DNA of 64,000 nt from an uncultured Gemmatimonadales bacterium (lineage in GTDB: Bacteria > Gemmatimonadota > Gemmatimonadetes > Gemmatimonadales > GWC2-71-9), in NCBI GenBank assembly GCA_963815515.1, contig CAWFGP010000001.1, positions 586,378 through 650,377 on the forward strand, read 5' to 3'. Position 1 is the first letter of the stretch. Each line of letters begins with the position of its first letter. Shown in pieces: positions 1-64,000 of this stretch. The translations under genes were made by a program, and so were the position numbers. Below the pieces are notes generated by a model. The model searched no databases. It was not told the DNA's origin and was given only the letters and a program-made list of their open reading frames with translations.

Positions 1-602
1 TCCACGATGGCGCCGGAGGCGTCCACCACGATCTCGCACCCGGCGGGTACCTGGAACACGTCGCGATCCAGCGTCGCGTTACTCGGGACGTAGCAGTACG
101 TCAGGTACTCGATCAGGCCGCGCGGCGAGATCCCGCCGGGAATCAGCCCGGGTCCCTGAAGATCTCGGGCGCGGGAGGCAAAGAGCAGGTTGGGACCGGC
201 CTGTCCATAGTACAACGCTTCCGCGCCGACCCGATCGCGCACCAGATGCAGCCGTCGCCGACGCCCGTCGAACCAGGCACAGGCGAACGAACCGTCGACC
301 TCGGCGAGACAGGCGAGTCCGCGCTCGGAGAGTCGCGCCAGCAGCGTCGCGGCGAGGGCTGTCGGCCGGTTCCCGTTCCGGGCGGTGTCGTCGTGGAAGA
401 GATGACCTGACACCACCAGCCAGGAGCCCGAGGTGGGATCCGTCGCCACCCGCTGCTCGGAATCGAGCGCCCGGACCGCCCAGGGACGGACCGCGGCCGC
501 GACCCCCTCGTCGCCGACCCATTCCACCGGTCCCTCCCCCTGCCACCCGGCGATCAATCCGGCTCGGGACGCCGCGACCGGGCCTATTGCGCCTACGAAC
601 AC
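1..602 (-). CDS. asparagine synthase (AsnB)-like protein, N-terminal part only; the gene runs off the left edge
   Basis: Not in the ORF track because it has no stop in the window. My reverse-strand translation from GTG (codon 600-602) gives FVGAIGP...WLVVSGHLFHDD...EVDGSFACAWFDGRRRRLHLVRDRVGAEALYYG...LLFASRARDL...LTYCYVPS, the class-II glutamine amidotransferase / AsnB N-domain pattern. It is bounded upstream by the in-frame TAA at 618-620. Confidence 0.55.
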   Translation of the reverse strand, partial: MFVGAIGPVAASRAGLIAGWQGEGPVEWVGDEGVAAAVRPWAVRALDSEQRVATDPTSGSWLVVSGHLFHDDTARNGNRPTALAATLLARLSERGLACLAEVDGSFACAWFDGRRRRLHLVRDRVGAEALYYGQAGPNLLFASRARDLQGPGLIPGGISPRGLIEYLTYCYVPSNATLDRDVFQVPAGCEIVVDASGAIV

Positions 603-617
603 GAAGCCCTCCGAAGG

Positions 618-1610
618 TTAGTGCCCATCAGCCGCGGCGTGGGCCGGTCGCTGCTCCATGGATTCCCACACCCGACGAAACCCATCGACGATCCCGACGG
701 AGGGAGCGAAACCGAACTCACGCCGCGCGCGGGAAATATCGAACGCGTTCTGGTTGGTGAAGAAGGCCAGCGTGCGACGGGAAATCGGCGGCGCCGCGCC
801 GACGACGCGGCACAAGAGCTCCGCGCTCAGTCCCGCGGCGTAGCCGAGCGCCATCGGCACCCGTATCCCGGCCCGGCCGCCGGTCACCTGCTCGGCGGCT
901 CGAACCAGCTCGCTGGACGTCAGGTAGGCCGGGCCGGCCAGCACGTACGTGCGCCCGAAGGTATGCGGTTGGAGCATGACCTGGGCGACGCCTTCGACGT
1001 AGTCGTCGATGTAGATCGGATGACGGTGATTGCGGCCGGTGCCGAACGTCACGAATCGACCGCGGGCCACGGCGGCGAGAATCCGCTCGGTGCGCGGATC
1101 GCCCGGACCGTACACCCAGGCCGGCCGAACGATAGTGACGCCCAGGGGCGGCGCATCGGGGAGGAAACGCGTCACCTCAGCCTCGCCCGCGGCCTTCGTC
1201 TTCTCGTACAGGTTTTCCGGAACGAACGGTGAATCCTCGTCCCCGGGGATCACGGCCAGCGAGCCGTGGACGCCGACGCTGCTGGTATGCACGAAGTGCT
1301 TGACGCCGGCGGCCCGAGCCGCCTCCAGGAACGGCCGAAGGCTCTTGACGTTGGTCTCCCAGTATGCGCTTTCGGGCAGGTTCACCTGGAGATGCGCACT
1401 GGCGAGGTGTACGATCACCTCGGCGCGCTCGATCGACGATCGCCACTGATCCAGGGCGCGCAGGTCGGCCGTTACAACGTCGACCCCCGGTGGCGGCGAT
1501 TCCCGCGGCGGCGTGACGTCGAGGGCGGTGACCTGCCAGCCGCGCCGCTGCAAGCCGATGACCATGGCGCGCCCGATGAACCCCTGGGCGCCGGTGACGA
1601 GCACTCTCAT
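618..1610 (-). CDS. NAD-dependent epimerase/dehydratase (extended SDR)
   Basis: 330-aa ORF with an N-terminal Rossmann motif VLVTGAQGFIGRAM, the catalytic YEKTK (YxxxK) and a PAWVYGPGD segment typical of sugar epimerases. Confidence 0.85.
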   Translation of the reverse strand: MRVLVTGAQGFIGRAMVIGLQRRGWQVTALDVTPPRESPPPGVDVVTADLRALDQWRSSIERAEVIVHLASAHLQVNLPESAYWETNVKSLRPFLEAARAAGVKHFVHTSSVGVHGSLAVIPGDEDSPFVPENLYEKTKAAGEAEVTRFLPDAPPLGVTIVRPAWVYGPGDPRTERILAAVARGRFVTFGTGRNHRHPIYIDDYVEGVAQVMLQPHTFGRTYVLAGPAYLTSSELVRAAEQVTGGRAGIRVPMALGYAAGLSAELLCRVVGAAPPISRRTLAFFTNQNAFDISRARREFGFAPSVGIVDGFRRVWESMEQRPAHAAADGH

Positions 1611-1619
1611 GCCGCGCCT

Positions 1620-2468
1620 CTACTTGGAGGGCTTCTGGCCCACCACGGCGACGGCGTAGCCCGTGGTGAAAGGCGCGAAGAAGACATCGAGCGACGAGAG
1701 CGCCCGGCAGATCGGGTAGATCGCGCTGTAGAGCTTGAGGGTCTTCTCGACCTTGCGCACCTGGTCCTTTGACGATGGCGCGATCGGGCCCACGCCGTGC
1801 TCGCCTTCAGCCGGAGCGGCACCCTGCTTCCGCTTGCTGAGGAACTTGACGTAGGCAAGGTTGATGCCGAGCTCGATCATCTCGGTGGGGAACTGGGAAT
1901 AGCTTCCCGACTCGTCGGCGCGGAACCCGGCGTCACTCAGCATCTGGCTGTGTTCCTGAATGGTGTACCCCACGCGGGCGTGGCCGTACGCGTCCTTGGT
2001 CATGCCCACCAGATCCTTGATCCGGACGGCGAGTTTGCGGAGATCGCCGTTCGGGGTCGTCACGATCGCGCGGCCGCCCGGACGCACGATGCGGAACAGC
2101 TCGCGGTTGAGCGGGCGCGGCTCCGCGAGATGCTCATGGACGTCGATGACCACGACGGCGTCGAAGGTGCCGTCGGGGAAGTTGAGATGGTCGGGGTCAC
2201 AGTGCACCACCGACTCCCTCAGGAGCTCCGCCATCTCAGGAATCGAAGAGGCTTCGCACTCTCCCCAGGTCCAGTGGCCGCCCCACTCACGGCACATCAC
2301 GTTCATCGCGCCGTTGTTGTCGCCGTTGGTGAGCAACAGCAGCCGGTCGTCCCGTGCCGGCGTACCCAGCAGACGGTGCAGCAGCGCCAGCTTCTGCCTC
2401 TTCTTGAGGGTCTTGTCGAACAGCCGGAGCTGCCATGGCCGCTCGGCGGGCGCGCTCGCTGGAGGCAT
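1620..2468 (-). CDS. class I SAM-dependent methyltransferase (probable)
   Basis: 282-aa ORF. FDAVVVIDVHEHLAEPRPLNRELFRIVRPGGRAIVTTPN matches the Methyltransf_11-type post-II/III region. Motif I is atypical. Confidence 0.65.
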   Translation of the reverse strand: MPPASAPAERPWQLRLFDKTLKKRQKLALLHRLLGTPARDDRLLLLTNGDNNGAMNVMCREWGGHWTWGECEASSIPEMAELLRESVVHCDPDHLNFPDGTFDAVVVIDVHEHLAEPRPLNRELFRIVRPGGRAIVTTPNGDLRKLAVRIKDLVGMTKDAYGHARVGYTIQEHSQMLSDAGFRADESGSYSQFPTEMIELGINLAYVKFLSKRKQGAAPAEGEHGVGPIAPSSKDQVRKVEKTLKLYSAIYPICRALSSLDVFFAPFTTGYAVAVVGQKPSK

Positions 2469-2483
2469 TCCAGGCGATTCCTT

Positions 2484-4163
2484 TCAGCTGGAGTAAGCCG
2501 GGACGACACCCCGGAGTGCGGAGTCGGTGCGATCGAGCTCGGACTCGGTACGCTGGCTGCTCCACCCAAGTCGGGAAGCCATCAGGTTGGCGCAGCGGAT
2601 GAGGGCGTCGCGGCCGGGGTGGCCCCCGGCGGCGAGCTGGGTGCGACGAAGGACCACGTCGCTCAGGTGCCAGGCCATCTCCTGCTCGACGCCGAAGGCC
2701 ACCTCGGCGGCGATCGTCGGCGAGCCGTCGGCCAGGCCCCGCCCGAGCTCCGGCTCCCGCCGCACGTATTCGAGGATGTCGCGAACCGCCGTGCCGTAGT
2801 TCTCCAGCAGGTGCCCCATCGACGCGGGGGACACGGTGTGGGGTCGGCCGGCATCCTCGGCGCGAACGAAGCGGTCGAAGTCCTCGATGTCCCCGCCGTG
2901 GACTGGTACCTCCCCTGGGCGTGAGTGAGCGCCCCCGCGGAGACGGCTCTCGACGATATCCACCGCGGCCTCTGCGGCGGCGCGTGACGTAGTCCACTTT
3001 ACCCCGACGATCGACACCAGCCCCTCCGTCCCCTCCGGCGCATGGTCATGAACCTTCGAATGCTTGACCAGCTGGACCTCCCTGCCGTCGGGCCGGGGCT
3101 CCTCCGGCAGCATGCCTCCCAGCACCCCGAGCACGTCGTGCCTCGCCAGGTCGACGCCGGGACAGGCCGCGTTGATCTCCCCGAGGAAGAGCTGGATGTC
3201 GTCCTCGGTGACGCCAAACTCGTCGGGGTCGCCGGTGTAGCGGAGGTGCCGAGTGCCGATCAGCGAAAACTGCTTCCAAGGCACCACGAAGAACAACCGG
3301 TCACCCTTGTTGAGCAAGGCGTCGGCGTCACGGAACGCGGTCGGGACCGTGAATCCGATCGCGCGGTCGCCGTAGAGCCGGCGCGTGACCAGATTGAACG
3401 CCTTCGAGGGATGAAAGCGGCGCGGGGTTTCCGTCGGCAGCCGCCGGAGCAGCCGATCCACCCACGGGCCCGCGGCATTGACCACCGTTCGGCCGCGAAC
3501 CTCGAACATGTCCCCGGTGTGCCGGTCGCGGGCCGCCACACCGAGCACGCGGCGACCTTCGAGCAGGAGGTCGGTGGCCTCGACGTAATTGGCGCACTCG
3601 GCCCCCGTCGCGACCGCCGAGTGGAGATACGCCAGCGCGAGCCGCTCGGTGTTGGCCACCTGGCAGTCGTACCAGATTGCTCCGCCGCTCAGGCGAGTCG
3701 TGTCCAGCCCTGGTACCATCGCCGCGATGTCCTCGCGTCCGATGACCTCGCCCGGGGGAATCCGGCGCCCCGGCATGGCGCCCGTGCTGCGGTCGAACCC
3801 GATCGCGTCGTTGATCAGCAGCGCCGCTCGCATCACCGACTTGCTGTGCAGGCCGAAGCCGTAGGTCGGCAGGACGAACGCGAGCGGGTGAACCAGGTGG
3901 GGCGCCACCCGAAGCAGTCGGGCCCGCTCTCGAATCGACTCACGCATCCGGCCGATATCGGCGTGCTGCAGGTATCGCAGGCCACCGTGAATCGTCTTGA
4001 GGCTGTTGGACGACGTCGCCCCGACGAAGTCCCCGCGCTCCAGCAGGCAGGCCGAGAGCCCACGTCGCGCGGCCTCGTGGAGCGCGCAGATCCCGTAAAT
4101 CCCGCCTCCGATCACCAGCACGTCGAAGGTCGATCGCGAGAGGGCGGAGAGATCTCGCCTCAT
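2484..4163 (-). CDS. FAD-dependent glycerol-3-phosphate dehydrogenase/oxidase-like oxidoreductase
   Basis: FDVLVIGGGIYGICALHEAARRG (FAD dinucleotide fold) followed by SSNSLKTIHGGLRYLQ (GlpD-type signature). I place the start at ATG 4163, whose ATGA overlaps the stop of the upstream gene. The 135 codons further upstream in the 694-aa ORF are R/P/G-rich and look non-coding. Confidence 0.8.
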   Translation of the reverse strand: MRRDLSALSRSTFDVLVIGGGIYGICALHEAARRGLSACLLERGDFVGATSSNSLKTIHGGLRYLQHADIGRMRESIRERARLLRVAPHLVHPLAFVLPTYGFGLHSKSVMRAALLINDAIGFDRSTGAMPGRRIPPGEVIGREDIAAMVPGLDTTRLSGGAIWYDCQVANTERLALAYLHSAVATGAECANYVEATDLLLEGRRVLGVAARDRHTGDMFEVRGRTVVNAAGPWVDRLLRRLPTETPRRFHPSKAFNLVTRRLYGDRAIGFTVPTAFRDADALLNKGDRLFFVVPWKQFSLIGTRHLRYTGDPDEFGVTEDDIQLFLGEINAACPGVDLARHDVLGVLGGMLPEEPRPDGREVQLVKHSKVHDHAPEGTEGLVSIVGVKWTTSRAAAEAAVDIVESRLRGGAHSRPGEVPVHGGDIEDFDRFVRAEDAGRPHTVSPASMGHLLENYGTAVRDILEYVRREPELGRGLADGSPTIAAEVAFGVEQEMAWHLSDVVLRRTQLAAGGHPGRDALIRCANLMASRLGWSSQRTESELDRTDSALRGVVPAYSS

Positions 4164-5042
4164 CGAGCGCCCGATGTCGCGGGGGACGGGGGGGCCGTGC
4201 GCCGTCGCTTCCGTTGCTGCATCGCGACCTGGTTCCGCACAAATGGGAGGGTCCGCTCCAGCCTGCCGAAGGGGGTCAGTCGGGACGTTGGGTCGCGGAG
4301 CGCCGCCTTGATCCCCTCGCCGGGATGGGCGGGATCGAGCCGCCCTTCGAGTCGGAAACCGAACGTCCCCGCCCGTCCGACCTGGGAGGGGAAGGGGAGG
4401 GGGTCGGTGCCCTGAAGGACCTTGATGCCTCTCCGATTCGCTTCCACGAAATGCTGTGGCGTGGACCAGAAGAAGGGACGGCCGGCGCCGTCGCCCAGGA
4501 AGAACCCCTCGTCCGAGCGTTGGGTCGCGAGAATGCTGCTGAGAAGGCGTCCTCGACGGAAGAGCCATTTGCCGGCGCCCCAGGGGATCACGCGAAGGGC
4601 GCCGAGGCGGGCGCCCTCAGCCATGACTTCGGGCAGTGAGCCACCATCGGGCACCATCGCCCGGGTACCGAGCATCAGCACCTCCAGTCCTTCCCGCGCC
4701 ACGACCTGTCTGCCGGCCACGAGCAGGAGGCGTCGGTTGCCGCTGCGAGCCTCGAGTACCGTGGGATCCGTGGTTGCGAAAATGGTCCAGGGCGCGATCG
4801 ACGCGGCGTCCGGGGCTTCATCGACGAGCCGCGCGAGGCGGCCGAACCAGTCCACACCCTCCGATTCCGTCAGCATCAGAACGCCGAGCGGCGCTGGCCA
4901 TCCGTGCTCGCGCGCCGCCGACTCGAAATTGCGGCGTGCCGACTCCAGAAAGATGGCCGGCGGGAAGCAGTCGTGCAGATGGACATGGGCGTCGATCAGT
5001 AGCGGCAGGTCGTGTCCAGTCTCACTTTGCAAGACGGGCTCC
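4160..5042 (-). CDS. hypothetical protein, possible metal-dependent hydrolase (HxH motif)
   Basis: The ORF frame runs 4160-5308. The conserved-looking part begins LPLLIDAHVHLHDCF (amidohydrolase/PHP-like HxH). The start is uncertain: TTG at 5042 is preceded by GGGAG at about 6 nt, and the longest ORF (ATG 5308) adds an R/G/P-rich tail. Confidence 0.4.
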
Positions 5043-5242
5043 CGGCATATGGGGGCGGAGTGTGTGAGCCGTGCGGCGTCCGGGCGGCCACGGACGGGGG
5101 AAAGGTAGCAGGCCGGGCGTCCGGCATCTACGCCGGCTCCTCGCCGGCCCAGGCGCCACGCGTCCGTCGTGCGCTCAGGGGCTCGGGGGATGCCAGGAAC
5201 GAGCTGGCGCGAGCATTCGAGGAGCAGTGGAGGTAGCTTACT

Positions 5243-5258
5243 GTGCAAGACTTTGCAC
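5243..5258. promoter_or_regulatory. palindrome GTGCAA-gact-TTGCAC in a divergent promoter region (candidate operator)
   Basis: Perfect 6-bp inverted arms with a 4-nt spacer, between the minus-strand biosynthetic operon and the plus-strand response regulator. Confidence 0.2.
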
Positions 5259-5322
5259 GGTCCTCCGCACACACGCCCGGCGGGTAAATTGGCCCCTTCG
5301 TCTCCCATCTGAGGCTCTCGCC

Positions 5323-5763
5323 ATGGACATCTGCTCCGACCGGGCCACCCGGCCGCTCATCGTCGTGGTGGACGATGCACCTCACGCGCGGGCCCTCCTG
5401 TCGCGCGCGCTCACCCAGGCCGGCTACGATGTCCTGACCGCCCCCGACGGTCTCAGCGCGGTCGGGCTGATCCAACGGCATCAGGTGCTTCCGAACCTCG
5501 TGATCACCGACCTCCACATGCCGATGCTGCGAGGCGAGCAGCTCGCCTACTGGCTGCACCAGCACTTTCCCCAAATTCCGGTCCTGTTCATGTCCGCGTT
5601 CGAATATGAGGGCGGCGCGGAGCTGGGCGGACACTTGCTCACGAAGCCGTTCATGACGGACGAGCTCCTCGCCGCGGTCACCCACCTCCTCGGCTTGAGT
5701 GGTGGGAAAGAGCGACCGCGTGACGAACCCGTGACGAGCCTCTCGGCGACACGGCACGTGTGA
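5323..5763 (+). CDS. single-domain response regulator (CheY-like receiver)
   Basis: LIVVVDDAPHAR...LVITDLHMPMLRGEQL...VLFMSAF...LTKPF is the receiver D-D-K pattern. ATG at 5323; the upstream part of the 230-aa ORF is low-complexity. Confidence 0.85.
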   Translation: MDICSDRATRPLIVVVDDAPHARALLSRALTQAGYDVLTAPDGLSAVGLIQRHQVLPNLVITDLHMPMLRGEQLAYWLHQHFPQIPVLFMSAFEYEGGAELGGHLLTKPFMTDELLAAVTHLLGLSGGKERPRDEPVTSLSATRHV

Positions 5764-5850
5764 TCATTCTGAGGTTGGCTGTGGTGCCGTGGCGAAAGCG
5801 CCCGCCGTGACGTGATCGTACCCGACTCGGCGCGCTTCCCTCCCAGCTCG

Positions 5851-7875
5851 TCACCGCCACGCCAGCGGCGCCGTAAGTGTATAAGGCGTGAACGGCTTGC
5901 TCACCAGCACCGCGTCGGTGCCCAGCAGCTCCCGCTCCTCAAGCACGCTGTCGGTGTATCCCGACATGAACACGACCCGGACGTCCGGCCGGAGCTCCCG
6001 CACCGCCGCGGCCAGGGCTGGTCCCGTCATGCCCGGCATCACCACGTCGGCCAGCAGTACGTCCACCGGCTGCGACAGATCGCCCGCGATCGCCAGGGCG
6101 TGCTCGGTCGTCGTTGCCGGCACCACCGTGTAACCTGCCCGCGCCAGGATGCGCGCGGCGAGGGCGCGGACCGCCTCGTCATCCTCGGCGAGCAGCACGA
6201 CGCCCTGGCCCGGGACGATCTCGGCGGTGTCGGCCGGACCGCTGGCGGCCACGATGGCCGTATCGGGCACCCGCGGCAGGTAGATCTTGAACGTCGTGCC
6301 GTATCCCGGCTCGCTGTAGACGAAGATGTTGCCCCGGCTCTGCTTCACGATGCCGTACACGGTGGCGAGGCCGAGGCCGGTGCCTTTGCCCAGCGCCTTG
6401 GTGGTGAAGAACGGCTCGAAGATCCGGGGAATCGTGTCCGTCGGAATGCCGACGCCCGTGTCGCTCACGCACAGCATCACATAGGGGCCCGGCACGATGG
6501 CCATGTGCAGCCCGGCGTAGTCGGCGCCGAGGTCGACGTTCCGGGTCTCGATGGTGAGGACGCCGCCCGACGGCATGGCATCGCGCGCGTTGACCGCGAG
6601 GTTGAGGACCACCTGCTCCAGCTGGTTGGGATCGACCCAGACCAGGCCGAGGCCTTCGGTCGGCGTGAACCGGACCTCCACCTGTTCGCCGAGCAGCCGC
6701 CGGACCAGGCGGAGCCAGTCGGTCAGCGCCGTATCGAGGTTGACCGCCGCGGGCTGGCGGACCTGCCGGCGGCTGAAGGACAGGAGCTGGCGTGTCAGGC
6801 GGGTGGCGCGCTCGCCGGCGTCCTCGATCTCCGCGAGGTACTCGTGGCGGGTATCCTCCTCGTCGAGCTCCGCCCTCAACAGTGAGCAGTTGCCCTGGAT
6901 GGCGGTGAGCAGGTTGTTGAAGTCGTGCGCGATCCCGCCGGCCAGCTGTCCGACCGCCTCCATCTTCTGCGCCTGCCGTAACTGCTGCTCCAGGCTACGC
7001 TGTTCGGTCGCGTCGTGCTGAACGGCCACGTAGTGCGTCGTGCGGCCGGCGGCGTCGCGCAGAGGCGCCACCCGCAAGCTCATCAGGAACTCGCTGCCGT
7101 CCCGCCGATAGTTGGTGGTTTCTCCGGTGAACGTCTCGCCCGCCTCGAGCGTGTGCCGGAGCCGGACGAGCAGGTCGCGGTCGGTGTGGGGGCCCTGCAG
7201 AACGCGCGGCGTCTGTCCCAGGAGATCATCGAGGGCATAGCCCGTCATCGCCGTGAGCGCGGGGTTCGCGAACACGATGCGCGGGCCGGGCGGATCGAGC
7301 TGGGACGTCGTGATGGTGAATGCATCGCTCGCCTGGGCAACCGCCGACTCGAGCAGGCGGAGCGAGGCATTGGCGCGCGCGAGCTCAGACGTGCGCTGCT
7401 CGACCCGCTGCTCCAGGTCGGCCTGGGTGTCCCGCAGCAGCTTTTCCGCGCGCAGCCGGTCGCCCACCTCCGCCGCGAGGGCGGCGTTTGCGGCCTGAAG
7501 CTGCGTCGGGCTCGGGAGCGCCACCATCTGCGGCACCAGCCGGCTGAGCAGCATCGCGGTGGGCACGGACGCCGCGGCCGTCAGGGCTTTGACGGCGCCG
7601 GTCGTCCACCAGCTCGGGACCCAGATGTTGAGGACGGCCAGCCAGTGCGTGGCCCCGCATGCCAGGATGAAGAGGGCAAAGCACCACATCATCCAGTTGA
7701 ACGGCACATCTCGGCGCAGGCGCAGGAAGCGGGCGAGCGTGAACGGAATCGAGACGTAGGCAGCGCCGATCAGTGCATCCGAGCCGGCGTGCAGCCACAG
7801 GAGGCCTGGCTGCCACAGGTAGCAGACGCCATGTGGGAGCTCCGCGGCGTGCTGGACAATCATCTCGATGGTCAT
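5851..7875 (-). CDS. hybrid sensor histidine kinase: ETR1-like ethylene-binding-type membrane domain, coiled coil, PAS, HisKA, HATPase and receiver
   Basis: N-terminus [16 protein letters not shown]...[31 protein letters not shown] region [20 protein letters not shown]-box [15 protein letters not shown]-box [11 protein letters not shown]-boxes DTGVGI and [14 protein letters not shown]-terminal receiver [11 protein letters not shown]...[10 protein letters not shown]...SKPF. Confidence 0.9.
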
Positions 7876-7924
7876 AGGGTACCTCCGGCGTACCGACCAC
7901 CATCGTCAGTTGTAGGAATGGATG

Positions 7925-7934
7925 TACAATTGTA
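7925..7934. promoter_or_regulatory. perfect 10-bp palindrome TACAATTGTA in an AT-richer divergent promoter region
   Basis: Read directly from the sequence. It lies between the kinase start (7875, minus) and the phosphoesterase gene (plus). Confidence 0.2.
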
Positions 7935-8211
7935 AGGTATCCGTCGACAGCCGCCGCGCCACCGGGGCTCGGCGCGTCGGGGACCCCCTGCTGATCGGCG
8001 GCAACCTGTCACTGCTTCATGGCCCTACCCGTTCCCGAGGGCGCGCCATCGCCCCGCGCCTGATCCTCGGGGGGCGGCGGCGCTGGTATCGGCGTGCACC
8101 TCGGCGCTGAAGCCCGCCACGCTCCCGGCGCCGGTCGCCCCGATCGACAGCATCGACCTGGCCCTGTTCCTCATCGGCGATGCCGGCAGCCCGGCCTATG
8201 ACAAGGAGCCC

Positions 8212-9237
8212 GTGCTGCAGGAGCTCGCGCGTCAGGCGGACTCGCTGCGGCAGGTCCGGCAGTACGTGGTCTTCCTGGGCGACAACGTGTACCCGCGCGG
8301 GGTGCCGGTGGTCGCCGATCCGAGCCGCCTGGATGCCGAGCGGAGGTTGTCCGCCCTGGTCATGGCCATCCGGAAGGGAGCGGCCGAGGGTTTTCTGGTG
8401 CCGGGGAACCACGACTGGGACCGCCAGGGACGCGATGGCTGGAACGCGATCCGGCGGCAGGACAGCCTGGTGAGCCAGTGGGGTGGTGGCCAGGTGCGCC
8501 TGCTGCCACACGGCGGATGCCCGGGTCCGGAGGTCGTCGACGTGGGGGAGCATCTCCGGCTGATCGCGCTGGACAGCGAATGGTGGGTTCACAACGACGT
8601 GCGGCCGTACGGCCCCAAGGCGCCGTGCCCGACCCGGACCGAAGCGGAGGTGACCGACTCGCTGCTCGGCGCGCTCCGGGACAAGGGCCGCCGGTATGCG
8701 ATCGTGGTCGACCATCATCCGCTCCGGTCGGGTGGGGAGCACGGCGGAACGTTCACGTGGAGCGACCACATCTTCCCGCTGCGCAATATCCAATCCTGGC
8801 TCTGGATCCCGCTCCCGATCATCGGCGAGCTGTACCCGCTGGCGCGGAGGAACGGGTTTACGAACCAGGACATCAGCGGCCGCAAGTACCAGCTGATGGC
8901 CCGGGCGTGGGAGCGGGTGTTCGCCCGTCACCCGCCGCTCGCGATCGCCTCGGGCCACGACCACGATCTGCAGGTGATCCGGGGCGGCAAGCCGGGGATC
9001 ACCCACGCCGGCTATCAGTTCGTGAGCGGCGCCGGCTACCTGGGCCATTCCGGCCTGGTGCGGAAGATCGAGGGGTCGCTGTTCGAGCGGGACGCCGCCG
9101 GATTCATGCGCCTGGATTTCACGCACGACGGCCGGGTGCGGCTTTCGGTCACGACGGTGGTGCCGGCGGGGACCCGGCCCAAAGGCGAGAGCGCGGAGGT
9201 GTTCTCGCTCTGGCTCAGCGTCGGCGGTACACCGTAA
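8212..9237 (+). CDS. calcineurin-like metallophosphoesterase (the 5' end probably lies upstream of the called start)
   Basis: VVFLGDNVYPRG (motif II) and VPGNHDWD (motif III). Motif I (LFLIGDAG) and a lipoprotein-like AAALVSAC are encoded in the same frame upstream of GTG 8212, with no ATG/GTG/TTG available; see finding. Confidence 0.75.
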   Translation: MLQELARQADSLRQVRQYVVFLGDNVYPRGVPVVADPSRLDAERRLSALVMAIRKGAAEGFLVPGNHDWDRQGRDGWNAIRRQDSLVSQWGGGQVRLLPHGGCPGPEVVDVGEHLRLIALDSEWWVHNDVRPYGPKAPCPTRTEAEVTDSLLGALRDKGRRYAIVVDHHPLRSGGEHGGTFTWSDHIFPLRNIQSWLWIPLPIIGELYPLARRNGFTNQDISGRKYQLMARAWERVFARHPPLAIASGHDHDLQVIRGGKPGITHAGYQFVSGAGYLGHSGLVRKIEGSLFERDAAGFMRLDFTHDGRVRLSVTTVVPAGTRPKGESAEVFSLWLSVGGTP

Positions 9238-10039
9238 CCGCACCGCGCCGGCCGGCGCCCTCGTCGGAAATGAGCAGCGAGCCGTCCGGGGCGAAGGCGA
9301 GCCCCTCGGCCTGCCGGTGGTCCGCGCGCCGAAGCCGGGCCACTGCCACGACGTTGCCGGCCGAGGTGATCTCCGCGATGGCATGCTCGCGGCCGGACAG
9401 CACCAGGTAGTGGCCGTTGCCCGGGACCCGGAGCAGCTCCGACGGGTGAAACCCCTGGCCCTTGAGCTCCCCGGTGATCGCGGACAGCCGGACGAAGATC
9501 CAGGGCCGCGGGTCGAGCGCCTTCCGATCGAGTGACCAGCGCAGCACCGCCAGGTGGCCGACGAGCGCCGGGGTGCGCGGCTCCTTGCAGGCGAACAGCA
9601 GGGCGTGACCGGGCGCCTCGTACGACATGCCCTCGACCTCGCAGGCGCGCCCGATGCCGGTGGACTGCGTGACGTAGGGGACCGACTCGCCGTCCCGGCC
9701 TTCGCGGCCGGCGTAGAGCACGCCGTTGCTGGTCGTGAGAATCACCTGCCGGCCGACGACGGCGATGGCCTCGAAGTCCCCGCGCACTGCGGGCAGCCCG
9801 AAGCTGAACCGCTTGACGACACGGTGGGTGGCGGGATCGAGCTGATAGATGATGGCCTGCTCGTCGTCGTGCGCGAAGATGCGGCCCGCGCTGTCGACGG
9901 CGAGGCCGCTGATCTCCCGCAGCGCCTTCGGCAAGTCCCAGCGGTCGGCCGGCGGCGCGGCGAGGTCGTAGTGCGAGAGGACCGACGCCGGAGCCACGAC
10001 CATGAGTGCCAGGAGCGCGATCCGGACCCCCGCCGTCAC
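9215..10039 (-). CDS. secreted SdiA-regulated/YjiK-like (phytase-like) beta-propeller protein
   Basis: LREISGLAVDSAGRIFAHDDEQAIIYQLD, RGDFEAIAVV, CEVEGMSYE and AEGLAFAPDGSLLISDEG repeat the E-G/DEG blade pattern of this family. Start placed at GTG 10039 (GTGA overlap with the kinase stop), giving the signal peptide VTAGVRIALLALMVVAPASV. Confidence 0.5.
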   Translation of the reverse strand: MTAGVRIALLALMVVAPASVLSHYDLAAPPADRWDLPKALREISGLAVDSAGRIFAHDDEQAIIYQLDPATHRVVKRFSFGLPAVRGDFEAIAVVGRQVILTTSNGVLYAGREGRDGESVPYVTQSTGIGRACEVEGMSYEAPGHALLFACKEPRTPALVGHLAVLRWSLDRKALDPRPWIFVRLSAITGELKGQGFHPSELLRVPGNGHYLVLSGREHAIAEITSAGNVVAVARLRRADHRQAEGLAFAPDGSLLISDEGAGRRGAVTVYRRR

Positions 10040-11655
10040 CGGACCGCCAGCATCTGGCCCGTTTCCTGGCGTCCCTCGACAGGCACGGCGATGTTGGTCT
10101 CCCACCATTCGCGGGCGTCGGCCTGGCTCCACGGGTGACCCAGCTCGATGCGGTCGAGCTCGGCGATGATCTCATCCGCGCTCGCCGGCCGGTCCTCCGG
10201 CTTCTTCGCCAGACACCGCATGATGAGGTCCTCAAGCGCCTGGGGCATCGGCCGTCCGCTCCGGATGCTGGGTGGGATGGGGCTCGCCTGGATATGCTGG
10301 ATCAGCATCCGGAGCGGGCTGTCGGCCTCGAAGACCAGCTGGCCCGTCAGCAGCCAGTACCCCACGCAGCCGAGGGCGTACAGGTCGGCGCGCCGGTCGA
10401 TGGGCTCGCCGTTGGCCATTTCGGGGGCCATGTAGGCCGGCGTGCCGGTCGTCATCTCCATATTGGTCTTGATGGTGTCCAGGATCGATTGGTCCCGGTC
10501 ATACTTCACCAGCCCGAAATCGAGCACCTTCATGAAATCGTACTCCCGGCCCAGACGGCAGAGATAGATGTTCGCCGGCTTGACGTCGCGGTGGATCAGG
10601 CCGCGGTCGTGCGCCTCGCCGAGGGAGTGGCAGGCCTGGCGCAGCATCTCCACGACGCGCGCGGGCGGGACCGTCCCGAACCGGCGCACCAGCGTCTCCA
10701 GATCGAGCCCGTCGAGCAGCTCCATCACGAAGTAGAAGGTGCCGGCCCGGGTCTCGCCGAAGTCGTACAGCCGGATCGTGTGGGGCGACTGCAGGGCGGA
10801 CGCCGCCTCGGCCTCGCGCCGGAACCGCTCGATGAGCACGCTGGCCTCGGCTCCCCCAGGTGCGCCCAGGATCTCCGGCTTGATCAGCTTGATCGCGGCC
10901 GGGCGCGCGAGCATGCGATGGGTGGCCCGCCACACCTCGCCCATCCCGCCTCGGCCGATCAGCTCGACCAGCCGGTAGCTGCCCAGCTCCCTCGCGCGCT
11001 GCACGTGCTGTCCCAGCCGGGTCATGATCTTGGGCGGGATCACGGCGATCAGCGCGCACACGTAGTTCGGCAGGTAGTTCCAGAGAATGACCGCGGTGTT
11101 CGGCGTCTCGAGGCCGCGCAAGTGCGCTACGACCAGCCCGACCGGGTCCATCGAAGCGGCGATCATCGAGGCGATCAACGTCTTGCGCGGGGTGTTGGGG
11201 ACGATCATGGGAAAGATCAGGATCAGGGCGCAGAGCCACGACAGCCGGCCGGCGAGCAGCCGCATCGGCTCCCACTGGTTCACGATCCCGATCCCCAGGG
11301 CCAGCATCACTTCGTATCCCAGGGCGATATCGAGCGCCAGGCGGGGATTGCAGGTCAGCCGCCGGGTGTAGCGCCAGAGCCAGATCGAGAGCGCGATGCT
11401 GATCACTCCGACGGTGTCGGCCGCCGGCCCCCATGGGATGAGGTCCTTCATCTCCATGTCGAGCAACGGCGCCACCACGTGGTTGAGCACCAGGCCCATG
11501 ACGAACAGCCCCGCCCACACCCGGGCCAGGATGCCCAGGCGCTGGGTCGCCTCGCGCAGCAGGTCCTCGGGCAGCTCGTCCGGGCGCCGGGTACCGTGCC
11601 GCGAGGCCGCGGGGGTGCTGGGCAACTGGGTCTCCAACAGGTCGCAATCGCTCAT
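10036..11655 (-). CDS. Ser/Thr protein kinase with an N-terminal multi-pass membrane domain
   Basis: IGRGGMGEVWRA...AIKLIK, HRDVKPANIYL, DFGLVK and GTPAYMAPE (Hanks subdomains I, II, VIb, VII, VIII) in the C-terminal half. The N-terminal ~230 aa contain about 5-6 hydrophobic helices. Confidence 0.9.
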   Translation of the reverse strand: MSDCDLLETQLPSTPAASRHGTRRPDELPEDLLREATQRLGILARVWAGLFVMGLVLNHVVAPLLDMEMKDLIPWGPAADTVGVISIALSIWLWRYTRRLTCNPRLALDIALGYEVMLALGIGIVNQWEPMRLLAGRLSWLCALILIFPMIVPNTPRKTLIASMIAASMDPVGLVVAHLRGLETPNTAVILWNYLPNYVCALIAVIPPKIMTRLGQHVQRARELGSYRLVELIGRGGMGEVWRATHRMLARPAAIKLIKPEILGAPGGAEASVLIERFRREAEAASALQSPHTIRLYDFGETRAGTFYFVMELLDGLDLETLVRRFGTVPPARVVEMLRQACHSLGEAHDRGLIHRDVKPANIYLCRLGREYDFMKVLDFGLVKYDRDQSILDTIKTNMEMTTGTPAYMAPEMANGEPIDRRADLYALGCVGYWLLTGQLVFEADSPLRMLIQHIQASPIPPSIRSGRPMPQALEDLIMRCLAKKPEDRPASADEIIAELDRIELGHPWSQADAREWWETNIAVPVEGRQETGQMLAVR

Positions 11656-11779
11656 CCAAGGCCTTTCAGACGTGGCGCAAAGCTTGAGACTATAGCAATT
11701 TAGTGGTCAAACGCTAACACAATGCCTAGGCCCGTCAATCCGGACGCGGGCCGGGGCGCGCACATGGCAGGAGGGCTCG

Positions 11780-12880
11780 ATGCGTGCCAAAGACCTCAAC
11801 GCCCAGTTGAGCCGCCTGGCTGAAAACCCGATCGCACGGGTCGTCGCCTACTACGTGCTGCTGTTCGCCGCGACCGGCCTTCTGCTCGAGCTGGCGCCCA
11901 CGGCCGAGTCACTGATCTACGGCGGCGTCCAGCAATCCACGGCCGACATCTCCAGCAACATCCAGGGCACGCTGACCAATGGGCAGCTGCCGCTGTTCCA
12001 GGCTCCCCCCGGCCTGCCACTGGCGGAGGTCTTCGCCATGGCCGCCGCCTTCGCTCTGATGCTGCCCGTGGCCTGGATTTACATCATGACTCGGCGGCGG
12101 AAGGGGTTCCGTCAGTCGGTGGTGCAGACCCTGGTCATCCTGCCGATCGTGGTCGCCGGCGTAGTCTTCATGGTCAAGAACAGCCTGGCCCTGGCGTTCA
12201 GCCTGGGCGGCATCGTGGCGGCGGTGAGCTTCCGGAACACGCTCCGGGACACCAAGGACGCGGTGTACATCTTCCTCGCCACGGGCGTGGGGCTCGCCGC
12301 CGGAATTCAGTCGGTGGCGTTCGCCGCGGCGCTGTCGATCACCTACAACGTCGTCATCCTGTTGCTCTGGTGGACCGACTTCGGCCGCTCGGCCGCCGAC
12401 CTGCAGGGTCCACCGGCGCAGCGCCGGCTGCAGCGCGCGCGGGCCCTGGCCAATCGCACCAGTGCCTTCGTGTCGCTGGTCGACGACCAGATCCTCAAGT
12501 CGCTGACGCCCGACCAGCTCGAGTCCCTGGCCGCGCGTGCGGAGCGCCGGCGGCAGCGCTCGCGTCCGGATGGGGACACGGGTGGCCGCGCGGACGCCCC
12601 CGGCGAGGCGCCGGTCAAGAAGCCGGTGGAGTTCCGCCGGCTCGATCTCCGGGTGCAGGGCCCGGCGGACGCCGCGCGCCGCGTGATCGAGCCGCTGCTC
12701 GACGCCTCCGCCAAGCGATGGGAGTTCCTCCGCGCCCTGCCCGGGCCGACGGGCGCCGAAGTCCTGCAGTACCGGGTGCGCCTGAAGAAGAGCGTACCCG
12801 CCGAGAGCCTGGTGCAGAGCCTTCGCGCGGGCGCCCCGGCGCACGTGACAGGGGTGGAGCTGGCCGACGGGACCCGATGA
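11780..12880 (+). CDS. DUF4956-family membrane protein with a long charged C-terminal tail
   Basis: VVQTLVILPIVVAGVVFMV...LGGIVAAVSFRNTLRDTKDAVYIFLATGVGLAAGIQS resembles the DUF4956 core (xxFR..l.d..D..yiF.ai..Gla.G). GGAGGG Shine-Dalgarno lies upstream of ATG 11780. Confidence 0.6.
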   Translation: MRAKDLNAQLSRLAENPIARVVAYYVLLFAATGLLLELAPTAESLIYGGVQQSTADISSNIQGTLTNGQLPLFQAPPGLPLAEVFAMAAAFALMLPVAWIYIMTRRRKGFRQSVVQTLVILPIVVAGVVFMVKNSLALAFSLGGIVAAVSFRNTLRDTKDAVYIFLATGVGLAAGIQSVAFAAALSITYNVVILLLWWTDFGRSAADLQGPPAQRRLQRARALANRTSAFVSLVDDQILKSLTPDQLESLAARAERRRQRSRPDGDTGGRADAPGEAPVKKPVEFRRLDLRVQGPADAARRVIEPLLDASAKRWEFLRALPGPTGAEVLQYRVRLKKSVPAESLVQSLRAGAPAHVTGVELADGTR

Positions 12881-15336
12881 GCGATCTGTTATCGATCCTG
12901 AAACAGGCGCTTCGCGATCGCTATGTCGTGGAGCGCGAGGCGGGGCGGGGCGGCATGGCGACGGTCTTCCAGGCACACGATCGCAAGCTCGGCCGCGAAG
13001 TCGCCATCAAGGTCGTGAGCCCGAGCGTCATGACCGCCGTTACCGGCGAACGGTTCCTCCGCGAGATCCGCATCACGGCCCAGCTCCAGCATCCCAACAT
13101 CCTTTCGCTCATCGACTCCGGCGAGGCCGCCGGCCTGCTCTACTCCGTCATGCCGTTCGTGGACGGGGAGAGTCTTCGCGAGCGTCTGCTGGGCGAGCAG
13201 CTGCCGGTCGGCGAGGCGCTGGTGCTCGCGCGGGAGGTGGCGGAGGCACTCGACTACGCGCACCACCGCGGCATCATCCATCGTGACATCAAACCCGAGA
13301 ACATCCTGCTGTCCAACGGCCATGCGGTCGTGGCCGACTTCGGCATCGCGCGCGCGATCGGGCTCGCAAGCGGCAATTCGCTGACCGCCAAGGGCCTCCC
13401 GATCGGCACCGCGGCCTACATGAGCCCGGAGCAGGCGCAGGGCGTCACCGGGGGCGATCCGCGCAGCGACGTCTACGGCCTGGGCTGCGTTCTGTACGAG
13501 ATGCTCACCGGGCGGATGGCCTTCGGCGGCGCCAACCTGCGCGAGGTGCTCGCCAAGCAGGCCGGCGGGGAGCCGACGCAGGTCCAGACGCTCCGTCCCG
13601 AGGTGCCCGACGCGGTCGCGGCCATCGTGGCGCGCGCGCTCGCCAAGCGGCCCGAGGACCGCTATCAGACCGCGGGCGAGCTGGCGGCCGATCTGCGGGA
13701 GGCGATGGGCGAGCCCGCCCGCCTCAGCGGATCGACCCCGCCCGGGAGCTGGCTCCCGGCGGAGGAGCGCACGTCGCGCGGCGCGACGCCGGTCGACCCG
13801 GTGGGGGCACCTTCCGGCGCGCTGTGGGGTCGGATGCTGATCATCGCGACGGCGCTCATGCTGCTCGCGCTCCTGGCCATCCGGCTCTGGCCATCCCGCC
13901 AGCGCGAGTCGTCGCGCATGGCGGGCGACCCATCGGTGGCGGTGCTGCCGCTCGAGGTCGGCGGCTCCAGCCCGGAGGACGAGTACCTGAGCGAGGGATT
14001 GAGCGAGGAGATCGTCGGCCGGCTGGCGCAAGTGCAGGGCCTCAAGGTCATCTCGCCCAGGTCGACGGCAGCGCTCAAGGGGCTGCGGCTCACCATGCGG
14101 CAGCTCGCCGATACGCTCGGCGTGCGCCACGTGCTCGGGGGCTCGCTCCTGCGCTCGGGCGGCCGGGCCCAGGCCACGATGCAGCTCATCGACGCGGAGC
14201 GGGGCGTCGTGGTGTGGCGGCAGACCTATTCCCTCGCGGCCGGCGAGGTCCCGCAGCTGCAAGACGTGATCGCTCGGCAGGTCGCCGGCGCGCTGCTCGC
14301 GACCGCGGGGCGGACCCTGATGCCGGCCGCGCCGGTCCGCACCGAACAGGTCCTGGGGTACGACGCGTATCTCAGGGGCGCCTACTGGCTCGAGCGGCGG
14401 ACGCCCGAGGCGCTGCGCCTGGCGGACGCGGCGTTCGAGCAGGCGGTGGAGATCGATTCCGGCTACAGCCAGGCCCTGGCCGGGCTCGCGTCGACCCGTA
14501 CCTACGGGGTCGTCTACGGCTACCGGAGCCAAGCCGACCCGTACACCGAGCTGGCCCAGGCGCTCCAGCTCGCCGGCCGTGCGATCGCGCGCGACTCCGG
14601 CGTGGCCGCCGCATGGCTGGCGCGGGCCGACGCGCGGTCGATCGCGTTCTTCCCGGAGGATTCGGTGCGGGCCGATCTGCTCCGCGCGCGGAAGCTGGTG
14701 CCCAACTCCGCCAACGTCGCAATGGCATATGCCTGGGCCGTCTTCCGGGCGGGCGCCACCGACTCGGCCCTGGCGCAGGCCCGCCGCGCGCTGGCACTCG
14801 ATCCGCTCGCCCCCGGCCTCCGGCATGAGCTCGTGGCGCTCGCCATCGGGGCGCACCGGTACGACGTCGCGCTGCGCGAGGTCCGGACGGCGGGGCCCGG
14901 TGGTGGCGTCGACCCGGTCTCCGCCATCCTCGAGTCGTACGCTCAACTGCTCTCCGGCCAGGCCACCCGGTGCGCCGAGCGCGATCCGGGTCCGTGGGTG
15001 GCGGTCCGCGCGATGTGCCTGCAGCAACTCGGCCGGGCGACCGAGGCGGCGGCACTGGCCGACTCGCTCGGCCGAGAGCTGGACCAGGAGCACTACCTGT
15101 TTCTGCACCAGTACGCGGACCTGGCCGCCTACTACGCCTGGCGCGGCGATGCCGCGCGGTCGGTCCATTGGCTGGAGCGGGCTGTCGACCACTCGCCGAT
15201 GCTGCACCACTGGCAGCTGGCGTCGGGGCTGTTCGACAAGGTCCGGCGCACGCCCGAGTTCCAGGCCGGCTTCGCGCGCGCGCGCGGGCAGGCCGAGGAG
15301 CGGCTGCGGGCCCGCCGCGCGGTGATCGGCGAGTGA
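12877..15336 (+). CDS. Ser/Thr protein kinase with a TM segment, TolB-like region and C-terminal TPR domain
   Basis: ATG 12877 overlaps the upstream stop (ATGA). GRGGMATVFQAHD...VAIKVV, HRDIKPENILL, DFGIARA and GTAAYMSPEQ. Then a TM helix (LIIATALMLLALLAI), VAVLPLEVGG...EYLSEGLSEEIV, and TPR-like helices. Confidence 0.9.
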   Translation: MSDLLSILKQALRDRYVVEREAGRGGMATVFQAHDRKLGREVAIKVVSPSVMTAVTGERFLREIRITAQLQHPNILSLIDSGEAAGLLYSVMPFVDGESLRERLLGEQLPVGEALVLAREVAEALDYAHHRGIIHRDIKPENILLSNGHAVVADFGIARAIGLASGNSLTAKGLPIGTAAYMSPEQAQGVTGGDPRSDVYGLGCVLYEMLTGRMAFGGANLREVLAKQAGGEPTQVQTLRPEVPDAVAAIVARALAKRPEDRYQTAGELAADLREAMGEPARLSGSTPPGSWLPAEERTSRGATPVDPVGAPSGALWGRMLIIATALMLLALLAIRLWPSRQRESSRMAGDPSVAVLPLEVGGSSPEDEYLSEGLSEEIVGRLAQVQGLKVISPRSTAALKGLRLTMRQLADTLGVRHVLGGSLLRSGGRAQATMQLIDAERGVVVWRQTYSLAAGEVPQLQDVIARQVAGALLATAGRTLMPAAPVRTEQVLGYDAYLRGAYWLERRTPEALRLADAAFEQAVEIDSGYSQALAGLASTRTYGVVYGYRSQADPYTELAQALQLAGRAIARDSGVAAAWLARADARSIAFFPEDSVRADLLRARKLVPNSANVAMAYAWAVFRAGATDSALAQARRALALDPLAPGLRHELVALAIGAHRYDVALREVRTAGPGGGVDPVSAILESYAQLLSGQATRCAERDPGPWVAVRAMCLQQLGRATEAAALADSLGRELDQEHYLFLHQYADLAAYYAWRGDAARSVHWLERAVDHSPMLHHWQLASGLFDKVRRTPEFQAGFARARGQAEERLRARRAVIGE

Positions 15337-18300
15337 GCGACCTGCCGCGGGCGGCCGAGTTCCGGTGCGACGTGCCCTCGGTCGAGCGCCTGGAGGCGCT
15401 TGCCAGGGCGCCGCTACCGCTCGGTCTGGTCGTTCGGGGCCAGCACCACGTCTTCGTGCGCGACGTCTACCTCGACACCGCCGACAACGCGCTCGCCGCG
15501 CGCAACGTCGTCTGCCGGGTGCGCTACGGCGCCGACGACCGGCGCACGCTCACCGTGAGTCTGGCCGAGCCCGGGGTGCCCGGTGCCGGCCCCAGCCAGG
15601 TCTTCGACGCCGACGTGGCGGCGATCGACCTGCCCGGGATCCTTGCCAGCGACACCGCCCCGGCGCGCCGGCTGCGCGGCATCGTGGATCTCACGCGGCT
15701 CGAGGCCCGCTTCGAGCTGGAAGTGGACCGCGTCGTCCGCGTCGCCTCCCGGCCGTGGTACCTGCCGGGGCGGTTCGCGTTTCTCTACGACCGGGTGACG
15801 GTGCGGAGTGGCGGCCTCGTGCGCGAGTTCCAGGAGCTCAAGGTCCGCCGCCTCGCCCGGGGCCGGCCGCGGCTGGAGGAGCTGGCGCTCGCCCTGGAGC
15901 AGGGGGACGGCGTGCGCCCCGTCCTCCAGACGAAGCTGGTCCGCGCGCGGACGCTGGTCCGGCAGATGGGGCAGGAGCGCATCATCCGGAATCTCGATTC
16001 CGGCCGCGCCGTGGCGGTCATCGCGCTCGACGGCGAAGCCGTCGCGCTGTTCGGCGAAGGCGAGGACCGACGCCTGCCCGTCACCGCCGGCGCCGGGGAG
16101 CAGGCCGTCCGCCACGGTCTGGCCGAATGGCTCGGGTCGAAGGTGGGCGAGGTGAGCCTGCTCGGCCGCTCGCCGCCGACGCTGGATCGGCCGAGCCTCG
16201 AGGTGTGGGTCGCGCGGCGCCTCCGCCGGGGGCTCGCTCCCGGCGACGGTCCGGGGATGACGTGGATCCCGGTGCAGGAGCTGGCCCGCGCGGTGCGCGA
16301 CGCTTCCCTTCGCGACCAGGACACCCTCGCCGCTTTCGCCGTCGCCGCCCGCTCGCGCCTCTTTCCGGAGCTCGCCGGCGACGGCGGGATGGCGGCCCGC
16401 GCTGACCCGCCGTCCGAGGCCGTCCCGGCCGACCTCCTCGATCCCGCCACGAGCCAGCTGGAGTTCAATGCCCGGGTGCTGGCCGTCGCCGAGGACGAGC
16501 GGACGCCGCTGCTCGAGCGGCTGCGCTACCTCGCCATCGTGAGTGCGAACCTCGACGAGCTCTACATGGGCGGCGCCGACGAGGTGCCCGCCACGCGGGC
16601 CGAAGAGATCCTCGCCCGCCAGCGCGATTGCATCGAGCGCTGCCTGGCGGAGCTGGGCACGCGCGGGCACCGGATCCGCGGCTGGGCGGACCTCGAGGCC
16701 CACGAGCAGGACGTGCTGCGGACGCGGTTCCGCCGCGAATTCTTCCCGGTGCTCACGCCCCGCGCCATCACCATGAGCCCGGGACATCCGTTCCCGCTCA
16801 TCCCGTCGCTCACCCTGTCGATGGCCGTGGCACTCCAGGGGGAGGCCACCGGACCGCTCCACTTCGCCTACCTGCGGCTGCCGGCCGCGCTGCCCAGGTT
16901 CGTCGAGCTGCCCGAGGGCGGAGGCCTGGTGCCGATCGAGGAGATCGTCACCGCCAACCTCGCGACGCTGTACCCCGGACGCCGGGTGGAGGAGGTCGCG
17001 CTCTTCCGCGTCACCCGCGCCGGCGATCTCGAGCTGGAGGAAGCCGGCGCGGGCGACCTGCTGCAGGCGCTCGAGGAGGAGCTCGACCAGCGCACGGTCA
17101 ACCCGGTCGTGCGGCTCGAGCTTCAGGCAGGGACCTCCGAGGTACTCCGCTCGATGCTCACGCAGGAGCTCCGCTTCGAGACCGGCCACGGCGTGGACCC
17201 GGTGGGGCAGCTGGTGGTGCATGAGACCGGCGGGCTCATGGCTCCGGGTGATCTGCGCCAGCTCGCCTCCCTGCCGGTCCCGGGCGGCCTCTTCCCGCCG
17301 TTCGTCGGCCGGAACCCGCTCGCCTCCGATCCGTCGCCCTGGGCGCGGCTCCGGGACGGCGACCTGCTGCTCCACCATCCCTACGACGACTTCGCCGCCA
17401 CGGTGCAGCGGCTGCTGCAGGACGCTGCCGAGGATCCCGCGGTGGTGGCCATGAAGATGACCCTCTACCGCGCGGGCGAGAGCTCCCGGATCGTCGAAGC
17501 GCTCATCCGCGCGGCGGAAGTGGGGAAGGAGGTGGCGGTGTTCGTGGAACTCAAGGCGAGCTATGACGAGGCCCGGAACATCGGGTGGGTGAAGCAGCTC
17601 GAGCGGGCCGGCGCGCAGGTGGTCTACGGCCTGGTGGGTCTCAAGAACCATGCGAAGGTGGCGCTGGTGGTGCGGCGCGAGGGCGCCGAGATCCGCCGCT
17701 ATGTCCACGTCGGCACCGGCAACTACAACTCGTCGACCGCGAGGGTCTACACGGATCTGGGCCTGCTCTCCGCCGATCCGGCACTGGGCGACGACCTCAG
17801 CGACCTGTTCAACCAGCTGACCGGCTCGTCCCGCGCGCCCGGCGCGGCGCTGCGACGACTGCTGGTGGCGCCGGAACACCTGCTGCCGAGTCTGCTCGCG
17901 CGGATCGGGCGGGAGGCGGAGCACGCCCGGGCAAGACGGCCGGCACGGATACGCGCCAAGTTGAATGGTCTCGACGACCCGGAAATCATTCGTGCGCTCT
18001 ACGAGGCCTCACAGGCGGGCGTGGAGATCGATCTCATCGTGCGCGGGCTCTGCACCCTCAAGCCCCGCGTGGCCGGGCTCTCGGACCGGATCCGGGTGCG
18101 GAGCATCGTGGGGCGCTTTCTGGAGCACGCCCGGATCTATCACTTCGCCAATGATGGCGCGGACGATTACCTGATCGGCTCCGCCGACTGGCGCTCGCGC
18201 AACCTGAGGCGGCGCGTCGAGGTGGTGGCGTCGGTGCTCGACCCGGCCTCGCGTGCCCGGCTCGACGCCATCCTGACGCGCGAGCTGGAGGACCCTTCGG

Positions 18301-18434
18301 CCTGGGAGCTCGCCGGCGACGGCAGCTACCGCCAGGCACAGGCCCTGCCCGTCGGCGACCCGGCCACCGCCCAGGCCCGGGCGACCGTGCCGCTGGCCCG
18401 CGCCACCGAAGAGGAGACCGTATGGACCGGATGA
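15333..18434 (+). CDS. ppk: CYTH (triphosphate tunnel)-domain / polyphosphate kinase 1 fusion protein
   Basis: GTG 15333 overlaps the kinase stop (GTGA). N-terminus EFRCDV...VRDVYLDTADNALAARNVVCRVR...EFQELKVRRL is the CYTH pattern. From about aa 490: LEFNARVLAVAEDERTPLLERLRYLAIVSANLDE (PPK N domain), HHPYDDF, KMTLYR, VFVELKASYDEARNIGW, KNHAKVALVVRRE (autophosphorylated His) and VHVGTGNYNSSTARVYTDLGL. Confidence 0.85.
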   Translation: MSDLPRAAEFRCDVPSVERLEALARAPLPLGLVVRGQHHVFVRDVYLDTADNALAARNVVCRVRYGADDRRTLTVSLAEPGVPGAGPSQVFDADVAAIDLPGILASDTAPARRLRGIVDLTRLEARFELEVDRVVRVASRPWYLPGRFAFLYDRVTVRSGGLVREFQELKVRRLARGRPRLEELALALEQGDGVRPVLQTKLVRARTLVRQMGQERIIRNLDSGRAVAVIALDGEAVALFGEGEDRRLPVTAGAGEQAVRHGLAEWLGSKVGEVSLLGRSPPTLDRPSLEVWVARRLRRGLAPGDGPGMTWIPVQELARAVRDASLRDQDTLAAFAVAARSRLFPELAGDGGMAARADPPSEAVPADLLDPATSQLEFNARVLAVAEDERTPLLERLRYLAIVSANLDELYMGGADEVPATRAEEILARQRDCIERCLAELGTRGHRIRGWADLEAHEQDVLRTRFRREFFPVLTPRAITMSPGHPFPLIPSLTLSMAVALQGEATGPLHFAYLRLPAALPRFVELPEGGGLVPIEEIVTANLATLYPGRRVEEVALFRVTRAGDLELEEAGAGDLLQALEEELDQRTVNPVVRLELQAGTSEVLRSMLTQELRFETGHGVDPVGQLVVHETGGLMAPGDLRQLASLPVPGGLFPPFVGRNPLASDPSPWARLRDGDLLLHHPYDDFAATVQRLLQDAAEDPAVVAMKMTLYRAGESSRIVEALIRAAEVGKEVAVFVELKASYDEARNIGWVKQLERAGAQVVYGLVGLKNHAKVALVVRREGAEIRRYVHVGTGNYNSSTARVYTDLGLLSADPALGDDLSDLFNQLTGSSRAPGAALRRLLVAPEHLLPSLLARIGREAEHARARRPARIRAKLNGLDDPEIIRALYEASQAGVEIDLIVRGLCTLKPRVAGLSDRIRVRSIVGRFLEHARIYHFANDGADDYLIGSADWRSRNLRRRVEVVASVLDPASRARLDAILTRELEDPSAWELAGDGSYRQAQALPVGDPATAQARATVPLARATEEETVWTG

Positions 18435-21007
18435 TGCGCACTCGCGCAGGCTTGGCGCTGGCCCTGGCCGCCGCGCTGGCGGCCGCCCCGGCGGTGGCGC
18501 AGCAGCCGGCGGACACGCCGCCCGCCGCCACCGCTGCCGGCGATGCCGGCGACACCGTGGTGATCACGCCGGGCGCCCGCTACCGGGCGGGCGGCCTGCA
18601 CCGGCTGTTCTTCGGCCGGCACTACCGCGAGCTCTGGGCGACGCCGCTTCGGGTCGAGCGGCTGGACCTCGAGCGCTTTGCGGGCGGGCTTCATCCGACC
18701 CGGCGAGGCGGCGGAAAGCAGACCGCCTCGCTCCGCTTCGCCGGCGCGGACGGGCGTGAGTACCAGTTCCGCTCGGTCGACAAGGACCCGTCGCCCCTCT
18801 TGCCGGAGCAGCTCCGCCGCACGGTCGCGCAGCGCATCTTCCGGGATCAGATCAGCGCGGGGCATCCGGCGGCGCCGCTGGTGGTGAGCCCGATCCTCAC
18901 GGCTGCCGGCGTCCTGCACTCGGAGCCGCGCCTCGTGGTGCTGCCCGATTCACCCGCGCTGGGCGAGTTCCGGGCGGAGTTCAGCGGGCTGCTGGGCACG
19001 ATCGAGGAGCGGCAGACCGACGAGGGCCCCGGCTTCGCGGGCGCCAGCAAGATCGTGAGCACCGAGGACCTGTTCGAACGGCTGGAGCACCATCAGGACG
19101 AGCACGTCGACACCCGCGCGTACCTGGCCGCCCGGCTGGTCGATCTCCTGCTCGGCGACTGGGACCGGCACCAGGACCAATGGCGCTGGGCCCGCCTGGG
19201 TGACGGATCGGCGGCGCCGTGGACCCCCATCCCCCGCGATCGCGACCAGGCCTTCTCGCGCTACGACGGCCTGCTGCTGAGTCTCGCCCGGCTGACCGCG
19301 CCGCAGCTGGTCGAGTTTTCGCCCACCTATCCCAGCATCGTCGGCCTCACGTGGAACGCGCGCGCGGTGGATCGCCGGCTGCTCGCCGGCCTCGGGTGGC
19401 CGGTCTGGGATTCCGTCGCCACGGCGCTTCAGGGAGAGATCACCGACGCGGTGATCGATGACGCCGCGCACCACCTGCCACCGGAGCTTCGCGCCGAGAA
19501 CGAGGCCTGGCTGGCCGGTGCGCTCAAACACCGGCGCGACGCGCTGTCCCAGGAGGCCCGGGACTTCTACCGGCTGCTGGCCGCGGAGGCCGAGGTGTTC
19601 GCGAGCGACAAGGCCGAGCGGGTGGAGGCGGTGCGCTCGGACGGCCGGGTGCTGGACCTCACGCTGCGCGCGGCCGACGACTCGGCCACGGCGCCGCTGT
19701 TCCACCGCCGGTTCGACCGGGCCGACACCAAGGAAGTCCGGCTCTATCTCCATGGCGGCGACGACGTCGTGCAGATCAGCGGCGCCGCCGCCGGCGCCCC
19801 GCTGCTCCGGATCATGGGCGGCGGCGGCGACGACCGGGTCGTCGATTCGTCGACCGCGGGCCGAGCCAGGTTCTACGACGCGCGGGGGACGAACGCGGTC
19901 GAGGGCTCCCGCCGGGTGCCGCTGGACGCCCGGCCGTACGACGAATGGCAGTTGAGCGATTCGACCCCGTACCCCCCGCGCGACTGGGGCGGCTTCTGGC
20001 GCTTTCAGCCGTGGGTAAGCTCGGCGCCGGAGGTCGGCTTCTTCTTCGGTGGTGGCCTCGTGCGGTACAATTTCGGCTTCCGGAAGCATCCGTATCGCTC
20101 GAAGGTGGGGCTCCGGGCCGGGTACGCGGTCGGGGCCGAGACCTTCCGGGTGGAGTTCACGGGCGACTTCCGCCGGGTCAACTCGCGCGTGCGGACGGGC
20201 CTGCTGCTCCGCGCCTCGGGCATCGAGGTCGTGCGGTTCTTCGGATTCGGCAACGAGACGCCGCGGACCGACTCGGACTTCTTCTATCGCGTCCCGCAGG
20301 AGCAGTATCTCATCCAGCCCAGCGTGGTGTTTCCGGTCGGCCGCCGGGGCGCCTTCTCGGTAGGCCCGACGCTGAAATACGCCGACACGGACCTCGATCC
20401 CGATCGGTTCATCACGCTGTTCCCGCCCTTCGGCGTGGGCGGATTCGGCATGGTCGGTGCGAGCGCGGCGCTCGAGTTGGACGGTCGGGACGGGCGGGTG
20501 GCCCAGCGAGGCGTGCACTTCACGGCCGGTGGCAGTGTGTTCCCGGCGGTATGGGACGTGGACGGGACCTTCGGCGAGGTGCACGGAGAGATCGCGGCTT
20601 TCCTGACGCCGCGCACCACGTTCGGCCCCACACTCGCGCTGCGGGCGGGCGGCAAACGGGTGTGGGGTGACTACCCGTTCTTCGAGGCGGCGTTCGTCGG
20701 CGGCGCCGCCACGGTGCGGGGCCTGCGCGAAAATCGCTACGCCGGCGACGCCTCCGCCTATGGCAACGCCGAGCTCCGGCTCCGCCTCGGCCGCTTCTTT
20801 GTGCTGCTGCCGGGGGACTACGGTGTCTTCGGCCTCGCCGACGTCGGCCGGGTGTTTCTCGAGGGCGAGTCGTCCGACGTCTGGCACACAGGCGGCGGCG
20901 GCGGATTCTGGTTCGCGTTCCTGGAGCCGGCCAACACCATCAGCCTGGCCCTGGCGAGGGGCGACGGTCGCACGGCGCTCTATCTGCGCGCGGGCTTCGC
21001 CTACTGA
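18422..21007 (+). CDS. outer-membrane Omp85/BamA-family beta-barrel protein with a large unknown N-terminal domain
   Basis: Signal peptide MRTRAGLALALAAALAAAPAVAQQ. The C-terminus RGLRENRYAGDASAYGNAELRLRL...GGGGGFWFAF...ALYLRAGFAY has the surface-antigen barrel pattern and ends in an aromatic residue. It overlaps the ppk stop by 13 nt. Confidence 0.6.
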   Translation: MDRMMRTRAGLALALAAALAAAPAVAQQPADTPPAATAAGDAGDTVVITPGARYRAGGLHRLFFGRHYRELWATPLRVERLDLERFAGGLHPTRRGGGKQTASLRFAGADGREYQFRSVDKDPSPLLPEQLRRTVAQRIFRDQISAGHPAAPLVVSPILTAAGVLHSEPRLVVLPDSPALGEFRAEFSGLLGTIEERQTDEGPGFAGASKIVSTEDLFERLEHHQDEHVDTRAYLAARLVDLLLGDWDRHQDQWRWARLGDGSAAPWTPIPRDRDQAFSRYDGLLLSLARLTAPQLVEFSPTYPSIVGLTWNARAVDRRLLAGLGWPVWDSVATALQGEITDAVIDDAAHHLPPELRAENEAWLAGALKHRRDALSQEARDFYRLLAAEAEVFASDKAERVEAVRSDGRVLDLTLRAADDSATAPLFHRRFDRADTKEVRLYLHGGDDVVQISGAAAGAPLLRIMGGGGDDRVVDSSTAGRARFYDARGTNAVEGSRRVPLDARPYDEWQLSDSTPYPPRDWGGFWRFQPWVSSAPEVGFFFGGGLVRYNFGFRKHPYRSKVGLRAGYAVGAETFRVEFTGDFRRVNSRVRTGLLLRASGIEVVRFFGFGNETPRTDSDFFYRVPQEQYLIQPSVVFPVGRRGAFSVGPTLKYADTDLDPDRFITLFPPFGVGGFGMVGASAALELDGRDGRVAQRGVHFTAGGSVFPAVWDVDGTFGEVHGEIAAFLTPRTTFGPTLALRAGGKRVWGDYPFFEAAFVGGAATVRGLRENRYAGDASAYGNAELRLRLGRFFVLLPGDYGVFGLADVGRVFLEGESSDVWHTGGGGGFWFAFLEPANTISLALARGDGRTALYLRAGFAY

Positions 21008-21426
21008 TCCTCGCGCAGTACGTCGGTCACGGCGCTGAGGAGTCCCGTGGCGTTGAACGGCTTCGGCAGCACGCGGACCAGGCCGCCCCCGGCTGTTGCC
21101 GGGTCCCCCGCGCCGGCGAATCCGGACATGAGCACGATGCGTATGTGCGGATGGATGCGCGCGATCACCGCGACGAGCTCGTACCCGCTCATCCCGGGCA
21201 TGCGGTCATCGGTGATGACGACGCGGAATCGTCCGGGCTGGCTGCCGAGGATCGACAGGGCAGTCTCCGCATCGGGCGCCTCGGCGGTCTCATAACCCCG
21301 CCGCTGGAGCGTCCGCACGACGACGCCCCGCACGGCGGGCTCATCGTCCACGACGAGAACCACCGCCGGCGCGCCGGGGGCGGCCGGGTTCGCATCGTGG
21401 TCGGCGGTGAGGTCAGGATGCAGCAC
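21001..21426 (-). CDS. single-domain response regulator
   Basis: VVLVVDDEPAVR...VVITDDRMPGMSGYEL...VLMSGF...LPKPF. Confidence 0.85.
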   Translation of the reverse strand: MLHPDLTADHDANPAAPGAPAVVLVVDDEPAVRGVVVRTLQRRGYETAEAPDAETALSILGSQPGRFRVVITDDRMPGMSGYELVAVIARIHPHIRIVLMSGFAGAGDPATAGGGLVRVLPKPFNATGLLSAVTDVLREDQ

Positions 21427-21662
21427 GGCTCTCCCGTGGAGGAGCCCTGTGCCATGCGATTCCCACCAATATGTCGCATCCTGGCCGGTCGGCTAGACGC
21501 GCCCGCTCGGAACCGGGGATTGTTGCGCGAACTGGCGGCTTGCCGCACCTTTAGAGACCCCCCTGTACCAGGTGTTCCCGTGTCTGCCAGCGAGCTCACC
21601 CCCTCCACGGCAGGATCAGCGCGTCGCGTATCCGTCTGCGCGGTCGGGCGCGGCCGGAACGC

Positions 21663-24107
21663 GTGCGCCCCCTGACACCGCCCCCCAGCGGTTCCCGCGC
21701 CGCCTCCGTGCTGCGCTACGGGGTAGCCCTGGCCACCGGCTTGGGGGCGATGCTGGTGCACGTGCCGCTGCACCGGCATTTCGGACCATCGTTCGATCCA
21801 CTGCTGCTCGTCATCGTCGGGACCAGCGCCTGGTACGGCGGATTGGGGCCCGGTCTCGTCACCCTGGCCGTGGTGGCGCTGGGCGCCATGCTCTACGCAC
21901 CCCCGCCTGCCGCCCCGGTCCACCTGGCGAGCCGCGGGGACGCCATGTGGCTGGTGGTGTACGGCGTCTCCGGCCTGGTCCTCACCGCGCTCATCGCGTG
22001 GCTGCGGGGCGCCCGGCGGCACGCGGAGGCGGCGCGGGAACAGGTGTCCTTCCTGTCGGAGGTAAGTGAGGTCCTGGCCTCCTCGCTCGACTTCCGGGGG
22101 ACGCTGTCGACCGCCGCCCGCCTGGCGGTGCCGCGGCTGGCCGACTGGTGCGCGGTGGACATCGTGGACGCCGATGGCCGCCTCCGCCGTCTGGCCATCG
22201 CCCACACCGATCCGGCCAAGGTCGACGCCGTCTGGGCGATGAGCCACAAGTATCGCGAGCACGACGAGGATCCGGTGCCGCAGGTCATCCGCACCGCCCG
22301 CACGCGGCTCATCCCTCACATTCCTGACGAGCTGCTGCGCCGCTTCGCGCGGGACGCGGAGCACCTGGAGGGCCTGCGGGCCTTCGGCCTCCGGTCGCTT
22401 CTCATCGTGCCGCTCAGCGCTCGGGGGCGGACCCTGGGCGCCATCACCTTCGTCATGGCCGAGTCGGGCCGCCGCTACGGTCCCGCCGAGCAGCTGCTGG
22501 GCGAGGACCTGGCCCGGCGCGCCGCGATCGCGGTGGACAACGCCCGGCTCTACCGTGAGGCCGAGGAGGCGCTGCAGGAGAAGGAGCGTACCGTCGCACT
22601 GCTGGACACGGTCTTCCGGGGCACGCCGATCGGCCTCGCCTTCGTGGACCGCGAGCTGCGTTTCGTGCGGATCAACGACGCGCTCGCCGAGATCAACCAC
22701 ACCTCCGTCGAGGCGCATCTGGGACGCACGCTGTCCGACGTGCTGGGCGAGACCGCGTCGCTGGTCGTGCCGCTGTTCGAGGAAGTCTTCCGCACCGGCG
22801 CGCCGGTCCTCGACCGCGAGATCGTCGCCGCCCCGCGCGCCCAGGAGGATGGCCCGCGCACCTACGTCGCCAGCTATTACCCGGTGCCGGCCACCGACGG
22901 ACGCATCGAGTGGGTCGGCTGCATGGTGAGCGACGTGACCGAGCACCGCCGTGCCGCCGAGCTGCTGGTGCAGGCGGAGCGCATGGAGGCGATTGCGCGC
23001 GTCGCGGGAGGCGTCGCCCACGAAGTCAACAACATGATGACCGTCATCACCGGGTTCAGCGGCTTCCTCGAAGGCTCGCTGCCGGAAGGCGATCCGCGGG
23101 CGGACGACGTGGCGGAGATCCACCGGGCGGCCGATCGCGCGGCCAGCATCACGCGGCAGCTCCTGGCCTACAGCCGCCAGCAGATGCTGCAGCCCACCCG
23201 GCTCGACCTGAACGCGCTGGTGCAGCAGAGTGTCCCCGTGTTCGCGCGGCTGCTGGGCCACGGCGTCCGCCTCGCCTTGGACCTGGCGCCGGATGTGCCG
23301 TTGGTGCGCGCCGATCAGGCGCAGCTCGAGCAGGTGCTGGTGAACCTGGCGCTCAACGCCCGCGACGCGATGGCCGGGCAGGGCACGTTGACCGTGACGA
23401 CCGACGCCTTCTCCCTGGCAGAGGGCCCGCGGGCGCACTGGCCGGGCGTGCGCATGCCCGCGGGCCGCTACGCGCGCCTCACGGTGAGCGACACGGGGCA
23501 CGGCATGGACGCAGCAACCCGCGCCCGCATCTTCGAGCCGTTCTTCACGACCAAGGCGTCGGGGCAGGGCAGCGGCCTCGGGCTGGCGACGGTCTACGGC
23601 ATCGTGAAGCAGAGCGGCGGTTACATCTGGGTCTACAGCGAGGTGGGCCACGGCACGGCGTTCAAGATCTACCTCCCCGAGTTCACGGGCTCCCTGGTGG
23701 AGCTCCCGCCGGCGGAGGTGCTGCTGTCCCCCCGTGGAGCCGAGACCATCCTCATCGTCGAGGACGAGGCGGCGGTCCGCCGCATGGCCGCGCGCGTGCT
23801 GTCCGCGCAGGGATACGCCATCCTCGAGGCGGAGAACGGCGCCGAGGCCCTGGAGGTGCTCGCCCGCGGCGATGGTCCGATCGACCTGGTGCTCACCGAC
23901 GTGGTGATGCCGCTGGTCAACGGCCGCGAGCTGGGCGAGCGTCTCGCGGCCGAGCGCCCCGGGCTCCGCATCCTCTTCATGTCCGGATACACGGACGACG
24001 ACATCGTCCGCCGCGGCCTGCTGCGTCCGGGCTCGCCTTTCCTGCAGAAGCCCTTCGTGCCGGGCGACCTTTCGCGCAAGGTGCGCGAAGTGCTGGATAC
24101 CCCATGA
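21663..24107 (+). CDS. hybrid sensor histidine kinase (DUF4118-like TM, GAF, PAS, HisKA, HATPase, receiver)
   Basis: N-terminal TM bundle RYGVALATGLGAMLVHV...LLLVIVGTSAWYGGLGPG. GAF-like LADWCAVDIVDADGRLRRLAIAH. PAS IGLAFVDRELRFVRINDALAEIN. Kinase core GGVAHEVNNMMTVI, NLALNARDAM, DTGHGM and [13 protein letters not shown]. Receiver ILIVEDEAAVR...TDVVMPLVNG...QKPF. Confidence 0.9.
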   Translation: MRPLTPPPSGSRAASVLRYGVALATGLGAMLVHVPLHRHFGPSFDPLLLVIVGTSAWYGGLGPGLVTLAVVALGAMLYAPPPAAPVHLASRGDAMWLVVYGVSGLVLTALIAWLRGARRHAEAAREQVSFLSEVSEVLASSLDFRGTLSTAARLAVPRLADWCAVDIVDADGRLRRLAIAHTDPAKVDAVWAMSHKYREHDEDPVPQVIRTARTRLIPHIPDELLRRFARDAEHLEGLRAFGLRSLLIVPLSARGRTLGAITFVMAESGRRYGPAEQLLGEDLARRAAIAVDNARLYREAEEALQEKERTVALLDTVFRGTPIGLAFVDRELRFVRINDALAEINHTSVEAHLGRTLSDVLGETASLVVPLFEEVFRTGAPVLDREIVAAPRAQEDGPRTYVASYYPVPATDGRIEWVGCMVSDVTEHRRAAELLVQAERMEAIARVAGGVAHEVNNMMTVITGFSGFLEGSLPEGDPRADDVAEIHRAADRAASITRQLLAYSRQQMLQPTRLDLNALVQQSVPVFARLLGHGVRLALDLAPDVPLVRADQAQLEQVLVNLALNARDAMAGQGTLTVTTDAFSLAEGPRAHWPGVRMPAGRYARLTVSDTGHGMDAATRARIFEPFFTTKASGQGSGLGLATVYGIVKQSGGYIWVYSEVGHGTAFKIYLPEFTGSLVELPPAEVLLSPRGAETILIVEDEAAVRRMAARVLSAQGYAILEAENGAEALEVLARGDGPIDLVLTDVVMPLVNGRELGERLAAERPGLRILFMSGYTDDDIVRRGLLRPGSPFLQKPFVPGDLSRKVREVLDTP

Positions 24108-24126
24108 CGCCGCGCGGCGCCGCCGG

Positions 24127-25449
24127 ATGACGCTGCTCGACGACTTCCGGCAGCACCTGTCCACCCTGCACCTGCCGGCCGGCCGGGCGCTCGTCGCCGT
24201 GTCGGGCGGCCCGGACTCGGTGGCGTTGCTCGATCTCCTGCACCAAACGCGTGACCTTCACCAGCTGGATCTCGTGGTGGCGCACTTCGATCACGGCATC
24301 CATCCCGCCAGCGCCCATGTCGCCGCGGGGGTGCAGGCCCTCGCCGCCTCGTATCGGCTCGCCTATGAAGAGGGCCGGGGCCAGCTGGGCGCGGCCGCGG
24401 GCGAGACCCTGGCGCGCGTCTCCCGCTACGCCTGGCTGGAGACGACACGGGCCCGCCTCGGCGCGACACTCGTGCTTACCGCGCACCACGCGGACGATCA
24501 GGTCGAAACCGTCCTGATGAGGATGCTGCGCGGCTCGGGACCCGCCGGCCTCGCCGGAATGGCCGTGCGGCGGGGCACGCTGGTCCGCCCGTTGCTGCCG
24601 TTCCGGCGCGAGGCACTCTTCCAGCATGTCCGCGCACAGGCGCTCTCCGTGTGGAGCGATCCGGCAAACCAGGACCCGCGGCACCTCCGCGCCTGGCTCC
24701 GCGGCGATGTCCTGCCGCTGCTCCGGACGGGCCTCCCCGCGGTGGACGCGGCGCTGTTGGCCGTGGGGCGGCACGCCGCCCGCGATCGCGCCGCCTGGAA
24801 CGCGGTGCTCGACCTGCTGCCGGGCCTCGATTTCCGGCGGGAGCGCGATGGGTTTTCCGTTGCTGCCCGTGCACTCAGCGGGTATGATTCAGCCTTGGGA
24901 GAAACCGTAGTAATGACCGCCGCGCGGCGGGTCGGATGCCGGATCGGGCCGGCGCGGGCGGCGCAGGTCCTCCGCGTGGCGGCGCGCGGCGCGAGCGGCG
25001 CCAGCGTCCCGCTGGGCGGTGGGTGGGCGGCCGAGATCACCTTCGGGCGGCTGGTCGTCGATCGGACCGACCCGGACGTCGAGACGCCGGCGTGGGCGCT
25101 CCATCCGGGCGAGGGTGAGGGTCGGTGGGGGCGGTGGCAGCTCCGTTGGCGCGCGGAGCCCGCTCCGGCTCGACAGGAGCGAGGCGGGTTCACGGCCTGG
25201 GTCGCGGCCGCCCCGCTCGTCGTTCGCGGGTGGACGCCGGGCGAGCGGATCCGCCCACTCGGCGGGGCCGGCCGGCGGCTGCTGGTTCGGTGCTTTCAGG
25301 ACGCGCGGGTGCCGCGGAGCCGTCGCGCGGCGTGGCCGGTGCTCGCCGGCCCCGACGGTGCGGTGTGGGTCCCGGGCGTCTGTCGCTCCGACGCCCTCCT
25401 TCCGGAAGCGGGAACGGAGGCTGTGCGCGTCGATGCTGAGTACGCCTGA
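24127..25449 (+). CDS. tilS: tRNA(Ile)-lysidine synthase
   Basis: PP-loop ALVAVSGGPDSVALLDLL and HHADDQVETVLMRMLRGSG, in the conserved tilS-hpt-ftsH order. Confidence 0.9.
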   Translation: MTLLDDFRQHLSTLHLPAGRALVAVSGGPDSVALLDLLHQTRDLHQLDLVVAHFDHGIHPASAHVAAGVQALAASYRLAYEEGRGQLGAAAGETLARVSRYAWLETTRARLGATLVLTAHHADDQVETVLMRMLRGSGPAGLAGMAVRRGTLVRPLLPFRREALFQHVRAQALSVWSDPANQDPRHLRAWLRGDVLPLLRTGLPAVDAALLAVGRHAARDRAAWNAVLDLLPGLDFRRERDGFSVAARALSGYDSALGETVVMTAARRVGCRIGPARAAQVLRVAARGASGASVPLGGGWAAEITFGRLVVDRTDPDVETPAWALHPGEGEGRWGRWQLRWRAEPAPARQERGGFTAWVAAAPLVVRGWTPGERIRPLGGAGRRLLVRCFQDARVPRSRRAAWPVLAGPDGAVWVPGVCRSDALLPEAGTEAVRVDAEYA

Positions 25450-25987
25450 GGTCCTGCGCCGCACCGGCGGGAAGCCGGTCAAGTCGATCATCTACGATGA
25501 ATCGACGATCGCCGCGCGGGTCGCGGAGCTCGGCGCCGAGATCACCGAGGCGTACCCGGACGGCGAGCTGCTCGTCCTCGGCCTGCTCAAGGGCAGCTTC
25601 ATCTTCCTGAGCGACCTGGTGCGGACCATCGAGCGGCCGATCCAGATCGATTTCCTGGTCGCCAGCTCCTACGGCGAAGGCAAGGTCTCGAGCGGGACCG
25701 TCCGGCTCCTGTACGATCCCGAGACCCAGCTGGAAGGGAAACATATCCTGCTCGTTGAGGATATTATTGATACGGGGAAGACCCTGCACCGCCTGATGGC
25801 GCTGCTTGGCACCCGTCGGCCGAGGAGCCTCGCGATCTGCGCGCTTCTCGACAAGCAGCTGGCCGTCGAGGTTCGTCCGGAGCTCCGCTTCGTCGGCTTC
25901 CGGGCGCCGCCGGCTTTCCTGGTCGGGTACGGACTCGACCATGCCGAGAATTATCGTCATCTCCCGTTCATTGCGGACCTGGAATAA
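25433..25987 (+). CDS. hpt: hypoxanthine phosphoribosyltransferase
   Basis: ATG 25433. LVLGLLKGSFIFLSDLVR, IDFLVASSYG and the PRPP site ILLVEDIIDTGKTL. Overlaps the tilS end by 17 nt. Confidence 0.9.
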   Translation: MLSTPEVLRRTGGKPVKSIIYDESTIAARVAELGAEITEAYPDGELLVLGLLKGSFIFLSDLVRTIERPIQIDFLVASSYGEGKVSSGTVRLLYDPETQLEGKHILLVEDIIDTGKTLHRLMALLGTRRPRSLAICALLDKQLAVEVRPELRFVGFRAPPAFLVGYGLDHAENYRHLPFIADLE

Positions 25988-27972
<1,985 letters not shown>

Positions 27973-27976
<4 letters not shown>

Positions 27977-29142
27977 CCGTCACGCCCCTGGCGCTCCACT
28001 CGCCGCGCGCGGTCGGGGACACCCTCCGCGCGCACGGGTGGGACGACGGGCAGGCGGCCGCCGCCGCGGGCGGCATTCATCCTCTCGCCTTTCATCTGAC
28101 CGGACTGGACCAGGACGCTCTCCTGGCCCTGGTGCGGCTGTCCGGCACCCTCGGCCTCGAGGTGCTCACCGGGGACGGCTGGGCCGTGCTGTCGGGCAGC
28201 CGCTCGCGGCTGAGCGCCTTCGCCCGCCCGTGGCTGGTGCCGCCCGAGCTCTCGCAGCTGGCGCTCGACGTCGGCCTGGCCATGCCGGCGGAGCCGCCAC
28301 CGGTTTGGGAGACGGCCCGCGGGCCGGTCGCGCTCGACCGCCCGGTGCTGATGGGCATTCTCAACGTCACCCCGGACAGCTTCAGCGACGGCGGCCGCTT
28401 CACCGCGCTCGACTCGGCCCTGGCGCAAGCCGACGCGCTGCTCGAGGCCGGGGCGATGCTCGTGGACGTCGGGGGCGAATCGACGCGCCCAGGGCGCGAC
28501 GAGCCGGTACCGCTGGAGGTCGAGCTCGCCCGCGTGCTGCCGGTGGTCGAGGCTCTGGTGCGCCGCCATCCGGACCTGCAACTGACGGTCGACACGGTCA
28601 AGGCCGAGGTCGCCCGCGCAGTGCTCGGCGCGGGTGCGGCGGCGATCAACGACGTCTCGGGGCTCCGGCTCGACCCGGTACTCGGCGTCGTGGTGGCGCA
28701 GGCTCGCGCCGGCCTCGTGCTCATGCATTCGCGCGGATCGATCCTCGAGATCGCGTCGTACACCCACGCGATCTACGGCGACGTCGTCGGTGAAGTGCTG
28801 GCGGAGCTGCGGGCAGCACTCGCCGCCGCCGCCGCGGCCGGCGTCGCGCCGGCCGCGACGGCGGTCGACCCCGGCCTCGGCTTCTCGAAGACGCCGGAGC
28901 AAAATATCTTGCTGTTCGACCGGCTCGACGCGCTCCAGGCCCTGGGACGTCCGGTGCTGGTCGGTCCGTCCCGCAAACGATTCCTCGGCAGCGTCACCGG
29001 CCAGCCGGTCGAGGCGCGCGACCGCGCCACCGCCACCGCCTGTGCCCTCGCGTGGGAGCGGGGCGCCCGACTCTTCCGGGTCCACGATGTGGCGGCCGCC
29101 CGCGACGCGCTCGCGCTCGCGCAGGCCATCGGAGGTCCGTAG
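27973..29142 (+). CDS. folP: dihydropteroate synthase with a ~120-aa N-terminal extension
   Basis: GTG 27973 overlaps the ftsH stop. Core [33 protein letters not shown] and DPGLGFSKT. Confidence 0.9.
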
Positions 29143-29912
29143 TGCCCCTCGGGCCGCTGCCGTTCCCCACGCCAGGCTGGCGGGACCTGCTCGAGATCCT
29201 GATCGTCGCGTACGTCATCTACGCTCTCCTGCGCTTCCTCGTCGGCACGCGCGCGCTCCAGATCGTCTTCGGGCTGCTGGTGCTGACGGTCATCTACCTC
29301 ATCGCGTTCCTGCTCAAGCTGTCGATGATCACGTACCTGCTCGGCGTGGCCCTCACCTACGGCGTGTTCGCCGCGCTGGTGGTGTTCCAGCCGGAGCTCC
29401 GGCAGGCCCTCGCGCGGCTGGGGCAGTCGCCGGTCTTCCGGTTGTTCGGGGCCGTCCCCGGCACCGGGGCGGCGGAGGAGATCGCGACGGCGGTCGAGCG
29501 GCTGAGCCGGAGCGCCACCGGCGCCATCATCGCCGTCGAGCGCGAGGTGCGGCTGGACGACTACCTCGAGTCCGGCACGCCGATGCGGGCCACGCTCTCC
29601 GCCGATCTGCTCGCCACCATCTTCAGCCCGTATTCGCCGCTGCACGACGGGGCCGTGCTCGTGCGCGGCGACGAGATCGTCGGGGCAGGGTGCATCCTCC
29701 CGCTCACCCAGAATCCCGTCAGCGACCGATCGCTCGGCACCCGGCACCGCGCGGCGATCGGCCTCTCGGAGGAAACCGACGCGCTGGTGCTGGTGGTGTC
29801 CGAGGAGTCGGCCCTCGTGTCGCTCGCGCGCGCGGGCGCGCTCCACCGGCCGCTCACGCCCGAGCAGGTACTGGCAATGCTGACGGGACGGCCGGCCGAA
29901 GCCGTGCGATGA
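29142..29912 (+). CDS. cdaA: diadenylate cyclase (c-di-AMP synthase) CdaA
   Basis: GTG 29142 abuts the folP TAG. Three N-terminal TM helices, then the DAC domain GAIIAVERE, SPLHDGAVLV, GTRHRAAIGLSEETDALVLVVSEE. Confidence 0.88.
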   Translation: MPLGPLPFPTPGWRDLLEILIVAYVIYALLRFLVGTRALQIVFGLLVLTVIYLIAFLLKLSMITYLLGVALTYGVFAALVVFQPELRQALARLGQSPVFRLFGAVPGTGAAEEIATAVERLSRSATGAIIAVEREVRLDDYLESGTPMRATLSADLLATIFSPYSPLHDGAVLVRGDEIVGAGCILPLTQNPVSDRSLGTRHRAAIGLSEETDALVLVVSEESALVSLARAGALHRPLTPEQVLAMLTGRPAEAVR

Positions 29913-32293
29913 CGAGTCCCCTCGCGGCTCGCATCGACCGGCCGCCCTACGCGGCCGCCGGCAGCGTCATGCTGCTCGTGCTGCTCGGCTACCTCCTGAC
30001 CCTCGCGCCAGGCGTCACGTTCTGGGATGCCGGCGAGTTCATCGCCGCCGCGCGCGTGCTCGGCATTCCGCATCCGCCGGGCACGCCGCTCTACGTGATG
30101 ATCGCACATGTCTGGGGGATGCTCGTGCCGGTCGGGGAGTTCGCGGCCCGCACCAATTTCCTCAGCGCCCTCCTCAGCGCGGCCGGGGCGGGCTGCTTCT
30201 TCCTCGTCGCCCACGAGTCGTTGCGGGAGTTGGCGCCCCGTCTTCGCCTCGGCGCGGCGGCGGCAGGGGCGGTGCTCGGCGGGTTCACCTTCACCAATTG
30301 GCAGAACAGCAACGAGACCGAGGTTTACGCCGTCGCCACGTTCACGATCGGGGCCATGTCGTGGCTGGCGCTGCTGTGGCGGCGCCGGCGCGCGGAGCCA
30401 CGTGCGGGACGGCTGCTGCTGCTCATCGTCTATCTCGCCGGCATCTCGATCGGGAACCACCTGCTCGCGCTGCTGGCGGGTCCGGCCGTGATGGCGTTCC
30501 TGGTCGCGACTCTCCGCGCCGAGCCGGCCGCCGATCCCGCCGTCCGGCGGGCGGAGTGGGGGCAAGTGGCAGTCGTTGCCGGCCTCTGGGCACTGCTCAT
30601 CGGCACCGGGCTCGGCAGCACCGCCCTCACCGGCCTCGGCGCGCTGTGCTTCGTGAGCGCCGCCGTCTTCGCCGCCGCCGGTGGGGCGGGGCTCTTCGCC
30701 GTCGCCAGCCTGGTGCTCGCCCTGGTCGCAGTGACCCCCTACCTGTACCTCTACCTCCGCTCCGCGCAGCATCCGCCCATCAACGAGGCGGCGCCCGCCA
30801 CGTTTGACGCGCTGCTCGCGGTGATCCGCCGGGCCCAGTATCCGCCCCGCACGCCGTTCGACGACCCGACTTTGCCCTCGGACGCCAACAACCCGGGCCG
30901 GTCGCTCGCGCTGGTTGCCGCTCAGATCGGCGACTATGCCGTCTGGTTCGACTGGCAGTGGGCCCGCTCGCTTCGCGGGATGCTGGGACCGCTGCCAGTC
31001 CGCACGCTGGTGACGCTCGTCTTCGCGTCGCTGGGGCTCCGCGGCGCGTTCGCCCAACGGCGGCAGGACCGCGCGGCGTGGTGGCTCCTGTTCATGCTCT
31101 GGCTCGTGACGGGCTTCGGGCTCGTGGCCTACATGAACTTCCGCCCGGGCTACGATCGCTGGTTCGATCGGTGGCCGGAGCCGGGAGATCACGAGGTCCG
31201 GGAGCGCGACTACTTCTTCGTCGTGAGCTTCATCGTCTGGGGCATCTGGGCGGGCATGGGACTCGGCGCGCTGGTTCGGGCGGTGACGGCACGGGCAAGC
31301 TCACCGCGCCGGTGGGCGGGCATCACGGTCCGCGCGGCACCCGCGCTGCTCCTGCTCGCGGCGGTGCCGCCGGCGCTCAACTGGCGCGACGCCTCGCGCC
31401 GGCATGGAGCCGATGCGCGGCTGGCCGGGGACTTCGCATACGACCTGCTCAACAGCGCGCCGCCGTACGGGATCCTGTTCACCTTCGGCGACAACGACAC
31501 CTTCCCGCTCTGGTGGGCCCAGGAAGTGGCCGGTATCCGGCGCGACGTGACCGTCGTCTGCCTGGCGCTGGGCAACACCGACTGGTACATGCGCCAGCTG
31601 CGGGACGCGCCCACCCGACCGCTCGACCAGGCGGCGCTCCCGGAGGTCTGGCGCGGGCGGATCATTCCCCGCCCGACGGCCCCACTTCACACGATGACCG
31701 ATTCGATGATCCAGTCGGCGATGAACGGGTATCTGGTGCGGGGAGCCCGAGAGCTTGCGCTCGGCCCGCTGAAGCGCACCCTTGCCGACGGCGACATCCT
31801 GTACCCCAACGACATCCTGACTCTCTCGGTCATTCAGCAGAACCTCGGCCGGCGGCCGATCGTCTGGGCGGCGACGGCCGGCCGCAGCTTCGCGGGGCTC
31901 AAGGACTATGTGGTGCAGCGGGGCCTTGGCTTCGAGCTGGGGACCGCTCTGCCCGACAGCACCTCGCCTGACCTCGACCTCCACCGCTTCGCCGGCGTGC
32001 CCATCGACGTTCCCACCACGGACCGGCTGGTGTTCGACACCTACCGCTACGCAGGGCTGCTCGAGCGCGGGGCGGAGGGCCTCGAGAGTACCAGCGCCAG
32101 CGTCGCGGCCACGCTGGGGCTCCCACCGGCCCTGCTGGTCTACGCTCACGCCAGTCGCGGCGAGCCCGATCCCACGCAGCAGGCGATGCGCATGGCGACC
32201 GCGCTCTCTCCCAACCCCGACCTCCGGGCGGCGCTCCAGACCGCGGCCGATTCGGCCACTGGTCCCCTGCAAGAACGGCCCAACCTCAAGTAA
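29909..32293 (+). CDS. DUF2723-family polytopic membrane protein (glycosyltransferase-like)
   Basis: ATG 29909 (ATGA overlap with the cdaA stop). LGYLLTLAPGVTFWDAGEFIAAARVLGIPHPPGTPLYVM is the DUF2723 N-terminal signature, followed by more than 10 TM segments and a large C-terminal soluble domain. The 1219-aa ORF in the track is a read-through of this frame. Confidence 0.7.
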   Translation: MTSPLAARIDRPPYAAAGSVMLLVLLGYLLTLAPGVTFWDAGEFIAAARVLGIPHPPGTPLYVMIAHVWGMLVPVGEFAARTNFLSALLSAAGAGCFFLVAHESLRELAPRLRLGAAAAGAVLGGFTFTNWQNSNETEVYAVATFTIGAMSWLALLWRRRRAEPRAGRLLLLIVYLAGISIGNHLLALLAGPAVMAFLVATLRAEPAADPAVRRAEWGQVAVVAGLWALLIGTGLGSTALTGLGALCFVSAAVFAAAGGAGLFAVASLVLALVAVTPYLYLYLRSAQHPPINEAAPATFDALLAVIRRAQYPPRTPFDDPTLPSDANNPGRSLALVAAQIGDYAVWFDWQWARSLRGMLGPLPVRTLVTLVFASLGLRGAFAQRRQDRAAWWLLFMLWLVTGFGLVAYMNFRPGYDRWFDRWPEPGDHEVRERDYFFVVSFIVWGIWAGMGLGALVRAVTARASSPRRWAGITVRAAPALLLLAAVPPALNWRDASRRHGADARLAGDFAYDLLNSAPPYGILFTFGDNDTFPLWWAQEVAGIRRDVTVVCLALGNTDWYMRQLRDAPTRPLDQAALPEVWRGRIIPRPTAPLHTMTDSMIQSAMNGYLVRGARELALGPLKRTLADGDILYPNDILTLSVIQQNLGRRPIVWAATAGRSFAGLKDYVVQRGLGFELGTALPDSTSPDLDLHRFAGVPIDVPTTDRLVFDTYRYAGLLERGAEGLESTSASVAATLGLPPALLVYAHASRGEPDPTQQAMRMATALSPNPDLRAALQTAADSATGPLQERPNLK

Positions 32294-32304
32294 ATTCCAA
32301 GGCT

Positions 32305-32988
32305 ATGGACTTCCCGGCCCTCCCCGGCAGTCTCGCCCGGGTCCGTGAGGCCGTGGCGACCCACCAGGCTGTAGGCGGTTGGGCCCACCCGGTGCGGATC
32401 GTCGCGGTCACCAAGACCCACGGACCCGAGGCGGTGAGGGCCGCCGTAGCCGCGGGCCTGACCGACGTGGGGGAGAACCGCGTCCAGGAAGCCATGGAGA
32501 AGCAGGATGCGCTGGCCGGTGTCCGCGTCGACTGGCATCTGATCGGCACGCTCCAGCGGAACAAGGCGCGCCACGCGGCGGGACGCTTTGCCCTGATCCA
32601 TTCGGTGGACCGGCTCGACCTGGCGGCGGAGCTCGACCGCCGCACCGCCGAGGGCGCTCGTCAGGCCGTGCTCGTCCAGGTCAACTGCAGCGACGAGCCG
32701 CAGAAGGGCGGGGTAGAACCCGCCGGCCTGCCGGCGCTGCTCGACGCGGTCGGGAGCCTTGCCCGCCTCGAGATGCGCGGACTCATGACGATGAGTGCGT
32801 TGACCGACGATGTCGCCGAGCAGCGGCGGGCCTTCCACCGCCTCCGCGAGCTGCGGGACGCGGGAGAGCGCTCCGGCCATCGGCTGCCCGAGCTGTCGAT
32901 GGGCATGTCGGGCGACTTCACAGTGGCGGTGGAAGAGGGCGCGACGATGATCAGGCTCGGAACCCTGCTGTTCGGGGAGCGCGAATGA
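32305..32988 (+). CDS. yggS: YggS-family pyridoxal-phosphate homeostasis protein
   Basis: VRIVAVTKTH, GENRVQEAMEK, WHLIGTLQRNKARH and LSMGMSGDF..AVEEGATMIRLGTLLFG. Confidence 0.9.
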   Translation: MDFPALPGSLARVREAVATHQAVGGWAHPVRIVAVTKTHGPEAVRAAVAAGLTDVGENRVQEAMEKQDALAGVRVDWHLIGTLQRNKARHAAGRFALIHSVDRLDLAAELDRRTAEGARQAVLVQVNCSDEPQKGGVEPAGLPALLDAVGSLARLEMRGLMTMSALTDDVAEQRRAFHRLRELRDAGERSGHRLPELSMGMSGDFTVAVEEGATMIRLGTLLFGERE

Positions 32989-33818
32989 CGGTAGCAGAGT
33001 CGCTGTACGATCGGGTGCAGTCCGCGGCCGCGGTGGTGCGCGGGCGGAGCGCACTCGTGCCCGAGATCGGGATCATTCTCGGTACCGGCCTGGGCGGGCT
33101 CGCGCGCGAGATCGCGGTGGACGCCGAGGTGCCGTACGGCGAGATCCCTGGCTTCCCGCTCTCCACCGTCGAGACCCATGCCGGCCGGCTGCTGCTCGGC
33201 CGGCTAGGCGGCCGGCCCGTCGCGGCCATGCAGGGTCGGTTCCACCGGTACGAGGGGTATGACCTGCAGCAGGTCACCTTCCCGGTGCGCGTGCTGCACG
33301 CGCTCGGCGCCCGCACGCTGGTCGTGTCGAACGCGTGCGGCGGCATGAACCCGCTCTGGGGTCCGGGCGACCTGGTGCTCCTGAGCGATCATATCAACCT
33401 GCTTGGCGACAACCCGCTGGTCGGCCCGAACGACGAGCGCCTGGGCCCCCGCTTCCCGGATATGTCGGCCCCGTACGACCCCGAGCTCCGGATGCTCGCG
33501 CGGAAGGCCGCGCTCGAGCTCGGCATCGTGCTGCGCGAGGGCGTCTACGTCGCGGTGCCCGGCCCCAACCTCGAGACCCGGGCCGAATACCGGATGCTGC
33601 GCGCCCTGGGCGCCGACGTGGTCGGCATGTCCACCGTGCCCGAGGTGATCGTCGCGGGGCATGAGGGGATGCGAACCGTCGGCATCTCGATCATCACCGA
33701 CCAGTGCCTGCCCGACGCCCTCGAACCGGCCGACATCGGCCGGATCATCGCGACCGCCGGCCGGGCGGAGCCGCAGCTCACGCGGCTCATCACCACGCTG
33801 GTGGAGCGGGCGGCCTGA
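32985..33818 (+). CDS. purine nucleoside phosphorylase (trimeric PNP family)
   Basis: ATG 32985 (ATGA overlap). GIILGTGLGGLA, GRFHRYEGY, VSNACGGMNP, GPRFPDMS and PNLETRAEYRMLRALGADVVGMSTVPEV. Confidence 0.9.
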   Translation: MTVAESLYDRVQSAAAVVRGRSALVPEIGIILGTGLGGLAREIAVDAEVPYGEIPGFPLSTVETHAGRLLLGRLGGRPVAAMQGRFHRYEGYDLQQVTFPVRVLHALGARTLVVSNACGGMNPLWGPGDLVLLSDHINLLGDNPLVGPNDERLGPRFPDMSAPYDPELRMLARKAALELGIVLREGVYVAVPGPNLETRAEYRMLRALGADVVGMSTVPEVIVAGHEGMRTVGISIITDQCLPDALEPADIGRIIATAGRAEPQLTRLITTLVERAA

Positions 33819-36800
33819 TGGCATATCCGTCCTGGCCCGATCTCGGCGCCGACCAGCTCGAGCAGCAGCTGCTCGCGCGGTGGAAGGCCGAAGGTCTGTT
33901 CCGGCAGACCCTCGAGGCCGGTCGCGGCGGGCCGCCGTTCGTGTTCTACGAGGGCCCCCCCACCGCCAACGGCCGGCCGGGCATCCACCACGTCTTCGCG
34001 CGGACGATCAAGGACCTGATCTGCCGATACCACGCGATGCTGGGCCAGGAGGTCACCCGCATCGCGGGCTGGGACACCCACGGCCTGCCCGTCGAGATCG
34101 AGGTCGAGAAGGAGCTCAAGCTCAACGGCAAGAAGGAAATCGAGCGGTTCGGCGTGGCCGAGTTCAACGCCCGCGCGCGCGCCAGCGTCTTCAAGTACCA
34201 GAGCGACTGGGAGACGCTGTCCGACCGGATCGGCTACTGGCTCGACTACGAGCACCCGTACGTCACGTGCAGCAAGGAGTACATCGAGACGGTGTGGTGG
34301 CTGCTCCGGCGGCTGCGCGAGCGCGATCTGCTCTATCGCGGTCACCGCGTGCTGCCGTACTGCCCCCGGTGCGGCACGGTGCTCTCGAGCCACGAACTGG
34401 CGCTCGGCTACGAGGAGGTCACCACCAATTCGGTGTACGTGACCTTCCCGCTCGCCGACGACCCGTCGCGCCAGCTGCTCGATCTGGACCACGACGCCCT
34501 GGACGCTCCTGAGCAACGTCGCCGTGGCGGCGAGCCCCGACCTCGAGTACGGCGAATACCAGGTGGGCGACCGGCGCCTGATCATGGCCACCGCCCGCGC
34601 GGGGAAGCTCCCGAGCAGCAGCGCCAAGGGCGCGCCGACCTTCGCGGAGCTGGGCGCGGTGCGCACGTTCCCCGGACGTGAGCTTGCCGGGCTCCGGTAT
34701 CTGCGCCCGCTCGAGGTCGTGCCGCTGCCCGATGACCGGGCGTCTCGTCTGGTCGTGATCGGCGATTTCGTCTCGGCGGACGACGGCTCGGGGCTGGTCC
34801 ACATGGCGCCCGCCTTCGGCGCCGACGACTACCAGGCCGGCATCGAGCACGGCCTGGCGCTGGTGCGTCCGGTCGCGGCCGACGGCACGCTCTTCGGGAC
34901 CACCTGGCCGGAGATCGAGGGCCGCCTGGTCACCGCCCGCGAGACCAACGACCTCATCATCCACCGGCTCAAGCAGGATGGCCGCTGGCACCTGACGTCG
35001 CCGCACACGCACACCTATCCGCATTGCTGGCGCTGCTCGAGCCCGCTGATCTACTACGCGCGCGACAGCTGGTTCGTGCGCACGTCGGCGGTCAAGGACC
35101 GGATGCTGGCGCTCAATGGCCAGGTGGACTGGCACCCGCCCGAGGTGGGCGCCGGCCGCTTCGGCGAGTGGCTCGAGAACAACGTCGACTGGGCGCTCTC
35201 GCGCGACCGGTACTGGGGCACGCCGCTGCCGGTGTGGGTGTGCGACCACGACCCGGCGCACGTCCAGGTGATCGGGAGCTACGCCGAGCTCGCCAAGCAG
35301 TGGGGCCGGCCGCTGCCCGACGACTTCGACCCCCACAAGCCGCACATCGACGGCTACACCTGGCAGTGCTCGTGCGGCGGCACCCTGCGCCGGGCGCCCG
35401 AGGTCATCGACACCTGGTTCGACTCGGGCTCGATGCCCTACGCCCAGTGGCACTACCCGTTCGAGCACGAGGCCGAGTTCGCGGCCCACTTCCCGGCGGA
35501 CTACATCTGCGAGGGCGTCGACCAGACACGCGGCTGGTTCTACTCGCTGCTGGCCATCGCCACCACGGCGTTCGACAGCACGGCCTACAGGCACGTCATC
35601 GTGAACGACATGGTCCTCGACGCCGAGGGCCAGAAGATGTCCAAGACCAAGGGCAACGTCGTCAACCCGTGGACGATGATCGAAGAGTTCGGCGCCGATA
35701 CCGTGCGGCTCTATCTGCTCGCGTCGAGCCAGGTGTGGCTGCCCAAGCGGTTCGACAAGAGCACCATCAAGGACGTCGCGGGCAAGTTCTTCAACGCGCT
35801 CCGGAACAGCTACGGCTTCTTCGGGCTGTACGCCGGCGACTGGACGCCGGCCGGCGCGCCGGCCGCGGCCGAGCGGCCACTGGTCGATCGCTGGCTTCTG
35901 AGCCGGCTCGACGCGACCGTCGTAGCGGTGGGCGCGTCCTGGGCCCAGTACGATCCGACCGACGGCGTCCGCGCGCTCATGGAGTTCGTGGTCGACGACA
36001 TGAGCCAGTGGTACGTGCGCGCCAACCGGTCGCGGTTCTGGGCGGTCGACGGGTCAGCCGATCCGGCGGCGCTCGCGACGCTGTATGAAGCCCTCCAGAC
36101 GGTCAGCCGGCTCCTGGCCCCAGCCGCGCCGTTCGCGAGCGACTGGCTCCACCGGGCCCTGGCGGGAACTTCGGTGCACCTCGCCCGGTTTCCCGAAGCT
36201 GCGGTCCGCCGCGAGCCCGCGCTCGAGGCGGCGATGGACGCCGTGCGGCGGCTCGCCTCGCTGGCGCACGGCGCCCGGCAGGACCGGAAGCTCCCGGTGC
36301 GGCAGCCACTCGCTCGCCTGCAGGTGGCCGTGCCGGCGGCGGTGCGGGGGCCCGCGCTGGACGAATTGCTCGAGTTGCTCCGGCTCGAGGTGAACGTGAA
36401 GGCGGTCGAGGTGGTCGGCTCGGATGCGGAGCTGGTCCGGCTCCGGGCCAAGCCCAACTTCCGGACACTCGGGAAGCGGTACGGCAAGCGGACGCCGGTG
36501 ATCGCCACGGCCGCGGCCGGCCTCACGGCCGAGCAGCTCCGCGGGCTCGAGCAGGGGCAGGACGCCACGCTCGAAGTAGACGGCGAGGCAGTGAGCTTCC
36601 TGCCGGAGGACGTCGTCGTCGAGCGTGAGGTCACGAGCGACTGGCTGGTGGCGAGCGACGGACCCTTCGTCATCGCCCTCGATCCGCATCTCACCGACGC
36701 GCTCCGCCACGAGGGCACGGCGCGCGAGGTCGTGAACCGGATCCAGCGGCTCCGCAAGGAGGCCGGCTACGTCTACACCGACCGGATCGGCGTCTGGATG

Positions 36801-37013
36801 GACGGTGGCCCGGCCGTGCTCGAAGCGGCCCGCGCTCACGCCGACTTCATCCGGGGCGAGACCCTGGCCCGGCGGCTCGAAATCGGCTCGCGAGCGCCGG
36901 CGCCGGATCTGGAGCAACAGGTCGACATCGATGGCCAGGGAGTGGTGGTGGGAGTGCAGCGCGACAGGGACGGCCGGACCGGGAACGGTCCTCAACCCAC
37001 GGACAGGGTATGA
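33818..37013 (+). pseudogene. ileS: isoleucine--tRNA ligase interrupted by a 1-nt frameshift near 34481-34484 (true pseudogene or assembly error)
   Basis: The N-terminal fragment (frame of ORF 33704-34681) carries PPTANGRPGIHHVFARTIKD (HIGH). The frame breaks after ...DDPSRQLL. The conserved WTTTPWTLLSNVAVAASPDLEY continues in the +1 frame (ORF 34524-37013), which also has KMSKTKGN (KMSKS) and the editing and anticodon-binding regions. Confidence 0.85.
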
Positions 37014-37393
37014 ACAAGAAACAGTTGACACACCTGGAGAAGCGTCTCCTCGAGGAACGGGCCCGCGTCATGAAGGAGCTGGGCTATTACGACGAGTCGT
37101 TCAATGCGACGCTCCAGTCGTCCGACGGCGATCTTTCGTCGTATTCCTTCCACATGGCCGATCAGGGCACCGACGCCATGGAGCGCGAGAAACAGTTCCT
37201 GTTCGCGTCGCAGGAGGGCCGCTATCTCTGGCACGTGAACGAGGCGCTCCGGCGGATGTACGGAACCCCGGAGAAATTCGGCCATTGCCATCAGTGCGGT
37301 CAGGAGATCAACTTCGAGCGGCTGGATGCGCTGCCGCACGCGCGGCTGTGCATCACCTGCAAAGAGAAAGAGGAAGATGGCAAGCGCCGCTGA
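37010..37393 (+). CDS. DksA/TraR-family C4 zinc-finger protein
   Basis: 127 aa. CHQCGQEINFERLDALPHARLCITC is the four-Cys finger. The ATG overlaps the ileS stop (ATGA). Confidence 0.8.
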   Translation: MNKKQLTHLEKRLLEERARVMKELGYYDESFNATLQSSDGDLSSYSFHMADQGTDAMEREKQFLFASQEGRYLWHVNEALRRMYGTPEKFGHCHQCGQEINFERLDALPHARLCITCKEKEEDGKRR

Positions 37394-37907
37394 CGTTGAA
37401 GCGCCTGGCGCCGAACGCCGGGTGTTCTGGGCGGCGGCGATGGTCACCGTGGGGCTCGATCTGGTCACCAAGCTGATCGCCGAGGCCACGCTGCTCCGTA
37501 CTCCGGGGATCTCGGTGGTGGGCGACTGGTTCCAGCTCCGCCTGGTGTACAACCAGGGCGCCGCCTTCGGCCTGCACGTGGGTCCCTACTCCCGCTGGAT
37601 CTTCTTCGCGGTCGCGCTCGTCGCGGTGTTCGTGCTGGCGCGGATGTCTCGGAGCGCGCCCGTGGGCGATCGCTTCCGGCAGCTCGCCCTGGGCCTGGTG
37701 GCGGGTGGCGCGGCCGGCAATCTGATCGACCGGATCCGGAGCAGCCGCGGCGTCGTCGACTTCCTCGACGTCGGCATCGGCGCGCTCCGCTGGCCGACCT
37801 TCAACGTGGCCGACATCGCCGTCAGCTGCGGCGCCATCGCCCTCGCGATCTCTCTCTGGCGGGAGGATGCCCACCGCCCCGAACCGGAGTCGGCCTCGGC
37901 TGCCTGA
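37377..37907 (+). CDS. lspA: lipoprotein signal peptidase II
   Basis: ATG 37377. LDLVTKL, LVYNQGAAFG, AGGAAGNLIDRI and VVDFLDV...WPTFNVADIAV. Confidence 0.9.
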   Translation: MASAADVEAPGAERRVFWAAAMVTVGLDLVTKLIAEATLLRTPGISVVGDWFQLRLVYNQGAAFGLHVGPYSRWIFFAVALVAVFVLARMSRSAPVGDRFRQLALGLVAGGAAGNLIDRIRSSRGVVDFLDVGIGALRWPTFNVADIAVSCGAIALAISLWREDAHRPEPESASAA

Positions 37908-38904
37908 GCTGAGCTTCACGGTCGCCGCCGAGGCGACCGAGCGTCTCGACCGGTTCCTCGCCGACCAGCTGGGCCTCTCCCGCACGCAGGCCGCCCGCCT
38001 GGTGGCGCAGAAGGCAGTAGACGTCGAAGGCAAGACCGCGCGTGCCTCCCGGCTCCTCGCCCGCGGGGAGCGCGTGACCGTCCGGATTCCCGACTTCGAG
38101 CCACCCCGCACGCTCCAGCCCGCCAGCATCGCGCTCACCGTCGTCTTCGAGGACGAGCACCTGGCCGTGATCGACAAGCCGGCCGGCCTGGTGGTGCACC
38201 CCGCCCCGGGCCACTGGGACGACACGCTCGTGAACGCGCTGGTGGCCCGGGGGACGACGCTGTCGGGAGGCGCCGAAGGCCGACCCGGCATCGTGCACCG
38301 GCTGGATCGCGATACCTCCGGGCTCATGGTCGTGGCCAAGACCGACCTGGCCCACCGCCGGCTGGGGACGGCGATCGCCGCGCGGCGGGTGCGGCGCACC
38401 TACGCGGCCCTGGCCTGGGGTCACCTCGACGCCAGCCCGACGGTGATCGAGGCGGCGATCGCCCGTCACCCGCAGGACCGGAAACGGATGACCGTCACGA
38501 CCGCCGGCAGGGCCGCGCGGACCGACGCCTTCGTCGTTGGCCGCTTCGGGGTCGCGGACCTGCTCCGGCTGGAGCTCCACACCGGGCGCACTCACCAGAT
38601 CCGGGTCCACCTCCAGCACCTGGGTCACCCCATCGTGGGCGATCCGGTGTACGCCGGGGGCGGGAGTCGGCGCATCTCCGGACCGGCCCGCCGGTCGGCC
38701 GAAGCACTGGAGCGGGCCACCCCTCGGCAGGCGCTGCATGCGGCTGCTCTGGCATTCCGCCACCCCGCCACGGGCGAACCGGTCGAGTTCCGCTCCGAAT
38801 GGCCCTCCGATCTGCGCCCGGCACTCCTCGCAGTGGGTGGCGAAGACTTGGTTGCTCGCCCTGACCCCCTTGGCTATCTTCTGTTCTTCAATAGAGATGG
38901 CTAA
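37867..38904 (+). CDS. rluD: RluA-family 23S rRNA pseudouridine synthase (RluD-like)
   Basis: S4 domain RLDRFLADQLGLSRTQAARLV, the catalytic GIVHRLDRDTSGLMVVAKT, and HQIRVHLQHLGHPIVGDPVY. Confidence 0.9.
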   Translation: MPTAPNRSRPRLPELSFTVAAEATERLDRFLADQLGLSRTQAARLVAQKAVDVEGKTARASRLLARGERVTVRIPDFEPPRTLQPASIALTVVFEDEHLAVIDKPAGLVVHPAPGHWDDTLVNALVARGTTLSGGAEGRPGIVHRLDRDTSGLMVVAKTDLAHRRLGTAIAARRVRRTYAALAWGHLDASPTVIEAAIARHPQDRKRMTVTTAGRAARTDAFVVGRFGVADLLRLELHTGRTHQIRVHLQHLGHPIVGDPVYAGGGSRRISGPARRSAEALERATPRQALHAAALAFRHPATGEPVEFRSEWPSDLRPALLAVGGEDLVARPDPLGYLLFFNRDG

Positions 38905-39334
38905 CTCCCCGACGCTGCACGCCGTCATTTTTCGCATCGGTGCGCTTATTTGCGCTGCCCCGGCAGGGATCGTGCGTGAGATCCTGCCACGCCTCCCGGC
39001 CACTCGCATCCCCGGGGTGGCGGAAGCGATCGAAGGGCTGGTCAACGTCCGAGGGACCCTGCTCACCGTGCTCGATGGCCATGTGCTCCTCCAGCAGTCG
39101 CGCTGCGAGGACGACGAGGGGGCCATCGTGGTCGTCGAAGTGGCGGGCCGCCGGTACGGCATCGGCGTCGGCCAGGTGATCGACTTCCTCGAGGTTCCCG
39201 AGCACGCGGTCGCCGAGCGGTCGGATCTGCCCGGGATCGACCCGCGGCTCGTCAAGGCGGTCGGAATCCGGGACGGACAGCACTTCATCCTGCTCGACAT
39301 CGATGCGCTGGTGGCGCCGATCATCGGCAGCTGA
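38897..39334 (+). CDS. cheW: CheW-like coupling protein
   Basis: ATG 38897 (8-nt overlap with the rluD end). 145 aa: VIFRIGALICAAPAGIVREILP...IEGLVNVRGTLLTVLDG...VVEVAGRRYGIGVGQVIDFLEV, a CheW fold pattern. Confidence 0.75.
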   Translation: MANSPTLHAVIFRIGALICAAPAGIVREILPRLPATRIPGVAEAIEGLVNVRGTLLTVLDGHVLLQQSRCEDDEGAIVVVEVAGRRYGIGVGQVIDFLEVPEHAVAERSDLPGIDPRLVKAVGIRDGQHFILLDIDALVAPIIGS

Positions 39335-39356
39335 ATTCGAGACCGTCTGCCGATAG

Positions 39357-39430
39357 TAGCAGGAACGCCGTGTAGCAGGAACGCCGAGTAGCAGGAACGC
39401 CGAGGACCAGGAACGCCGAGTACCAGGACG
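39357..39430. repeat. 16-nt tandem repeat, about 4.6 copies (TAGCAGGAACGCCGnG; the last copies degenerate to GACCAGGAACGCCG / TACCAGGACG)
   Basis: Units start at 39357, 39373, 39389, 39405 and 39421, read directly from the sequence. Confidence 0.9.
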
Positions 39431-39495
39431 TCATCCTGAGCGCAGCGAAGGAGCCGCAACCCGACGCCTGGCGCCTTCGCTTCGCTCAGGCTGAC
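39430..39495. repeat. REP-like palindromic element, copy 1 (GTCATCCTGAGCGCAGCGAAGG ... CCTTCGCTTCGCTCAGGCTGAC)
   Basis: 17-bp arms at 39435-39451 and 39474-39490 pair with one mismatch around a 22-nt loop. The right arm is identical to that of the copy at 62728-62744. Confidence 0.85.
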
Positions 39496-39497
39496 TT

Positions 39498-39548
39498 GAG
39501 ATGGCCCGACTCGAGATAGCCCGACCGAGATAGCCCGACTCGCATAGC
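39498..39548. repeat. 14-15-nt tandem repeat, about 3 copies (GAGATrGCCCGAC)
   Basis: GAGATGGCCCGAC at 39498, GAGATAGCCCGAC at 39513 and 39527, then a partial TCGCATAGC. Confidence 0.8.
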
Positions 39549-39561
39549 TACGCCGCACGAA

Positions 39562-39595
39562 TCACCCGGAACTGCACGTCACCCGGAACTGCACG
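39562..39595. repeat. exact 17-nt tandem duplication (TCACCCGGAACTGCACG x2) directly upstream of the cheY ribosome-binding site
   Basis: Copies at 39562-39578 and 39579-39595, followed by GAGGGGG and GTG 39606. Confidence 0.9.
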
Positions 39596-39605
39596 GAGGG
39601 GGATT

Positions 39606-39968
39606 GTGAGCCATACAGTGCTCGTCTGCGATGACGCCATCTTCATGCGCACGATGATCAGCGACATCCTGACGCAGGCCGGGTTCGAGGTCGTGGGCGA
39701 GGCCGAGTCTGGCACCCAGGCGGTCGAGAAGTACCACGCGCTGAAGCCCGACCTGGTCACGATGGACATCGTCATGCCCGACATGGGCGGCATCGAGGCG
39801 GTCCGCGAGATCTGCAAGACCGACCCCGACGCCAAGATCCTGATGTGCAGTGCCATGGGCCAGCAGGCCCTGGTCGTCGAGGCCATCCAGGCCGGCGCCA
39901 AGGATTTCGTCGTGAAGCCGTTCCAGCCTTCCCGCGTGCTCGAGGCCGTCCAGCGCGTCCTGGGGTGA
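39606..39968 (+). CDS. cheY: chemotaxis response regulator CheY
   Basis: 120 aa. VLVCDDAIFMR...LVTMDIVMPDMGG...ILMCSAMG...AKDFVVKPF. Confidence 0.92.
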   Translation: MSHTVLVCDDAIFMRTMISDILTQAGFEVVGEAESGTQAVEKYHALKPDLVTMDIVMPDMGGIEAVREICKTDPDAKILMCSAMGQQALVVEAIQAGAKDFVVKPFQPSRVLEAVQRVLG

Positions 39969-39971
39969 CCG

Positions 39972-41852
39972 GTGGACGTTTCGAAGTACGCCGCGATCTT
40001 CCTGGCCGAGAGCCGGGAGCATCTGAGCAGCTGCAACCACTTGCTGCTCAAGTGGGAACGCGATCCCGCGGGCACCGACGCGGTCGGCGGCCTGTTCCGG
40101 TCGATTCACACGATCAAGGGCATGGCGGCCACGATGGGCTTTACCGGCGTGGCCGAGCTGGCGCACCGGATGGAGAGCCTGCTCGACGCCCTGCGGCAGG
40201 CGCGTCTCACGGCCGACGAGGCCACGTTCCAGCTGCTCTTCCGCGCGGTCGACGCCCTGGGCCAGGGCGTGGAGCAGGCGGCGGCCGGCCGGGAGCCTCC
40301 GCTGAACCTGGCGCTCGCGGCGGCGCTCGAGGCCGCGACCGGCGGCACTCCCATGAGCGCGCCGGTCTTCGAGCCGGGCGAGGCCGAGCCGCCCCGCCGC
40401 CGCGCGACCGACGGGCCCCGCGGCCGCTCGGTCCAGGTCGTGATCCGGCCCGACGCCGTGATGCGCGGGGCCCGCGCGATCCTGGCGGTCCGGCGGGCCG
40501 AAGTCCTCGGGCTGGTATCCGCGGTGCGGCCGTCGCTGGTGCAGCTGGAGCGCGAGGAGTTCGACGGCCGCCTCGGTTTCCGGATCGAGTCGCGGGCCAC
40601 CGAGGAGGAGCTCTCCGCGGCGATCCGCACCGCCGGCGAGGTGCAGCACGTCCGGTTCGAGGAGGCGGCGCCGGTCGAGGTGGACGGCGGCGCGGAGCGG
40701 CACCGTCAGATCCGGGTCGACCTCCGGCGGCTCGATCGCCTGATGAAGCAGGTCGGGGAGCTGGTCGTCGCCAAGAACCGCCTCGGCGTCCTGGCGACCG
40801 CGGGTGACGACCCCTCGCTCGCCGAGGTGAGCGACCGGATCGCCCGCCTGGTTTCGGGGATGCAGGCCGAGGTGATCGCGTCGCGGATGACGCCCGTCGG
40901 CGAGGTGTTCGAGCGCTTCCCCCGGCTGGTGCGGGACCTCGCGCGGGACCTCGGCAAGCGCATCCGCTTCGACCTCGAGGGTGAGGAGATCGAGCTCGAC
41001 CGGTCGATCCTCGACGAAATCGGCGATCCGCTGCTCCACCTGATCCGGAACGCGGCCGACCACGGCATCGAGGCGCCGGACGTCCGCGTCCGGGCCGGGA
41101 AGCCGCCCGAAGGCCGGATCCTGCTCGCCGCCACGCGCGAGCGGAACAACGTCACGCTGCGAGTGAGTGACGACGGACGGGGCATCGACCGCGCCGCCAT
41201 CGCGGCCAAGGCCCGCCGCGAGGGCGCGACGGACGTCGTGACCGCCCCGGGCGAGAGTGAGTCGGTGACCGACGACGTGCTGCTGCGGGTGCTCGCGCGG
41301 CCGGGGTTCAGCACCGCGGAGGAGGTGAGCGGCGTGTCGGGTCGCGGGGTGGGTGTGGACGTGGCGATGACCCGCGTCCGCCAGCTCGGCGGGACGATCG
41401 AGATCCGCTCGGAGATGGGGAAGGGGACGACCTTCCTGATCCGGGTGCCGCTCACGCTGGCCATCGTGCGCGCGCTGCTGGCGGACGCCGGCGGTGAGCG
41501 CTATGCGGTGCCGCTGGCCTACGTGGCCGAAACGGTGGAGTTCGATCCGCGAGCGGTCACCGCGCTCCGGAGCCGCGAGGCGCTGGTGGTGCGCGACCAG
41601 GTCATCCCGACCGTGCACCTGCGCGACCTCGTGGGCAGCCGCGGTCCCGCCGCGCCGACTCGGCGGCCGACGGTAATTCTGGAAGTCGGCGAGCGCCGCA
41701 CCGCGCTGGTGGTGGACGCCTTGGTGGGACAGCAGGATATCGTGGTCGCACCGTTCGACGCCCCGCGCGGCATGCCGCCGTACGTGGGCGGGGCGACGAT
41801 CCTCGCCGACGGCGCCCCGGCGCTCGTGCTCGACGCCGCAGCATTGCTGTAG
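39972..41852 (+). CDS. cheA: chemotaxis histidine kinase CheA
   Basis: Hpt LFRSIHTIKGMAATMGF, dimerisation IRVDLRRLDRLMKQVGELV, HATPase HLIRNAADHGIE...DDGRGID...SGRGVGVDV...GKGTTF, and a C-terminal CheW-like domain. Confidence 0.95.
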   Translation: MDVSKYAAIFLAESREHLSSCNHLLLKWERDPAGTDAVGGLFRSIHTIKGMAATMGFTGVAELAHRMESLLDALRQARLTADEATFQLLFRAVDALGQGVEQAAAGREPPLNLALAAALEAATGGTPMSAPVFEPGEAEPPRRRATDGPRGRSVQVVIRPDAVMRGARAILAVRRAEVLGLVSAVRPSLVQLEREEFDGRLGFRIESRATEEELSAAIRTAGEVQHVRFEEAAPVEVDGGAERHRQIRVDLRRLDRLMKQVGELVVAKNRLGVLATAGDDPSLAEVSDRIARLVSGMQAEVIASRMTPVGEVFERFPRLVRDLARDLGKRIRFDLEGEEIELDRSILDEIGDPLLHLIRNAADHGIEAPDVRVRAGKPPEGRILLAATRERNNVTLRVSDDGRGIDRAAIAAKARREGATDVVTAPGESESVTDDVLLRVLARPGFSTAEEVSGVSGRGVGVDVAMTRVRQLGGTIEIRSEMGKGTTFLIRVPLTLAIVRALLADAGGERYAVPLAYVAETVEFDPRAVTALRSREALVVRDQVIPTVHLRDLVGSRGPAAPTRRPTVILEVGERRTALVVDALVGQQDIVVAPFDAPRGMPPYVGGATILADGAPALVLDAAALL

Positions 41853-41863
41853 GGAGAGAGTTC

Positions 41864-42484
41864 ATGGAAGACGTGCGGGGTCTGAAGGAACTGCAGCTCG
41901 ACGCGTTGCGTGAGGTGGCCAACATCGGCGCCGGCCACGCCGCCACGGCGTTGTCGCAGATGACCAACCACACGATCATGATCGCCGTGCCCGAGGTCAA
42001 CGTGCGGCCGCTCGAGGAGGTGACCGACATGGTCGGCCGCCCCGACGAAGTGGTCGCCGCGGTCCTGATGCACATGATGGGCGATCTGACCGGCCGCACC
42101 CTGGTCCTCTTTCCGGAAGGGTCGGCTCGAACGCTGTGTGATATACTGTTCAGGCGGAGTGCCGGGACGACCGGCGAGTTCGGCCCGATGGAGCAGTCGG
42201 GGCTCAAGGAGGCGGGGAACATCCTCGCCAGCGCGTACATGAACGCGCTCAGCGACTTCATGGGCATGATGCTGGTGCCGTCGGTGCCCAGCCTGGTCAT
42301 CGACATCAGCGCCGCCATCCTCACCACCACGTACCTCAACTTCGGCCACGACCGCGACTTCGTCTTCTGCGTCGAGACGTCGTTCCGGGTCGAGGGCGCC
42401 GCGGAGCCGCTGCGCGGCCATTTCCTGCTCCTGCCCGACACACCGTCGCTCAGGGCCATTTTCGACGCCATCCGCCTGCACTGA
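41864..42484 (+). CDS. cheC: CheC-family CheY-P phosphatase
   Basis: LDALREVANIGAGHAATALSQM and SGLKEAGNILASAYMNALS are the duplicated CheC motifs (E-x2-N). Confidence 0.85.
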   Translation: MEDVRGLKELQLDALREVANIGAGHAATALSQMTNHTIMIAVPEVNVRPLEEVTDMVGRPDEVVAAVLMHMMGDLTGRTLVLFPEGSARTLCDILFRRSAGTTGEFGPMEQSGLKEAGNILASAYMNALSDFMGMMLVPSVPSLVIDISAAILTTTYLNFGHDRDFVFCVETSFRVEGAAEPLRGHFLLLPDTPSLRAIFDAIRLH

Positions 42485-42488
42485 TCCG

Positions 42489-45170
42489 ATGCCCGGGCCT
42501 GTCTTGTCGGAGCGCGATCTCGCCGTCCTGCGCTCCTTTGCCCGCCGGATCGACCCGTCCGACGCCGGCGCCCACAACAACCTGGGCGTCCTCTACTATC
42601 AGAAGGGGCTGATCGAGGACGCGATCACCGAGTTCGTCCGCGCGCTGGAGCTCGACCCGCGGATGCAGGTGGCGCAGACCAACCTCGACATCGCCTACCG
42701 CGAGAGCGGCCACTACGACCGCCGCGTGACCGACCTCAAGGAGCGCGTCCGCCGGCAGCCCGAGGATCGCGACGCGCGCTGGGAGCTCGCCCGCGCCCAC
42801 GCGGCCCTCGGCCGCCACGCCGAGGCGATTGCCGAGTTCCAGGCGCTGCTCGCCTGGCAGCCGAGCGACGTGCCGGCCATGCTGCAGCTCGGCCTCGCCG
42901 AGAAGGCGCGGGGCAACCTCGACACCGCCACGGATTGGCTCGCCCGCGCCTGCGCGCAGGACCCGGCGAGCGCGGTGGCGCGTTTCTATCATGGCGAGGT
43001 GCTCTACAACCGGGGCCTCAACGAGCCGGCGCTCGACGCCCTGCGCCAGGCGATCGAGCGCAACCCCGACTACGCCGAGGCGCACTACCTCCTGGCCTTC
43101 GTGTACGGGGACATGGGCCGGCACGAGGACGCTCGCGAGGCCACCAAGCGCGCCATCAAGCTGAATCCGACCCTGGCCCGGGCACAGGCCAACCTCGCGC
43201 TCGATCGCTACCCCCAGAACGGCACCCATGCGGGCGCGCGCACGGCCGACCGCCCCCAGATCGTCGAGGGCGGCGCGCTCGCCCACTACAATCTCGGCCT
43301 GGCCTTCCGGCAGAAGGGCCTGCACGAGGAGGCGCTGCGCGAGTACCGGCTGGCGCTCGACGCCGGCGAAGACCGGCGCATGACGCTCCAGGCCATGGCC
43401 GAGGTCCATCTCCTGCGCCGCGAGCTGCCGGCCGCGCTCGAGCTCTACGACGCGCTGGTCCGCGAGTTCGCCGACTCGCCGAAGCTCTGGAACGAGCGGG
43501 GCGTGTGCCTCCACCAGGCGGGGCGCCGGGCCGAGGCGATCGCGTCGTACGAGCGCGCCGTAGGCGTCGACCCGGGGTACCAGCTCGCCTGGAACAATCT
43601 CGGCGTCATCCGGGCGGGCGACGCGGGCGAGGCCGGCATCGCCGCCTTCCGCCGGGCGCTCGACGGCGAGCGGCCGCTGTTCGCGGCTCGGCTCAACCTG
43701 GGCCTCCTGTTTCTGCAGCGCCACCAGCTCCGGGCGGCGCTCGAAGAGTACCAGGGCGCCCTCGCGGAGCAGAGCGGAAGCGCCGTGGGGTGGAACGGCG
43801 TGGGCCTGGTGCTCATGGAGCTCCGCCGGTTCGAGGACGCGCGCAACGCGTTCGGCCGCGCGGTGGACGCCGACCCGGCCATGGCCGGCGCGCGCTACAA
43901 CCTGAGCTTCATCCTGAGCCAGCTCGGCGACTTCGACGGCGCGCTCAGGGAGACCCGCCGCGCGCTCGAGCTCGAGCCGCTGTACGTCCCCCAGAAGTTC
44001 TCCCTCACGATCGATCTCCAGTACGAGGATCCGACGATCGCGATCGCGCCCGAGCTGGCCGCCGAGGTGGGCGGGGACCAGCTCGCGGGTGAGTTCGCCT
44101 TCGATCCGCCGGCGCTGGATCAGCTCTTCGCCGAGCTGGCTCCCGATGCGCCGCCACCCGGCGCGCACACCGTTGCGGGCGACGCACTCGACCTCGCCCG
44201 GGATTACATCGCGAAGGGACTGCTCGACCTGGCCTCGGCCGAGCTGAGCCGGGCCGCCGCCCGCGGCGCGCCGCACGGCGCCACCGCGGTCCTCCTGGGC
44301 GACATCTTCGCCAAGCGCGGCCTCTACGGCGAAGCGCTCGAGCGCTACCGGGCCGCCCGCGCCGCCGCGCCCGACGATCCCGACGCCACGCTCGGCGAGA
44401 TCCGCGCGCTCCTGTCCCTGGGCTGGGCGGGCGACGCGGCCCCGCTGGCCGACGAGCTCGCGCGCCGCGTGCGCGGCGACGTCGAGGTGCTCGTGGCGCG
44501 GGCGCGCGTGCGCCTGGCCGTGGGTGATGCGCTCGGCGCGCTCGACTGCATTCGCGAGGCGCAGACCCTCGCCCCGGGCCGGCCCGACCTCTTCCATCTC
44601 CAGGCCCAGGTCTCCGCCCGGCTCGGCGACCGCACCGCCGCCCTTGCCGCGTTCAACGCCGCGCTGCACCTCGATCCGTCGCTGGTGCGCGTGTGGTTCG
44701 AGCTCGGCGGAATCGAGGAGGAGCGCGGCAACTGGCCGGCGGCGCGTTCGGCCTACGAGCGCGCGCTCGACCTCCTGCCCACCTACGGCGCCGCGGCATT
44801 GGCGCTGGCCGAGCTGCTGCGGCGCACCGAGACGCCGCGCGCGGCTGTCCACGTGCTCGTCCGCCTGCTCGAGGCGGATCCCTACGAGCTCGAGGCGCTC
44901 ACCGCGCTCGGCCGCGCGCTGCTCGAGGATGGCCGCACCGCCCAGGCGCTCGAGGCGTTCGAGCGCGTGCTGCGGTTCGACCCAGAGCATGCCGGGGCGC
45001 TCTACCACGAGGGCGCGGCGCTCGCCCGCCAGCGGCAGTTCGACCAGGCCGTGCAGGCGTGGGAGCGGGTCGTGCAGCTCGATCCGGGCGGACCGTACGC
45101 CTCGCAGGCGCGGTCCCGTGCGCGCTCCGCGCGCGATCTCCAGCACATCTTCGCGGCTTCGGCGGGCTAG
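42489..45170 (+). CDS. large TPR-repeat protein (893 aa)
   Basis: Repeated 34-aa units throughout, e.g. AHNNLGVLYYQKGLIEDAITEFVRALELDP and AHYLLAFVYGDMGRHEDAREATKRAIKLNP. Confidence 0.85.
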   Translation: MPGPVLSERDLAVLRSFARRIDPSDAGAHNNLGVLYYQKGLIEDAITEFVRALELDPRMQVAQTNLDIAYRESGHYDRRVTDLKERVRRQPEDRDARWELARAHAALGRHAEAIAEFQALLAWQPSDVPAMLQLGLAEKARGNLDTATDWLARACAQDPASAVARFYHGEVLYNRGLNEPALDALRQAIERNPDYAEAHYLLAFVYGDMGRHEDAREATKRAIKLNPTLARAQANLALDRYPQNGTHAGARTADRPQIVEGGALAHYNLGLAFRQKGLHEEALREYRLALDAGEDRRMTLQAMAEVHLLRRELPAALELYDALVREFADSPKLWNERGVCLHQAGRRAEAIASYERAVGVDPGYQLAWNNLGVIRAGDAGEAGIAAFRRALDGERPLFAARLNLGLLFLQRHQLRAALEEYQGALAEQSGSAVGWNGVGLVLMELRRFEDARNAFGRAVDADPAMAGARYNLSFILSQLGDFDGALRETRRALELEPLYVPQKFSLTIDLQYEDPTIAIAPELAAEVGGDQLAGEFAFDPPALDQLFAELAPDAPPPGAHTVAGDALDLARDYIAKGLLDLASAELSRAAARGAPHGATAVLLGDIFAKRGLYGEALERYRAARAAAPDDPDATLGEIRALLSLGWAGDAAPLADELARRVRGDVEVLVARARVRLAVGDALGALDCIREAQTLAPGRPDLFHLQAQVSARLGDRTAALAAFNAALHLDPSLVRVWFELGGIEEERGNWPAARSAYERALDLLPTYGAAALALAELLRRTETPRAAVHVLVRLLEADPYELEALTALGRALLEDGRTAQALEAFERVLRFDPEHAGALYHEGAALARQRQFDQAVQAWERVVQLDPGGPYASQARSRARSARDLQHIFAASAG

Positions 45171-45173
45171 CCC

Positions 45174-46223
45174 GTGGCGCTCGAGGGCACGCTCAAGGAC
45201 CTGCACATTCAGGACGTCTTCCAGCTGCTCGACCTGGGCCGGAAGAGCGGCGTCCTGCGCGTCACGTCCGAGCTGCGGCAGACCGCCGGCACGGTCTGCT
45301 TCGACCGGGGTGGCGTGGTGGCCGCGGCGGTCGGGAGCGACCCGCAGCCGCTCGGGACGCGCCTCATCCGCGCGGGCCGCATCACCGCGGCCGACCTCGA
45401 CCGCGCGCGCGGCATGCAGAACGGCGGCGACGGACGCCGCCTGGGCGACATCCTCCTGGAGCTCGGCGTGGTCACCCGCCGCGAGCTCGACCGCCAGCTC
45501 AAGGCCCAGATCGAGGAAGCGGTGTTCGAGCTGCTGCGCTGGTCGGAGGGCTACTTCCGCTTCGAGGAAGGGGCGCCGTACCACGCGGCGGTGGAGTCGC
45601 CGGTGCGCTTTCCGACCGAGGCGCTGTTGATGGAGGCGGCGCGGCGGATCGACGAATGGTCGCGCATCGGCTCGAAGGTGTCGCACCTGCGCCTGGTGCC
45701 GCGGCTGCCGCCGCCCGAGCAGCAGGGCACCGACACCCTCGACCTGGTCCCCTTCGAGTGGGAAGTGCTGGCCGCCATGGACGGCTCGCGCGATCTCCAC
45801 TCGCTCGCCGAGGTGCTGGGCCGCTCGGAGTTCGAGGTGGCGCGGACGGTGTACGGCCTGACGAACGCCGGCATCGTCGTGCTCGACGATCCGGCGCATC
45901 CCGGCGAGGAAGCCGAGCCTGGCCGCGACCTGGCGGCGCTGCTCGTGCCGGCGCGCGAGGCGCTGGCGCAGAGGCAGTATGATCTGGCCGCCGGCGCTCT
46001 CGAGGAGCTGCTCCGGGCCGACCCGCTCATGCCGGAGGCGTGGCGGCTGCTCGGTGTCTGCTACGCGGCGCTCGGCCGCCACAGCGAGGCGCTCGACTGC
46101 TGGGCCTCGTGGAGCCGCCTCGGGACCCGGACGCCCGGCGAGGAGTCGGAGAGCGCCACGGTGGAGCACCTGCGCCAGTCGGTGGAGACGATTCTGAAGG
46201 AGCTGGAGCGCTATCGTGACTGA
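45174..46223 (+). CDS. PATAN/DUF4388-domain protein with C-terminal TPR
   Basis: N-terminus LEGTLKDLHIQDVFQLLDLGRKSGVLRV...GTVCFDRGGVV...LGDILLELGVVTRRELD...EEAVFELLRWSEGYFRFEEG is the DUF4388 pattern. Confidence 0.75.
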   Translation: MALEGTLKDLHIQDVFQLLDLGRKSGVLRVTSELRQTAGTVCFDRGGVVAAAVGSDPQPLGTRLIRAGRITAADLDRARGMQNGGDGRRLGDILLELGVVTRRELDRQLKAQIEEAVFELLRWSEGYFRFEEGAPYHAAVESPVRFPTEALLMEAARRIDEWSRIGSKVSHLRLVPRLPPPEQQGTDTLDLVPFEWEVLAAMDGSRDLHSLAEVLGRSEFEVARTVYGLTNAGIVVLDDPAHPGEEAEPGRDLAALLVPAREALAQRQYDLAAGALEELLRADPLMPEAWRLLGVCYAALGRHSEALDCWASWSRLGTRTPGEESESATVEHLRQSVETILKELERYRD

Positions 46224-47091
46224 CGACATCCGCGCGCTGACGACCAGGATGGCCGAGGAGCCCGGGAGCCTCGCGTTCCTCGAGCTCGCCGAGGCGCTCC
46301 GCCGCCGGGGCCAATTGGAGGCCGCGTTCAAGGTGGCGCGTGGCGGGCTGTCCCGGTATCCGGGTCTCGCCGACGCGCACGATCTCATGGCACGGGTGCT
46401 GAGCGACCAGGGCGACCTGGCCGGCGCCTTCGACGCCTGGTCCTCGGTCCTGCAGCTCGATCCGATGCGGACCAGCGCGCTCAAGGGGATCGCGTTCCTC
46501 TATTTCCGCGCGGGCGATACCGCCGCGGCACTCGATCACCTCCAGCGCGCCATGGACGTCGACCCCGACGATCCGAGCATCCGACAGGCGCTTGGACGGA
46601 TCGGTGCCACGCGGTCGGAGCCGGCAGCCGTGCAGGAGGCCGCCACGGGCCCGTCATCGCGAGCGACGGGTCTGCCGTCGCGAGAGTCGGCCGCGGGTGC
46701 CGAGGCGCCGTCCGCACCGGCGTCCGCCGGACGCGCGGCCGGCCCCTTCGACGGCATCGATGGCGGGGAGCGCGGCCTGCTCCTGGTCGACGCCAATGGC
46801 CTCCGCCTGGGGGGCGCGCTGGCATCGGCTGACGGCGAGGAGGCAGGCGATCGGGTCGCGGCGCAGCTGGCCGGCGTCTCGCGGGAGGCGGCCCGGGCCA
46901 CGCGGCTCCTCGGCCTCGGAAGCTGGCACGCCATCGCGATCGAATGTCCCGACGGACACCTCGTGCTGGCGCAGTCCAGCGCGGACACCGTGCTGCTCGC
47001 GAGCCGCGATCACTCGATTCCGATCGGCCGGGTGGGGCTCCTGGCCGAGCGCGCGGCGCGGGCCGCCCGCGCGTGGCTGGAGACTCAGTGA
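46216..47091 (+). CDS. TPR + Roadblock/LC7-domain protein
   Basis: The N-terminal ~125 aa are TPR (FLELAEALRRRGQLEAAFKVARGGLSRYP...), followed by an Ala/Ser/Pro linker. C-terminus GLLLVDANGLRLGGAL...AAQLAGVSREA...WHAIAIECPDGHLVLAQSSADTVLLASRD is a Roadblock pattern. Confidence 0.65.
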   Translation: MTDDIRALTTRMAEEPGSLAFLELAEALRRRGQLEAAFKVARGGLSRYPGLADAHDLMARVLSDQGDLAGAFDAWSSVLQLDPMRTSALKGIAFLYFRAGDTAAALDHLQRAMDVDPDDPSIRQALGRIGATRSEPAAVQEAATGPSSRATGLPSRESAAGAEAPSAPASAGRAAGPFDGIDGGERGLLLVDANGLRLGGALASADGEEAGDRVAAQLAGVSREAARATRLLGLGSWHAIAIECPDGHLVLAQSSADTVLLASRDHSIPIGRVGLLAERAARAARAWLETQ

Positions 47092-47438
47092 TGACGACGA
47101 CCCAGGACGCGCTCGACCGCGTGACGCGCGTGCCCGGTGTCCGCGGCGCGCTGGTCGTGGGAGCGACGGACGGCCTGGTCGTGGCGCAGCAGCTCATGGA
47201 CGGCATCGACGGCCAGGCGGCCGCCGCGCTCACGGGGAGCCTGGTGAGCCGGCTCGGGCGGACCGCCGAGAGCGCCGGGCTACGCCCCCCGGCCTTCGTC
47301 CAGCTCCGTGGCGAAGCGGGCAGCATTCTCGCGGCCCCCGGGCCCGACGACCTGGTGCTCGTCGCGGTCGTCGGGCCGGATGCCAACCTGGGCCTCGCCC
47401 GGCTGGAGATGATCGAGGCGGCGGGACGGCTGGCCTGA
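47091..47438 (+). CDS. Roadblock/LC7-domain protein (MglB-like)
   Basis: 115 aa. LDRVTRVPGVRGALVVGATDGLVVAQQL...AAALTGSLVSRL...VQLRGEAGSILAAPGPDDLVLVAVVGPDANLGLARLEM. The ATG overlaps the upstream TGA. Confidence 0.75.
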   Translation: MTTTQDALDRVTRVPGVRGALVVGATDGLVVAQQLMDGIDGQAAAALTGSLVSRLGRTAESAGLRPPAFVQLRGEAGSILAAPGPDDLVLVAVVGPDANLGLARLEMIEAAGRLA

Positions 47439-47899
47439 TGCGGGCACTCGAGCCCTGGGTGGTGCAGCCGCTGGAGACCTTCCTCGCCGAGAGCGCGGCC
47501 CGGCTCACGCTGCTCATGACCTCGTCGGGGCAGGTCGTGGCGCAGCACGGCTTCAGCCGCTCGCTCGACGTCATGACCGCGGCGGCCCTGGGCGCCGCCA
47601 TCGTGGCCTCGACCGAGGAGCTGGCCCGCCTGATGGGCGCCTCGGGATTCGAGGCGCTGGTGCACAACGGCCAGCGCCAGAGCTGCCTGCTTGCCGCCTT
47701 CGCCACGCCGCGCGGCCGCTGGATCGGCCTGGTGGTGTTCGGGCCCGAGACGTCGGTGGGGATCGTGCGGCTGTTCTTCGACCAGATGGTTCAGCAACTC
47801 GCCGCCGTCGCGCCGCGGGAACAGCCGCAGGTCCCGATGTTGGCGGAGAACTTCGAGACCGAGCTCGACGCCAGCCTCAAAGCTCTCTTCGGACGGTAA
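47438..47899 (+). CDS. Roadblock/LC7-like protein (third paralogue)
   Basis: 153 aa. ARLTLLMTSSGQVVAQHGFSRSLDVMTAAALGAAIVAST...LVHNGQRQSCLLAAFATPRGRWIGLVVFGPETSVGIVRLFF. The ATG overlaps the upstream TGA. Confidence 0.6.
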   Translation: MRALEPWVVQPLETFLAESAARLTLLMTSSGQVVAQHGFSRSLDVMTAAALGAAIVASTEELARLMGASGFEALVHNGQRQSCLLAAFATPRGRWIGLVVFGPETSVGIVRLFFDQMVQQLAAVAPREQPQVPMLAENFETELDASLKALFGR

Positions 47900-47904
47900 C
47901 CGGC

Positions 47905-48507
47905 ATGTCTCTCGTCAACTTCACCGCGCGCGAGATCACCTGCAAGCTCGTGTACTACGGACCGGGGCGGTCCGGCAAGACCACGAACCTGCAGTACGTC
48001 TACGGACGGGTGCCCGAGAGCCGGCGCGGGCGGATGGTCTCGCTCGCGACGCAGACGGACCGCACCCTGTTCTTCGACTTCCTGCCGCTGGAGCTGGGGA
48101 CGATCTCCGGGTTCACCACCAAGTTCCAGCTCTACACCGTCCCGGGCCAGAGCTACTACAACGCCACACGCAAGCTGGTGCTCCAGGGCGCGGACGGCGT
48201 CGTCTTCGTGGGCGACAGCCAGGCGCGCCGGTTCGACGACAACCTCGAGAGCCTGCAGAATCTGCAGGACAATCTGCTGGCGCAGGGCGTCGACATCCGC
48301 CAGCTCCCGGTCGTCTTCCAGTACAACAAGCAGGACCTGCCGCGCGACCTGATCCTCTCGCACGACGAGATGGACGACGCCCTCAACTTCCGCGCGGTCC
48401 CGAGCTATCCGGCGGACGCGCTGCACGGGACCGGGGTGTTCGAGACCCTGCGCAGCATCTCGGAGCTGGTGCTCAAGCGCCTGGCGGTGGGGAGCCCGGT
48501 CGCGTGA
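47905..48507 (+). CDS. mglA: MglA-type Ras-like small GTPase
   Basis: Near-collinear with the Myxococcus MglA sequence as I remember it. REITCKLVYYGPGRSGKTTNLQYVY (P-loop), TDRTLFFDFLPLELG (switch I), FQLYTVPGQSYYNATRKL (switch II PGQ) and FQYNKQDLP (NKxD). Confidence 0.92.
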   Translation: MSLVNFTAREITCKLVYYGPGRSGKTTNLQYVYGRVPESRRGRMVSLATQTDRTLFFDFLPLELGTISGFTTKFQLYTVPGQSYYNATRKLVLQGADGVVFVGDSQARRFDDNLESLQNLQDNLLAQGVDIRQLPVVFQYNKQDLPRDLILSHDEMDDALNFRAVPSYPADALHGTGVFETLRSISELVLKRLAVGSPVA

Positions 48508-50480
48508 CCGTCACGCTCAACCCGCTCTACCGCTTCGACACCCTCATCGTGGGCGCCGCCAACCGGCTCGCGGTGACCGCGGCGAAGGCCGTCGCCGAGT
48601 CGCCGGGGACGGTGTACAACCCGCTGTTCATCTACGCCCGCCCTGGGCTGGGCAAGACCCACCTCCTGATGGCCATCGGGCATGCGGCCCGGGCCATCAA
48701 CCCGCGGCTCACGGTCGAATATCTCACGCTCGACGAGTTCGTCGAGGCGTTTCACGCGGCCATCGCCGCGGGCCACGGTGAGGCATACCGGAAGCGGTTC
48801 CTGGACGTCGACGTGCTGCTGGTGGACGACGTGCAGTTCCTGACGCACCGGCGTGAGATGCAGGCGGAGCTGCTGCGGCTGACCGATGCGCTGCAGACCA
48901 CCAACCGCCAGATCGTCCTCACCAGCGACCGGCCACCTGCCGAGATCGAGGCGCTGGACGAGCGGCTCATCCGGCGGTTCGCGGGCGGGCTCATCATCGA
49001 CGTCGCGGCGCCCGACTACGAGACTCGCGTCGCCATCCTGCGCCGCAAGGCCGAGGAGCGCCGGGCGGGGTTCGGTGAGGCCGTCCTCGAGGCGGTGGCC
49101 TCGCTTGCCATCGACAACGTGCGCGAGCTGCTGGGCGCGCTCAACCGGCTCATCGCGTTCCAGGCGGTGAGCGAGCAGGCCCTCGGCCCCGAGCAGGCCC
49201 GCATGCTGGTGGGGGGCGAGGTGGAGACGTCGGAGCCCGCCGCGCCGGCGGCCCAGCCGGTCGTGGAGCCCTCGCCGGCCGCGGCCTCCGCCGAGCCGTC
49301 GGAGTTCGACGACTTTCTCTCCGAGATCGCCGCCACCGTTGCCCAGCAGGTCGACGCCTGGCGCGGCAAGGTCACCGCCGCCGTGCTGCGCTGGCAGGGT
49401 GAGGGGTTCCGCACCGCCCAGCTCGAGGCGCTGCTGGCGCAGGAGATGGTGAACGACCCCGAGCGCAGTCTCCGAGAGTTCGAGGAGGACGTCGTCCGGC
49501 TCCAGCACATGCAGGCCGAGGCAGCGGCGCTCGCGCCCGAGCTCGCCGGGTCGGCCGCCTTCCGGGACCCGGCCAACCTGGACGCCGCCGAGGAAGCGCT
49601 CCGGCAGGCCCGCGAAGAAGGCGCGCCCCCGCCGGCGCCCTCGCCGCTCTGGCGGCTGGACGCGATGGTCGAGACCGCGGCCAACCGGGTCGTGCTCGAG
49701 GCCGTGCGCACCGTGGCCGCGGAGCCCGCCCACCGGTACAACCCGCTCGTCCTGGTCGGCGGGCCGGCGGTCGGCAAGACCCACCTGCTGCACGCGCTCG
49801 GCAACGCGCTCGCCGAGCGCGGCGGCCCGGTGGCCTGCCTCAGCGCGCCGGAGTTCACCGGCGAGTTGATCGAGGCCATCGACCGCGACGCGATCGCCGG
49901 CTGGCGGGCGCGCTACCGCCGGGCCACGGCGTTCCTGCTCGACGACGTCCACCTCATCGCCGCCAAGGACCGCACGCAGGACGAGCTGTTCGTGCTGTTC
50001 AACGCGCTGATCGATGCGGGCCGGCAGCTGGTGTTCACGTCGGCTGCGCCGCTCGACGAGCTCACCGGCGTCGAGCCCCGGCTGCGGTCGCGCCTCGAGG
50101 GCGGCCTGGTGGTCGAGCTGTCGCCCCCCGACGCCGCCGTGCGGGAGCGCGTCCTGCTGCGCGATCTCGGGTCCAAGCTGGGCACGGCCGATCCCCAACT
50201 CGCGGCCTACGTCGCCTCGCGCCCCGCCGATTCCGTCCGCGCGGCGCAGGCGCTGCTGCAGCGCGTGCTCGAGGCCGCGGCCGCCCAGGGCGTCACCCCG
50301 AGCGCCGCCTTCGCGCGCGAAGTGATCGAGGGCCAGACCCCGGCGCCCGCGGCGGCGAAGCGTTCCTCGAGCCGGTCGAGCGGCCTGGTGGCCCCCGGCG
50401 CGAGCGCGACCCGGAGCCGCGAGAAGATGGTGTGGGAGTGGCCCGAGGTGAGCGAGCGCGTGATCGAGGAGTGGCGCTGA
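48504..50480 (+). CDS. protein with two tandem DnaA/Hda-like AAA+ modules and no recognisable DnaA domain I or IV
   Basis: GTG 48504 (GTGA overlap with the mglA stop). Module 1: NPLFIYARPGLGKTHL, VLLVDDVQFL, IVLTSDRPP, RLIRRFAGGL, PDYETRVAILRRKA, NVRELLGALNRL. Module 2: NPLVLVGGPAVGKTHL, AFLLDDVHLI, LVFTSAAPL, RLRSRLEGGL. Confidence 0.85.
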   Translation: MTVTLNPLYRFDTLIVGAANRLAVTAAKAVAESPGTVYNPLFIYARPGLGKTHLLMAIGHAARAINPRLTVEYLTLDEFVEAFHAAIAAGHGEAYRKRFLDVDVLLVDDVQFLTHRREMQAELLRLTDALQTTNRQIVLTSDRPPAEIEALDERLIRRFAGGLIIDVAAPDYETRVAILRRKAEERRAGFGEAVLEAVASLAIDNVRELLGALNRLIAFQAVSEQALGPEQARMLVGGEVETSEPAAPAAQPVVEPSPAAASAEPSEFDDFLSEIAATVAQQVDAWRGKVTAAVLRWQGEGFRTAQLEALLAQEMVNDPERSLREFEEDVVRLQHMQAEAAALAPELAGSAAFRDPANLDAAEEALRQAREEGAPPPAPSPLWRLDAMVETAANRVVLEAVRTVAAEPAHRYNPLVLVGGPAVGKTHLLHALGNALAERGGPVACLSAPEFTGELIEAIDRDAIAGWRARYRRATAFLLDDVHLIAAKDRTQDELFVLFNALIDAGRQLVFTSAAPLDELTGVEPRLRSRLEGGLVVELSPPDAAVRERVLLRDLGSKLGTADPQLAAYVASRPADSVRAAQALLQRVLEAAAAQGVTPSAAFAREVIEGQTPAPAAAKRSSSRSSGLVAPGASATRSREKMVWEWPEVSERVIEEWR

Positions 50481-52096
50481 TGGCGATCAAGGGCAGCCTC
50501 AAGGAGGCCAGTCTCCCGGACGTCATTCAGCTCCTGTTTCTGGGGCGGCGGACGGGCTGCCTCGCGCTCGCCGACCGGCACAACTTCGGCACGATCTATT
50601 TCGAGGAAGGGCACATCATCTACGCCGCGATCGTCAACCGGCGTGATCGGCTGGGCGACATCCTGCTCCGGAGCGGGCGCATCACGCAGGAGCAGCTGCA
50701 GGACGCGATCGCGGCGCAGGCAGGGGACCGGGAGCACAAGCTCGGCGAGATTCTCGTCCAGCTCGGCGTCCTCCCCCGCGAGGAGCTCGAGAGCTACATC
50801 CGGCTGCAGATCGAAGAAGCCGTGTACTACCTGTTCACCTGGATCTCGGGGACGTTCAACTTCGAGGCGGGCATCCGGCCGGAGCTGGAGGACTTCCTCG
50901 TCCGCATCAACCCCGAGTTCCTGCTGCTCGAGGGCGCCCGGCGAGTAGACGAGTGGAGCCAGATCGAGAAGAAGGTCCCCTCGTTCGATCTGATCTTCAC
51001 CGTGGATCCGGCCCACATCGGCGAATCGGCCCCCACGCTGTCGGCCGAACAGCAGCGCCTCGTGCCGCTGCTCGACGGCTCGCGCGACGTGCAGGCGGTC
51101 ATCGAGGAGTCCGGCCTGGTGGAGTTCGAGGTCGGGAAAGCGCTCTACGGCCTGATTACCGCCGGCTTCGCCCATCGGACCGGTACGTCGGCCGCCGCCG
51201 CGCCGAAGGTCCATGACGGCCGGGTCGAGGAGCACCGGAATCTCGGCGTGGCCTTCTACAAGGCGGCGATGCTGGACGAGGCCCTGCGCGAGTTCCGCCG
51301 GGTCGCGGACCTCCGCCCGACCGACGCGAGCGCACCGTTCTACCTGGGGCTGATCGCCCTGCGCCAGGGGCGCTGGGAGGAGGCGATGGCGGGATTCCGG
51401 CAGGCGGCCGAGGGGGCCGGCGGCCGCCCCGCGGCGCTGCACAACCTCGGCTACGCCCTCGAGCGCCTCGGCCGGCTGGACGAATCGGAGACCGCCTACG
51501 GCGACGCCGCCGGCCGGGCCCGGGACGACGCGCGCATCATGCTCGGCTGGAGCGTGGTGGCGCTCAAGCGGGGTGAGCACCAGGTGTCGCAGGGCCGGCT
51601 CGCCCGGACGCTCGAGCTGCTCGGCAGCAAGCCGGCTCCGGCTCTCTGGTACTGGGCCGCCACGCTCGCGAGCGCCGGCCTCGACGACGCGCCCGGCGCA
51701 CTCCGCGCCGCCAAGGCGGGCGTGGCCGCATTCCCGGCGAGCGCCGTGCTTCAGAACAATCTCGCGGTGCTGCTCGAGCTGAGCGGCGACGTGGCCGGCG
51801 CCGAGGCGGCGCTCCGGGCCGCGCTCGCCGAGGATCCGTCGCTGCCACAAGTCTCCAAGAACCTGGCCGACGTCCTCTACCGGAACGGCCGCTACGATGA
51901 GGCCCGCGAGGCCTACGAGCGCGCCGCCAAGCTGGCCCCCGATCTCGGCGACGACCTGTACTTCAAGCTTGGAAACCTGGCCTACAAGCGGCGGGACAAG
52001 TCGGTCGCTCGCGAGAGCTGGAGCCGCGCCACCACGCTGAATCCCGCGCACGAGCTGGCCAAGGCCAACCTCGAGATGCTGGACATGGCCCCGTGA
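50480..52096 (+). CDS. PATAN/DUF4388-domain protein with C-terminal TPR (paralogue of 45174-46223)
   Basis: IKGSLKEASLPDVIQLLFLGRRTGCLAL...GTIYFEEGHIIYA...LGEILVQLGVLPREELE...EEAVYYLFTWISGTFNFEAG, then TPR units (HRNLGVAFYKAAMLDEALREFRRVADLRP ...). Confidence 0.75.
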   Translation: MAIKGSLKEASLPDVIQLLFLGRRTGCLALADRHNFGTIYFEEGHIIYAAIVNRRDRLGDILLRSGRITQEQLQDAIAAQAGDREHKLGEILVQLGVLPREELESYIRLQIEEAVYYLFTWISGTFNFEAGIRPELEDFLVRINPEFLLLEGARRVDEWSQIEKKVPSFDLIFTVDPAHIGESAPTLSAEQQRLVPLLDGSRDVQAVIEESGLVEFEVGKALYGLITAGFAHRTGTSAAAAPKVHDGRVEEHRNLGVAFYKAAMLDEALREFRRVADLRPTDASAPFYLGLIALRQGRWEEAMAGFRQAAEGAGGRPAALHNLGYALERLGRLDESETAYGDAAGRARDDARIMLGWSVVALKRGEHQVSQGRLARTLELLGSKPAPALWYWAATLASAGLDDAPGALRAAKAGVAAFPASAVLQNNLAVLLELSGDVAGAEAALRAALAEDPSLPQVSKNLADVLYRNGRYDEAREAYERAAKLAPDLGDDLYFKLGNLAYKRRDKSVARESWSRATTLNPAHELAKANLEMLDMAP

Positions 52097-52908
52097 CCGA
52101 CGAACTCGCCTTCGCCGCGCTCTCGCGCGAGATCATCAAGGCCAGCGGCTTCGCCGTGGATGCCTACAAGGACAAGTGCATCCGGCGCCGGATCGCGGTG
52201 CGGATGCGCGCCTGCGGCGTGCACACCTACGAGGACTATCGCATGCTCCTGAAGCAGTCGCCCAGCGAGTACGAGCGGCTGCGGGACGCGCTGACCATCA
52301 ACGTCACCCGGTTCTATCGGAACGCCGAGACCTGGAATCTGATCCGGCGCGAGGTCCTGCCGGTCTTGTTCGACCACCGCCGAGACGAGGTGCGGGCCTG
52401 GAGCGCCGGGTGCTCGTCGGGCGAAGAGCCGTACACGCTCGCCGTGCTGGCGGCCGAGCATCTGGACCGCGCCGGCCGGGCCGACGAGCTCGCCCGGCTC
52501 ACGATCGACGCCACCGACATCGATCGCACCAGCCTCGACCGGGCACGGTCGGCCAGCTACCGGAGCGAAGGGCTCACCGAGATGCCCGACGACCTGGCCC
52601 GGCCCTACTTCGAGTCGGCCGGCGACGAGCGACGGGTGATCGACCGCGTGCGGCGCCGAGTCCAGGTCCGGGCGCTCGACCTGAGCCGCGAGGCTCCGCT
52701 CCGGACCGACTACGACCTGATCCTCTGCCGCAACGTCGTGATCTACTTCGACCGGGTCATGCAGGAGCGGCTGTTCCAGACGTTCACCGGCGCGCTGGTG
52801 CCCGGCGGGTATCTCGTGTTGGGCAAGGTCGAGACGCTCTTCGGCGCGGCCCGCGAGCGCCTCACCCTGATCGACCCGCGCGAGCGCGTATACCGGCGGC
52901 CGGCGTGA
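52093..52908 (+). CDS. cheR: chemotaxis protein methyltransferase CheR
   Basis: TINVTRFYRNAETW, VRAWSAGCSSGEEPYTLAVL and DLILCRNVVIYFD. Confidence 0.93.
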   Translation: MTDELAFAALSREIIKASGFAVDAYKDKCIRRRIAVRMRACGVHTYEDYRMLLKQSPSEYERLRDALTINVTRFYRNAETWNLIRREVLPVLFDHRRDEVRAWSAGCSSGEEPYTLAVLAAEHLDRAGRADELARLTIDATDIDRTSLDRARSASYRSEGLTEMPDDLARPYFESAGDERRVIDRVRRRVQVRALDLSREAPLRTDYDLILCRNVVIYFDRVMQERLFQTFTGALVPGGYLVLGKVETLFGAARERLTLIDPRERVYRRPA

Positions 52909-53390
52909 GGGGCGAGATCATCGTGAAGGTCGCCGACCTCCGCTCAGGGACCGGGAACGACGTCCTGGTGACGATCGGCCTCGGGAGCTGCGTCGCAATC
53001 GTGCTGTACGACGCCACGGCCCGCGTCGGCGGAATGGCGCACGTGCTGCTGCCGTCGTCGGCGCTGAGTCGCCGCGACAGCAATCCGGCCAAATTTCCCC
53101 AGACGGCGGTGCCGCTTCTGCTCGAGCAGATGGGGCAGCAGGGTGCCAACGTCCGCCGGATCTCGGCGCGTCTGGTGGGCGGCGCCAGCATGTTCAGCGG
53201 ACTGGGCGCACCGGGCACGATCCAGATGGGTGAGCGCAACGTCGTGGCCTCGCGTCAGGCGCTCCACCTGCACAGTGTGGCCATCATCGCCGAAGCCACC
53301 GGGGGCGACTTCGGCCGCACCGTGCGGCTCTGGGTGGCGGACGGCCGCGTCGAGGTTTCGTCGGTGGCGCATGGTGTCCAAACCCTCTGA
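52905..53390 (+). CDS. cheD: chemoreceptor glutamine deamidase CheD
   Basis: GTG 52905 (GTGA overlap). [16 protein letters not shown]...GGMAHVLLP...GERNV. Confidence 0.9.
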
Positions 53391-54447
53391 CCCCCGGACC
53401 GTCCTGGTGGTCGACGACAGCCCCTTCTTCCGGCGGCTGCTGAGCGACGTGGTGGACGGGAGCCAGGAATTCCGGGTCGTCGCCACCGCGCGGAACGGGA
53501 TGGATGCAGTCCAGAAGGTGCACGATCAGAATCCCGACCTGGTCCTGATGGACCTCGAGATGCCCGAGCTCGATGGCCTCGGCGCCATCGGCTACATCAT
53601 GTCCGAGTCACCGCGCCCGATCGTGGTGGTGAGCTCCTACGCCGGGCCCGGCACCGCGGCGGCCATCCGCGCGCTCGAGCTGGGCGCGGTGGATCTCGTG
53701 GCCAAGGCCGAGGACCGGACCGAGGACGCCCTCACCCGGTTCGGCGAACGGCTGCTCACGGTGCTTCATACGGTGCGGAGTGCCGCCATCCTCCGGATGC
53801 CGATGCTCGCGCGGCCCGCGCGCGGCGCCCATCCACAGGCCCTGTTCGCGCTGCCGGGCCGGGCGCGGCAGTGCGCCGCCATCGCCGCGTCAACCGGCGG
53901 GCCGCGTGCGCTGGCGGAGGTGGTGCCCGCGCTGGGCACGGGGCAGCAGGCCGCGGTCCTGATCGTGCAGCACATGCCACCCAAGTTCACCCACAGCCTG
54001 GCCGAGCGGCTCGCGGCGCAGAGTCATTTCAACGTGGTCGAGGCGCAGCAGGGGACGCCGGTCCTGGCGGACACCGCGTATGTAGCACCGGGGGATTATC
54101 ATATGCGCGTCGCCACGGGCCTCGACGGGCTCCGTCTCGAGCTCGACCAGGAGCCCTCGATCTGGGGCGTCCGGCCCGCGGCCGATCCCCTGTTCCGGAG
54201 CGTCGCGAAGATCTTCGGCCCCCGCGCCGTGGGCGTCGTGCTGACCGGCCTCGGACGGGACGGCGCCGACGGGCTCCGCGCCATCCACGATGCCGGCGGA
54301 GTCGGGATCGCACAGGACCGCGAGACCGCCACGATCTTCGGCATGCCGAGCGCAGCGGCCCAGGCCGGCGGTGTGGATCACGTCCTGCCGATCGGCCGGA
54401 TCGCCGATCGGGTGGGCCAGGAGCTCGGCCGGATGGCCGCCCGGTGA
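53371..54447 (+). CDS. cheB: chemotaxis response regulator protein-glutamate methylesterase CheB
   Basis: Receiver [14 protein letters not shown]...[13 protein letters not shown]. Esterase [21 protein letters not shown] and [11 protein letters not shown]. Confidence 0.93.
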
Positions 54448-54884
54448 GCGCGGCCGTGAAGGGTGGGGTGGGGCACCTGCTGGTCCGCGCCGGCGGCCGG
54501 CTGGTCGGCCTGCCGCTGGATCAGGTGGTCGAGGTCCTCGACCCCGGCACCAGCTTCCCGGTGCCGTCGCTCGAGCCCGCGGTCCGCGGCGTGACCATCG
54601 TGCGGGGGCGGATCCTGCCGCTGGTGCATCTGGGCACGCTCCTGGATGGCGGGGCCTCTCTGCCGGCGCGCACCGACACCGGCGTCCTGGTCGAGCTGGC
54701 CGGCCGCCGGCTCTGCCTGGAAGTCGAGGAGGCCGAGTCGGTCCTGTACGACACAGGGCTCGCCGTGCCGCCGGGCAGCGCACTCCCGTGGGCGGCGGCG
54801 GTCGCCCGAACCGATCGCGGCCTCGTGCCCCTGCTGGACCTCGCCGCGCTGGGCGCGCGCTTCACGGAGACTTCTGCCCCATGA
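54444..54884 (+). CDS. cheW: CheW-like coupling protein
   Basis: GTG 54444 (GTGA overlap). [24 protein letters not shown]...[21 protein letters not shown]...[20 protein letters not shown]. Confidence 0.75.
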
Positions 54885-55351
54885 CGACCACTGGCGACGA
54901 TATCCAGCTCGTGAGCTTCCGGGTCGGGACCCAGGAGTTCGCGTTCGACATCCTCCAGGTCGAGCGGATCCTCCGGCACGTGACCCCCTCGCCGCTGCCC
55001 AAGTCGCCCGACTTCCTCGAGGGCGTGGTTCCCTACGAGGGCGGCGCGGTGCCGGTGGTGGATCTCCGCAAGCGCTTCGACCTCGAGGCGCCCATCCGCG
55101 AGGAGACCCGGCTCATGGTGGTCGACCTCGGCGACCATCGGGTCGGCGTGCTGGTGGACGAGGTGCGCGAGGTGATGCGGGTCGACAGCACTACCATCAC
55201 GGCTCCCGGACCGATGGTGAACGGGCTCGCGGCCGCCTACATCGCCGGCATCGTCACGCGCCCCTCGCGCACGATCATCATCCTGAACGCCCGGAAGCTG
55301 CTCTCCGCCTCCGAACGCACGGCCCTGACCGGCATCGGGAGCGGCCAGTGA
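54881..55351 (+). CDS. cheW: CheW coupling protein
   Basis: ATG 54881 (ATGA overlap). LVSFRVGTQEFAFDILQVERIL...FLEGVVPYEGGAVPVVDLRKRF...VVDLGDHRVGVLVDEVREVMRV. Confidence 0.88.
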   Translation: MTTTGDDIQLVSFRVGTQEFAFDILQVERILRHVTPSPLPKSPDFLEGVVPYEGGAVPVVDLRKRFDLEAPIREETRLMVVDLGDHRVGVLVDEVREVMRVDSTTITAPGPMVNGLAAAYIAGIVTRPSRTIIILNARKLLSASERTALTGIGSGQ

Positions 55352-56217
55352 GCGAGCCCTGGCTCACCGCGCTCCGGGCCCAGTTCCAGGCGATCGAGAC
55401 CCGCCTGGGAACGTCGGCGCAGCCGGGCGACCGTGAGGCGCTCAAGCGGGACATCATCGCCCTCTTCAAGCGGGTGGATGCGGCGCTCGGCGACCTGGGC
55501 CAGATGAAGGAAGACATCCGCGGACTGGTGGAGCGCTACAAGCAGGGCGCGGCGGCGGAAGTCGCCACGGCGCCCCAGTTCACCGGCGCCCGTCCGGCGA
55601 TCCACGCCGACCACCTCGGAGCCTCGACCTACATCGAGAAGGGCTGGAGCCTGATCTCCCTTGGCGACTACGCCGGCGCGATCCAGTCGCTCGAGAAGGC
55701 GCTGACGCTGGCCCCCGGGGAGGTCCAGGCCCAGTCGCTCCTGGGCTGGGCCCAGATGCTGCACGAGGACTACGACGATGCACTCGGCACCTTCTCGCGG
55801 GTCCTGATGAAGGAACCGGCGAACGCGCTCGCGCGCATCAACGTCGGCTACATCTGCCTCAAGAAACGGATCTTCGGCGAGGCCATCGAGCATCTGTCGA
55901 AGGCCATCCGGTTGGACAACGATCGGAAGGCGACGCTCTACGCCCACTACTATCTGGGGTTGGTGTACCTCGAGCGCGAGATGTTCGAGGACGCGCAGAG
56001 CTTCTTTCGGAAGACGCTCAAGCTGGGCCCCAATCTGATCGAGGCATACTTCGAGCTGGGCCGCGCCCTCTGGTTCGCGGGCCAGCGCGACGAGGCGATG
56101 CAGACCTGGGCCGAAGGCCACAAGGCCAACAAGTTCAATCCCTGGGCCAAGCGCTGCAAAGAGATGCTCGACCTGGTCGCGTCGGGAGGTGAGGTCCCGC
56201 GCAACCTGGTCTCCTAG
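55348..56217 (+). CDS. coiled-coil + TPR protein
   Basis: GTG 55348 (GTGA overlap). TPR units IEKGWSLISLGDYAGAIQSLEKALTLAP and AHYYLGLVYLEREMFEDAQSFFRKTLKLGP. Confidence 0.8.
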   Translation: MSEPWLTALRAQFQAIETRLGTSAQPGDREALKRDIIALFKRVDAALGDLGQMKEDIRGLVERYKQGAAAEVATAPQFTGARPAIHADHLGASTYIEKGWSLISLGDYAGAIQSLEKALTLAPGEVQAQSLLGWAQMLHEDYDDALGTFSRVLMKEPANALARINVGYICLKKRIFGEAIEHLSKAIRLDNDRKATLYAHYYLGLVYLEREMFEDAQSFFRKTLKLGPNLIEAYFELGRALWFAGQRDEAMQTWAEGHKANKFNPWAKRCKEMLDLVASGGEVPRNLVS

Positions 56218-56241
56218 CACTCCTCCTCCTGCTCCAGGGCA

Positions 56242-56265
56242 GTCCCACCGCAGTGCAGGTGGGAC
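56242..56265 (+). terminator. perfect 8-bp stem hairpin (GTCCCACC-gcagtgca-GGTGGGAC) 25 nt after the last gene of the Che operon
   Basis: Read directly from the sequence. No U-tract follows, so its function as a terminator is uncertain. It covers the GTG 56253 start proposed by the ORF track. Confidence 0.25.
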
Positions 56266-57089
56266 GGGTCACCGCCGTGGCCTGGCCCGCTCAGCGCGCC
56301 ATGGCCGCCGACCTCGCGCGCCTGGCCGACCGGCCGGCCGAGTGGCCGGGGCTCGGCGTGCGCGACCCCGGGCCGCTCCGGCTCATCGTGGTGCCCGGCG
56401 CCCATCTGCTCGACTCCCTGACCGCCGGGCGCGCGCCACGCTGGGGTGCCGCCATCGCCGTGCCGGGCGCACGCACCATCGTGCTCCGCGCCGACCAGGG
56501 CGACCTCGTCCGTACCCTGCGCCACGAGCTTGCCCATCTGGCGCTGCACCAGGCGGTCGCCGTGCGGGTCCCGCTCTGGTTCGACGAGGGATACGCGTCC
56601 TGGGCCGCCGGGGAGTGGGATCGGCTCGGCACGCTGGAGCTCAACCTGACGGTGGTCCGTGGTGCCGTCCCGACGCTCACCGGGCTGGATGGCGCACTGC
56701 GCGGATCGGCCTCCAGCGCGGATGCCGCGTACGCCCTGGCCGTCTCAGCCGTGGTCGAGCTGGCACGAAGGAATCCAACGGGGACGCTCACTCCGCTGCT
56801 CGGGCGGCTCGAATCGGGTGAGGACTTCGACGCCGCCGTGCTGGCGACCACCGGCCTCGCGACCGGCCGCTTCGAGCAGGAATGGCAGCGGGCCATCCGC
56901 CGGCGGTACACGCTGGCCAACTGGCTCGTGGCGGGCGGCGGGTGGCTGGTCGTCGCCCTGGTGGTGGCCTGGCAGGTCCGGCGCCGGAGGCGGTCGGACC
57001 GGTTCCGCCGGGCGGCGCTCGACGACGGCTGGGACGTCGAGCCCGAAACCGAGCAGGGACCGGAACTTGACCCGACCCCGGATCGGTAG
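56253..57089 (+). CDS. peptidase MA-like zinc metallopeptidase (HEXXH...E) with a C-terminal TM anchor
   Basis: RHELAHLALH then WFDEGYASW (gluzincin-type spacing) and the TM LVAGGGWLVVALVVAW. An alternative start at ATG 56301 lies downstream of the hairpin. Confidence 0.55.
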   Translation: MQVGRVTAVAWPAQRAMAADLARLADRPAEWPGLGVRDPGPLRLIVVPGAHLLDSLTAGRAPRWGAAIAVPGARTIVLRADQGDLVRTLRHELAHLALHQAVAVRVPLWFDEGYASWAAGEWDRLGTLELNLTVVRGAVPTLTGLDGALRGSASSADAAYALAVSAVVELARRNPTGTLTPLLGRLESGEDFDAAVLATTGLATGRFEQEWQRAIRRRYTLANWLVAGGGWLVVALVVAWQVRRRRRSDRFRRAALDDGWDVEPETEQGPELDPTPDR

Positions 57090-57103
57090 TAGCCTCCTCT
57101 CTT

Positions 57104-57316
57104 ATGCCCAGTTCTCGCCCTTCAGTGACCTCGGCAGGTGGCGGTCCGGCCGCGCGCCGCTTCCTGTTGACTCGGCGGAATCTCGCCATCCTGGCCGCCG
57201 CGCTGGTGGTTCTGGTCGCGGGATATATGACCCTCGCCGCGGGGCATGCCAGCCTGGCGGCGGCGCTTCTGGTAGTGGGATACTGCGTGCTCGTGCCGCT
57301 CGGGATCGCCCTTTAG
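57104..57316 (+). CDS. small two-helix membrane protein (hypothetical)
   Basis: 70 aa. LAILAAALVVLVAGYMTLAAG and LAAALLVVGYCVLVPLGIAL. No clear Shine-Dalgarno. Confidence 0.35.
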   Translation: MPSSRPSVTSAGGGPAARRFLLTRRNLAILAAALVVLVAGYMTLAAGHASLAAALLVVGYCVLVPLGIAL

Positions 57317-57394
57317 CAGGGTGTCGCCCGTCACGGCACAATCCCTGCGCATGGTGGTCATTTCGACGTCGCAGAGCTGGCCTCACCGATCCAG

Positions 57395-57469
57395 GGGCGA
57401 ATAGCTCAGCCGGTTCAGAGCGCCTGCCTTACACGCAGGATGTCGGGGGTTCGAATCCCTCTTCGCCCA
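57395..57469 (+). tRNA. tRNA-Val (anticodon TAC)
   Basis: Hand-folded cloverleaf. Acceptor GGGCGAA/TTCGCCC, D arm GCTC..GAGC, anticodon arm CCTGC-CTTACAC-GCAGG, T arm GGGGG-TTCGAAT-CCCTC, discriminator A. CCA is not encoded. Confidence 0.9.
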
Positions 57470-57535
57470 CTCGTATCCGCGCTCGCGCGGTGGTTGCCAG
57501 GCCCTTCGGGGCAGATCTTCTGTGGAGGCTAAGGA

Positions 57536-59254
57536 ATGTTCCTGTTCCGTCTCGTGACTCTGGCCGCCGTCGGGGCCTCGGTACTGTCGCCCCTCGCGGC
57601 ACAGGGCATCCCGCGCGGCTCGCGAACCACGGCCTCGGCCGTGAACACTGCGCCGCGGTTCATGGTGGCCAATCCGTTCGCCTTCGCGGCCGCGGATTCC
57701 GCGCCGGCGGTCAAGATCGGCACCGCCCTCCGCGATGGCGTGAAGGGCATCGTCGGGCGCGACTATCAGGTCATCGAGCAGACCCAGATGAACGAAGCCC
57801 TGACGCAGTACGGCTATCCCAAGGACGCCATCCTGAGCCCGGCGCTCGCCACCACGCTCGCCAAGAACATCCAGGCGCGCTTCGTGGTGAACTCGACCCT
57901 GAACAAGGCCGAGGGCGGGCGCTATGCCGTGACCGCCAGGCTGAGCGGCGTCAGCGACGATGCGGGCAACGTCGTCACACTCACCCAGAACGCTGGCGAG
58001 ACCCCCGAGGCGTTCGGCAAGCGTCTCGCCACGGCGCTGGAGCCCGCGGTCAAGTCGCTGGCCGACGCGAAATCGTGCATCGAACAGCGCACCTCGAAGC
58101 CCGACAAGGCGGTCGATGCGGCGGCCAAAGCCCTCAAGACGCTGCCGAACCACGGGCTCGCCGAGTACTGCCTGGCGCTGGTGGCCGGGGACAAGAAGGC
58201 GCCCCGTGAAGAGGTGGTGAAGCACCTGCAGGCCTCGGCCAAGGGCGATCCGCTCAGCCTCCCGGTCTGGACCGCGCTCGCCACCCAGTACCAGGGCGCC
58301 AACGATACGGCCAACACGCTCGTGGCCTTCAAGCAAATGCTCCGGGTCGCGCCGACCAACCAGAAGCTGCGCGAGGAGCTGTTCAAGTACTTCCTGCAGT
58401 CGGGCCATCCGGAGACCGCGCTCGAGGTGGCCGACGAGGGACTCAAGCTCGATCCGTACAACGCCGACCTGTACGACCTCAAGAGCAACGCCTGCCTCTT
58501 CCTGAGCGACTTCAAGTGCGCGGTCGACGCGTTGGAGACGCTCTACGCCACCGACAGCACCAAGGCGGACACGCTGTTCTTCACCAAGATCAGCGCCGCC
58601 GCCGCCGAGGGCGAGAAGCCCGATACGGTCCGGCTGCTCAAGTGGTCCCAGGTGGGTGCCCGGAAATACCCCGACAACCTGACGCTGCTGGGCTACCTCA
58701 ACAAGGCCTACTCGCTGACCGGGCAGACCGACAGCGTGGTCGCGGTGACCAACCGGATCATGGCGAAGGACACAACGGAGGTGGTGCCAGCGCTGAACGC
58801 CGCCAAGTCGCTGATCGACGCCAAGCGGCCCAAGGAGGCCGTGCCGTTCCTCGACTTCGCCATCAAGCACGGCGATCCGCAGGCCAAGGAAAACGCCGCT
58901 GCGCTGCTCTACACGGGCGCCGCTCCGCTGCTGCAGCAGCCGCAGGACCTGCTCGGCGCGGCCGAGCTGTTGCGGATGGCGGTGGGCGCGGCCAGTCCAA
59001 CCGGCAAGGTGCAGCCGGCCTCGAACTACCTGCTCGGCCTGGCGACGCTGTTCCAGGTCCCGCAGATCGATCCCCAGGCCGAAAAGCAGAAGTCCTGCGA
59101 CCTGGCCCGTCAGGAGGAGACGCTCCTGGGCGAGGCCGAGACCGCGCTGACCGCGGGCCGCGCCGTCAATCAGGAGGCGGTCGACAAGAACCTCGGCATC
59201 ATCAAGCAGTACAAGCCGCGGGTGGCCTCGATGCTCAAGGCCTACTGCAAATAG
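57536..59254 (+). CDS. secreted lysine-rich helical-repeat (TPR-like) protein
   Basis: GGAGG Shine-Dalgarno upstream. Signal peptide MFLFRLVTLAAVGASVLSPLAAQG. Helical repeats, e.g. PETALEVADEGLKLDPYNADLYDLKSNACLFLSDFKCAVDALETL. Confidence 0.7.
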   Translation: MFLFRLVTLAAVGASVLSPLAAQGIPRGSRTTASAVNTAPRFMVANPFAFAAADSAPAVKIGTALRDGVKGIVGRDYQVIEQTQMNEALTQYGYPKDAILSPALATTLAKNIQARFVVNSTLNKAEGGRYAVTARLSGVSDDAGNVVTLTQNAGETPEAFGKRLATALEPAVKSLADAKSCIEQRTSKPDKAVDAAAKALKTLPNHGLAEYCLALVAGDKKAPREEVVKHLQASAKGDPLSLPVWTALATQYQGANDTANTLVAFKQMLRVAPTNQKLREELFKYFLQSGHPETALEVADEGLKLDPYNADLYDLKSNACLFLSDFKCAVDALETLYATDSTKADTLFFTKISAAAAEGEKPDTVRLLKWSQVGARKYPDNLTLLGYLNKAYSLTGQTDSVVAVTNRIMAKDTTEVVPALNAAKSLIDAKRPKEAVPFLDFAIKHGDPQAKENAAALLYTGAAPLLQQPQDLLGAAELLRMAVGAASPTGKVQPASNYLLGLATLFQVPQIDPQAEKQKSCDLARQEETLLGEAETALTAGRAVNQEAVDKNLGIIKQYKPRVASMLKAYCK

Positions 59255-59303
59255 GGGGTACCGTGGGGGCATCGGGCTGTCTATATTCACCCCGCCGTTG
59301 CAA

Positions 59304-59378
59304 GGGGCTGTAGCTCAGCTTGGTTAGAGTGCCGCACTGTCACTGCGGAGGTCGCGGGTTCGAGCCCCGTCAGCCCCG
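59304..59378 (+). tRNA. tRNA-Asp (anticodon GTC)
   Basis: Hand-folded. Acceptor GGGGCTG/CAGCCCC, anticodon arm CCGCA-CTGTCAC-TGCGG, T arm GCGGG-TTCGAGC-CCCGT, discriminator G. Confidence 0.9.
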
Positions 59379-59438
59379 CTCGTTGCGACTCGGCTCACTG
59401 CGATCGGGTGATCGAGTTAGGTGACCTCGAACGAGCCA

Positions 59439-59467
59439 CCCCGTCCCTGCGGACGGGGTGTTTCGTT
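59439..59467 (+). terminator. rho-independent terminator downstream of tRNA-Asp
   Basis: Perfect 8-bp GC-rich stem CCCCGTCC / GGACGGGG with loop CTGC, followed by TGTTTCGTT. Confidence 0.65.
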
Positions 59468-59488
59468 ATCCACCCCGCAGCCCCGGAC

Positions 59489-60409
59489 ATGGCCGACTCC
59501 GCCAACCCAGTCCACGTTCCGGTCCTCCTGGCCCCGGTCCTCGCCGCGGCGGCGGGAGCGAGCCGCGTGGTGGACGCGACGCTGGGCGATGGTGGCCACG
59601 CGGAAGCGCTCCGGGGCCTCGGGGCGGAGGTGCTGGGCATCGACCGTGATCCGGCCGCGATCGCCGGGAGCCGGCGGCGCCTGGGCGACGAGCGCATGCA
59701 CTACCTCCAGGCGACCTACAGCGCCCCCGTGGCGCTCGCGGCCGTGGCGGCCTTCCGCCCAGACTTCATCCTGCTGGATCTCGGCGTCTCGTCCCGGCAA
59801 CTGGACGAGGCCGATCGCGGCTTTACCTTCCGACCCAACGCACCGCTCGACATGCGGATGGGCGACACCGGCCCGACCGCGGCCGCATTCCTGAACTCGG
59901 CGGACGAGGCGGAGCTCGCGCGCGTGTTCTACGAATACGGCGACGAACGGCAATCGCGCCGCCTGGCCAGGGAGATCGTGCGGCGCCGAGCGACGCGGGC
60001 GTTCGCCGTCAGCGACGATCTCGTCAACGCCGTGCGGGCGACGCTGGGCCCGCGCGCCGGGCCGTCCGAGTTCGCGCGACTGTTCCAGGCGGTGCGGATC
60101 GCCGTCAACGACGAGCTGTCCGGCCTTGCCGTCGCCCTCCCCGCCTTCCGCGACGCCCTCACCGACGGCGGGCGGCTCGCGGTCATCACGTATCATTCGG
60201 GCGAGGACCGGCTGGTGAAGCTGGCGTTCCGGGAGTGGGTCGCGGCCTGCATTTGTCCGCCCAAGCAGCCGATGTGCACCTGCCGTGGGCACCCACTCGG
60301 CCGGCTGGTACCGCGGAAGCCGATCGTTCCCGAGCCCGGCGAAGTGGCGGCGAACCCGCGCGCGCGGAGCGCGCACCTCCGGATCTTCCAGGCAGGCGAT
60401 GCACCTTAA
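59489..60409 (+). CDS. rsmH: 16S rRNA (cytosine1402-N4)-methyltransferase RsmH/MraW
   Basis: ATG 59489, downstream of the terminator. HVPVLL, VDATLGDGGHAEAL, DLGVSSRQLDEADRGFTF, PLDMRM, RIAVNDEL and ITYHSGEDRLVK. Confidence 0.92.
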   Translation: MADSANPVHVPVLLAPVLAAAAGASRVVDATLGDGGHAEALRGLGAEVLGIDRDPAAIAGSRRRLGDERMHYLQATYSAPVALAAVAAFRPDFILLDLGVSSRQLDEADRGFTFRPNAPLDMRMGDTGPTAAAFLNSADEAELARVFYEYGDERQSRRLAREIVRRRATRAFAVSDDLVNAVRATLGPRAGPSEFARLFQAVRIAVNDELSGLAVALPAFRDALTDGGRLAVITYHSGEDRLVKLAFREWVAACICPPKQPMCTCRGHPLGRLVPRKPIVPEPGEVAANPRARSAHLRIFQAGDAP

Positions 60410-60692
60410 GGGGCGGCACTGGCTGATGCTCTGGCTCCTCGTCTCCCTCGGCGTGCTGGTGGCCATCACCACGCGCCAGACGGCGGGGTTCCGCACGGCC
60501 CGGCGTCTCCGGGATCTGCGCGAGGAGCGATTGACGCTGGAGGCGCGGCGGGGCGACCTCGAGCGCCGCATCCGCTTCGCCTCGAGCCGGCAGGTGCTGG
60601 TGCCGATCGTCGAGCGCGCGCTGGGCCTGCACGAGCCGGTGGATTCGGAGTTCGTGCTCTTCGCGGTCCCGGCCGGCCCGGAGGAGCGCTGA
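60399..60692 (+). CDS. ftsL: cell division protein FtsL-like
   Basis: 97 aa with a single TM LMLWLLVSLGVLVAI followed by the coiled coil LRDLREERLTLEARRGDLERRI, positioned between rsmH and ftsI. Confidence 0.7.
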   Translation: MHLKGRHWLMLWLLVSLGVLVAITTRQTAGFRTARRLRDLREERLTLEARRGDLERRIRFASSRQVLVPIVERALGLHEPVDSEFVLFAVPAGPEER

Positions 60693-62656
60693 TGGCCAAG
60701 CCCACCGTTCGCATCGCCGCCATCCAGTTCGGCTTCGCGCTCGGCATCCTGGCGGTGCTGACCCGGGCAGCCCAGCTCCAGATCGTGGAGGCCGAGCGCT
60801 GGGAGCACGAGGCGTCTCGGCAACGGACCGAGAAGGTGGTGCTCCCCGCCCGGCGCGGGGCGCTGTACGACCGGAACGGGACGCCGCTCGCCATCACCCA
60901 GGAGTTCTACCACGTCGGCGTGGCTCCGAACGAGCTCGAGGACATCCGGGCGGCGTTCGTGCTGCTGGTCCGGAACCTCGGAGTGTCGGCGCCGGCGCTC
61001 AATCGCGAGTTCCAGGCGCGAAAGCGGTGGATCTATCTGCACGGCCCGTTCAACGCGACGCAGGTCCAGGCGCTCCGCCAGGTGAAGGGCATTCACCTCA
61101 CGGGCGAGTTCCAGCGATTCTATCCCTCGCGCGACCTCGCGCGGCCGATCATCGGCGGGCTTGCCCCCGACCGGGCGGTCGGCGGCGCGGGACTCGAGGG
61201 AGCACTCGACTCGCTGCTCACCGGCCGCGCCGGCGAGGCGGTGCTGCTCAAGGACATCAAGGGCCGCCGCTACGACTCGCCCGGCCGGAAGACGCGCGAT
61301 CCGGTGGCCGGGAACGATGTCACGCTGACGATCGACGCGGAGCTGCAGGAGATCGCCGAGCGTGGGCTCGACGACGCCATCGCCCAGATGCACGCCGAGG
61401 GTGGCGACGTCGTCTTCCTCGACCCCAACTCGGGTGAGCTGCTGGCGCTGGCGTCCCGGCAGGCCGCGGGCGGCGGAGCGCCGAGCGCGTCGACCCTGAC
61501 CGACCCGTTCGAGCCCGGCTCGACCGCCAAGCTCTTCACCGCGGCGGCGCTGCTCATGCGCGGACGGGTCAAGCCGGCCGATGCGGTGTCCGGGGAGAAT
61601 GGCGTGTGGAACATGCCGGTGACCTCGACCGGGCGGACCCGGCGCATCACGGACGCGCACGCCCATCGCGAGATGCTCACGCTGGCGCGCGCGATCCAGG
61701 TCTCGAGCAACATCGCCATGGCGAAGTTCTCCTTGCGGCTCCGGCCCGAAGAACAGTTCGAGACCCTGCGCGACTTCGGCTTCGGCACGCCGACCAGCGC
61801 GGAGTTCCCGGGCGAATCCCGGGGGATCCTGGCGTTCCCCGATCGCTGGCAGCCGATGTACACCCGGGCCAGCATGGCGATGGGCTACGAGCTCGCGGTG
61901 ACGCCGGTGCAGCTCGCGGCGGCATATGGGGCCATCGCGAACGACGGCATCCTCCTCGCGCCCACGCTCGTGCGCGAGGTGCGGGATCCCGCGGGCAACC
62001 TGCTCTACCAGCACCATCCTGAGCCCGTGCGGCGGGTGGTCCCGTCCAGCATCGCGGCCCAGCTCCGCGAGTTCCTGCGCGAGGCAGTGGGGGCGGGGGG
62101 GACCGGCGAGATGGCCCAGCTCGCCAACTACTCCGTGCTCGGGAAGACCGGCACCGCCATCCGGTTCCGGAACGGTCACTACGTGCGCGGGGAATACACG
62201 GCCTCGTTCGCGGCCATCTTCCCCGCCGACCACCCGCAGCTCGTGGTGATCGTCAAGATCGACAACCCGCGGGGCACCTACTACGGCGGGCTCACCGCCG
62301 CGCCGGTGACGCGCACCATGCTACAACAGGCGCTCGCCTCGCGCCGGGTGGCGATCGACCGCGGCCGCCTCACCGCGCGCGACAGCGCGGGGCCGGAGGC
62401 GCCGAAGCCGCTGGCGGCGGCTCCGGCCGGGCCGCCGCCGGTGGTGGTGACGCTGCCGTATCGGGCGCCGGAGGTCAGCAGCGTTCCGCGGCCGGTGCCG
62501 GACGTCGCCGGGCGCTCGATCCGCGAGGCGGCGCTGGCGCTGCACCGGCGGGGGTTCCGGGTGAACCTGCGCGGGCTCGGGCGGGTGGTGCGGACCGTGC
62601 CGGGGGCGGGCGAGAACGCGCGGCCGGGGAGCGCGGTGCTCGTGCTGGCGGAATGA
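60692..62656 (+). CDS. ftsI: penicillin-binding protein (FtsI/PBP-type transpeptidase) with a C-terminal PASTA domain
   Basis: TM anchor and dimerisation domain RGALYDRNGTPLA. Transpeptidase motifs GSTAKLF (SxxK), SSN and KTGTA. The C-terminal VPDVAGRSIREAALALHRRGFRV is PASTA-like. Confidence 0.9.
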   Translation: MAKPTVRIAAIQFGFALGILAVLTRAAQLQIVEAERWEHEASRQRTEKVVLPARRGALYDRNGTPLAITQEFYHVGVAPNELEDIRAAFVLLVRNLGVSAPALNREFQARKRWIYLHGPFNATQVQALRQVKGIHLTGEFQRFYPSRDLARPIIGGLAPDRAVGGAGLEGALDSLLTGRAGEAVLLKDIKGRRYDSPGRKTRDPVAGNDVTLTIDAELQEIAERGLDDAIAQMHAEGGDVVFLDPNSGELLALASRQAAGGGAPSASTLTDPFEPGSTAKLFTAAALLMRGRVKPADAVSGENGVWNMPVTSTGRTRRITDAHAHREMLTLARAIQVSSNIAMAKFSLRLRPEEQFETLRDFGFGTPTSAEFPGESRGILAFPDRWQPMYTRASMAMGYELAVTPVQLAAAYGAIANDGILLAPTLVREVRDPAGNLLYQHHPEPVRRVVPSSIAAQLREFLREAVGAGGTGEMAQLANYSVLGKTGTAIRFRNGHYVRGEYTASFAAIFPADHPQLVVIVKIDNPRGTYYGGLTAAPVTRTMLQQALASRRVAIDRGRLTARDSAGPEAPKPLAAAPAGPPPVVVTLPYRAPEVSSVPRPVPDVAGRSIREAALALHRRGFRVNLRGLGRVVRTVPGAGENARPGSAVLVLAE

Positions 62657-62683
62657 GCGGAAGGAGCCGGAGCCTCCGCTAGA

Positions 62684-62749
62684 GTCACCCTGAGCACAGC
62701 GAAGGGGGCATGCCTCGACGTCCGGCTCCTTCGCTTCGCTCAGGATGAC
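62684..62749. repeat. REP-like palindromic element, copy 2 (GTCACCCTGAGCACAGCGAAGG ... CCTTCGCTTCGCTCAGGATGAC) between ftsI and murE
   Basis: 22-nt arms pair with 3 mismatches around a 22-nt loop. It shares CCTTCGCTTCGCTCAGG exactly with copy 1. The minus strand translates to the VILSEAK peptide seen in spurious ORF 62321-62779. Confidence 0.85.
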
Positions 62750-62784
62750 GACGTTCATGACTGAACCACTCAGGAGCACACTAG

Positions 62785-64000
62785 ATGGCCCTCATCTGGC
62801 CGGCGCTGCTCGACGAACTCCGCGGCCACGACCTCCTCGTCGGCGCGCCGGCGGAGGGGCCTGCGCCCAGCGCCATCGGCATGGACAGCCGTACCATCCG
62901 ACCCGGCACGCTCTACGTGGCCGTGCGCGGCTCCCAAGCCGACGGCCATCGCTTCGTGGCCGACGCGGTCCGGCGCGGAGCGAGCGCCGTGGTGGTCGAG
63001 ACCGCGCAGCAGTCGGGGGTCCCGGAGATCATCGTGCGGGACGGCCGGCGCGCCGCGCTCGCACTCGGCCAGGCCTGGTACGGCCACCCGGGCCGGCGGC
63101 TCACGCTCATCGGCGTGACGGGCACCAACGGCAAGACCACCACTACCGGCATCATCCGGCATCTGTTCAACGCGTCCCACGGCGCCGGCAGTATCGGCAC
63201 ACTGGGCGCGTTCGACGGCCATGGGCACCCGGTCGACTCGACGGCAGGCTCGCTCACCACGCCGGGGCCTATCGACCTGCAGGCCACGCTCGCCGAGCTG
63301 CTCGCGCGCGGCGGGACGCACGTCGCCATGGAGGCGTCCTCCCACAGCCTCGACCAGGGACGGTTGGACGGCCTCGCCTTCGCCGCCGGCGTCTTCACCA
63401 ACCTCACCCGCGATCATCTCGACTACCACGGCACCATGGAGTCCTACCTCGCGGCCAAGCTCAAGCTGACCACGTTGCTCTCGCTCGAGGGCGTCGAGGT
63501 GGTCAACCTCGACGACGATGCGTGGCGCGTGTTGCCGGCACGGGCGCCGCGGGTGAGCTTCGGGGTGCACCCGGCCGCCGACGTGCGGGCCTCGGGTGTC
63601 GTGCTCGATGCGACCGGCAGCCGCTTCCACCTCGAGGGCCGCTTCGGACGGGCCGAGGCCTCGCTCCCGCTGCTCGGCGACTTCAACGTGAGCAATGCGC
63701 TGGCGGCCGTCGCCTGCGCCCTGGGCCTGGGCAGGCCGCTCGACGAAGTGGTGGGCCGGCTCGCCGCGGTGCCGCAGGTGCCTGGACGGATGGAGCGGAT
63801 CGCGGACGCGCCCTGCATCGTGCTCCGCGACTACGCGCACACGCCGGACGCGCTGGAGCGCGCCCTCGCCACGCTCCGTCCGCTCACGGCTGGACGGATC
63901 ATCGTCGTGTTCGGCTGCGGCGGCGACCGCGACCGCGGGAAGCGCCCGATCATGGGCCGGATCGCCGCCGAGGGCGCCGACCTGGCGATCGCGACCTCGG
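62785..64000 (+). CDS. murE: UDP-N-acetylmuramoyl-L-alanyl-D-glutamate--2,6-diaminopimelate ligase, 5' part (runs off the right edge)
   Basis: Not in the ORF track because there is no stop. My translation from ATG 62785 gives MDSRTIRPGTLYVAVRGSQADGHRF, LTLIGVTGTNGKTTTT, MEASSHSLDQGRL, FTNLTRDHLDYHG, and DYAHTPDAL near the end. Confidence 0.9.
   Translation, partial: MALIWPALLDELRGHDLLVGAPAEGPAPSAIGMDSRTIRPGTLYVAVRGSQADGHRFVADAVRRGASAVVVETAQQSGVPEIIVRDGRRAALALGQAWYGHPGRRLTLIGVTGTNGKTTTTGIIRHLFNASHGAGSIGTLGAFDGHGHPVDSTAGSLTTPGPIDLQATLAELLARGGTHVAMEASSHSLDQGRLDGLAFAAGVFTNLTRDHLDYHGTMESYLAAKLKLTTLLSLEGVEVVNLDDDAWRVLPARAPRVSFGVHPAADVRASGVVLDATGSRFHLEGRFGRAEASLPLLGDFNVSNALAAVACALGLGRPLDEVVGRLAAVPQVPGRMERIADAPCIVLRDYAHTPDALERALATLRPLTAGRIIVVFGCGGDRDRGKRPIMGRIAAEGADLAIATS

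Follow-up and report, generated by a model that had tools for sequence, protein, structure and literature searches.

A 64,000-nucleotide stretch of DNA (the window) from a soil-dwelling member of the Gemmatimonadales contains some 19 plus-strand genes, running from cheW0 to a peptidase gene with coding regions that overlap or nearly abut, that together encode a complete Che core (three CheW proteins, CheA, CheY, CheC, CheR, CheD, and CheB). Embedded in this core are genes for a Group 1 MglA and three Roadblock proteins, of which one is an MglB-type partner to MglA, along with three TPR scaffolds, a pair of PATAN-TPR proteins bearing c-di-GMP motifs of the MshEN type, and a double DnaA-type AAA+ protein. 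On balance, the cluster appears to specify a Gemmatimonadota chemosensory pathway with a cytoplasmic polarity module, rather than a flagellar switch, as its output, the type IV pilus motor being the likeliest target. No paper describing this composite Che-MglA operon was found in the literature. The features of the cluster are listed in Table 1.

Table 1. Features of the Che-MglA cluster, with positions counted from the first nucleotide of the window.
Feature	Position	Strand	Length (aa)	Basis
CheW0, third CheW-like coupling protein	38897..39334	+	145	Pfam CheW 81.7 bits
cheW0-cheY spacer	39335..39605	+		Tandem Repeats Finder; compared with L001, L054, L007, L002, L004
CheY, single-domain response regulator	39606..39968	+	120	Response_reg 110 bits
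CheA histidine kinase, P1 to P5	39972..41852	+	626	Pfam Hpt, P2, H-kinase_dim, HATPase_c, CheW
CheC, CheY~P phosphatase-type	41864..42484	+	206	Pfam CheC 74 bits
Large cytoplasmic TPR scaffold	42489..45170	+	893	Many Pfam TPR families
PATAN(DUF4388)-TPR 1	45174..46223	+	349	DUF4388 114 bits
TPR + Roadblock/LC7 fusion	46216..47091	+	291	TPR families and Robl_LC7
Stand-alone Roadblock/LC7 protein	47091..47438	+	115	Robl_LC7 41 bits
MglB-type Roadblock protein	47438..47899	+	153	PDB sequence matches to MglB
MglA, Group 1 Ras-like GTPase	47905..48507	+	200	248 bits to M. xanthus MglA structures
Tandem DnaA-domain-III AAA+ ATPase	48504..50480	+	658	Bac_DnaA x2, 303 bits
PATAN(DUF4388)-TPR 2	50480..52096	+	538	DUF4388 122 bits
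CheR methyltransferase	52093..52908	+	271	CheR 167 bits and CheR_N
CheD	52905..53390	+	161	CheD 92.5 bits
CheB methylesterase with receiver domain	53371..54447	+	358	CheB_methylest 210, Response_reg 79 bits
CheW1	54444..54884	+	146	CheW 66.6 bits
CheW2	54881..55351	+	156	CheW 110.8 bits
Terminal TPR protein	55348..56217	+	289	TPR families, first repeat at residue 92
Peptidase_MA_2 metallopeptidase	56253..57089	+	278	Pfam 47 bits

The initial annotation had described 17 of these genes, from cheY to that encoding the terminal TPR protein. All 17 proved to be real and in the frames given, with the domain call of each being backed by Pfam, and HMM and PDB searches, a test named beforehand, bear out the MglA, Roadblock, PATAN, and DnaA-like calls. 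The close packing reported for these genes was likewise confirmed, with 4-nt stop/start overlaps at 48504, 52093, 52905, 54444, 54881, and 55348, a TGATG junction at 47436-47440, and gaps of 11 nt at most. Further overlaps were found at 46216 (8 nt), 47091 (1 nt), and 50480 (1 nt, between the ATPase stop and the PATAN-TPR 2 start), and the most likely start of cheB, the ATG at 53371, gives a 20 nt overlap with cheD. Such gene packing suggests a single co-transcribed unit; internal terminator-like or promoter-like sites showed no excess over shuffled sequence.

The extent assigned to the cluster was, however, too short, as cheW0 upstream and the Peptidase_MA_2 gene downstream had been missed. 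The cheW0 gene, which shares an 8-nt overlap with the end of rluD, belongs to the cluster and is found upstream of cheY in all 49 loci extending that far. The spacer between cheW0 and cheY is approximately 235 nt longer in this genome and contains three short tandem-repeat arrays and a REP-like palindrome, whereas the two genes lie approximately 36 nt apart in the closest relatives (L001 and L054). The final 36 nt or so of the spacer, including the ribosome-binding site GGAGGGGG, are conserved. The palindrome occurs again at 62689-62744. At the other end, the peptidase gene begins 35 nt past the terminal TPR gene and is probably the last gene of the cluster, with tRNA-Val (57395-57470) marking the end of the unit. 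The peptidase, the sole membrane-anchored protein of the cluster, has an HELAH (HExxH) motif at residue 91 and, at its C-terminal end, a transmembrane helix after which comes RRRRR. Its gene lies downstream of the module in 49 of 49 Gemmatimonadales loci, as well as in L084, L090, L093, and L094, and is absent only in L081 among those loci where DNA downstream of the module could be read.

Conservation of the neighborhood had been proposed as a check and was found across the order Gemmatimonadales. All 17 genes are collinear in 36 of the 42 loci spanning the interval, such that the juxtaposition is not due to chance; the other six lack only CheW1, the least conserved gene, which is undetectable there. 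The two most conserved proteins are CheY (median identity across loci 94%) and MglA (91%), with CheC and the terminal TPR protein at 84% and 79%, respectively. The cluster is always found between ileS-lspA-rluD and rsmH-ftsI-murE (a division and cell-wall cluster), with DivIVA being encoded a few genes upstream in relatives.

Reduced versions sit in the same chromosomal slot. In L084, CheY-CheC-TPR-PATAN-TPR/Robl-Robl-MglB-MglA-ATPase-PATAN-TPR-peptidase remains and CheA, CheR, CheD, CheB, and CheW are missing, while L090, L093, and L094 are reduced to (Roadblock)-ATPase-PATAN/TPR-peptidase, with no che gene. In L081, a distant lineage, the order is CheW-CheY-CheA-CheW-CheC-TPR-PATAN-ATPase, without MglA. 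The pair formed by the tandem ATPase and PATAN-TPR, rather than MglA, is the most persistent core, with PATAN-TPR 2 lying directly 3' of the ATPase in L084, L087, L090, L093, and L094. Orthologues of the large TPR scaffold adjoin ATPase or PATAN genes in L081, L084, and L089, and an orthologue of the terminal TPR protein (64% identical) lies directly 3' of PATAN-TPR 2 in L084. The approximately 90 N-terminal residues of the terminal TPR protein contain no Pfam domain.

In the chemosensory portion of the cluster, CheY presents the Asp pair at positions 9-10, Asp54, and Lys104. The top NCBIfam models for CheA are CheA models, with scores under their cutoffs, and for both CheA and CheY, the best profile matches are to archaeal-type models, which hints weakly at ancestry in a class whose usual role is to drive flagella or archaella.

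MglA shares 57% identity over its full length with M. xanthus MglA and contains GPGRSGKT at residue 19, D52-R53-T54, T78VPGQ, and NKQD at residue 141; in Pfam, only an Arf match (26 bits) was returned. The gene directly upstream encodes the MglB-type protein, for which every PDB sequence match below E 1e-5 is MglB (6h5b, 6izw, and 3t1r; best E 1.6e-8), although scores with Pfam Robl_LC7 (21 bits) and the NCBIfam MglB model (38.5 bits) fall under the respective cutoffs of 23 and 200. The TPR-Roadblock fusion matches Robl_LC7 at residues 186-261 (24.7 bits; cutoff 23). The stand-alone Roadblock protein matches generic Roadblock proteins in the PDB and is not significantly similar to either of the others in the cluster.

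In the tandem ATPase, a helical middle domain (residues 267-372) joins DnaA-type modules at residues 5-238 and 395-609, and the conserved C-terminal tail reads EKxVWxWP..RLIEE; DnaA domain I and the DNA-binding domain IV are absent. The protein scores 193 bits against B. subtilis DnaA domain III (43% identity for module 1) and 437 bits against TIGR00362. In an AlphaFold2 model (pLDDT 88.7), the relative orientation of the domains is uncertain (pTM 0.53); Foldseek matched the model to 8bv3 (TM 0.93; rmsd 1.6 Å), and 3r8f is among the structural matches. A comparison of motifs revealed the ATP site of module 1 to be invariant and the arginine finger to be better conserved in module 2. The module 1 ATP site is probably completed by the module 2 arginine finger, with R530 as candidate.

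Relatives of the ATPase are found in other signaling contexts. One is a 2xDnaA+REC fusion adjoining Hpt/REC genes, while on three contigs, relatives combining MshEN with one or more DnaA modules adjoin pilB, with pilD, pilT, pilC, or pilS nearby. Another, on a 34% GC contig from an unrelated organism, lies in the order mglB-mglA-PATAN-[MshEN-DnaA]-PATAN, a cluster containing no che genes. These three contexts lend indirect support to the earlier proposal that the output is not a flagellar motor.

Both PATAN domains contain MshEN-type motifs, which had not been noticed earlier. In PATAN-TPR 2, a complete two-motif predicted c-di-GMP site spans residues 57-110 (NF053729, 44.9 bits; cutoff 38), with G59, Q80, G89, and Q110 being invariant in 21 orthologues and paralogues. 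The modeled insertion superimposes on MshE-c-di-GMP (5htl) over 56 columns with an rmsd of 1.2 Å and 36% identity, this Foldseek match being short (E 0.36). In PATAN-TPR 1, one motif of the helical insertion is perfect and one is degenerate (NF053729, 38.8 bits; residues 59-112), with RLGDILLELGVVTRRELDRQLKAQ beginning at residue 89. Both proteins are predicted to be c-di-GMP sensors.

No receptor gene was detected among the window ORFs scanned. In the pathway that we propose, CheA would be controlled by receptors encoded elsewhere and would phosphorylate CheY, with CheC resetting the latter and CheR, CheB, and CheD providing for receptor adaptation. CheY~P would target the complex of the tandem ATPase and PATAN-TPR, which may receive c-di-GMP as a second input via the PATAN insertions. 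The ATPase, relying on the module 1 ATP site and the module 2 arginine finger, could serve as a nucleotide-driven switch or assembly scaffold that, together with the TPR proteins, would position MglA-GTP against MglB and the other Roadblock proteins, thereby fixing the active pole. The peptidase, anchored in the membrane, may serve to tether the complex or to process it. The likeliest target would be the type IV pilus motor, namely, the N-terminal domain of PilB, and PilC. Because no pilus, flagellar, or receptor gene was found in the window or in the flanks fetched for Gemmatimonadales loci, this target is drawn solely from distant relatives and other organisms. In Synechocystis, PATAN binds both PilB and PilC. 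PATAN genes are also found near MglA/MglB genes. In M. xanthus, MglA acts on pili together with the TPR protein SgmX (PMC7519303).

Other readings of the cluster were weighed. The module could govern cell-cycle polarity (polar growth, budding, or division) or couple signaling to replication, with the ATPase acting on DNA or the initiator and the MglA switch marking the growing or dividing pole. Gemmatimonas is described as dividing by budding besides fission, the ATPase is closest to true DnaA domain III, and the locus is invariably flanked by the ileS-lspA-rluD and rsmH-ftsI-murE genes, with DivIVA nearby in relatives. Yet the constant location may reflect nothing more than gene order inherited within a single phylum, and the ATPase, lacking both domain I and the domain IV that binds DNA boxes, differs in architecture from single-module Hda and has relatives that carry PilB-type MshEN and occur in pilus clusters. 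With the PATAN and MglA literature also favoring pili, we consider a cell-cycle role unlikely.

It is also conceivable, albeit decidedly unlikely, that an ordinary chemotaxis operon, whether flagellar or conventional in some other way, shares a promoter, but not a pathway, with unrelated polarity genes. The che genes are arranged in two blocks, which can be absent as units (L084), the ATPase-PATAN pair occurs without any che gene, and a set that contains CheC and CheD and has archaeal-type best profile matches resembles systems known to drive flagella or archaella. Against this, CheY and CheC remain with the module where CheA, CheR, CheD, CheB, and CheW are gone, a distant lineage joins CheW-CheY-CheA-CheC to TPR-PATAN-ATPase without MglA, one member of the ATPase family bears a fused receiver domain, CheY and MglA rank highest in conservation, and gene order is constant in 36 of 42 loci. 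That the ATPase instead positions or segregates a cytoplasmic chemosensory array, with MglA and the Roadblock proteins being accessory, seems very improbable, as the ATPase-PATAN pair survives in loci without che genes and the ATPase family appears both in pilus clusters and in the che-less mglBA-PATAN cluster. An analog would be PpfA, a ParA-like protein encoded in a Rhodobacter che operon. In favor of an array role, three CheW proteins with no receptor gene among the ORFs scanned make an unusual array possible, and DnaA domain III can bind single-stranded DNA (PDB 3r8f). The nucleoid-bound Frz arrays of M. xanthus (PMC6952110) offer a parallel.

The pathway favored here, in which a Che phosphorelay acts on a polarity module, can be compared with the M. 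xanthus Frz and MglA/MglB/RomR systems. Common to both are a Che-type phosphorelay, a Group 1 MglA with the TVPGQ and Arg53 signatures, an MglB-type Roadblock partner with additional Roadblock paralogues (compare MglC), TPR effectors (compare SgmX), and, as predicted here, control of cell polarity. As had been stated in the initial annotation, the MglA switch and Frz Che genes of Myxococcus are at separate loci, whereas here the two modules share one operon; indeed, in neither Myxococcus nor Bdellovibrio is mglA near its chemosensory partners (PMC4316618). Unlike Frz, the present operon contains CheC and CheD, and its CheA has no fused receiver domain, with a single-domain CheY being present and CheB being the only other receiver-domain protein. 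The M. xanthus literature examined names neither the tandem ATPase nor the PATAN-TPR predicted c-di-GMP sensors as module components.

Like the cyanobacterial Tax/Pix systems, with their PatA-type PATAN-REC proteins, the cluster is a Che-like operon encoding PATAN-domain proteins. In Tax/Pix, PATAN is the output, binding PilB and PilC and setting pilus polarity, and is joined to a receiver domain. Here, it is fused to TPR repeats, such that phosphorylation must come in trans via CheY, and the operon further encodes MglA/MglB, the Roadblock proteins, and the ATPase. The actinobacterial conservons (CvnA-D) similarly join a histidine kinase, a Roadblock protein, and an MglA-family GTPase in one operon, yet rely on a membrane histidine kinase and a Group 2 MglA (GTPGQ, no intrinsic arginine) rather than the Group 1 protein found here, and lack the Che proteins, PATAN domain, and AAA+ ATPase. 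As in DnaA/Hda, each ATPase module presents the DnaA domain III fold, Walker A and B, the box VII arginine, and sensor II; by contrast, the present protein has two modules per chain with a helical domain between them and a conserved WxWP tail, is without domains I and IV, and is found in signaling and pilus gene contexts. Finally, the PATAN insertions share with MshEN/PilB-N (V. cholerae MshE and T. thermophilus PilF) two 24-residue RLGxxLLxxGhhxxxxLxxxLxxQ motifs forming a four-helix bundle, differing in that the bundle lies inside the PATAN domain of a TPR protein rather than at the N-terminus of a secretion ATPase, in that the motif spacer is six residues long rather than five, and in having Arg at motif position 11.

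Gene models across the window, which has a G+C content of about 71%, were re-derived and each product was scanned for domains. Judged by third-position GC, a continuous run of plus-strand genes extends from approximately 38.9 to 57.1 kb. The initial annotation had described 17 genes here, from cheY to a terminal TPR gene, as a chemosensory operon with an embedded small-GTPase module. All of its domain calls were confirmed by Pfam scan, except for two weak calls that were confirmed by other means. The order is CheY, a five-domain CheA, CheC, an 893-residue TPR protein, a PATAN (DUF4388)-TPR protein, a TPR-Robl_LC7 protein, a Robl_LC7 protein, a Roadblock-like protein, a small GTPase, a protein with two Bac_DnaA domains, a second PATAN-TPR protein, CheR, CheD, CheB, two CheW proteins and the terminal TPR protein. 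The junctions likewise stand, with 4-nt overlaps at positions 48504, 52093, 52905, 54444, 54881 and 55348, a TGATG at 47436-47440 and a widest gap of 11 nt. Two flanking genes had been overlooked, namely, a third cheW gene upstream of cheY, termed here cheW0 (82 bits), and a Peptidase_MA_2 gene that starts 35 nt past the last TPR gene and encodes a protein with an HELAH motif and a C-terminal transmembrane helix. A tRNA-Val gene beyond the peptidase gene closes the unit. The coordinates of these and other features are listed in the table.

Features of the window and of loci containing relatives of the tandem ATPase
Feature	Coordinates (strand)	Description
Upstream signalling genes	5851-7905 (-), 10036-11706 (-), 12880-14829 (+), 21555-24107 (+), 29052-29912 (+)	Signalling-rich upstream half of the window: hybrid histidine kinase with ETR1_N (ethylene-receptor-like N-terminal domain), GAF-PAS hybrid kinase, two Ser/Thr kinases, c-di-AMP synthase CdaA
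950-residue ORF	18155-21007 (+)	Third-position GC 0.87 (coding-like); no Pfam match at E 0.001
rluD-cheW0 junction	38897-38904	rluD stop overlapped by 8 nt by the cheW0 start codon
cheW0	38897-39334 (+)	Upstream CheW
Extra spacer DNA	39355-39595	Tandem-repeat arrays: 16 nt x4.6, 15 nt x3.4, 17 nt x2
TPR gene	42489-45170 (+)	893 residues
First PATAN-TPR gene	45174-46223 (+)
TPR-Roadblock gene	46216-47091 (+)
Stand-alone Roadblock gene	47091-47438 (+)
MglB-type gene	47438-47899 (+)
mglA	47905-48507 (+)
Tandem ATPase gene	48504-50480 (+)	658 residues
Second PATAN-TPR gene	50480-52096 (+)
cheW1	54444-54884 (+)
cheW2	54881-55351 (+)
Peptidase_MA_2 gene	56253-57089 (+)
Small ORF	~57100-57320	After the peptidase gene; two hydrophobic stretches
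tRNA-Val(TAC)	57395-57470	Followed by a gene for a 572-residue TPR protein with signal peptide
Second tRNA	59304-59378	Just before rsmH
Second site of CCTGAGCGCAGCGAAGG	62689-62744	Between ftsI and murE
L084/L085		CheY-CheC-TPR-PATAN-TPR/Robl-Robl-MglB-MglA-ATPase-PATAN-TPR-peptidase, each orthologous; no CheW0, CheA, CheR, CheD, CheB or CheW
L090, L093, L094		(Roadblock)-ATPase-PATAN/TPR-peptidase alone, immediately following rluD
L089		ATPase adjoins homologue of the 893-residue TPR protein
L089, bactofilin genes	3765-4667	Two genes, about 6 kb upstream of that pair (Gemmatimonadota MAG)
L081		CheW-CheY-CheA-AAA-CheW-CheC-TPR-PATAN-ATPase; no MglA or Roadblock
L081, AAA_22/STAND-like gene	4035-4853	Within the che cluster
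L095, AAA_22/STAND-like gene	7068-7895	Upstream of mglB-mglA
L091	9249-12939	Double-DnaA ATPase with fused C-terminal REC (receiver domain), then Hpt, REC, Hpt and REC genes

In a promoter and terminator scan of positions 38800-57600, no sigma-70-like site was found and terminator-like sites were no commoner than in shuffled sequence. As this provides no positive evidence for the boundaries of the unit, these rest on gene packing and on the tRNA-Val gene. Given the rluD-cheW0 overlap, transcription of the housekeeping genes ileS-lspA-rluD may continue into the chemosensory cluster. An Rfam search of the whole window returned two tRNAs only, with no c-di-GMP or other riboswitch. The cheW0-cheY spacer measures 271 nt, as compared to about 36 nt in the two closest relatives, and carries, in addition to tandem-repeat arrays, an inverted pair of CCTGAGCGCAGCGAAGG, a REP-like palindrome found again further downstream (4 matches vs. 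0.07 expected). The possibility that the enlarged spacer is a conserved regulatory region was rejected, given that the repeats are missing from the closest relatives and that the palindrome is a dispersed element. With no counterpart in those relatives, the insertion resembles a dispersed REP-like element rather than a site that regulates the operon.

Within the Che portion of the operon, CheA, with domains P1-P5, CheW and CheY each scored above the Pfam cutoff. The presence of CheC and CheD, together with archaeal-type best NCBIfam matches, offers only a hint as to the chemosensory class. Neither the cluster nor the further window ORFs that were scanned yielded a cognate chemoreceptor (MCP domain), which may be supplied from another part of the genome.

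The small GTPase aligns over its full length with Myxococcus xanthus MglA structures (248 bits; E 6e-73), sharing 57% identity over 196 residues, and also matches Thermus thermophilus MglA (221 bits). Group 1 MglA proteins are defined by a G3 motif in which TVPGQ replaces DxxGQ and by an intrinsic arginine beside the G2 threonine (PMC4316618). The window protein presents GPGRSGKT, D52-R53-T54, T78VPGQ and NKQD at the M. xanthus positions. Given this full-length similarity and the presence of both TVPGQ and D52-R53-T54, the protein is, as judged from its sequence, a true MglA of Group 1. In the case of the Roadblock-like protein encoded immediately upstream, every PDB sequence match below E 1e-5 is to MglB (E 1.6e-8 to 7e-6), while its scores lie under the cutoffs of both Pfam Robl_LC7 (21.1; cutoff 23) and the NCBIfam MglB model (38.5; cutoff 200). 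As such, it is predicted to be a divergent MglB and putative GAP, encoded in the classical mglB-mglA order. mglA starts 5 nt past the stop of its neighbor, and this order is kept in all loci. A recent origin of the three Roadblock proteins by duplication was rejected, as their pairwise similarity is not significant.

The PATAN domain was detected in both the first and second PATAN-TPR proteins (114 and 122 bits, respectively). Both end in TPR repeats, with no Response_reg match corresponding to the C-terminal REC of PatA. Overlooked in the initial annotation was a match of each to the NCBIfam model NF053729 for the MshE-type c-di-GMP-binding motif (curated cutoff 38), with scores of 44.9 for the second protein and 38.8 for the first. 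With the tandem 24-residue motif of MshEN, the PilB/MshE-type N-terminal c-di-GMP domain, defined as previously (PMC5013675), the two motifs of the second protein are RLGDILLRSGRITQEQLQDAIAAQ and KLGEILVQLGVLPREELESYIRLQ, the signature residues of which (G59, Q80, G89, and Q110) do not vary among 21 orthologues and paralogues; in the first protein, the first of the two motifs is degenerate. In an AlphaFold2 model of the PATAN domain of the second protein (pLDDT 81), the motifs sit in a four-helix insertion that superimposes on c-di-GMP-bound MshE (5htl) with an rmsd of 1.2 Å over 56 columns at 36% identity, this being a short match with a Foldseek E of 0.36. Both proteins carry the two motifs of an MshEN domain (about 53 residues) and are predicted to bind c-di-GMP. 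Other Foldseek matches of the PATAN model (50480-51229) were weak and not significant (E 0.2-1.3), these being to subunits of the eukaryotic GATOR1/KICSTOR and SEA complexes and, for its C-terminal part, to a winged-helix domain.

The tandem ATPase encoded between mglA and the second PATAN-TPR gene contains the AAA+ domain III of DnaA twice. Residues 5-245 are nearest to Bacillus subtilis DnaA domain III (193 bits), to which the modelled first module corresponds with a TM score of 0.93 and an rmsd of 1.6 Å (Foldseek). The second module spans residues ~395-609, with a confidently modelled helical domain (267-372) lying between the two. Both the DnaA-box-binding domain IV (PF08299) and domain I (PF11638), carried by true DnaA proteins, were absent in the Pfam scan, such that the protein is no DnaA orthologue. 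Nor is it Hda, which consists of a single AAA+ module of about 230 residues, as opposed to the two modules and middle domain seen here; the Hda model TIGR03420 aligned best within module 2 and gave 152 bits (cutoff 195). In a set of 39 diverse family members, module 1 has an invariant Walker A Gly-Lys and Walker B Asp108, whereas the box VII arginine is kept in 23 members in module 1 (R158) vs. 33 in module 2 (R530). The better conservation of R530, together with the invariant ATP site of module 1, is consistent with head-to-tail pairing of the two modules within one chain, whereby module 2 would complete that site. A C-terminal tail, EKxVWxWP..RLIEE, is also strongly conserved, with W646 found in 36 of the 39. 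Public databases annotate family members as "chromosomal replication initiator protein DnaA"; the present finding corrects this routine mis-annotation.

A genome scan with the ATPase revealed 196 relatives. Essentially all of the best 80 loci belong to Gemmatimonadales or Gemmatimonadota MAGs, which places the window in that lineage. The 17 genes are collinear on one strand in 36 of the 42 loci that span the whole interval, with CheW1, the first of the two downstream CheW proteins, alone being undetected in the other six. No other gene is missing where its position falls inside a locus. The flanks, rluD upstream and peptidase-TPR-rsmH downstream, are kept as well. Median identity is highest for CheY (94%) and MglA (91%) and lowest for CheW1 (59%). 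In the six loci (L064, L066, L071, L073, L077, and L080), CheW1 is not found between cheB and cheW2 (expected at about position 16000) and the rest of the operon is intact. All six rank among the loci furthest diverged from the window, which suggests that CheW1 was lost in particular lineages or has diverged to an extreme degree.

More distant family members were found in a search of 50%-representative sequences (see table). Loci L084 and L085, lacking kinase and adaptors, occupy the same slot as in the window, between rluD and peptidase-TPR-rsmH. Given this identical slot in L084, and the upstream synteny and peptidase shared by L090 and L093, these three loci probably belong to the same phylum as the window. 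The remaining distant loci (L081, L088, L091, L092, L095, and L096) are diverse, with GC contents of 34-69%. This series of reduced loci identifies the ATPase and a PATAN protein as the persistent core, the latter being, in Gemmatimonadota-type loci, the second PATAN-TPR protein, with the peptidase after it. That CheY and CheC accompany the core even without the kinase argues for CheY~P as its input. In L091, genes for a hybrid kinase and an HD-domain response regulator lie divergently upstream of the ATPase gene, and the set is predicted to be a multistep phosphorelay ending on the ATPase. Fusions of MshEN to the DnaA-type ATPase are rare, the protein search having returned six clusters of them. 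They occur in three type IV pilus gene clusters, adjoining pilB, with pilD, pilT, pilC or pilS/pilR nearby. On a contig of 34% GC, AAA_22, an MglB-like Roadblock protein, MglA (49% identical; TVPGQ), PATAN, MshEN-DnaA and PATAN are encoded consecutively. The guild of MglB, MglA, PATAN, DnaA-like ATPase and c-di-GMP motif thus recurs in an unrelated lineage, where the motif is fused to the ATPase, whereas in the window it lies in the neighboring, translationally coupled PATAN protein. Two unrelated lineages have, alongside the PATAN/DnaA-like guild, a small AAA_22/STAND-like ATPase of about 272-275 residues that the window lacks. As to the bactofilin genes of L089, pilus polarity in M. xanthus involves bactofilins working together with SofG, a paralogue of MglA.

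The operon is read here as a Che pathway acting on an MglA polarity complex, given what has been reported for its components. Published work on cyanobacterial PatA-type regulators shows that their PATAN domain binds both PilB and PilC and determines pilus polarity. In M. xanthus, pilus formation is stimulated by MglA together with SgmX, a TPR protein (PMC7519303). PATAN genes often lie near those encoding MglA and MglB, and chemosensory partners are not found near mglA in Myxococcus and Bdellovibrio (PMC4316618). In the proposed mechanism, CheY~P and c-di-GMP would act on a complex of the ATPase, PATAN, TPR and MglA-MglB proteins, which would set polarity for a machine at the cell surface, type IV pili being the likeliest candidate. 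More tentatively, the ATPase and the translationally coupled PATAN-TPR protein could represent an unrecognised ATP-driven regulator of cell polarity and type IV pili, in which the DnaA AAA+ module is re-used for signalling and CheY~P and c-di-GMP are integrated, with MglA/MglB and Che layered onto this older core in Gemmatimonadales. For this possibility, which we hold to be somewhat short of probable, the two inputs are represented by the REC fused to the ATPase in one relative and by the MshEN motif, which lies in the PATAN-TPR partner here and is fused directly in other relatives.

Other explanations were also considered. The operon could control the cell cycle or budding, the tandem ATPase could be an array-positioning ATPase, or an ordinary chemotaxis operon could merely be co-packed with unrelated polarity genes. 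The window ORFs scanned include no gene for a pilus, flagellum or receptor. Should the ATP-driven regulator be real, the operon would provide a gene-by-gene parts list leading from a chemosensory signal to a small-GTPase polarity switch. The double ATPase would also represent the ATPase module of a replication initiator put to a new use outside DNA replication.

In the literature searched, neither this operon nor the ATPase family was found described, the only trace being one line of a supplementary table, for Gemmatimonas aurantiaca GAU_1409, 'PATAN>MglA>-PATAN>'. All of the component families are already known, as is Che control of MglA, from Myxococcus. What is new is that the architecture is hard-wired and shared order-wide, that in this setting a c-di-GMP motif lies within PATAN and that a DnaA-derived double ATPase has been recruited; a new protein-family function within the operon is plausible. 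The new candidate components, namely, the double ATPase, PATAN-TPR proteins with c-di-GMP motifs, extra Roadblock proteins and a membrane-anchored peptidase, are directly testable, including in M. xanthus, which contains more than a dozen PATAN proteins. Knowledge of how a Che pathway resets MglA polarity comes in large part from a single model organism, M. xanthus, where the parts are scattered and the FrzX/FrzZ-RomR-MglB link was assembled genetically. Here, in a different phylum, the whole Che-MglA circuit lies in one conserved operon, with related genomes serving as natural deletion variants, and so provides independent genomic evidence for Che-to-MglA coupling being ancient and not a myxobacterial peculiarity.

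Follow-up and report, generated by a model that had tools for sequence, protein, structure and literature searches.

The gene studied here encodes a 658-residue protein that consists largely of two copies of the AAA+ domain (domain III) of the replication initiator DnaA, and is referred to below as the tandem DnaA-III gene. It lies within a Che operon of the window, by which we mean the whole 64-kb stretch of DNA that was analyzed, with che genes on both flanks (Table 1). The gene immediately upstream matches Myxococcus xanthus MglA (PDB 5ymx) with an E-value of 6e-73 and contains the sequences LYTVPGQ, with the TVPGQ G3 motif, and DRTLFFDF, with the intrinsic arginine; it is a true MglA. An earlier note, made from the sequence alone, had placed the tandem gene in a Che operon beside a Ras-like GTPase and had its GTG start overlapping the mglA stop; both claims held, the latter as GTGA. 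A Shine-Dalgarno-like sequence, GGGGAG, is found about 10 nt 5′ of the GTG, within the 3′ end of mglA. Two features had been missed: the overlap of the tandem DnaA-III stop with the ATG of the downstream PATAN-TPR gene, and a conserved motif at the C-terminus of the protein. The locus is flanked on one side by divIVA-ileS-rluD and on the other by the cell-division dcw cluster. No type IV pilus genes, no dnaN, and no second dnaA were found inside the 64-kb window.

Table 1. Positions of the genes of the locus and of the parts of the tandem DnaA-III protein within the window.
Feature	Position	Strand	Remark
cheW	38897-39334	+	
cheY	39606-39968	+	
cheA	39972-41852	+	
cheC	41864-42484	+	
Large TPR protein	42489-45170	+	893 aa
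Upstream PATAN(DUF4388)-TPR protein	45174-46223	+	
TPR-Roadblock fusion protein	46216-47091	+	
Roadblock/LC7 protein	47088-47438	+	116 aa
Roadblock/LC7-like protein	47435-47899	+	154 aa; candidate MglB/MglC-type
mglA	47905-48507	+	Ras-like polarity GTPase; TGA stop overlaps tandem DnaA-III GTG as GTGA
Tandem DnaA-III gene	48504-50480	+	658 aa; GTG start
Module 1, DnaA domain III	48516-49208	+	aa 5-235
Pro/Ala-rich disordered spacer	49218-49304	+	aa 239-267; poorly conserved
Family-specific helical middle domain	49305-49628	+	aa 268-375; ~110 aa
Module 2, DnaA domain III	49656-50333	+	aa 385-610
C-terminal motif EK(M)VW.WP...(D/E)R(L/V)IEE	50421-50474	+	aa 640-657; 18 aa; conserved; preceded by a disordered stretch
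Downstream PATAN(DUF4388)-TPR protein	50480-52096	+	ATG overlaps tandem DnaA-III stop as TGATG
cheR	52093-52908	+	
cheD	52926-53390	+	
cheB	53371-54447	+	
cheW	54444-54884	+	
Second downstream cheW	54869-55351	+	
TPR protein	55348-56217	+	
Peptidase_MA_2 protein	56253-57089	+	Third member of phylum-wide triad
TPR protein	57536-59254	+	572 aa; last conserved cluster gene before rsmH, ftsI (dcw cluster)

Domain content and family assignment

The two sets of DnaA domain III motifs described in the earlier note were confirmed, every quoted motif being present in the translation. Module 1 contains the Walker A sequence GLGKT (K51), Walker B aspartates D108/D109, sensor I D142, box VII arginines R154/R158, and sensor II R207. 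The corresponding residues of module 2 are those of the Walker A sequence GGPAVGKT (K425), Walker B D480/D481, box VII R526/R530, and sensor II R579, with an alanine in place of the sensor I aspartate. Pfam matched Bac_DnaA twice in the protein (E 8.7e-91), and the TIGR00362 profile aligned to each half only at about positions 101-337 of 437, the extent of domain III. Neither Bac_DnaA_C (domain IV) nor a DnaA N-terminal (domain I) family appeared among the Pfam matches at E ≤ 0.01. The ORF begins four residues before the first residue of domain III, with the TIGR00362 alignment opening at profile position 103, leaving no room for domain I or the linker domain II. That alignment ends at about position 333-337 in both halves, and module 2 is followed by only a disordered stretch and the 18-residue motif, without domain IV. 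The claim that domains I and IV are missing therefore held against both Pfam and TIGR00362.

An AlphaFold model superimposed on DnaA domain III (PDB 8bv3) with a TM-score of 0.93 and an RMSD of 1.6 Å, and each module resembled DnaA domain III at a TM-score of about 0.9 in Foldseek. The full-length model had a pTM of 0.47, so that the relative placement of the two modules is not confidently predicted. Classical double-ring AAA+ proteins (p97/Cdc48, ClpB) were rejected as structural relatives, with Foldseek TM-scores of 0.23-0.35 and RMSDs above 20 Å.

What had been read as an Ala/Pro/Glu-rich linker between the modules was borne out only in part: it comprises a disordered spacer (aa 239-267) and a conserved, folded helical domain (aa 268-375) with the consensus motifs DEFGxFLSEV, WRxRV, LRWxxEGxRTxRLExLL, and FRDPD. 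Modeled alone, this middle domain reached a pLDDT of 92.8, and a search of the model against the PDB returned no structural match (best E-value 3.6); on this basis, a hidden domain IV, or any fold already known, was rejected for this region. The C-terminal EK.VW.WP motif might serve as a partner-docking peptide, for which there are no binding data.

Profile scores place both modules, which the earlier note had called DnaA/Hda-like, in the DnaA clade and not with Hda or IstB. The two halves scored 262.6 and 178.8 bits against TIGR00362, compared with 74.2 and 83.7 bits against the Hda model. For the whole protein, TIGR00362 gave 437 bits, the sum of two domain III matches and above its 343.9-bit cut-off. 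TIGR03420 (Hda) gave 152.2 bits, below its cut-off of 194.8, and the HdaA models gave about 50 bits where about 300 are required. IstB (NF038214; 96.2 bits, cut-off 200) and DnaC (NF005931; 32.3 bits, cut-off 357) were rejected. A mobile-element reading was rejected on these far-below-cut-off scores, and the window has no transposase next to the gene. A defense system was rejected as well, since PADLOC yielded only P-loop-level matches.

Module 1 shares 44% identity with domain III of Bacillus subtilis DnaA and 44-49% with that of canonical DnaA. Between the modules themselves identity is only 33%, and the duplication is therefore old and not an assembly repeat. The same full-length architecture was found in hundreds of independent contigs; the sequences, drawn from independent samples, fall into over 100 clusters at 50% identity and into hundreds at 90%. 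An assembly or gene-calling artefact, in which a segment was duplicated or two genes were fused, has only its a priori possibility in its favor; given the divergence of the halves, the >100 clusters, and the presence of the locus in 80 species-level genomes, it is all but excluded, and the duplication artefact that the earlier note had named as a possible refutation does not apply.

Conservation across Gemmatimonadota

Every named match in a profile search was from Gemmatimonadota, Longimicrobiales included. With a closely related set of 10 sequences, we retrieved the loci of 80 Gemmatimonadota species, and the gene order was uniform in all of those long enough to show it: cheW-Y-A-C, TPR, PATAN-TPR, three Roadblock genes, mglA, tandem DnaA-III, PATAN-TPR, cheR-D-B-W-W, TPR, Peptidase_MA. 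Of 77 loci, 62 show a 4-nt overlap between the mglA stop and the tandem DnaA-III start and 13 a 1-nt overlap, such that the two genes are translationally coupled in 75/77. At the other end of the gene, 55 loci have a 1-nt overlap of the tandem DnaA-III stop with the start of PATAN-TPR. Gemmatimonas aurantiaca T-27, a cultured type strain, carries the same locus, adjoining GAU_1409. Neither a replication gene (in any of 80+ neighborhoods) nor competence genes were found near the gene.

A second clade, with Longimicrobiales among its named members, has only a triad of tandem DnaA-III, PATAN-TPR, and Peptidase_MA genes; MglA and Che are absent. Six MglA-less loci were inspected: five have PATAN-TPR and Peptidase_MA genes downstream of tandem DnaA-III, and the sixth has an IS where the PATAN gene would be. 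Because MglA and Che are missing from one whole clade, the universal partner is the PATAN-TPR protein and not MglA, which amends the interpretation in the earlier note. A sigma-54 regulator is often among the neighbors in the MglA-less clade.

Residue conservation was counted in 109 Gemmatimonadales-type members (the window protein included) and 120 members of the MglA-less clade. Among the former, module 1 retains the Walker A lysine in 108, the first Walker B aspartate in 108, and the sensor II arginine in 106; the numbers for module 2 are 105 (lysine), 104 (aspartate), 102 (arginine finger), and 103 (sensor II arginine). Both ATP sites are thus conserved in the Gemmatimonadales type at the level of residues, without ATP-binding data. 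In the MglA-less clade, the catalytic residues of module 1 are all present in 120/120. Its module 2 has lost Walker A (a Lys-like residue in 1/120) and sensor II and has HG in place of the Walker B DD, and retains R526 and R530 in all 120.

We take the ssDNA contacts of the initiator-specific motif to be V211/R245 in Escherichia coli DnaA and I190/K222 in B. subtilis DnaA. The position equivalent to I190 (the hydrophobic residue of the H-motif) is His/Arg or Thr/Ala/Glu in the family, and that equivalent to K222 (the basic residue of the B-motif) is Arg in 73/108 members of one clade and Gln in 119/120 of the other. The ssDNA-contact residues of DnaA are replaced in this family, a result that rests on sequence and not on DNA-binding data.

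These replacements bear on two alternative explanations. In the first, the protein would form filaments on ssDNA and handle DNA that a type IV pilus-related machine imports or moves. Domain III of DnaA does assemble on ssDNA into a helical filament when ATP is present (PDB 3r8f, which was among the structural matches), and relatives of the protein are linked to pilus genes (see below). However, neither contact position is conserved (His/Arg/Thr/Ala in the H-motif, the near-invariant Gln of one clade in the B-motif) and the neighborhoods lack competence genes, making this explanation very unlikely. In the second, the gene would encode the actual, or a second, replication initiator of the genome, in support of which stand the TIGR00362 score above cut-off and the label 'chromosomal replication initiator protein' that JGI gives to homologs. 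Against it, that score is a sum of two domain III matches in a protein without domains I and IV, the ssDNA contacts are replaced, and the setting is a Che/MglA operon with no dnaN or origin-type context. The dnaA gene is conventionally placed at gene 1, and the locus in G. aurantiaca T-27, beside GAU_1409, is far from it. We consider an initiator role very improbable, with the caveat that the genome outside the 64-kb window was not searched for dnaA.

Comparison with known systems

Both modules share with DnaA domain III the DnaA-type AAA+ fold, the Walker A and B motifs, the box VII arginines, and the sensor II arginine. The tandem protein differs from DnaA in having no domain I, domain II, or domain IV helix-turn-helix, in its doubled domain III, and in the addition of the middle domain and C-terminal motif; its gene lies outside an origin/dnaN context, and its ssDNA-contact residues are replaced. 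Hda/HdaA is likewise a DnaA paralog that consists of domain III only, does not bind DNA, and retains the arginine finger, and so provides a precedent for the fold as a regulator. Yet Hda is a single module of ~230-250 residues with an N-terminal clamp-binding motif, unlike the two modules and extra domains of the 658-residue tandem protein, whose gene sits among polarity and chemosensory genes.

In Myxococcus, MglA/MglB and the Frz chemosensory system switch the pole at which type IV pili are active. The present locus resembles the M. xanthus system in encoding an MglA ortholog, Roadblock/MglB-like and TPR proteins, and a Che pathway together, and differs from it in the tandem DnaA-III ATPase that is translationally coupled to mglA. 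PATAN-domain proteins of cyanobacteria (PatA, PixG, TaxP1) work downstream of Che-like systems, and the title of a preprint (bioRxiv 10.1101/2021.06.11.447907) states that cyanobacterial regulators with this domain interact with the motor of the type IV pilus. PATAN genes were noted near mglA by Wuichet and Sogaard-Andersen (PMC4316618), and co-occurrence of PATAN proteins with SgmX, an effector of MglA, has also been described (PMC11580455). In contrast to the cyanobacterial regulators, the PATAN domain of this locus is joined to TPR repeats in place of a receiver domain, and it is always paired with tandem DnaA-III. The literature we examined on MglA and PATAN systems does not mention a DnaA-derived ATPase.

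Uncharacterized proteins of another lineage (P0197, P0198) also have two DnaA-III modules per polypeptide and no domain IV. These MshEN-DnaA-III proteins are encoded in a pilD-pilB-pilT-pilC-pilSR type IV pilus cluster, MshEN being a pilus-ATPase domain. They differ from the tandem protein in their length (1900-2000 residues), N-terminal MshEN domain, and ~1300-residue spacer, and they have neither the middle domain nor the W.WP tail; they are a separate family. No description of the tandem DnaA-III family was found in the literature searched, which left out most subscription journals, and within this coverage the statement of the earlier note that there is no characterized precedent held.

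Proposed function and alternatives

The best reading available to us makes the tandem DnaA-III protein part of a PATAN/MglA polarity system, in which it would serve outside replication as an ATP-gated switch or scaffold; this reading has no experimental evidence, and we judge it as likely to be wrong as right. The family, spread across Gemmatimonadota, derives from the replication initiator DnaA, of which only the AAA+ domain III was kept, twice, and has gained the helical middle domain and the conserved acidic, Trp-rich C-terminal peptide. The protein would no longer act on DNA. Instead, modules 1 and 2 may form an internal AAA+ pair that works as an ATP/ADP-gated switch or assembly platform, to which module 1 would provide a fully conserved ATP site and module 2 an arginine finger, which persists in members whose module 2 ATP site has decayed; in Gemmatimonadales, module 2 would add a working ATP site. 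Its predicted partners are the translationally coupled PATAN-TPR protein and the Peptidase_MA protein, joined in Gemmatimonadales by MglA, three Roadblock proteins, and the complete Che pathway. The ensemble may establish or redirect a polar process, for which motility based on type IV pili and polar growth/division are the likeliest candidates.

The architecture, residue conservation, loss of DNA-binding determinants, synteny, and gene overlaps behind this proposal are shown; the pairing of the modules, physical contact with PATAN-TPR and MglA, and the cellular output are inferred. Co-option of the DnaA switch for signaling or scaffolding, as the earlier note had suggested, is supported by the synteny, the conserved ATPase residues, and the replaced ssDNA contacts, but is still an inference. 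The ties of PATAN proteins and of the MshEN-fused DnaA-III proteins to type IV pili also speak for the proposal. Against a role in polarity, the 64-kb window has no type IV pilus genes, and the neighbors in the MglA-less clade (PATAN-TPR, peptidase, and often the sigma-54 regulator) indicate no particular process. The position between divIVA-ileS-rluD and the dcw cluster fits a cell-cycle role equally well, and mixed oligomers with DnaA are not excluded, given the identity of module 1 to canonical DnaA.

The main rival is an Hda-like regulator of canonical DnaA, which would insert R158 or R530 into the ATP site of DnaA or cap DnaA filaments, and through which PATAN-TPR, MglA, and Che would tie initiation to polarity or cell-cycle signals. 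Hda, domain III alone, works through its arginine finger and is the precedent. The 44-49% identity of module 1 to canonical DnaA domain III, the conservation of both arginine fingers (120/120 in one clade), and the proximity of divIVA and the dcw cluster also favor it. On the other hand, the protein falls below the TIGR03420 cut-off, and its halves score far better on DnaA. The family N-terminal consensus, MxxxLxPxxxFxTFVVG, is the beginning of domain III at once, with no QL[SP]LPL-type β-clamp-binding motif visible by inspection. Replication genes are absent from the 80+ neighborhoods, and the related MshEN-fused DnaA-III proteins belong to a pilus cluster. We regard the Hda-like explanation as unlikely.

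The switch or scaffold reading can be put more boldly: the ATP switch of DnaA would have undergone duplication, lost every determinant of DNA binding, and become fixed phylum-wide as a core part of a PATAN/MglA/Che polarity machine, with module 2 as a dedicated arginine-finger donor. Our inclination is slightly against this version. An addition to it, that the protein might still contact canonical DnaA and thereby link polarity to replication, is conceivable.

DnaA-clade AAA+ proteins (DnaA, Hda) are not known to function outside replication initiation and its control. If the proposed function is true, the tandem DnaA-III protein would be the first of the clade to act outside DNA replication, within the literature searched; the nucleotide switch of DnaA would be reusable for cell-biological signaling, and an unexpected component would be added to MglA/PATAN systems, the outputs of which are poorly understood outside Myxococcus and cyanobacteria. 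The hypothesis is directly testable, as the cultured G. aurantiaca T-27 carries the locus. For annotation, the protein passes the TIGR00362 cut-off and is mislabeled as a 'chromosomal replication initiator' in many metagenomes, and it may be taken for a second copy of a single-copy marker when Gemmatimonadota genomes are checked for quality.

Two DnaA domain III modules and a folded middle domain

The 658-aa translation of the tandem DnaA gene contains all the motifs on which the earlier note had based its claim of a duplicated DnaA/Hda-like AAA+ protein. Pfam Bac_DnaA matches it in two stretches (E 8.7e-91); residues 4-234 align to positions 103-333 of 437 of the NCBIfam DnaA profile TIGR00362, and those of the second half to 101-337. 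From these limits, both copies (modules 1 and 2) comprise domain III only, and neither Bac_DnaA_C (domain IV) nor the DnaA N-terminal family was found in the protein by Pfam at E <= 0.01. The possibility that this is the sole replication initiator was rejected on the same profile evidence, without whole-genome data on dnaA; neither dnaN nor a second dnaA lies inside the 64 kb window.

The top sequence match of solved structure was domain III of B. subtilis DnaA (8bv3; E 7e-56), followed by Thermotoga and Aquifex DnaA. When we modeled the protein by AlphaFold2 from a 33-sequence family alignment, the mean pLDDT was 85.8 and 8bv3 was the best structural match, with a target-normalised TM of 0.93 and an rmsd of 1.6 Å; the full-length pTM was 0.47, so the model gives no confident relative placement of the two modules. 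Sequence identity of module 1 is 44% with domain III of B. subtilis DnaA and 49% with one actinobacterial DnaA; module 2 is 33-36% identical to these two proteins and 33% to module 1, levels that indicate an ancient duplication with both copies in the DnaA clade. The divergence between the halves, together with more than 100 full-length clusters of homologues, led us to reject an assembly artefact.

On the DnaA model the halves reach 263 and 179 bits but on the Hda model only 74 and 84, so they are not Hda-like. NCBIfam profile scores ruled out IstB or DnaC identity and a mobile element, and a defence system was rejected using PADLOC. The summed TIGR00362 score (437 bits) passes the equivalog cut-off of 343.9, which explains the pipeline label "chromosomal replication initiator"; in Gemmatimonadota genome bins the gene may also make a single-copy marker seem duplicated.

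The stretch between the modules, previously read as an Ala/Pro/Glu-rich linker, fits that description only in part. It consists of a weakly conserved, disordered spacer (residues 239-267; pLDDT about 40) and a conserved, folded helical middle domain of ~110 residues (268-375) with consensus motifs DEFGxFLSEV, WRxRV, LRWxxEGxRTxRLExLL, and FRDPD. Modeled alone, this domain reached a pLDDT of 92.8 and a pTM of 0.76, and a PDB search with the model returned no significant match (best E 3.6). Module 2 is followed by a second disordered stretch and a C-terminal motif, EK(M)VW.WP...(D/E)R(L/V)IEE, in which W646 and P647 are close to invariant family-wide. The earlier note mentions neither this tail nor the overlap with the downstream gene.

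Gene neighbourhood and distribution

The GTG start of the tandem DnaA gene, about 10 nt downstream of GGGGAG, shares bases with the TGA of the upstream gene (GTGA), which encodes a genuine MglA (E 6e-73 versus M. xanthus MglA; TVPGQ motif present). Its own stop shares bases with the ATG (TGATG) of a gene encoding a PATAN (DUF4388) domain and TPR repeats in one protein. The plus-strand order is cheW, cheY, cheA, cheC, an 893-aa TPR protein, PATAN-TPR, a TPR-Roadblock fusion, two more Roadblock/LC7 genes, mglA, the tandem DnaA gene, a second PATAN-TPR, cheR, cheD, cheB, two cheW, TPR, Peptidase_MA_2, TPR, rsmH, and ftsI; yggS, a PNP_UDP_1 (purine-nucleoside-phosphorylase-family) gene, ileS, lspA, and rluD lie 5′ of the che cluster. 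Three Roadblock/LC7 genes precede mglA here, where one mglB would be canonical. The usual substrates of CheR, CheB, and CheD are methyl-accepting receptors, and no receptor gene of this kind lies in the che cluster. No pilus genes were found in the window.

Features of the window and of two related contigs
Location	Strand	Feature
Window 5851-7875	-	Hybrid histidine kinase: N-terminal ethylene-receptor-like ETR1_N (E 4.9e-33), then PAS, HisKA, HATPase, receiver
Window 18155-21007	+	950-aa ORF, coding-like (GC3 0.87); no Pfam family at E <= 1e-4
Window 33704-34681 and 34524-37013	+	ileS as two overlapping ORFs in different frames
Window 38897-55351	+	Conserved Che set: three CheW, CheA, CheY, CheC, CheD, CheR, CheB
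Window 46216-47899	+	Three Roadblock/LC7 genes in series before mglA (TPR fusion, 116 aa, 154 aa)
Window 48504-50480	+	Tandem DnaA gene
L084 (GCA_030620115.1, JAUXFG010000024.1) 4309-15923		Type IV pilus cluster with four adjacent MshEN and/or DnaA-domain-III genes
L088 (4.0-Mb Gemmatimonadota contig) 7948-10460		IS (DDE_Tnp_1) at the usual PATAN-TPR position; 250-aa TPR remnant before Peptidase_MA

A word-indexed search identified hundreds of 650-690-aa homologues, 76-98% identical over their full length, in independent metagenomes (named "DnaA/Hda family protein [Gemmatimonadales bacterium]" by NCBI and "chromosomal replication initiator protein" by JGI), and in an exhaustive search of 50%-identity representatives the full-length clusters extended to identities as low as 33%. 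The middle domain was found in 126 species when one genome per GTDB species was scanned. The best 80 loci were Gemmatimonadota throughout; two contigs are labelled otherwise, one of which shares its length and match coordinates with a Gemmatimonadales contig. In a tblastn survey of these 80, the order from cheY to rsmH was identical in each sufficiently long locus. Of 77 loci, 62 have a 4-nt overlap between the mglA stop and the tandem DnaA start and 13 have a 1-nt overlap; a 1-nt overlap also joins the tandem DnaA stop to the PATAN-TPR start in 55 loci.

Wuichet and Sogaard-Andersen (Table S2, PMC4316618) list the GAU_1409 neighbourhood of Gemmatimonas aurantiaca T-27 as "PATAN>MglA>-PATAN>". 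Since the unnamed "-" gene, on which that paper does not comment, holds the position of the tandem DnaA gene, this cultured type strain very likely carries the locus. The same table gives T-27 two group-1 MglA genes, GAU_1115 (with MglB) and GAU_1409.

Searching with a profile of the most divergent members retrieved another large set, all of whose named matches were Gemmatimonadota, Longimicrobiales included. All six loci examined from this second clade carry divIVA, a PNP_UDP_1-family gene, ileS, (lspA), rluD, and the tandem DnaA gene, and none carries mglA, Roadblock, or che genes. In five, the tandem DnaA gene is directly followed by PATAN-TPR and Peptidase_MA, and 3′ of these there is often a sigma-54 response regulator; in the sixth an IS element occupies the PATAN position. 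A relative of low GC content lacks mglA but carries che genes along with a TPR and a PATAN protein. These loci without mglA identify PATAN-TPR plus the peptidase as the universal partner; among the loci examined, MglA, MglB-type proteins, and the Che pathway are confined to the Gemmatimonadales type.

Conservation of ATP-site and DNA-contact residues

Among 109 Gemmatimonadales-type sequences (the window's own included), module 1 retains the Walker A Lys and the first Walker B Asp in 108 each, the sensor II Arg in 106, and the arginine finger R158 in 84; the corresponding counts for module 2 are 105, 104, 103, and 102 (R530). From these counts, both ATP sites are under selection in this type. 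In the MglA-less clade (n = 120), the catalytic residues of module 1 are all invariant, and module 2 has Ala/Gly/Pro for the Walker A Lys, HG for the Walker B DD, and no sensor II, while keeping box VII R526 and R530 in 120/120. Loss of a nucleotide site with retention of the arginine finger is expected of a subunit that completes or regulates its neighbour's ATP site. We infer from this pattern that module 2 may pair with module 1, an arrangement that the structural model does not confidently predict.

At the two ssDNA-contact positions of DnaA, I190 and K222 in B. subtilis, one clade has His/Arg and Arg/Gln/His, respectively, and the other has Thr/Ala/Glu and Gln (119/120). Because these positions are replaced and domain IV is missing, DnaA-type DNA binding has likely been lost, as inferred from sequence.

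Proposed function and related proteins

The gene context is suggestive of polarity signaling, the output of which is not established; the Myxococcus polarity and Frz system follows the same logic, combining MglA, Roadblock proteins, and a Che pathway. The type IV pilus motor is an interaction partner of cyanobacterial PATAN-domain regulators (title of bioRxiv 10.1101/2021.06.11.447907), and PATAN proteins co-occur with the MglA effector SgmX (PMC11580455). The main rival, clearly less likely than the model we prefer, is an Hda-like regulator through which DnaA activity would be tied to polarity or to the cell cycle. In its favor are how closely module 1 resembles DnaA and where the locus lies, between divIVA and the dcw cluster; however, Hda scores are under threshold, no clamp-binding motif is visible in the protein, and replication genes are absent from all neighbourhoods. 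We prefer a model in which the tandem DnaA protein would be an ATP-gated switch or scaffold acting with PATAN-TPR, its acidic, Trp-rich tail being a candidate TPR ligand, and consider this as likely to prove wrong as right. The earlier observation is confirmed, and the evidence supports its interpretation, co-option of a DnaA switch for signaling or scaffolding, once two points are amended: the core partner is PATAN-TPR, and part of the "linker" is a folded domain. The family is a new, phylum-wide, uncharacterised variant of the DnaA/Hda AAA+ kind in a non-replicative context. We found no prior description in the literature searched, a provisional result as most subscription journals were outside coverage, and the family is open to experiment.

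Two proteins of 1900-2000 aa among the representatives have an N-terminal MshEN domain, known as the N-domain of pilus ATPases, and two DnaA-III modules. One lies among pilD, pilB, pilT, pilC, and pilS/pilR, beside three more MshEN or DnaA-III proteins, which is an independent hint as to the function of the tandem DnaA protein. The L084 proteins, including P0197 (1990 aa; MshEN + DnaA-III ... DnaA-III), form a second, separate DnaA-III family without domain IV.

The two ileS ORFs of the window match positions 2-184 and 184-407 of the Pfam tRNA-synt_1 profile, and at six related loci one uninterrupted ORF (1050-1074 aa) encodes ileS; the split is likely a frameshift, whether real or a sequencing error.
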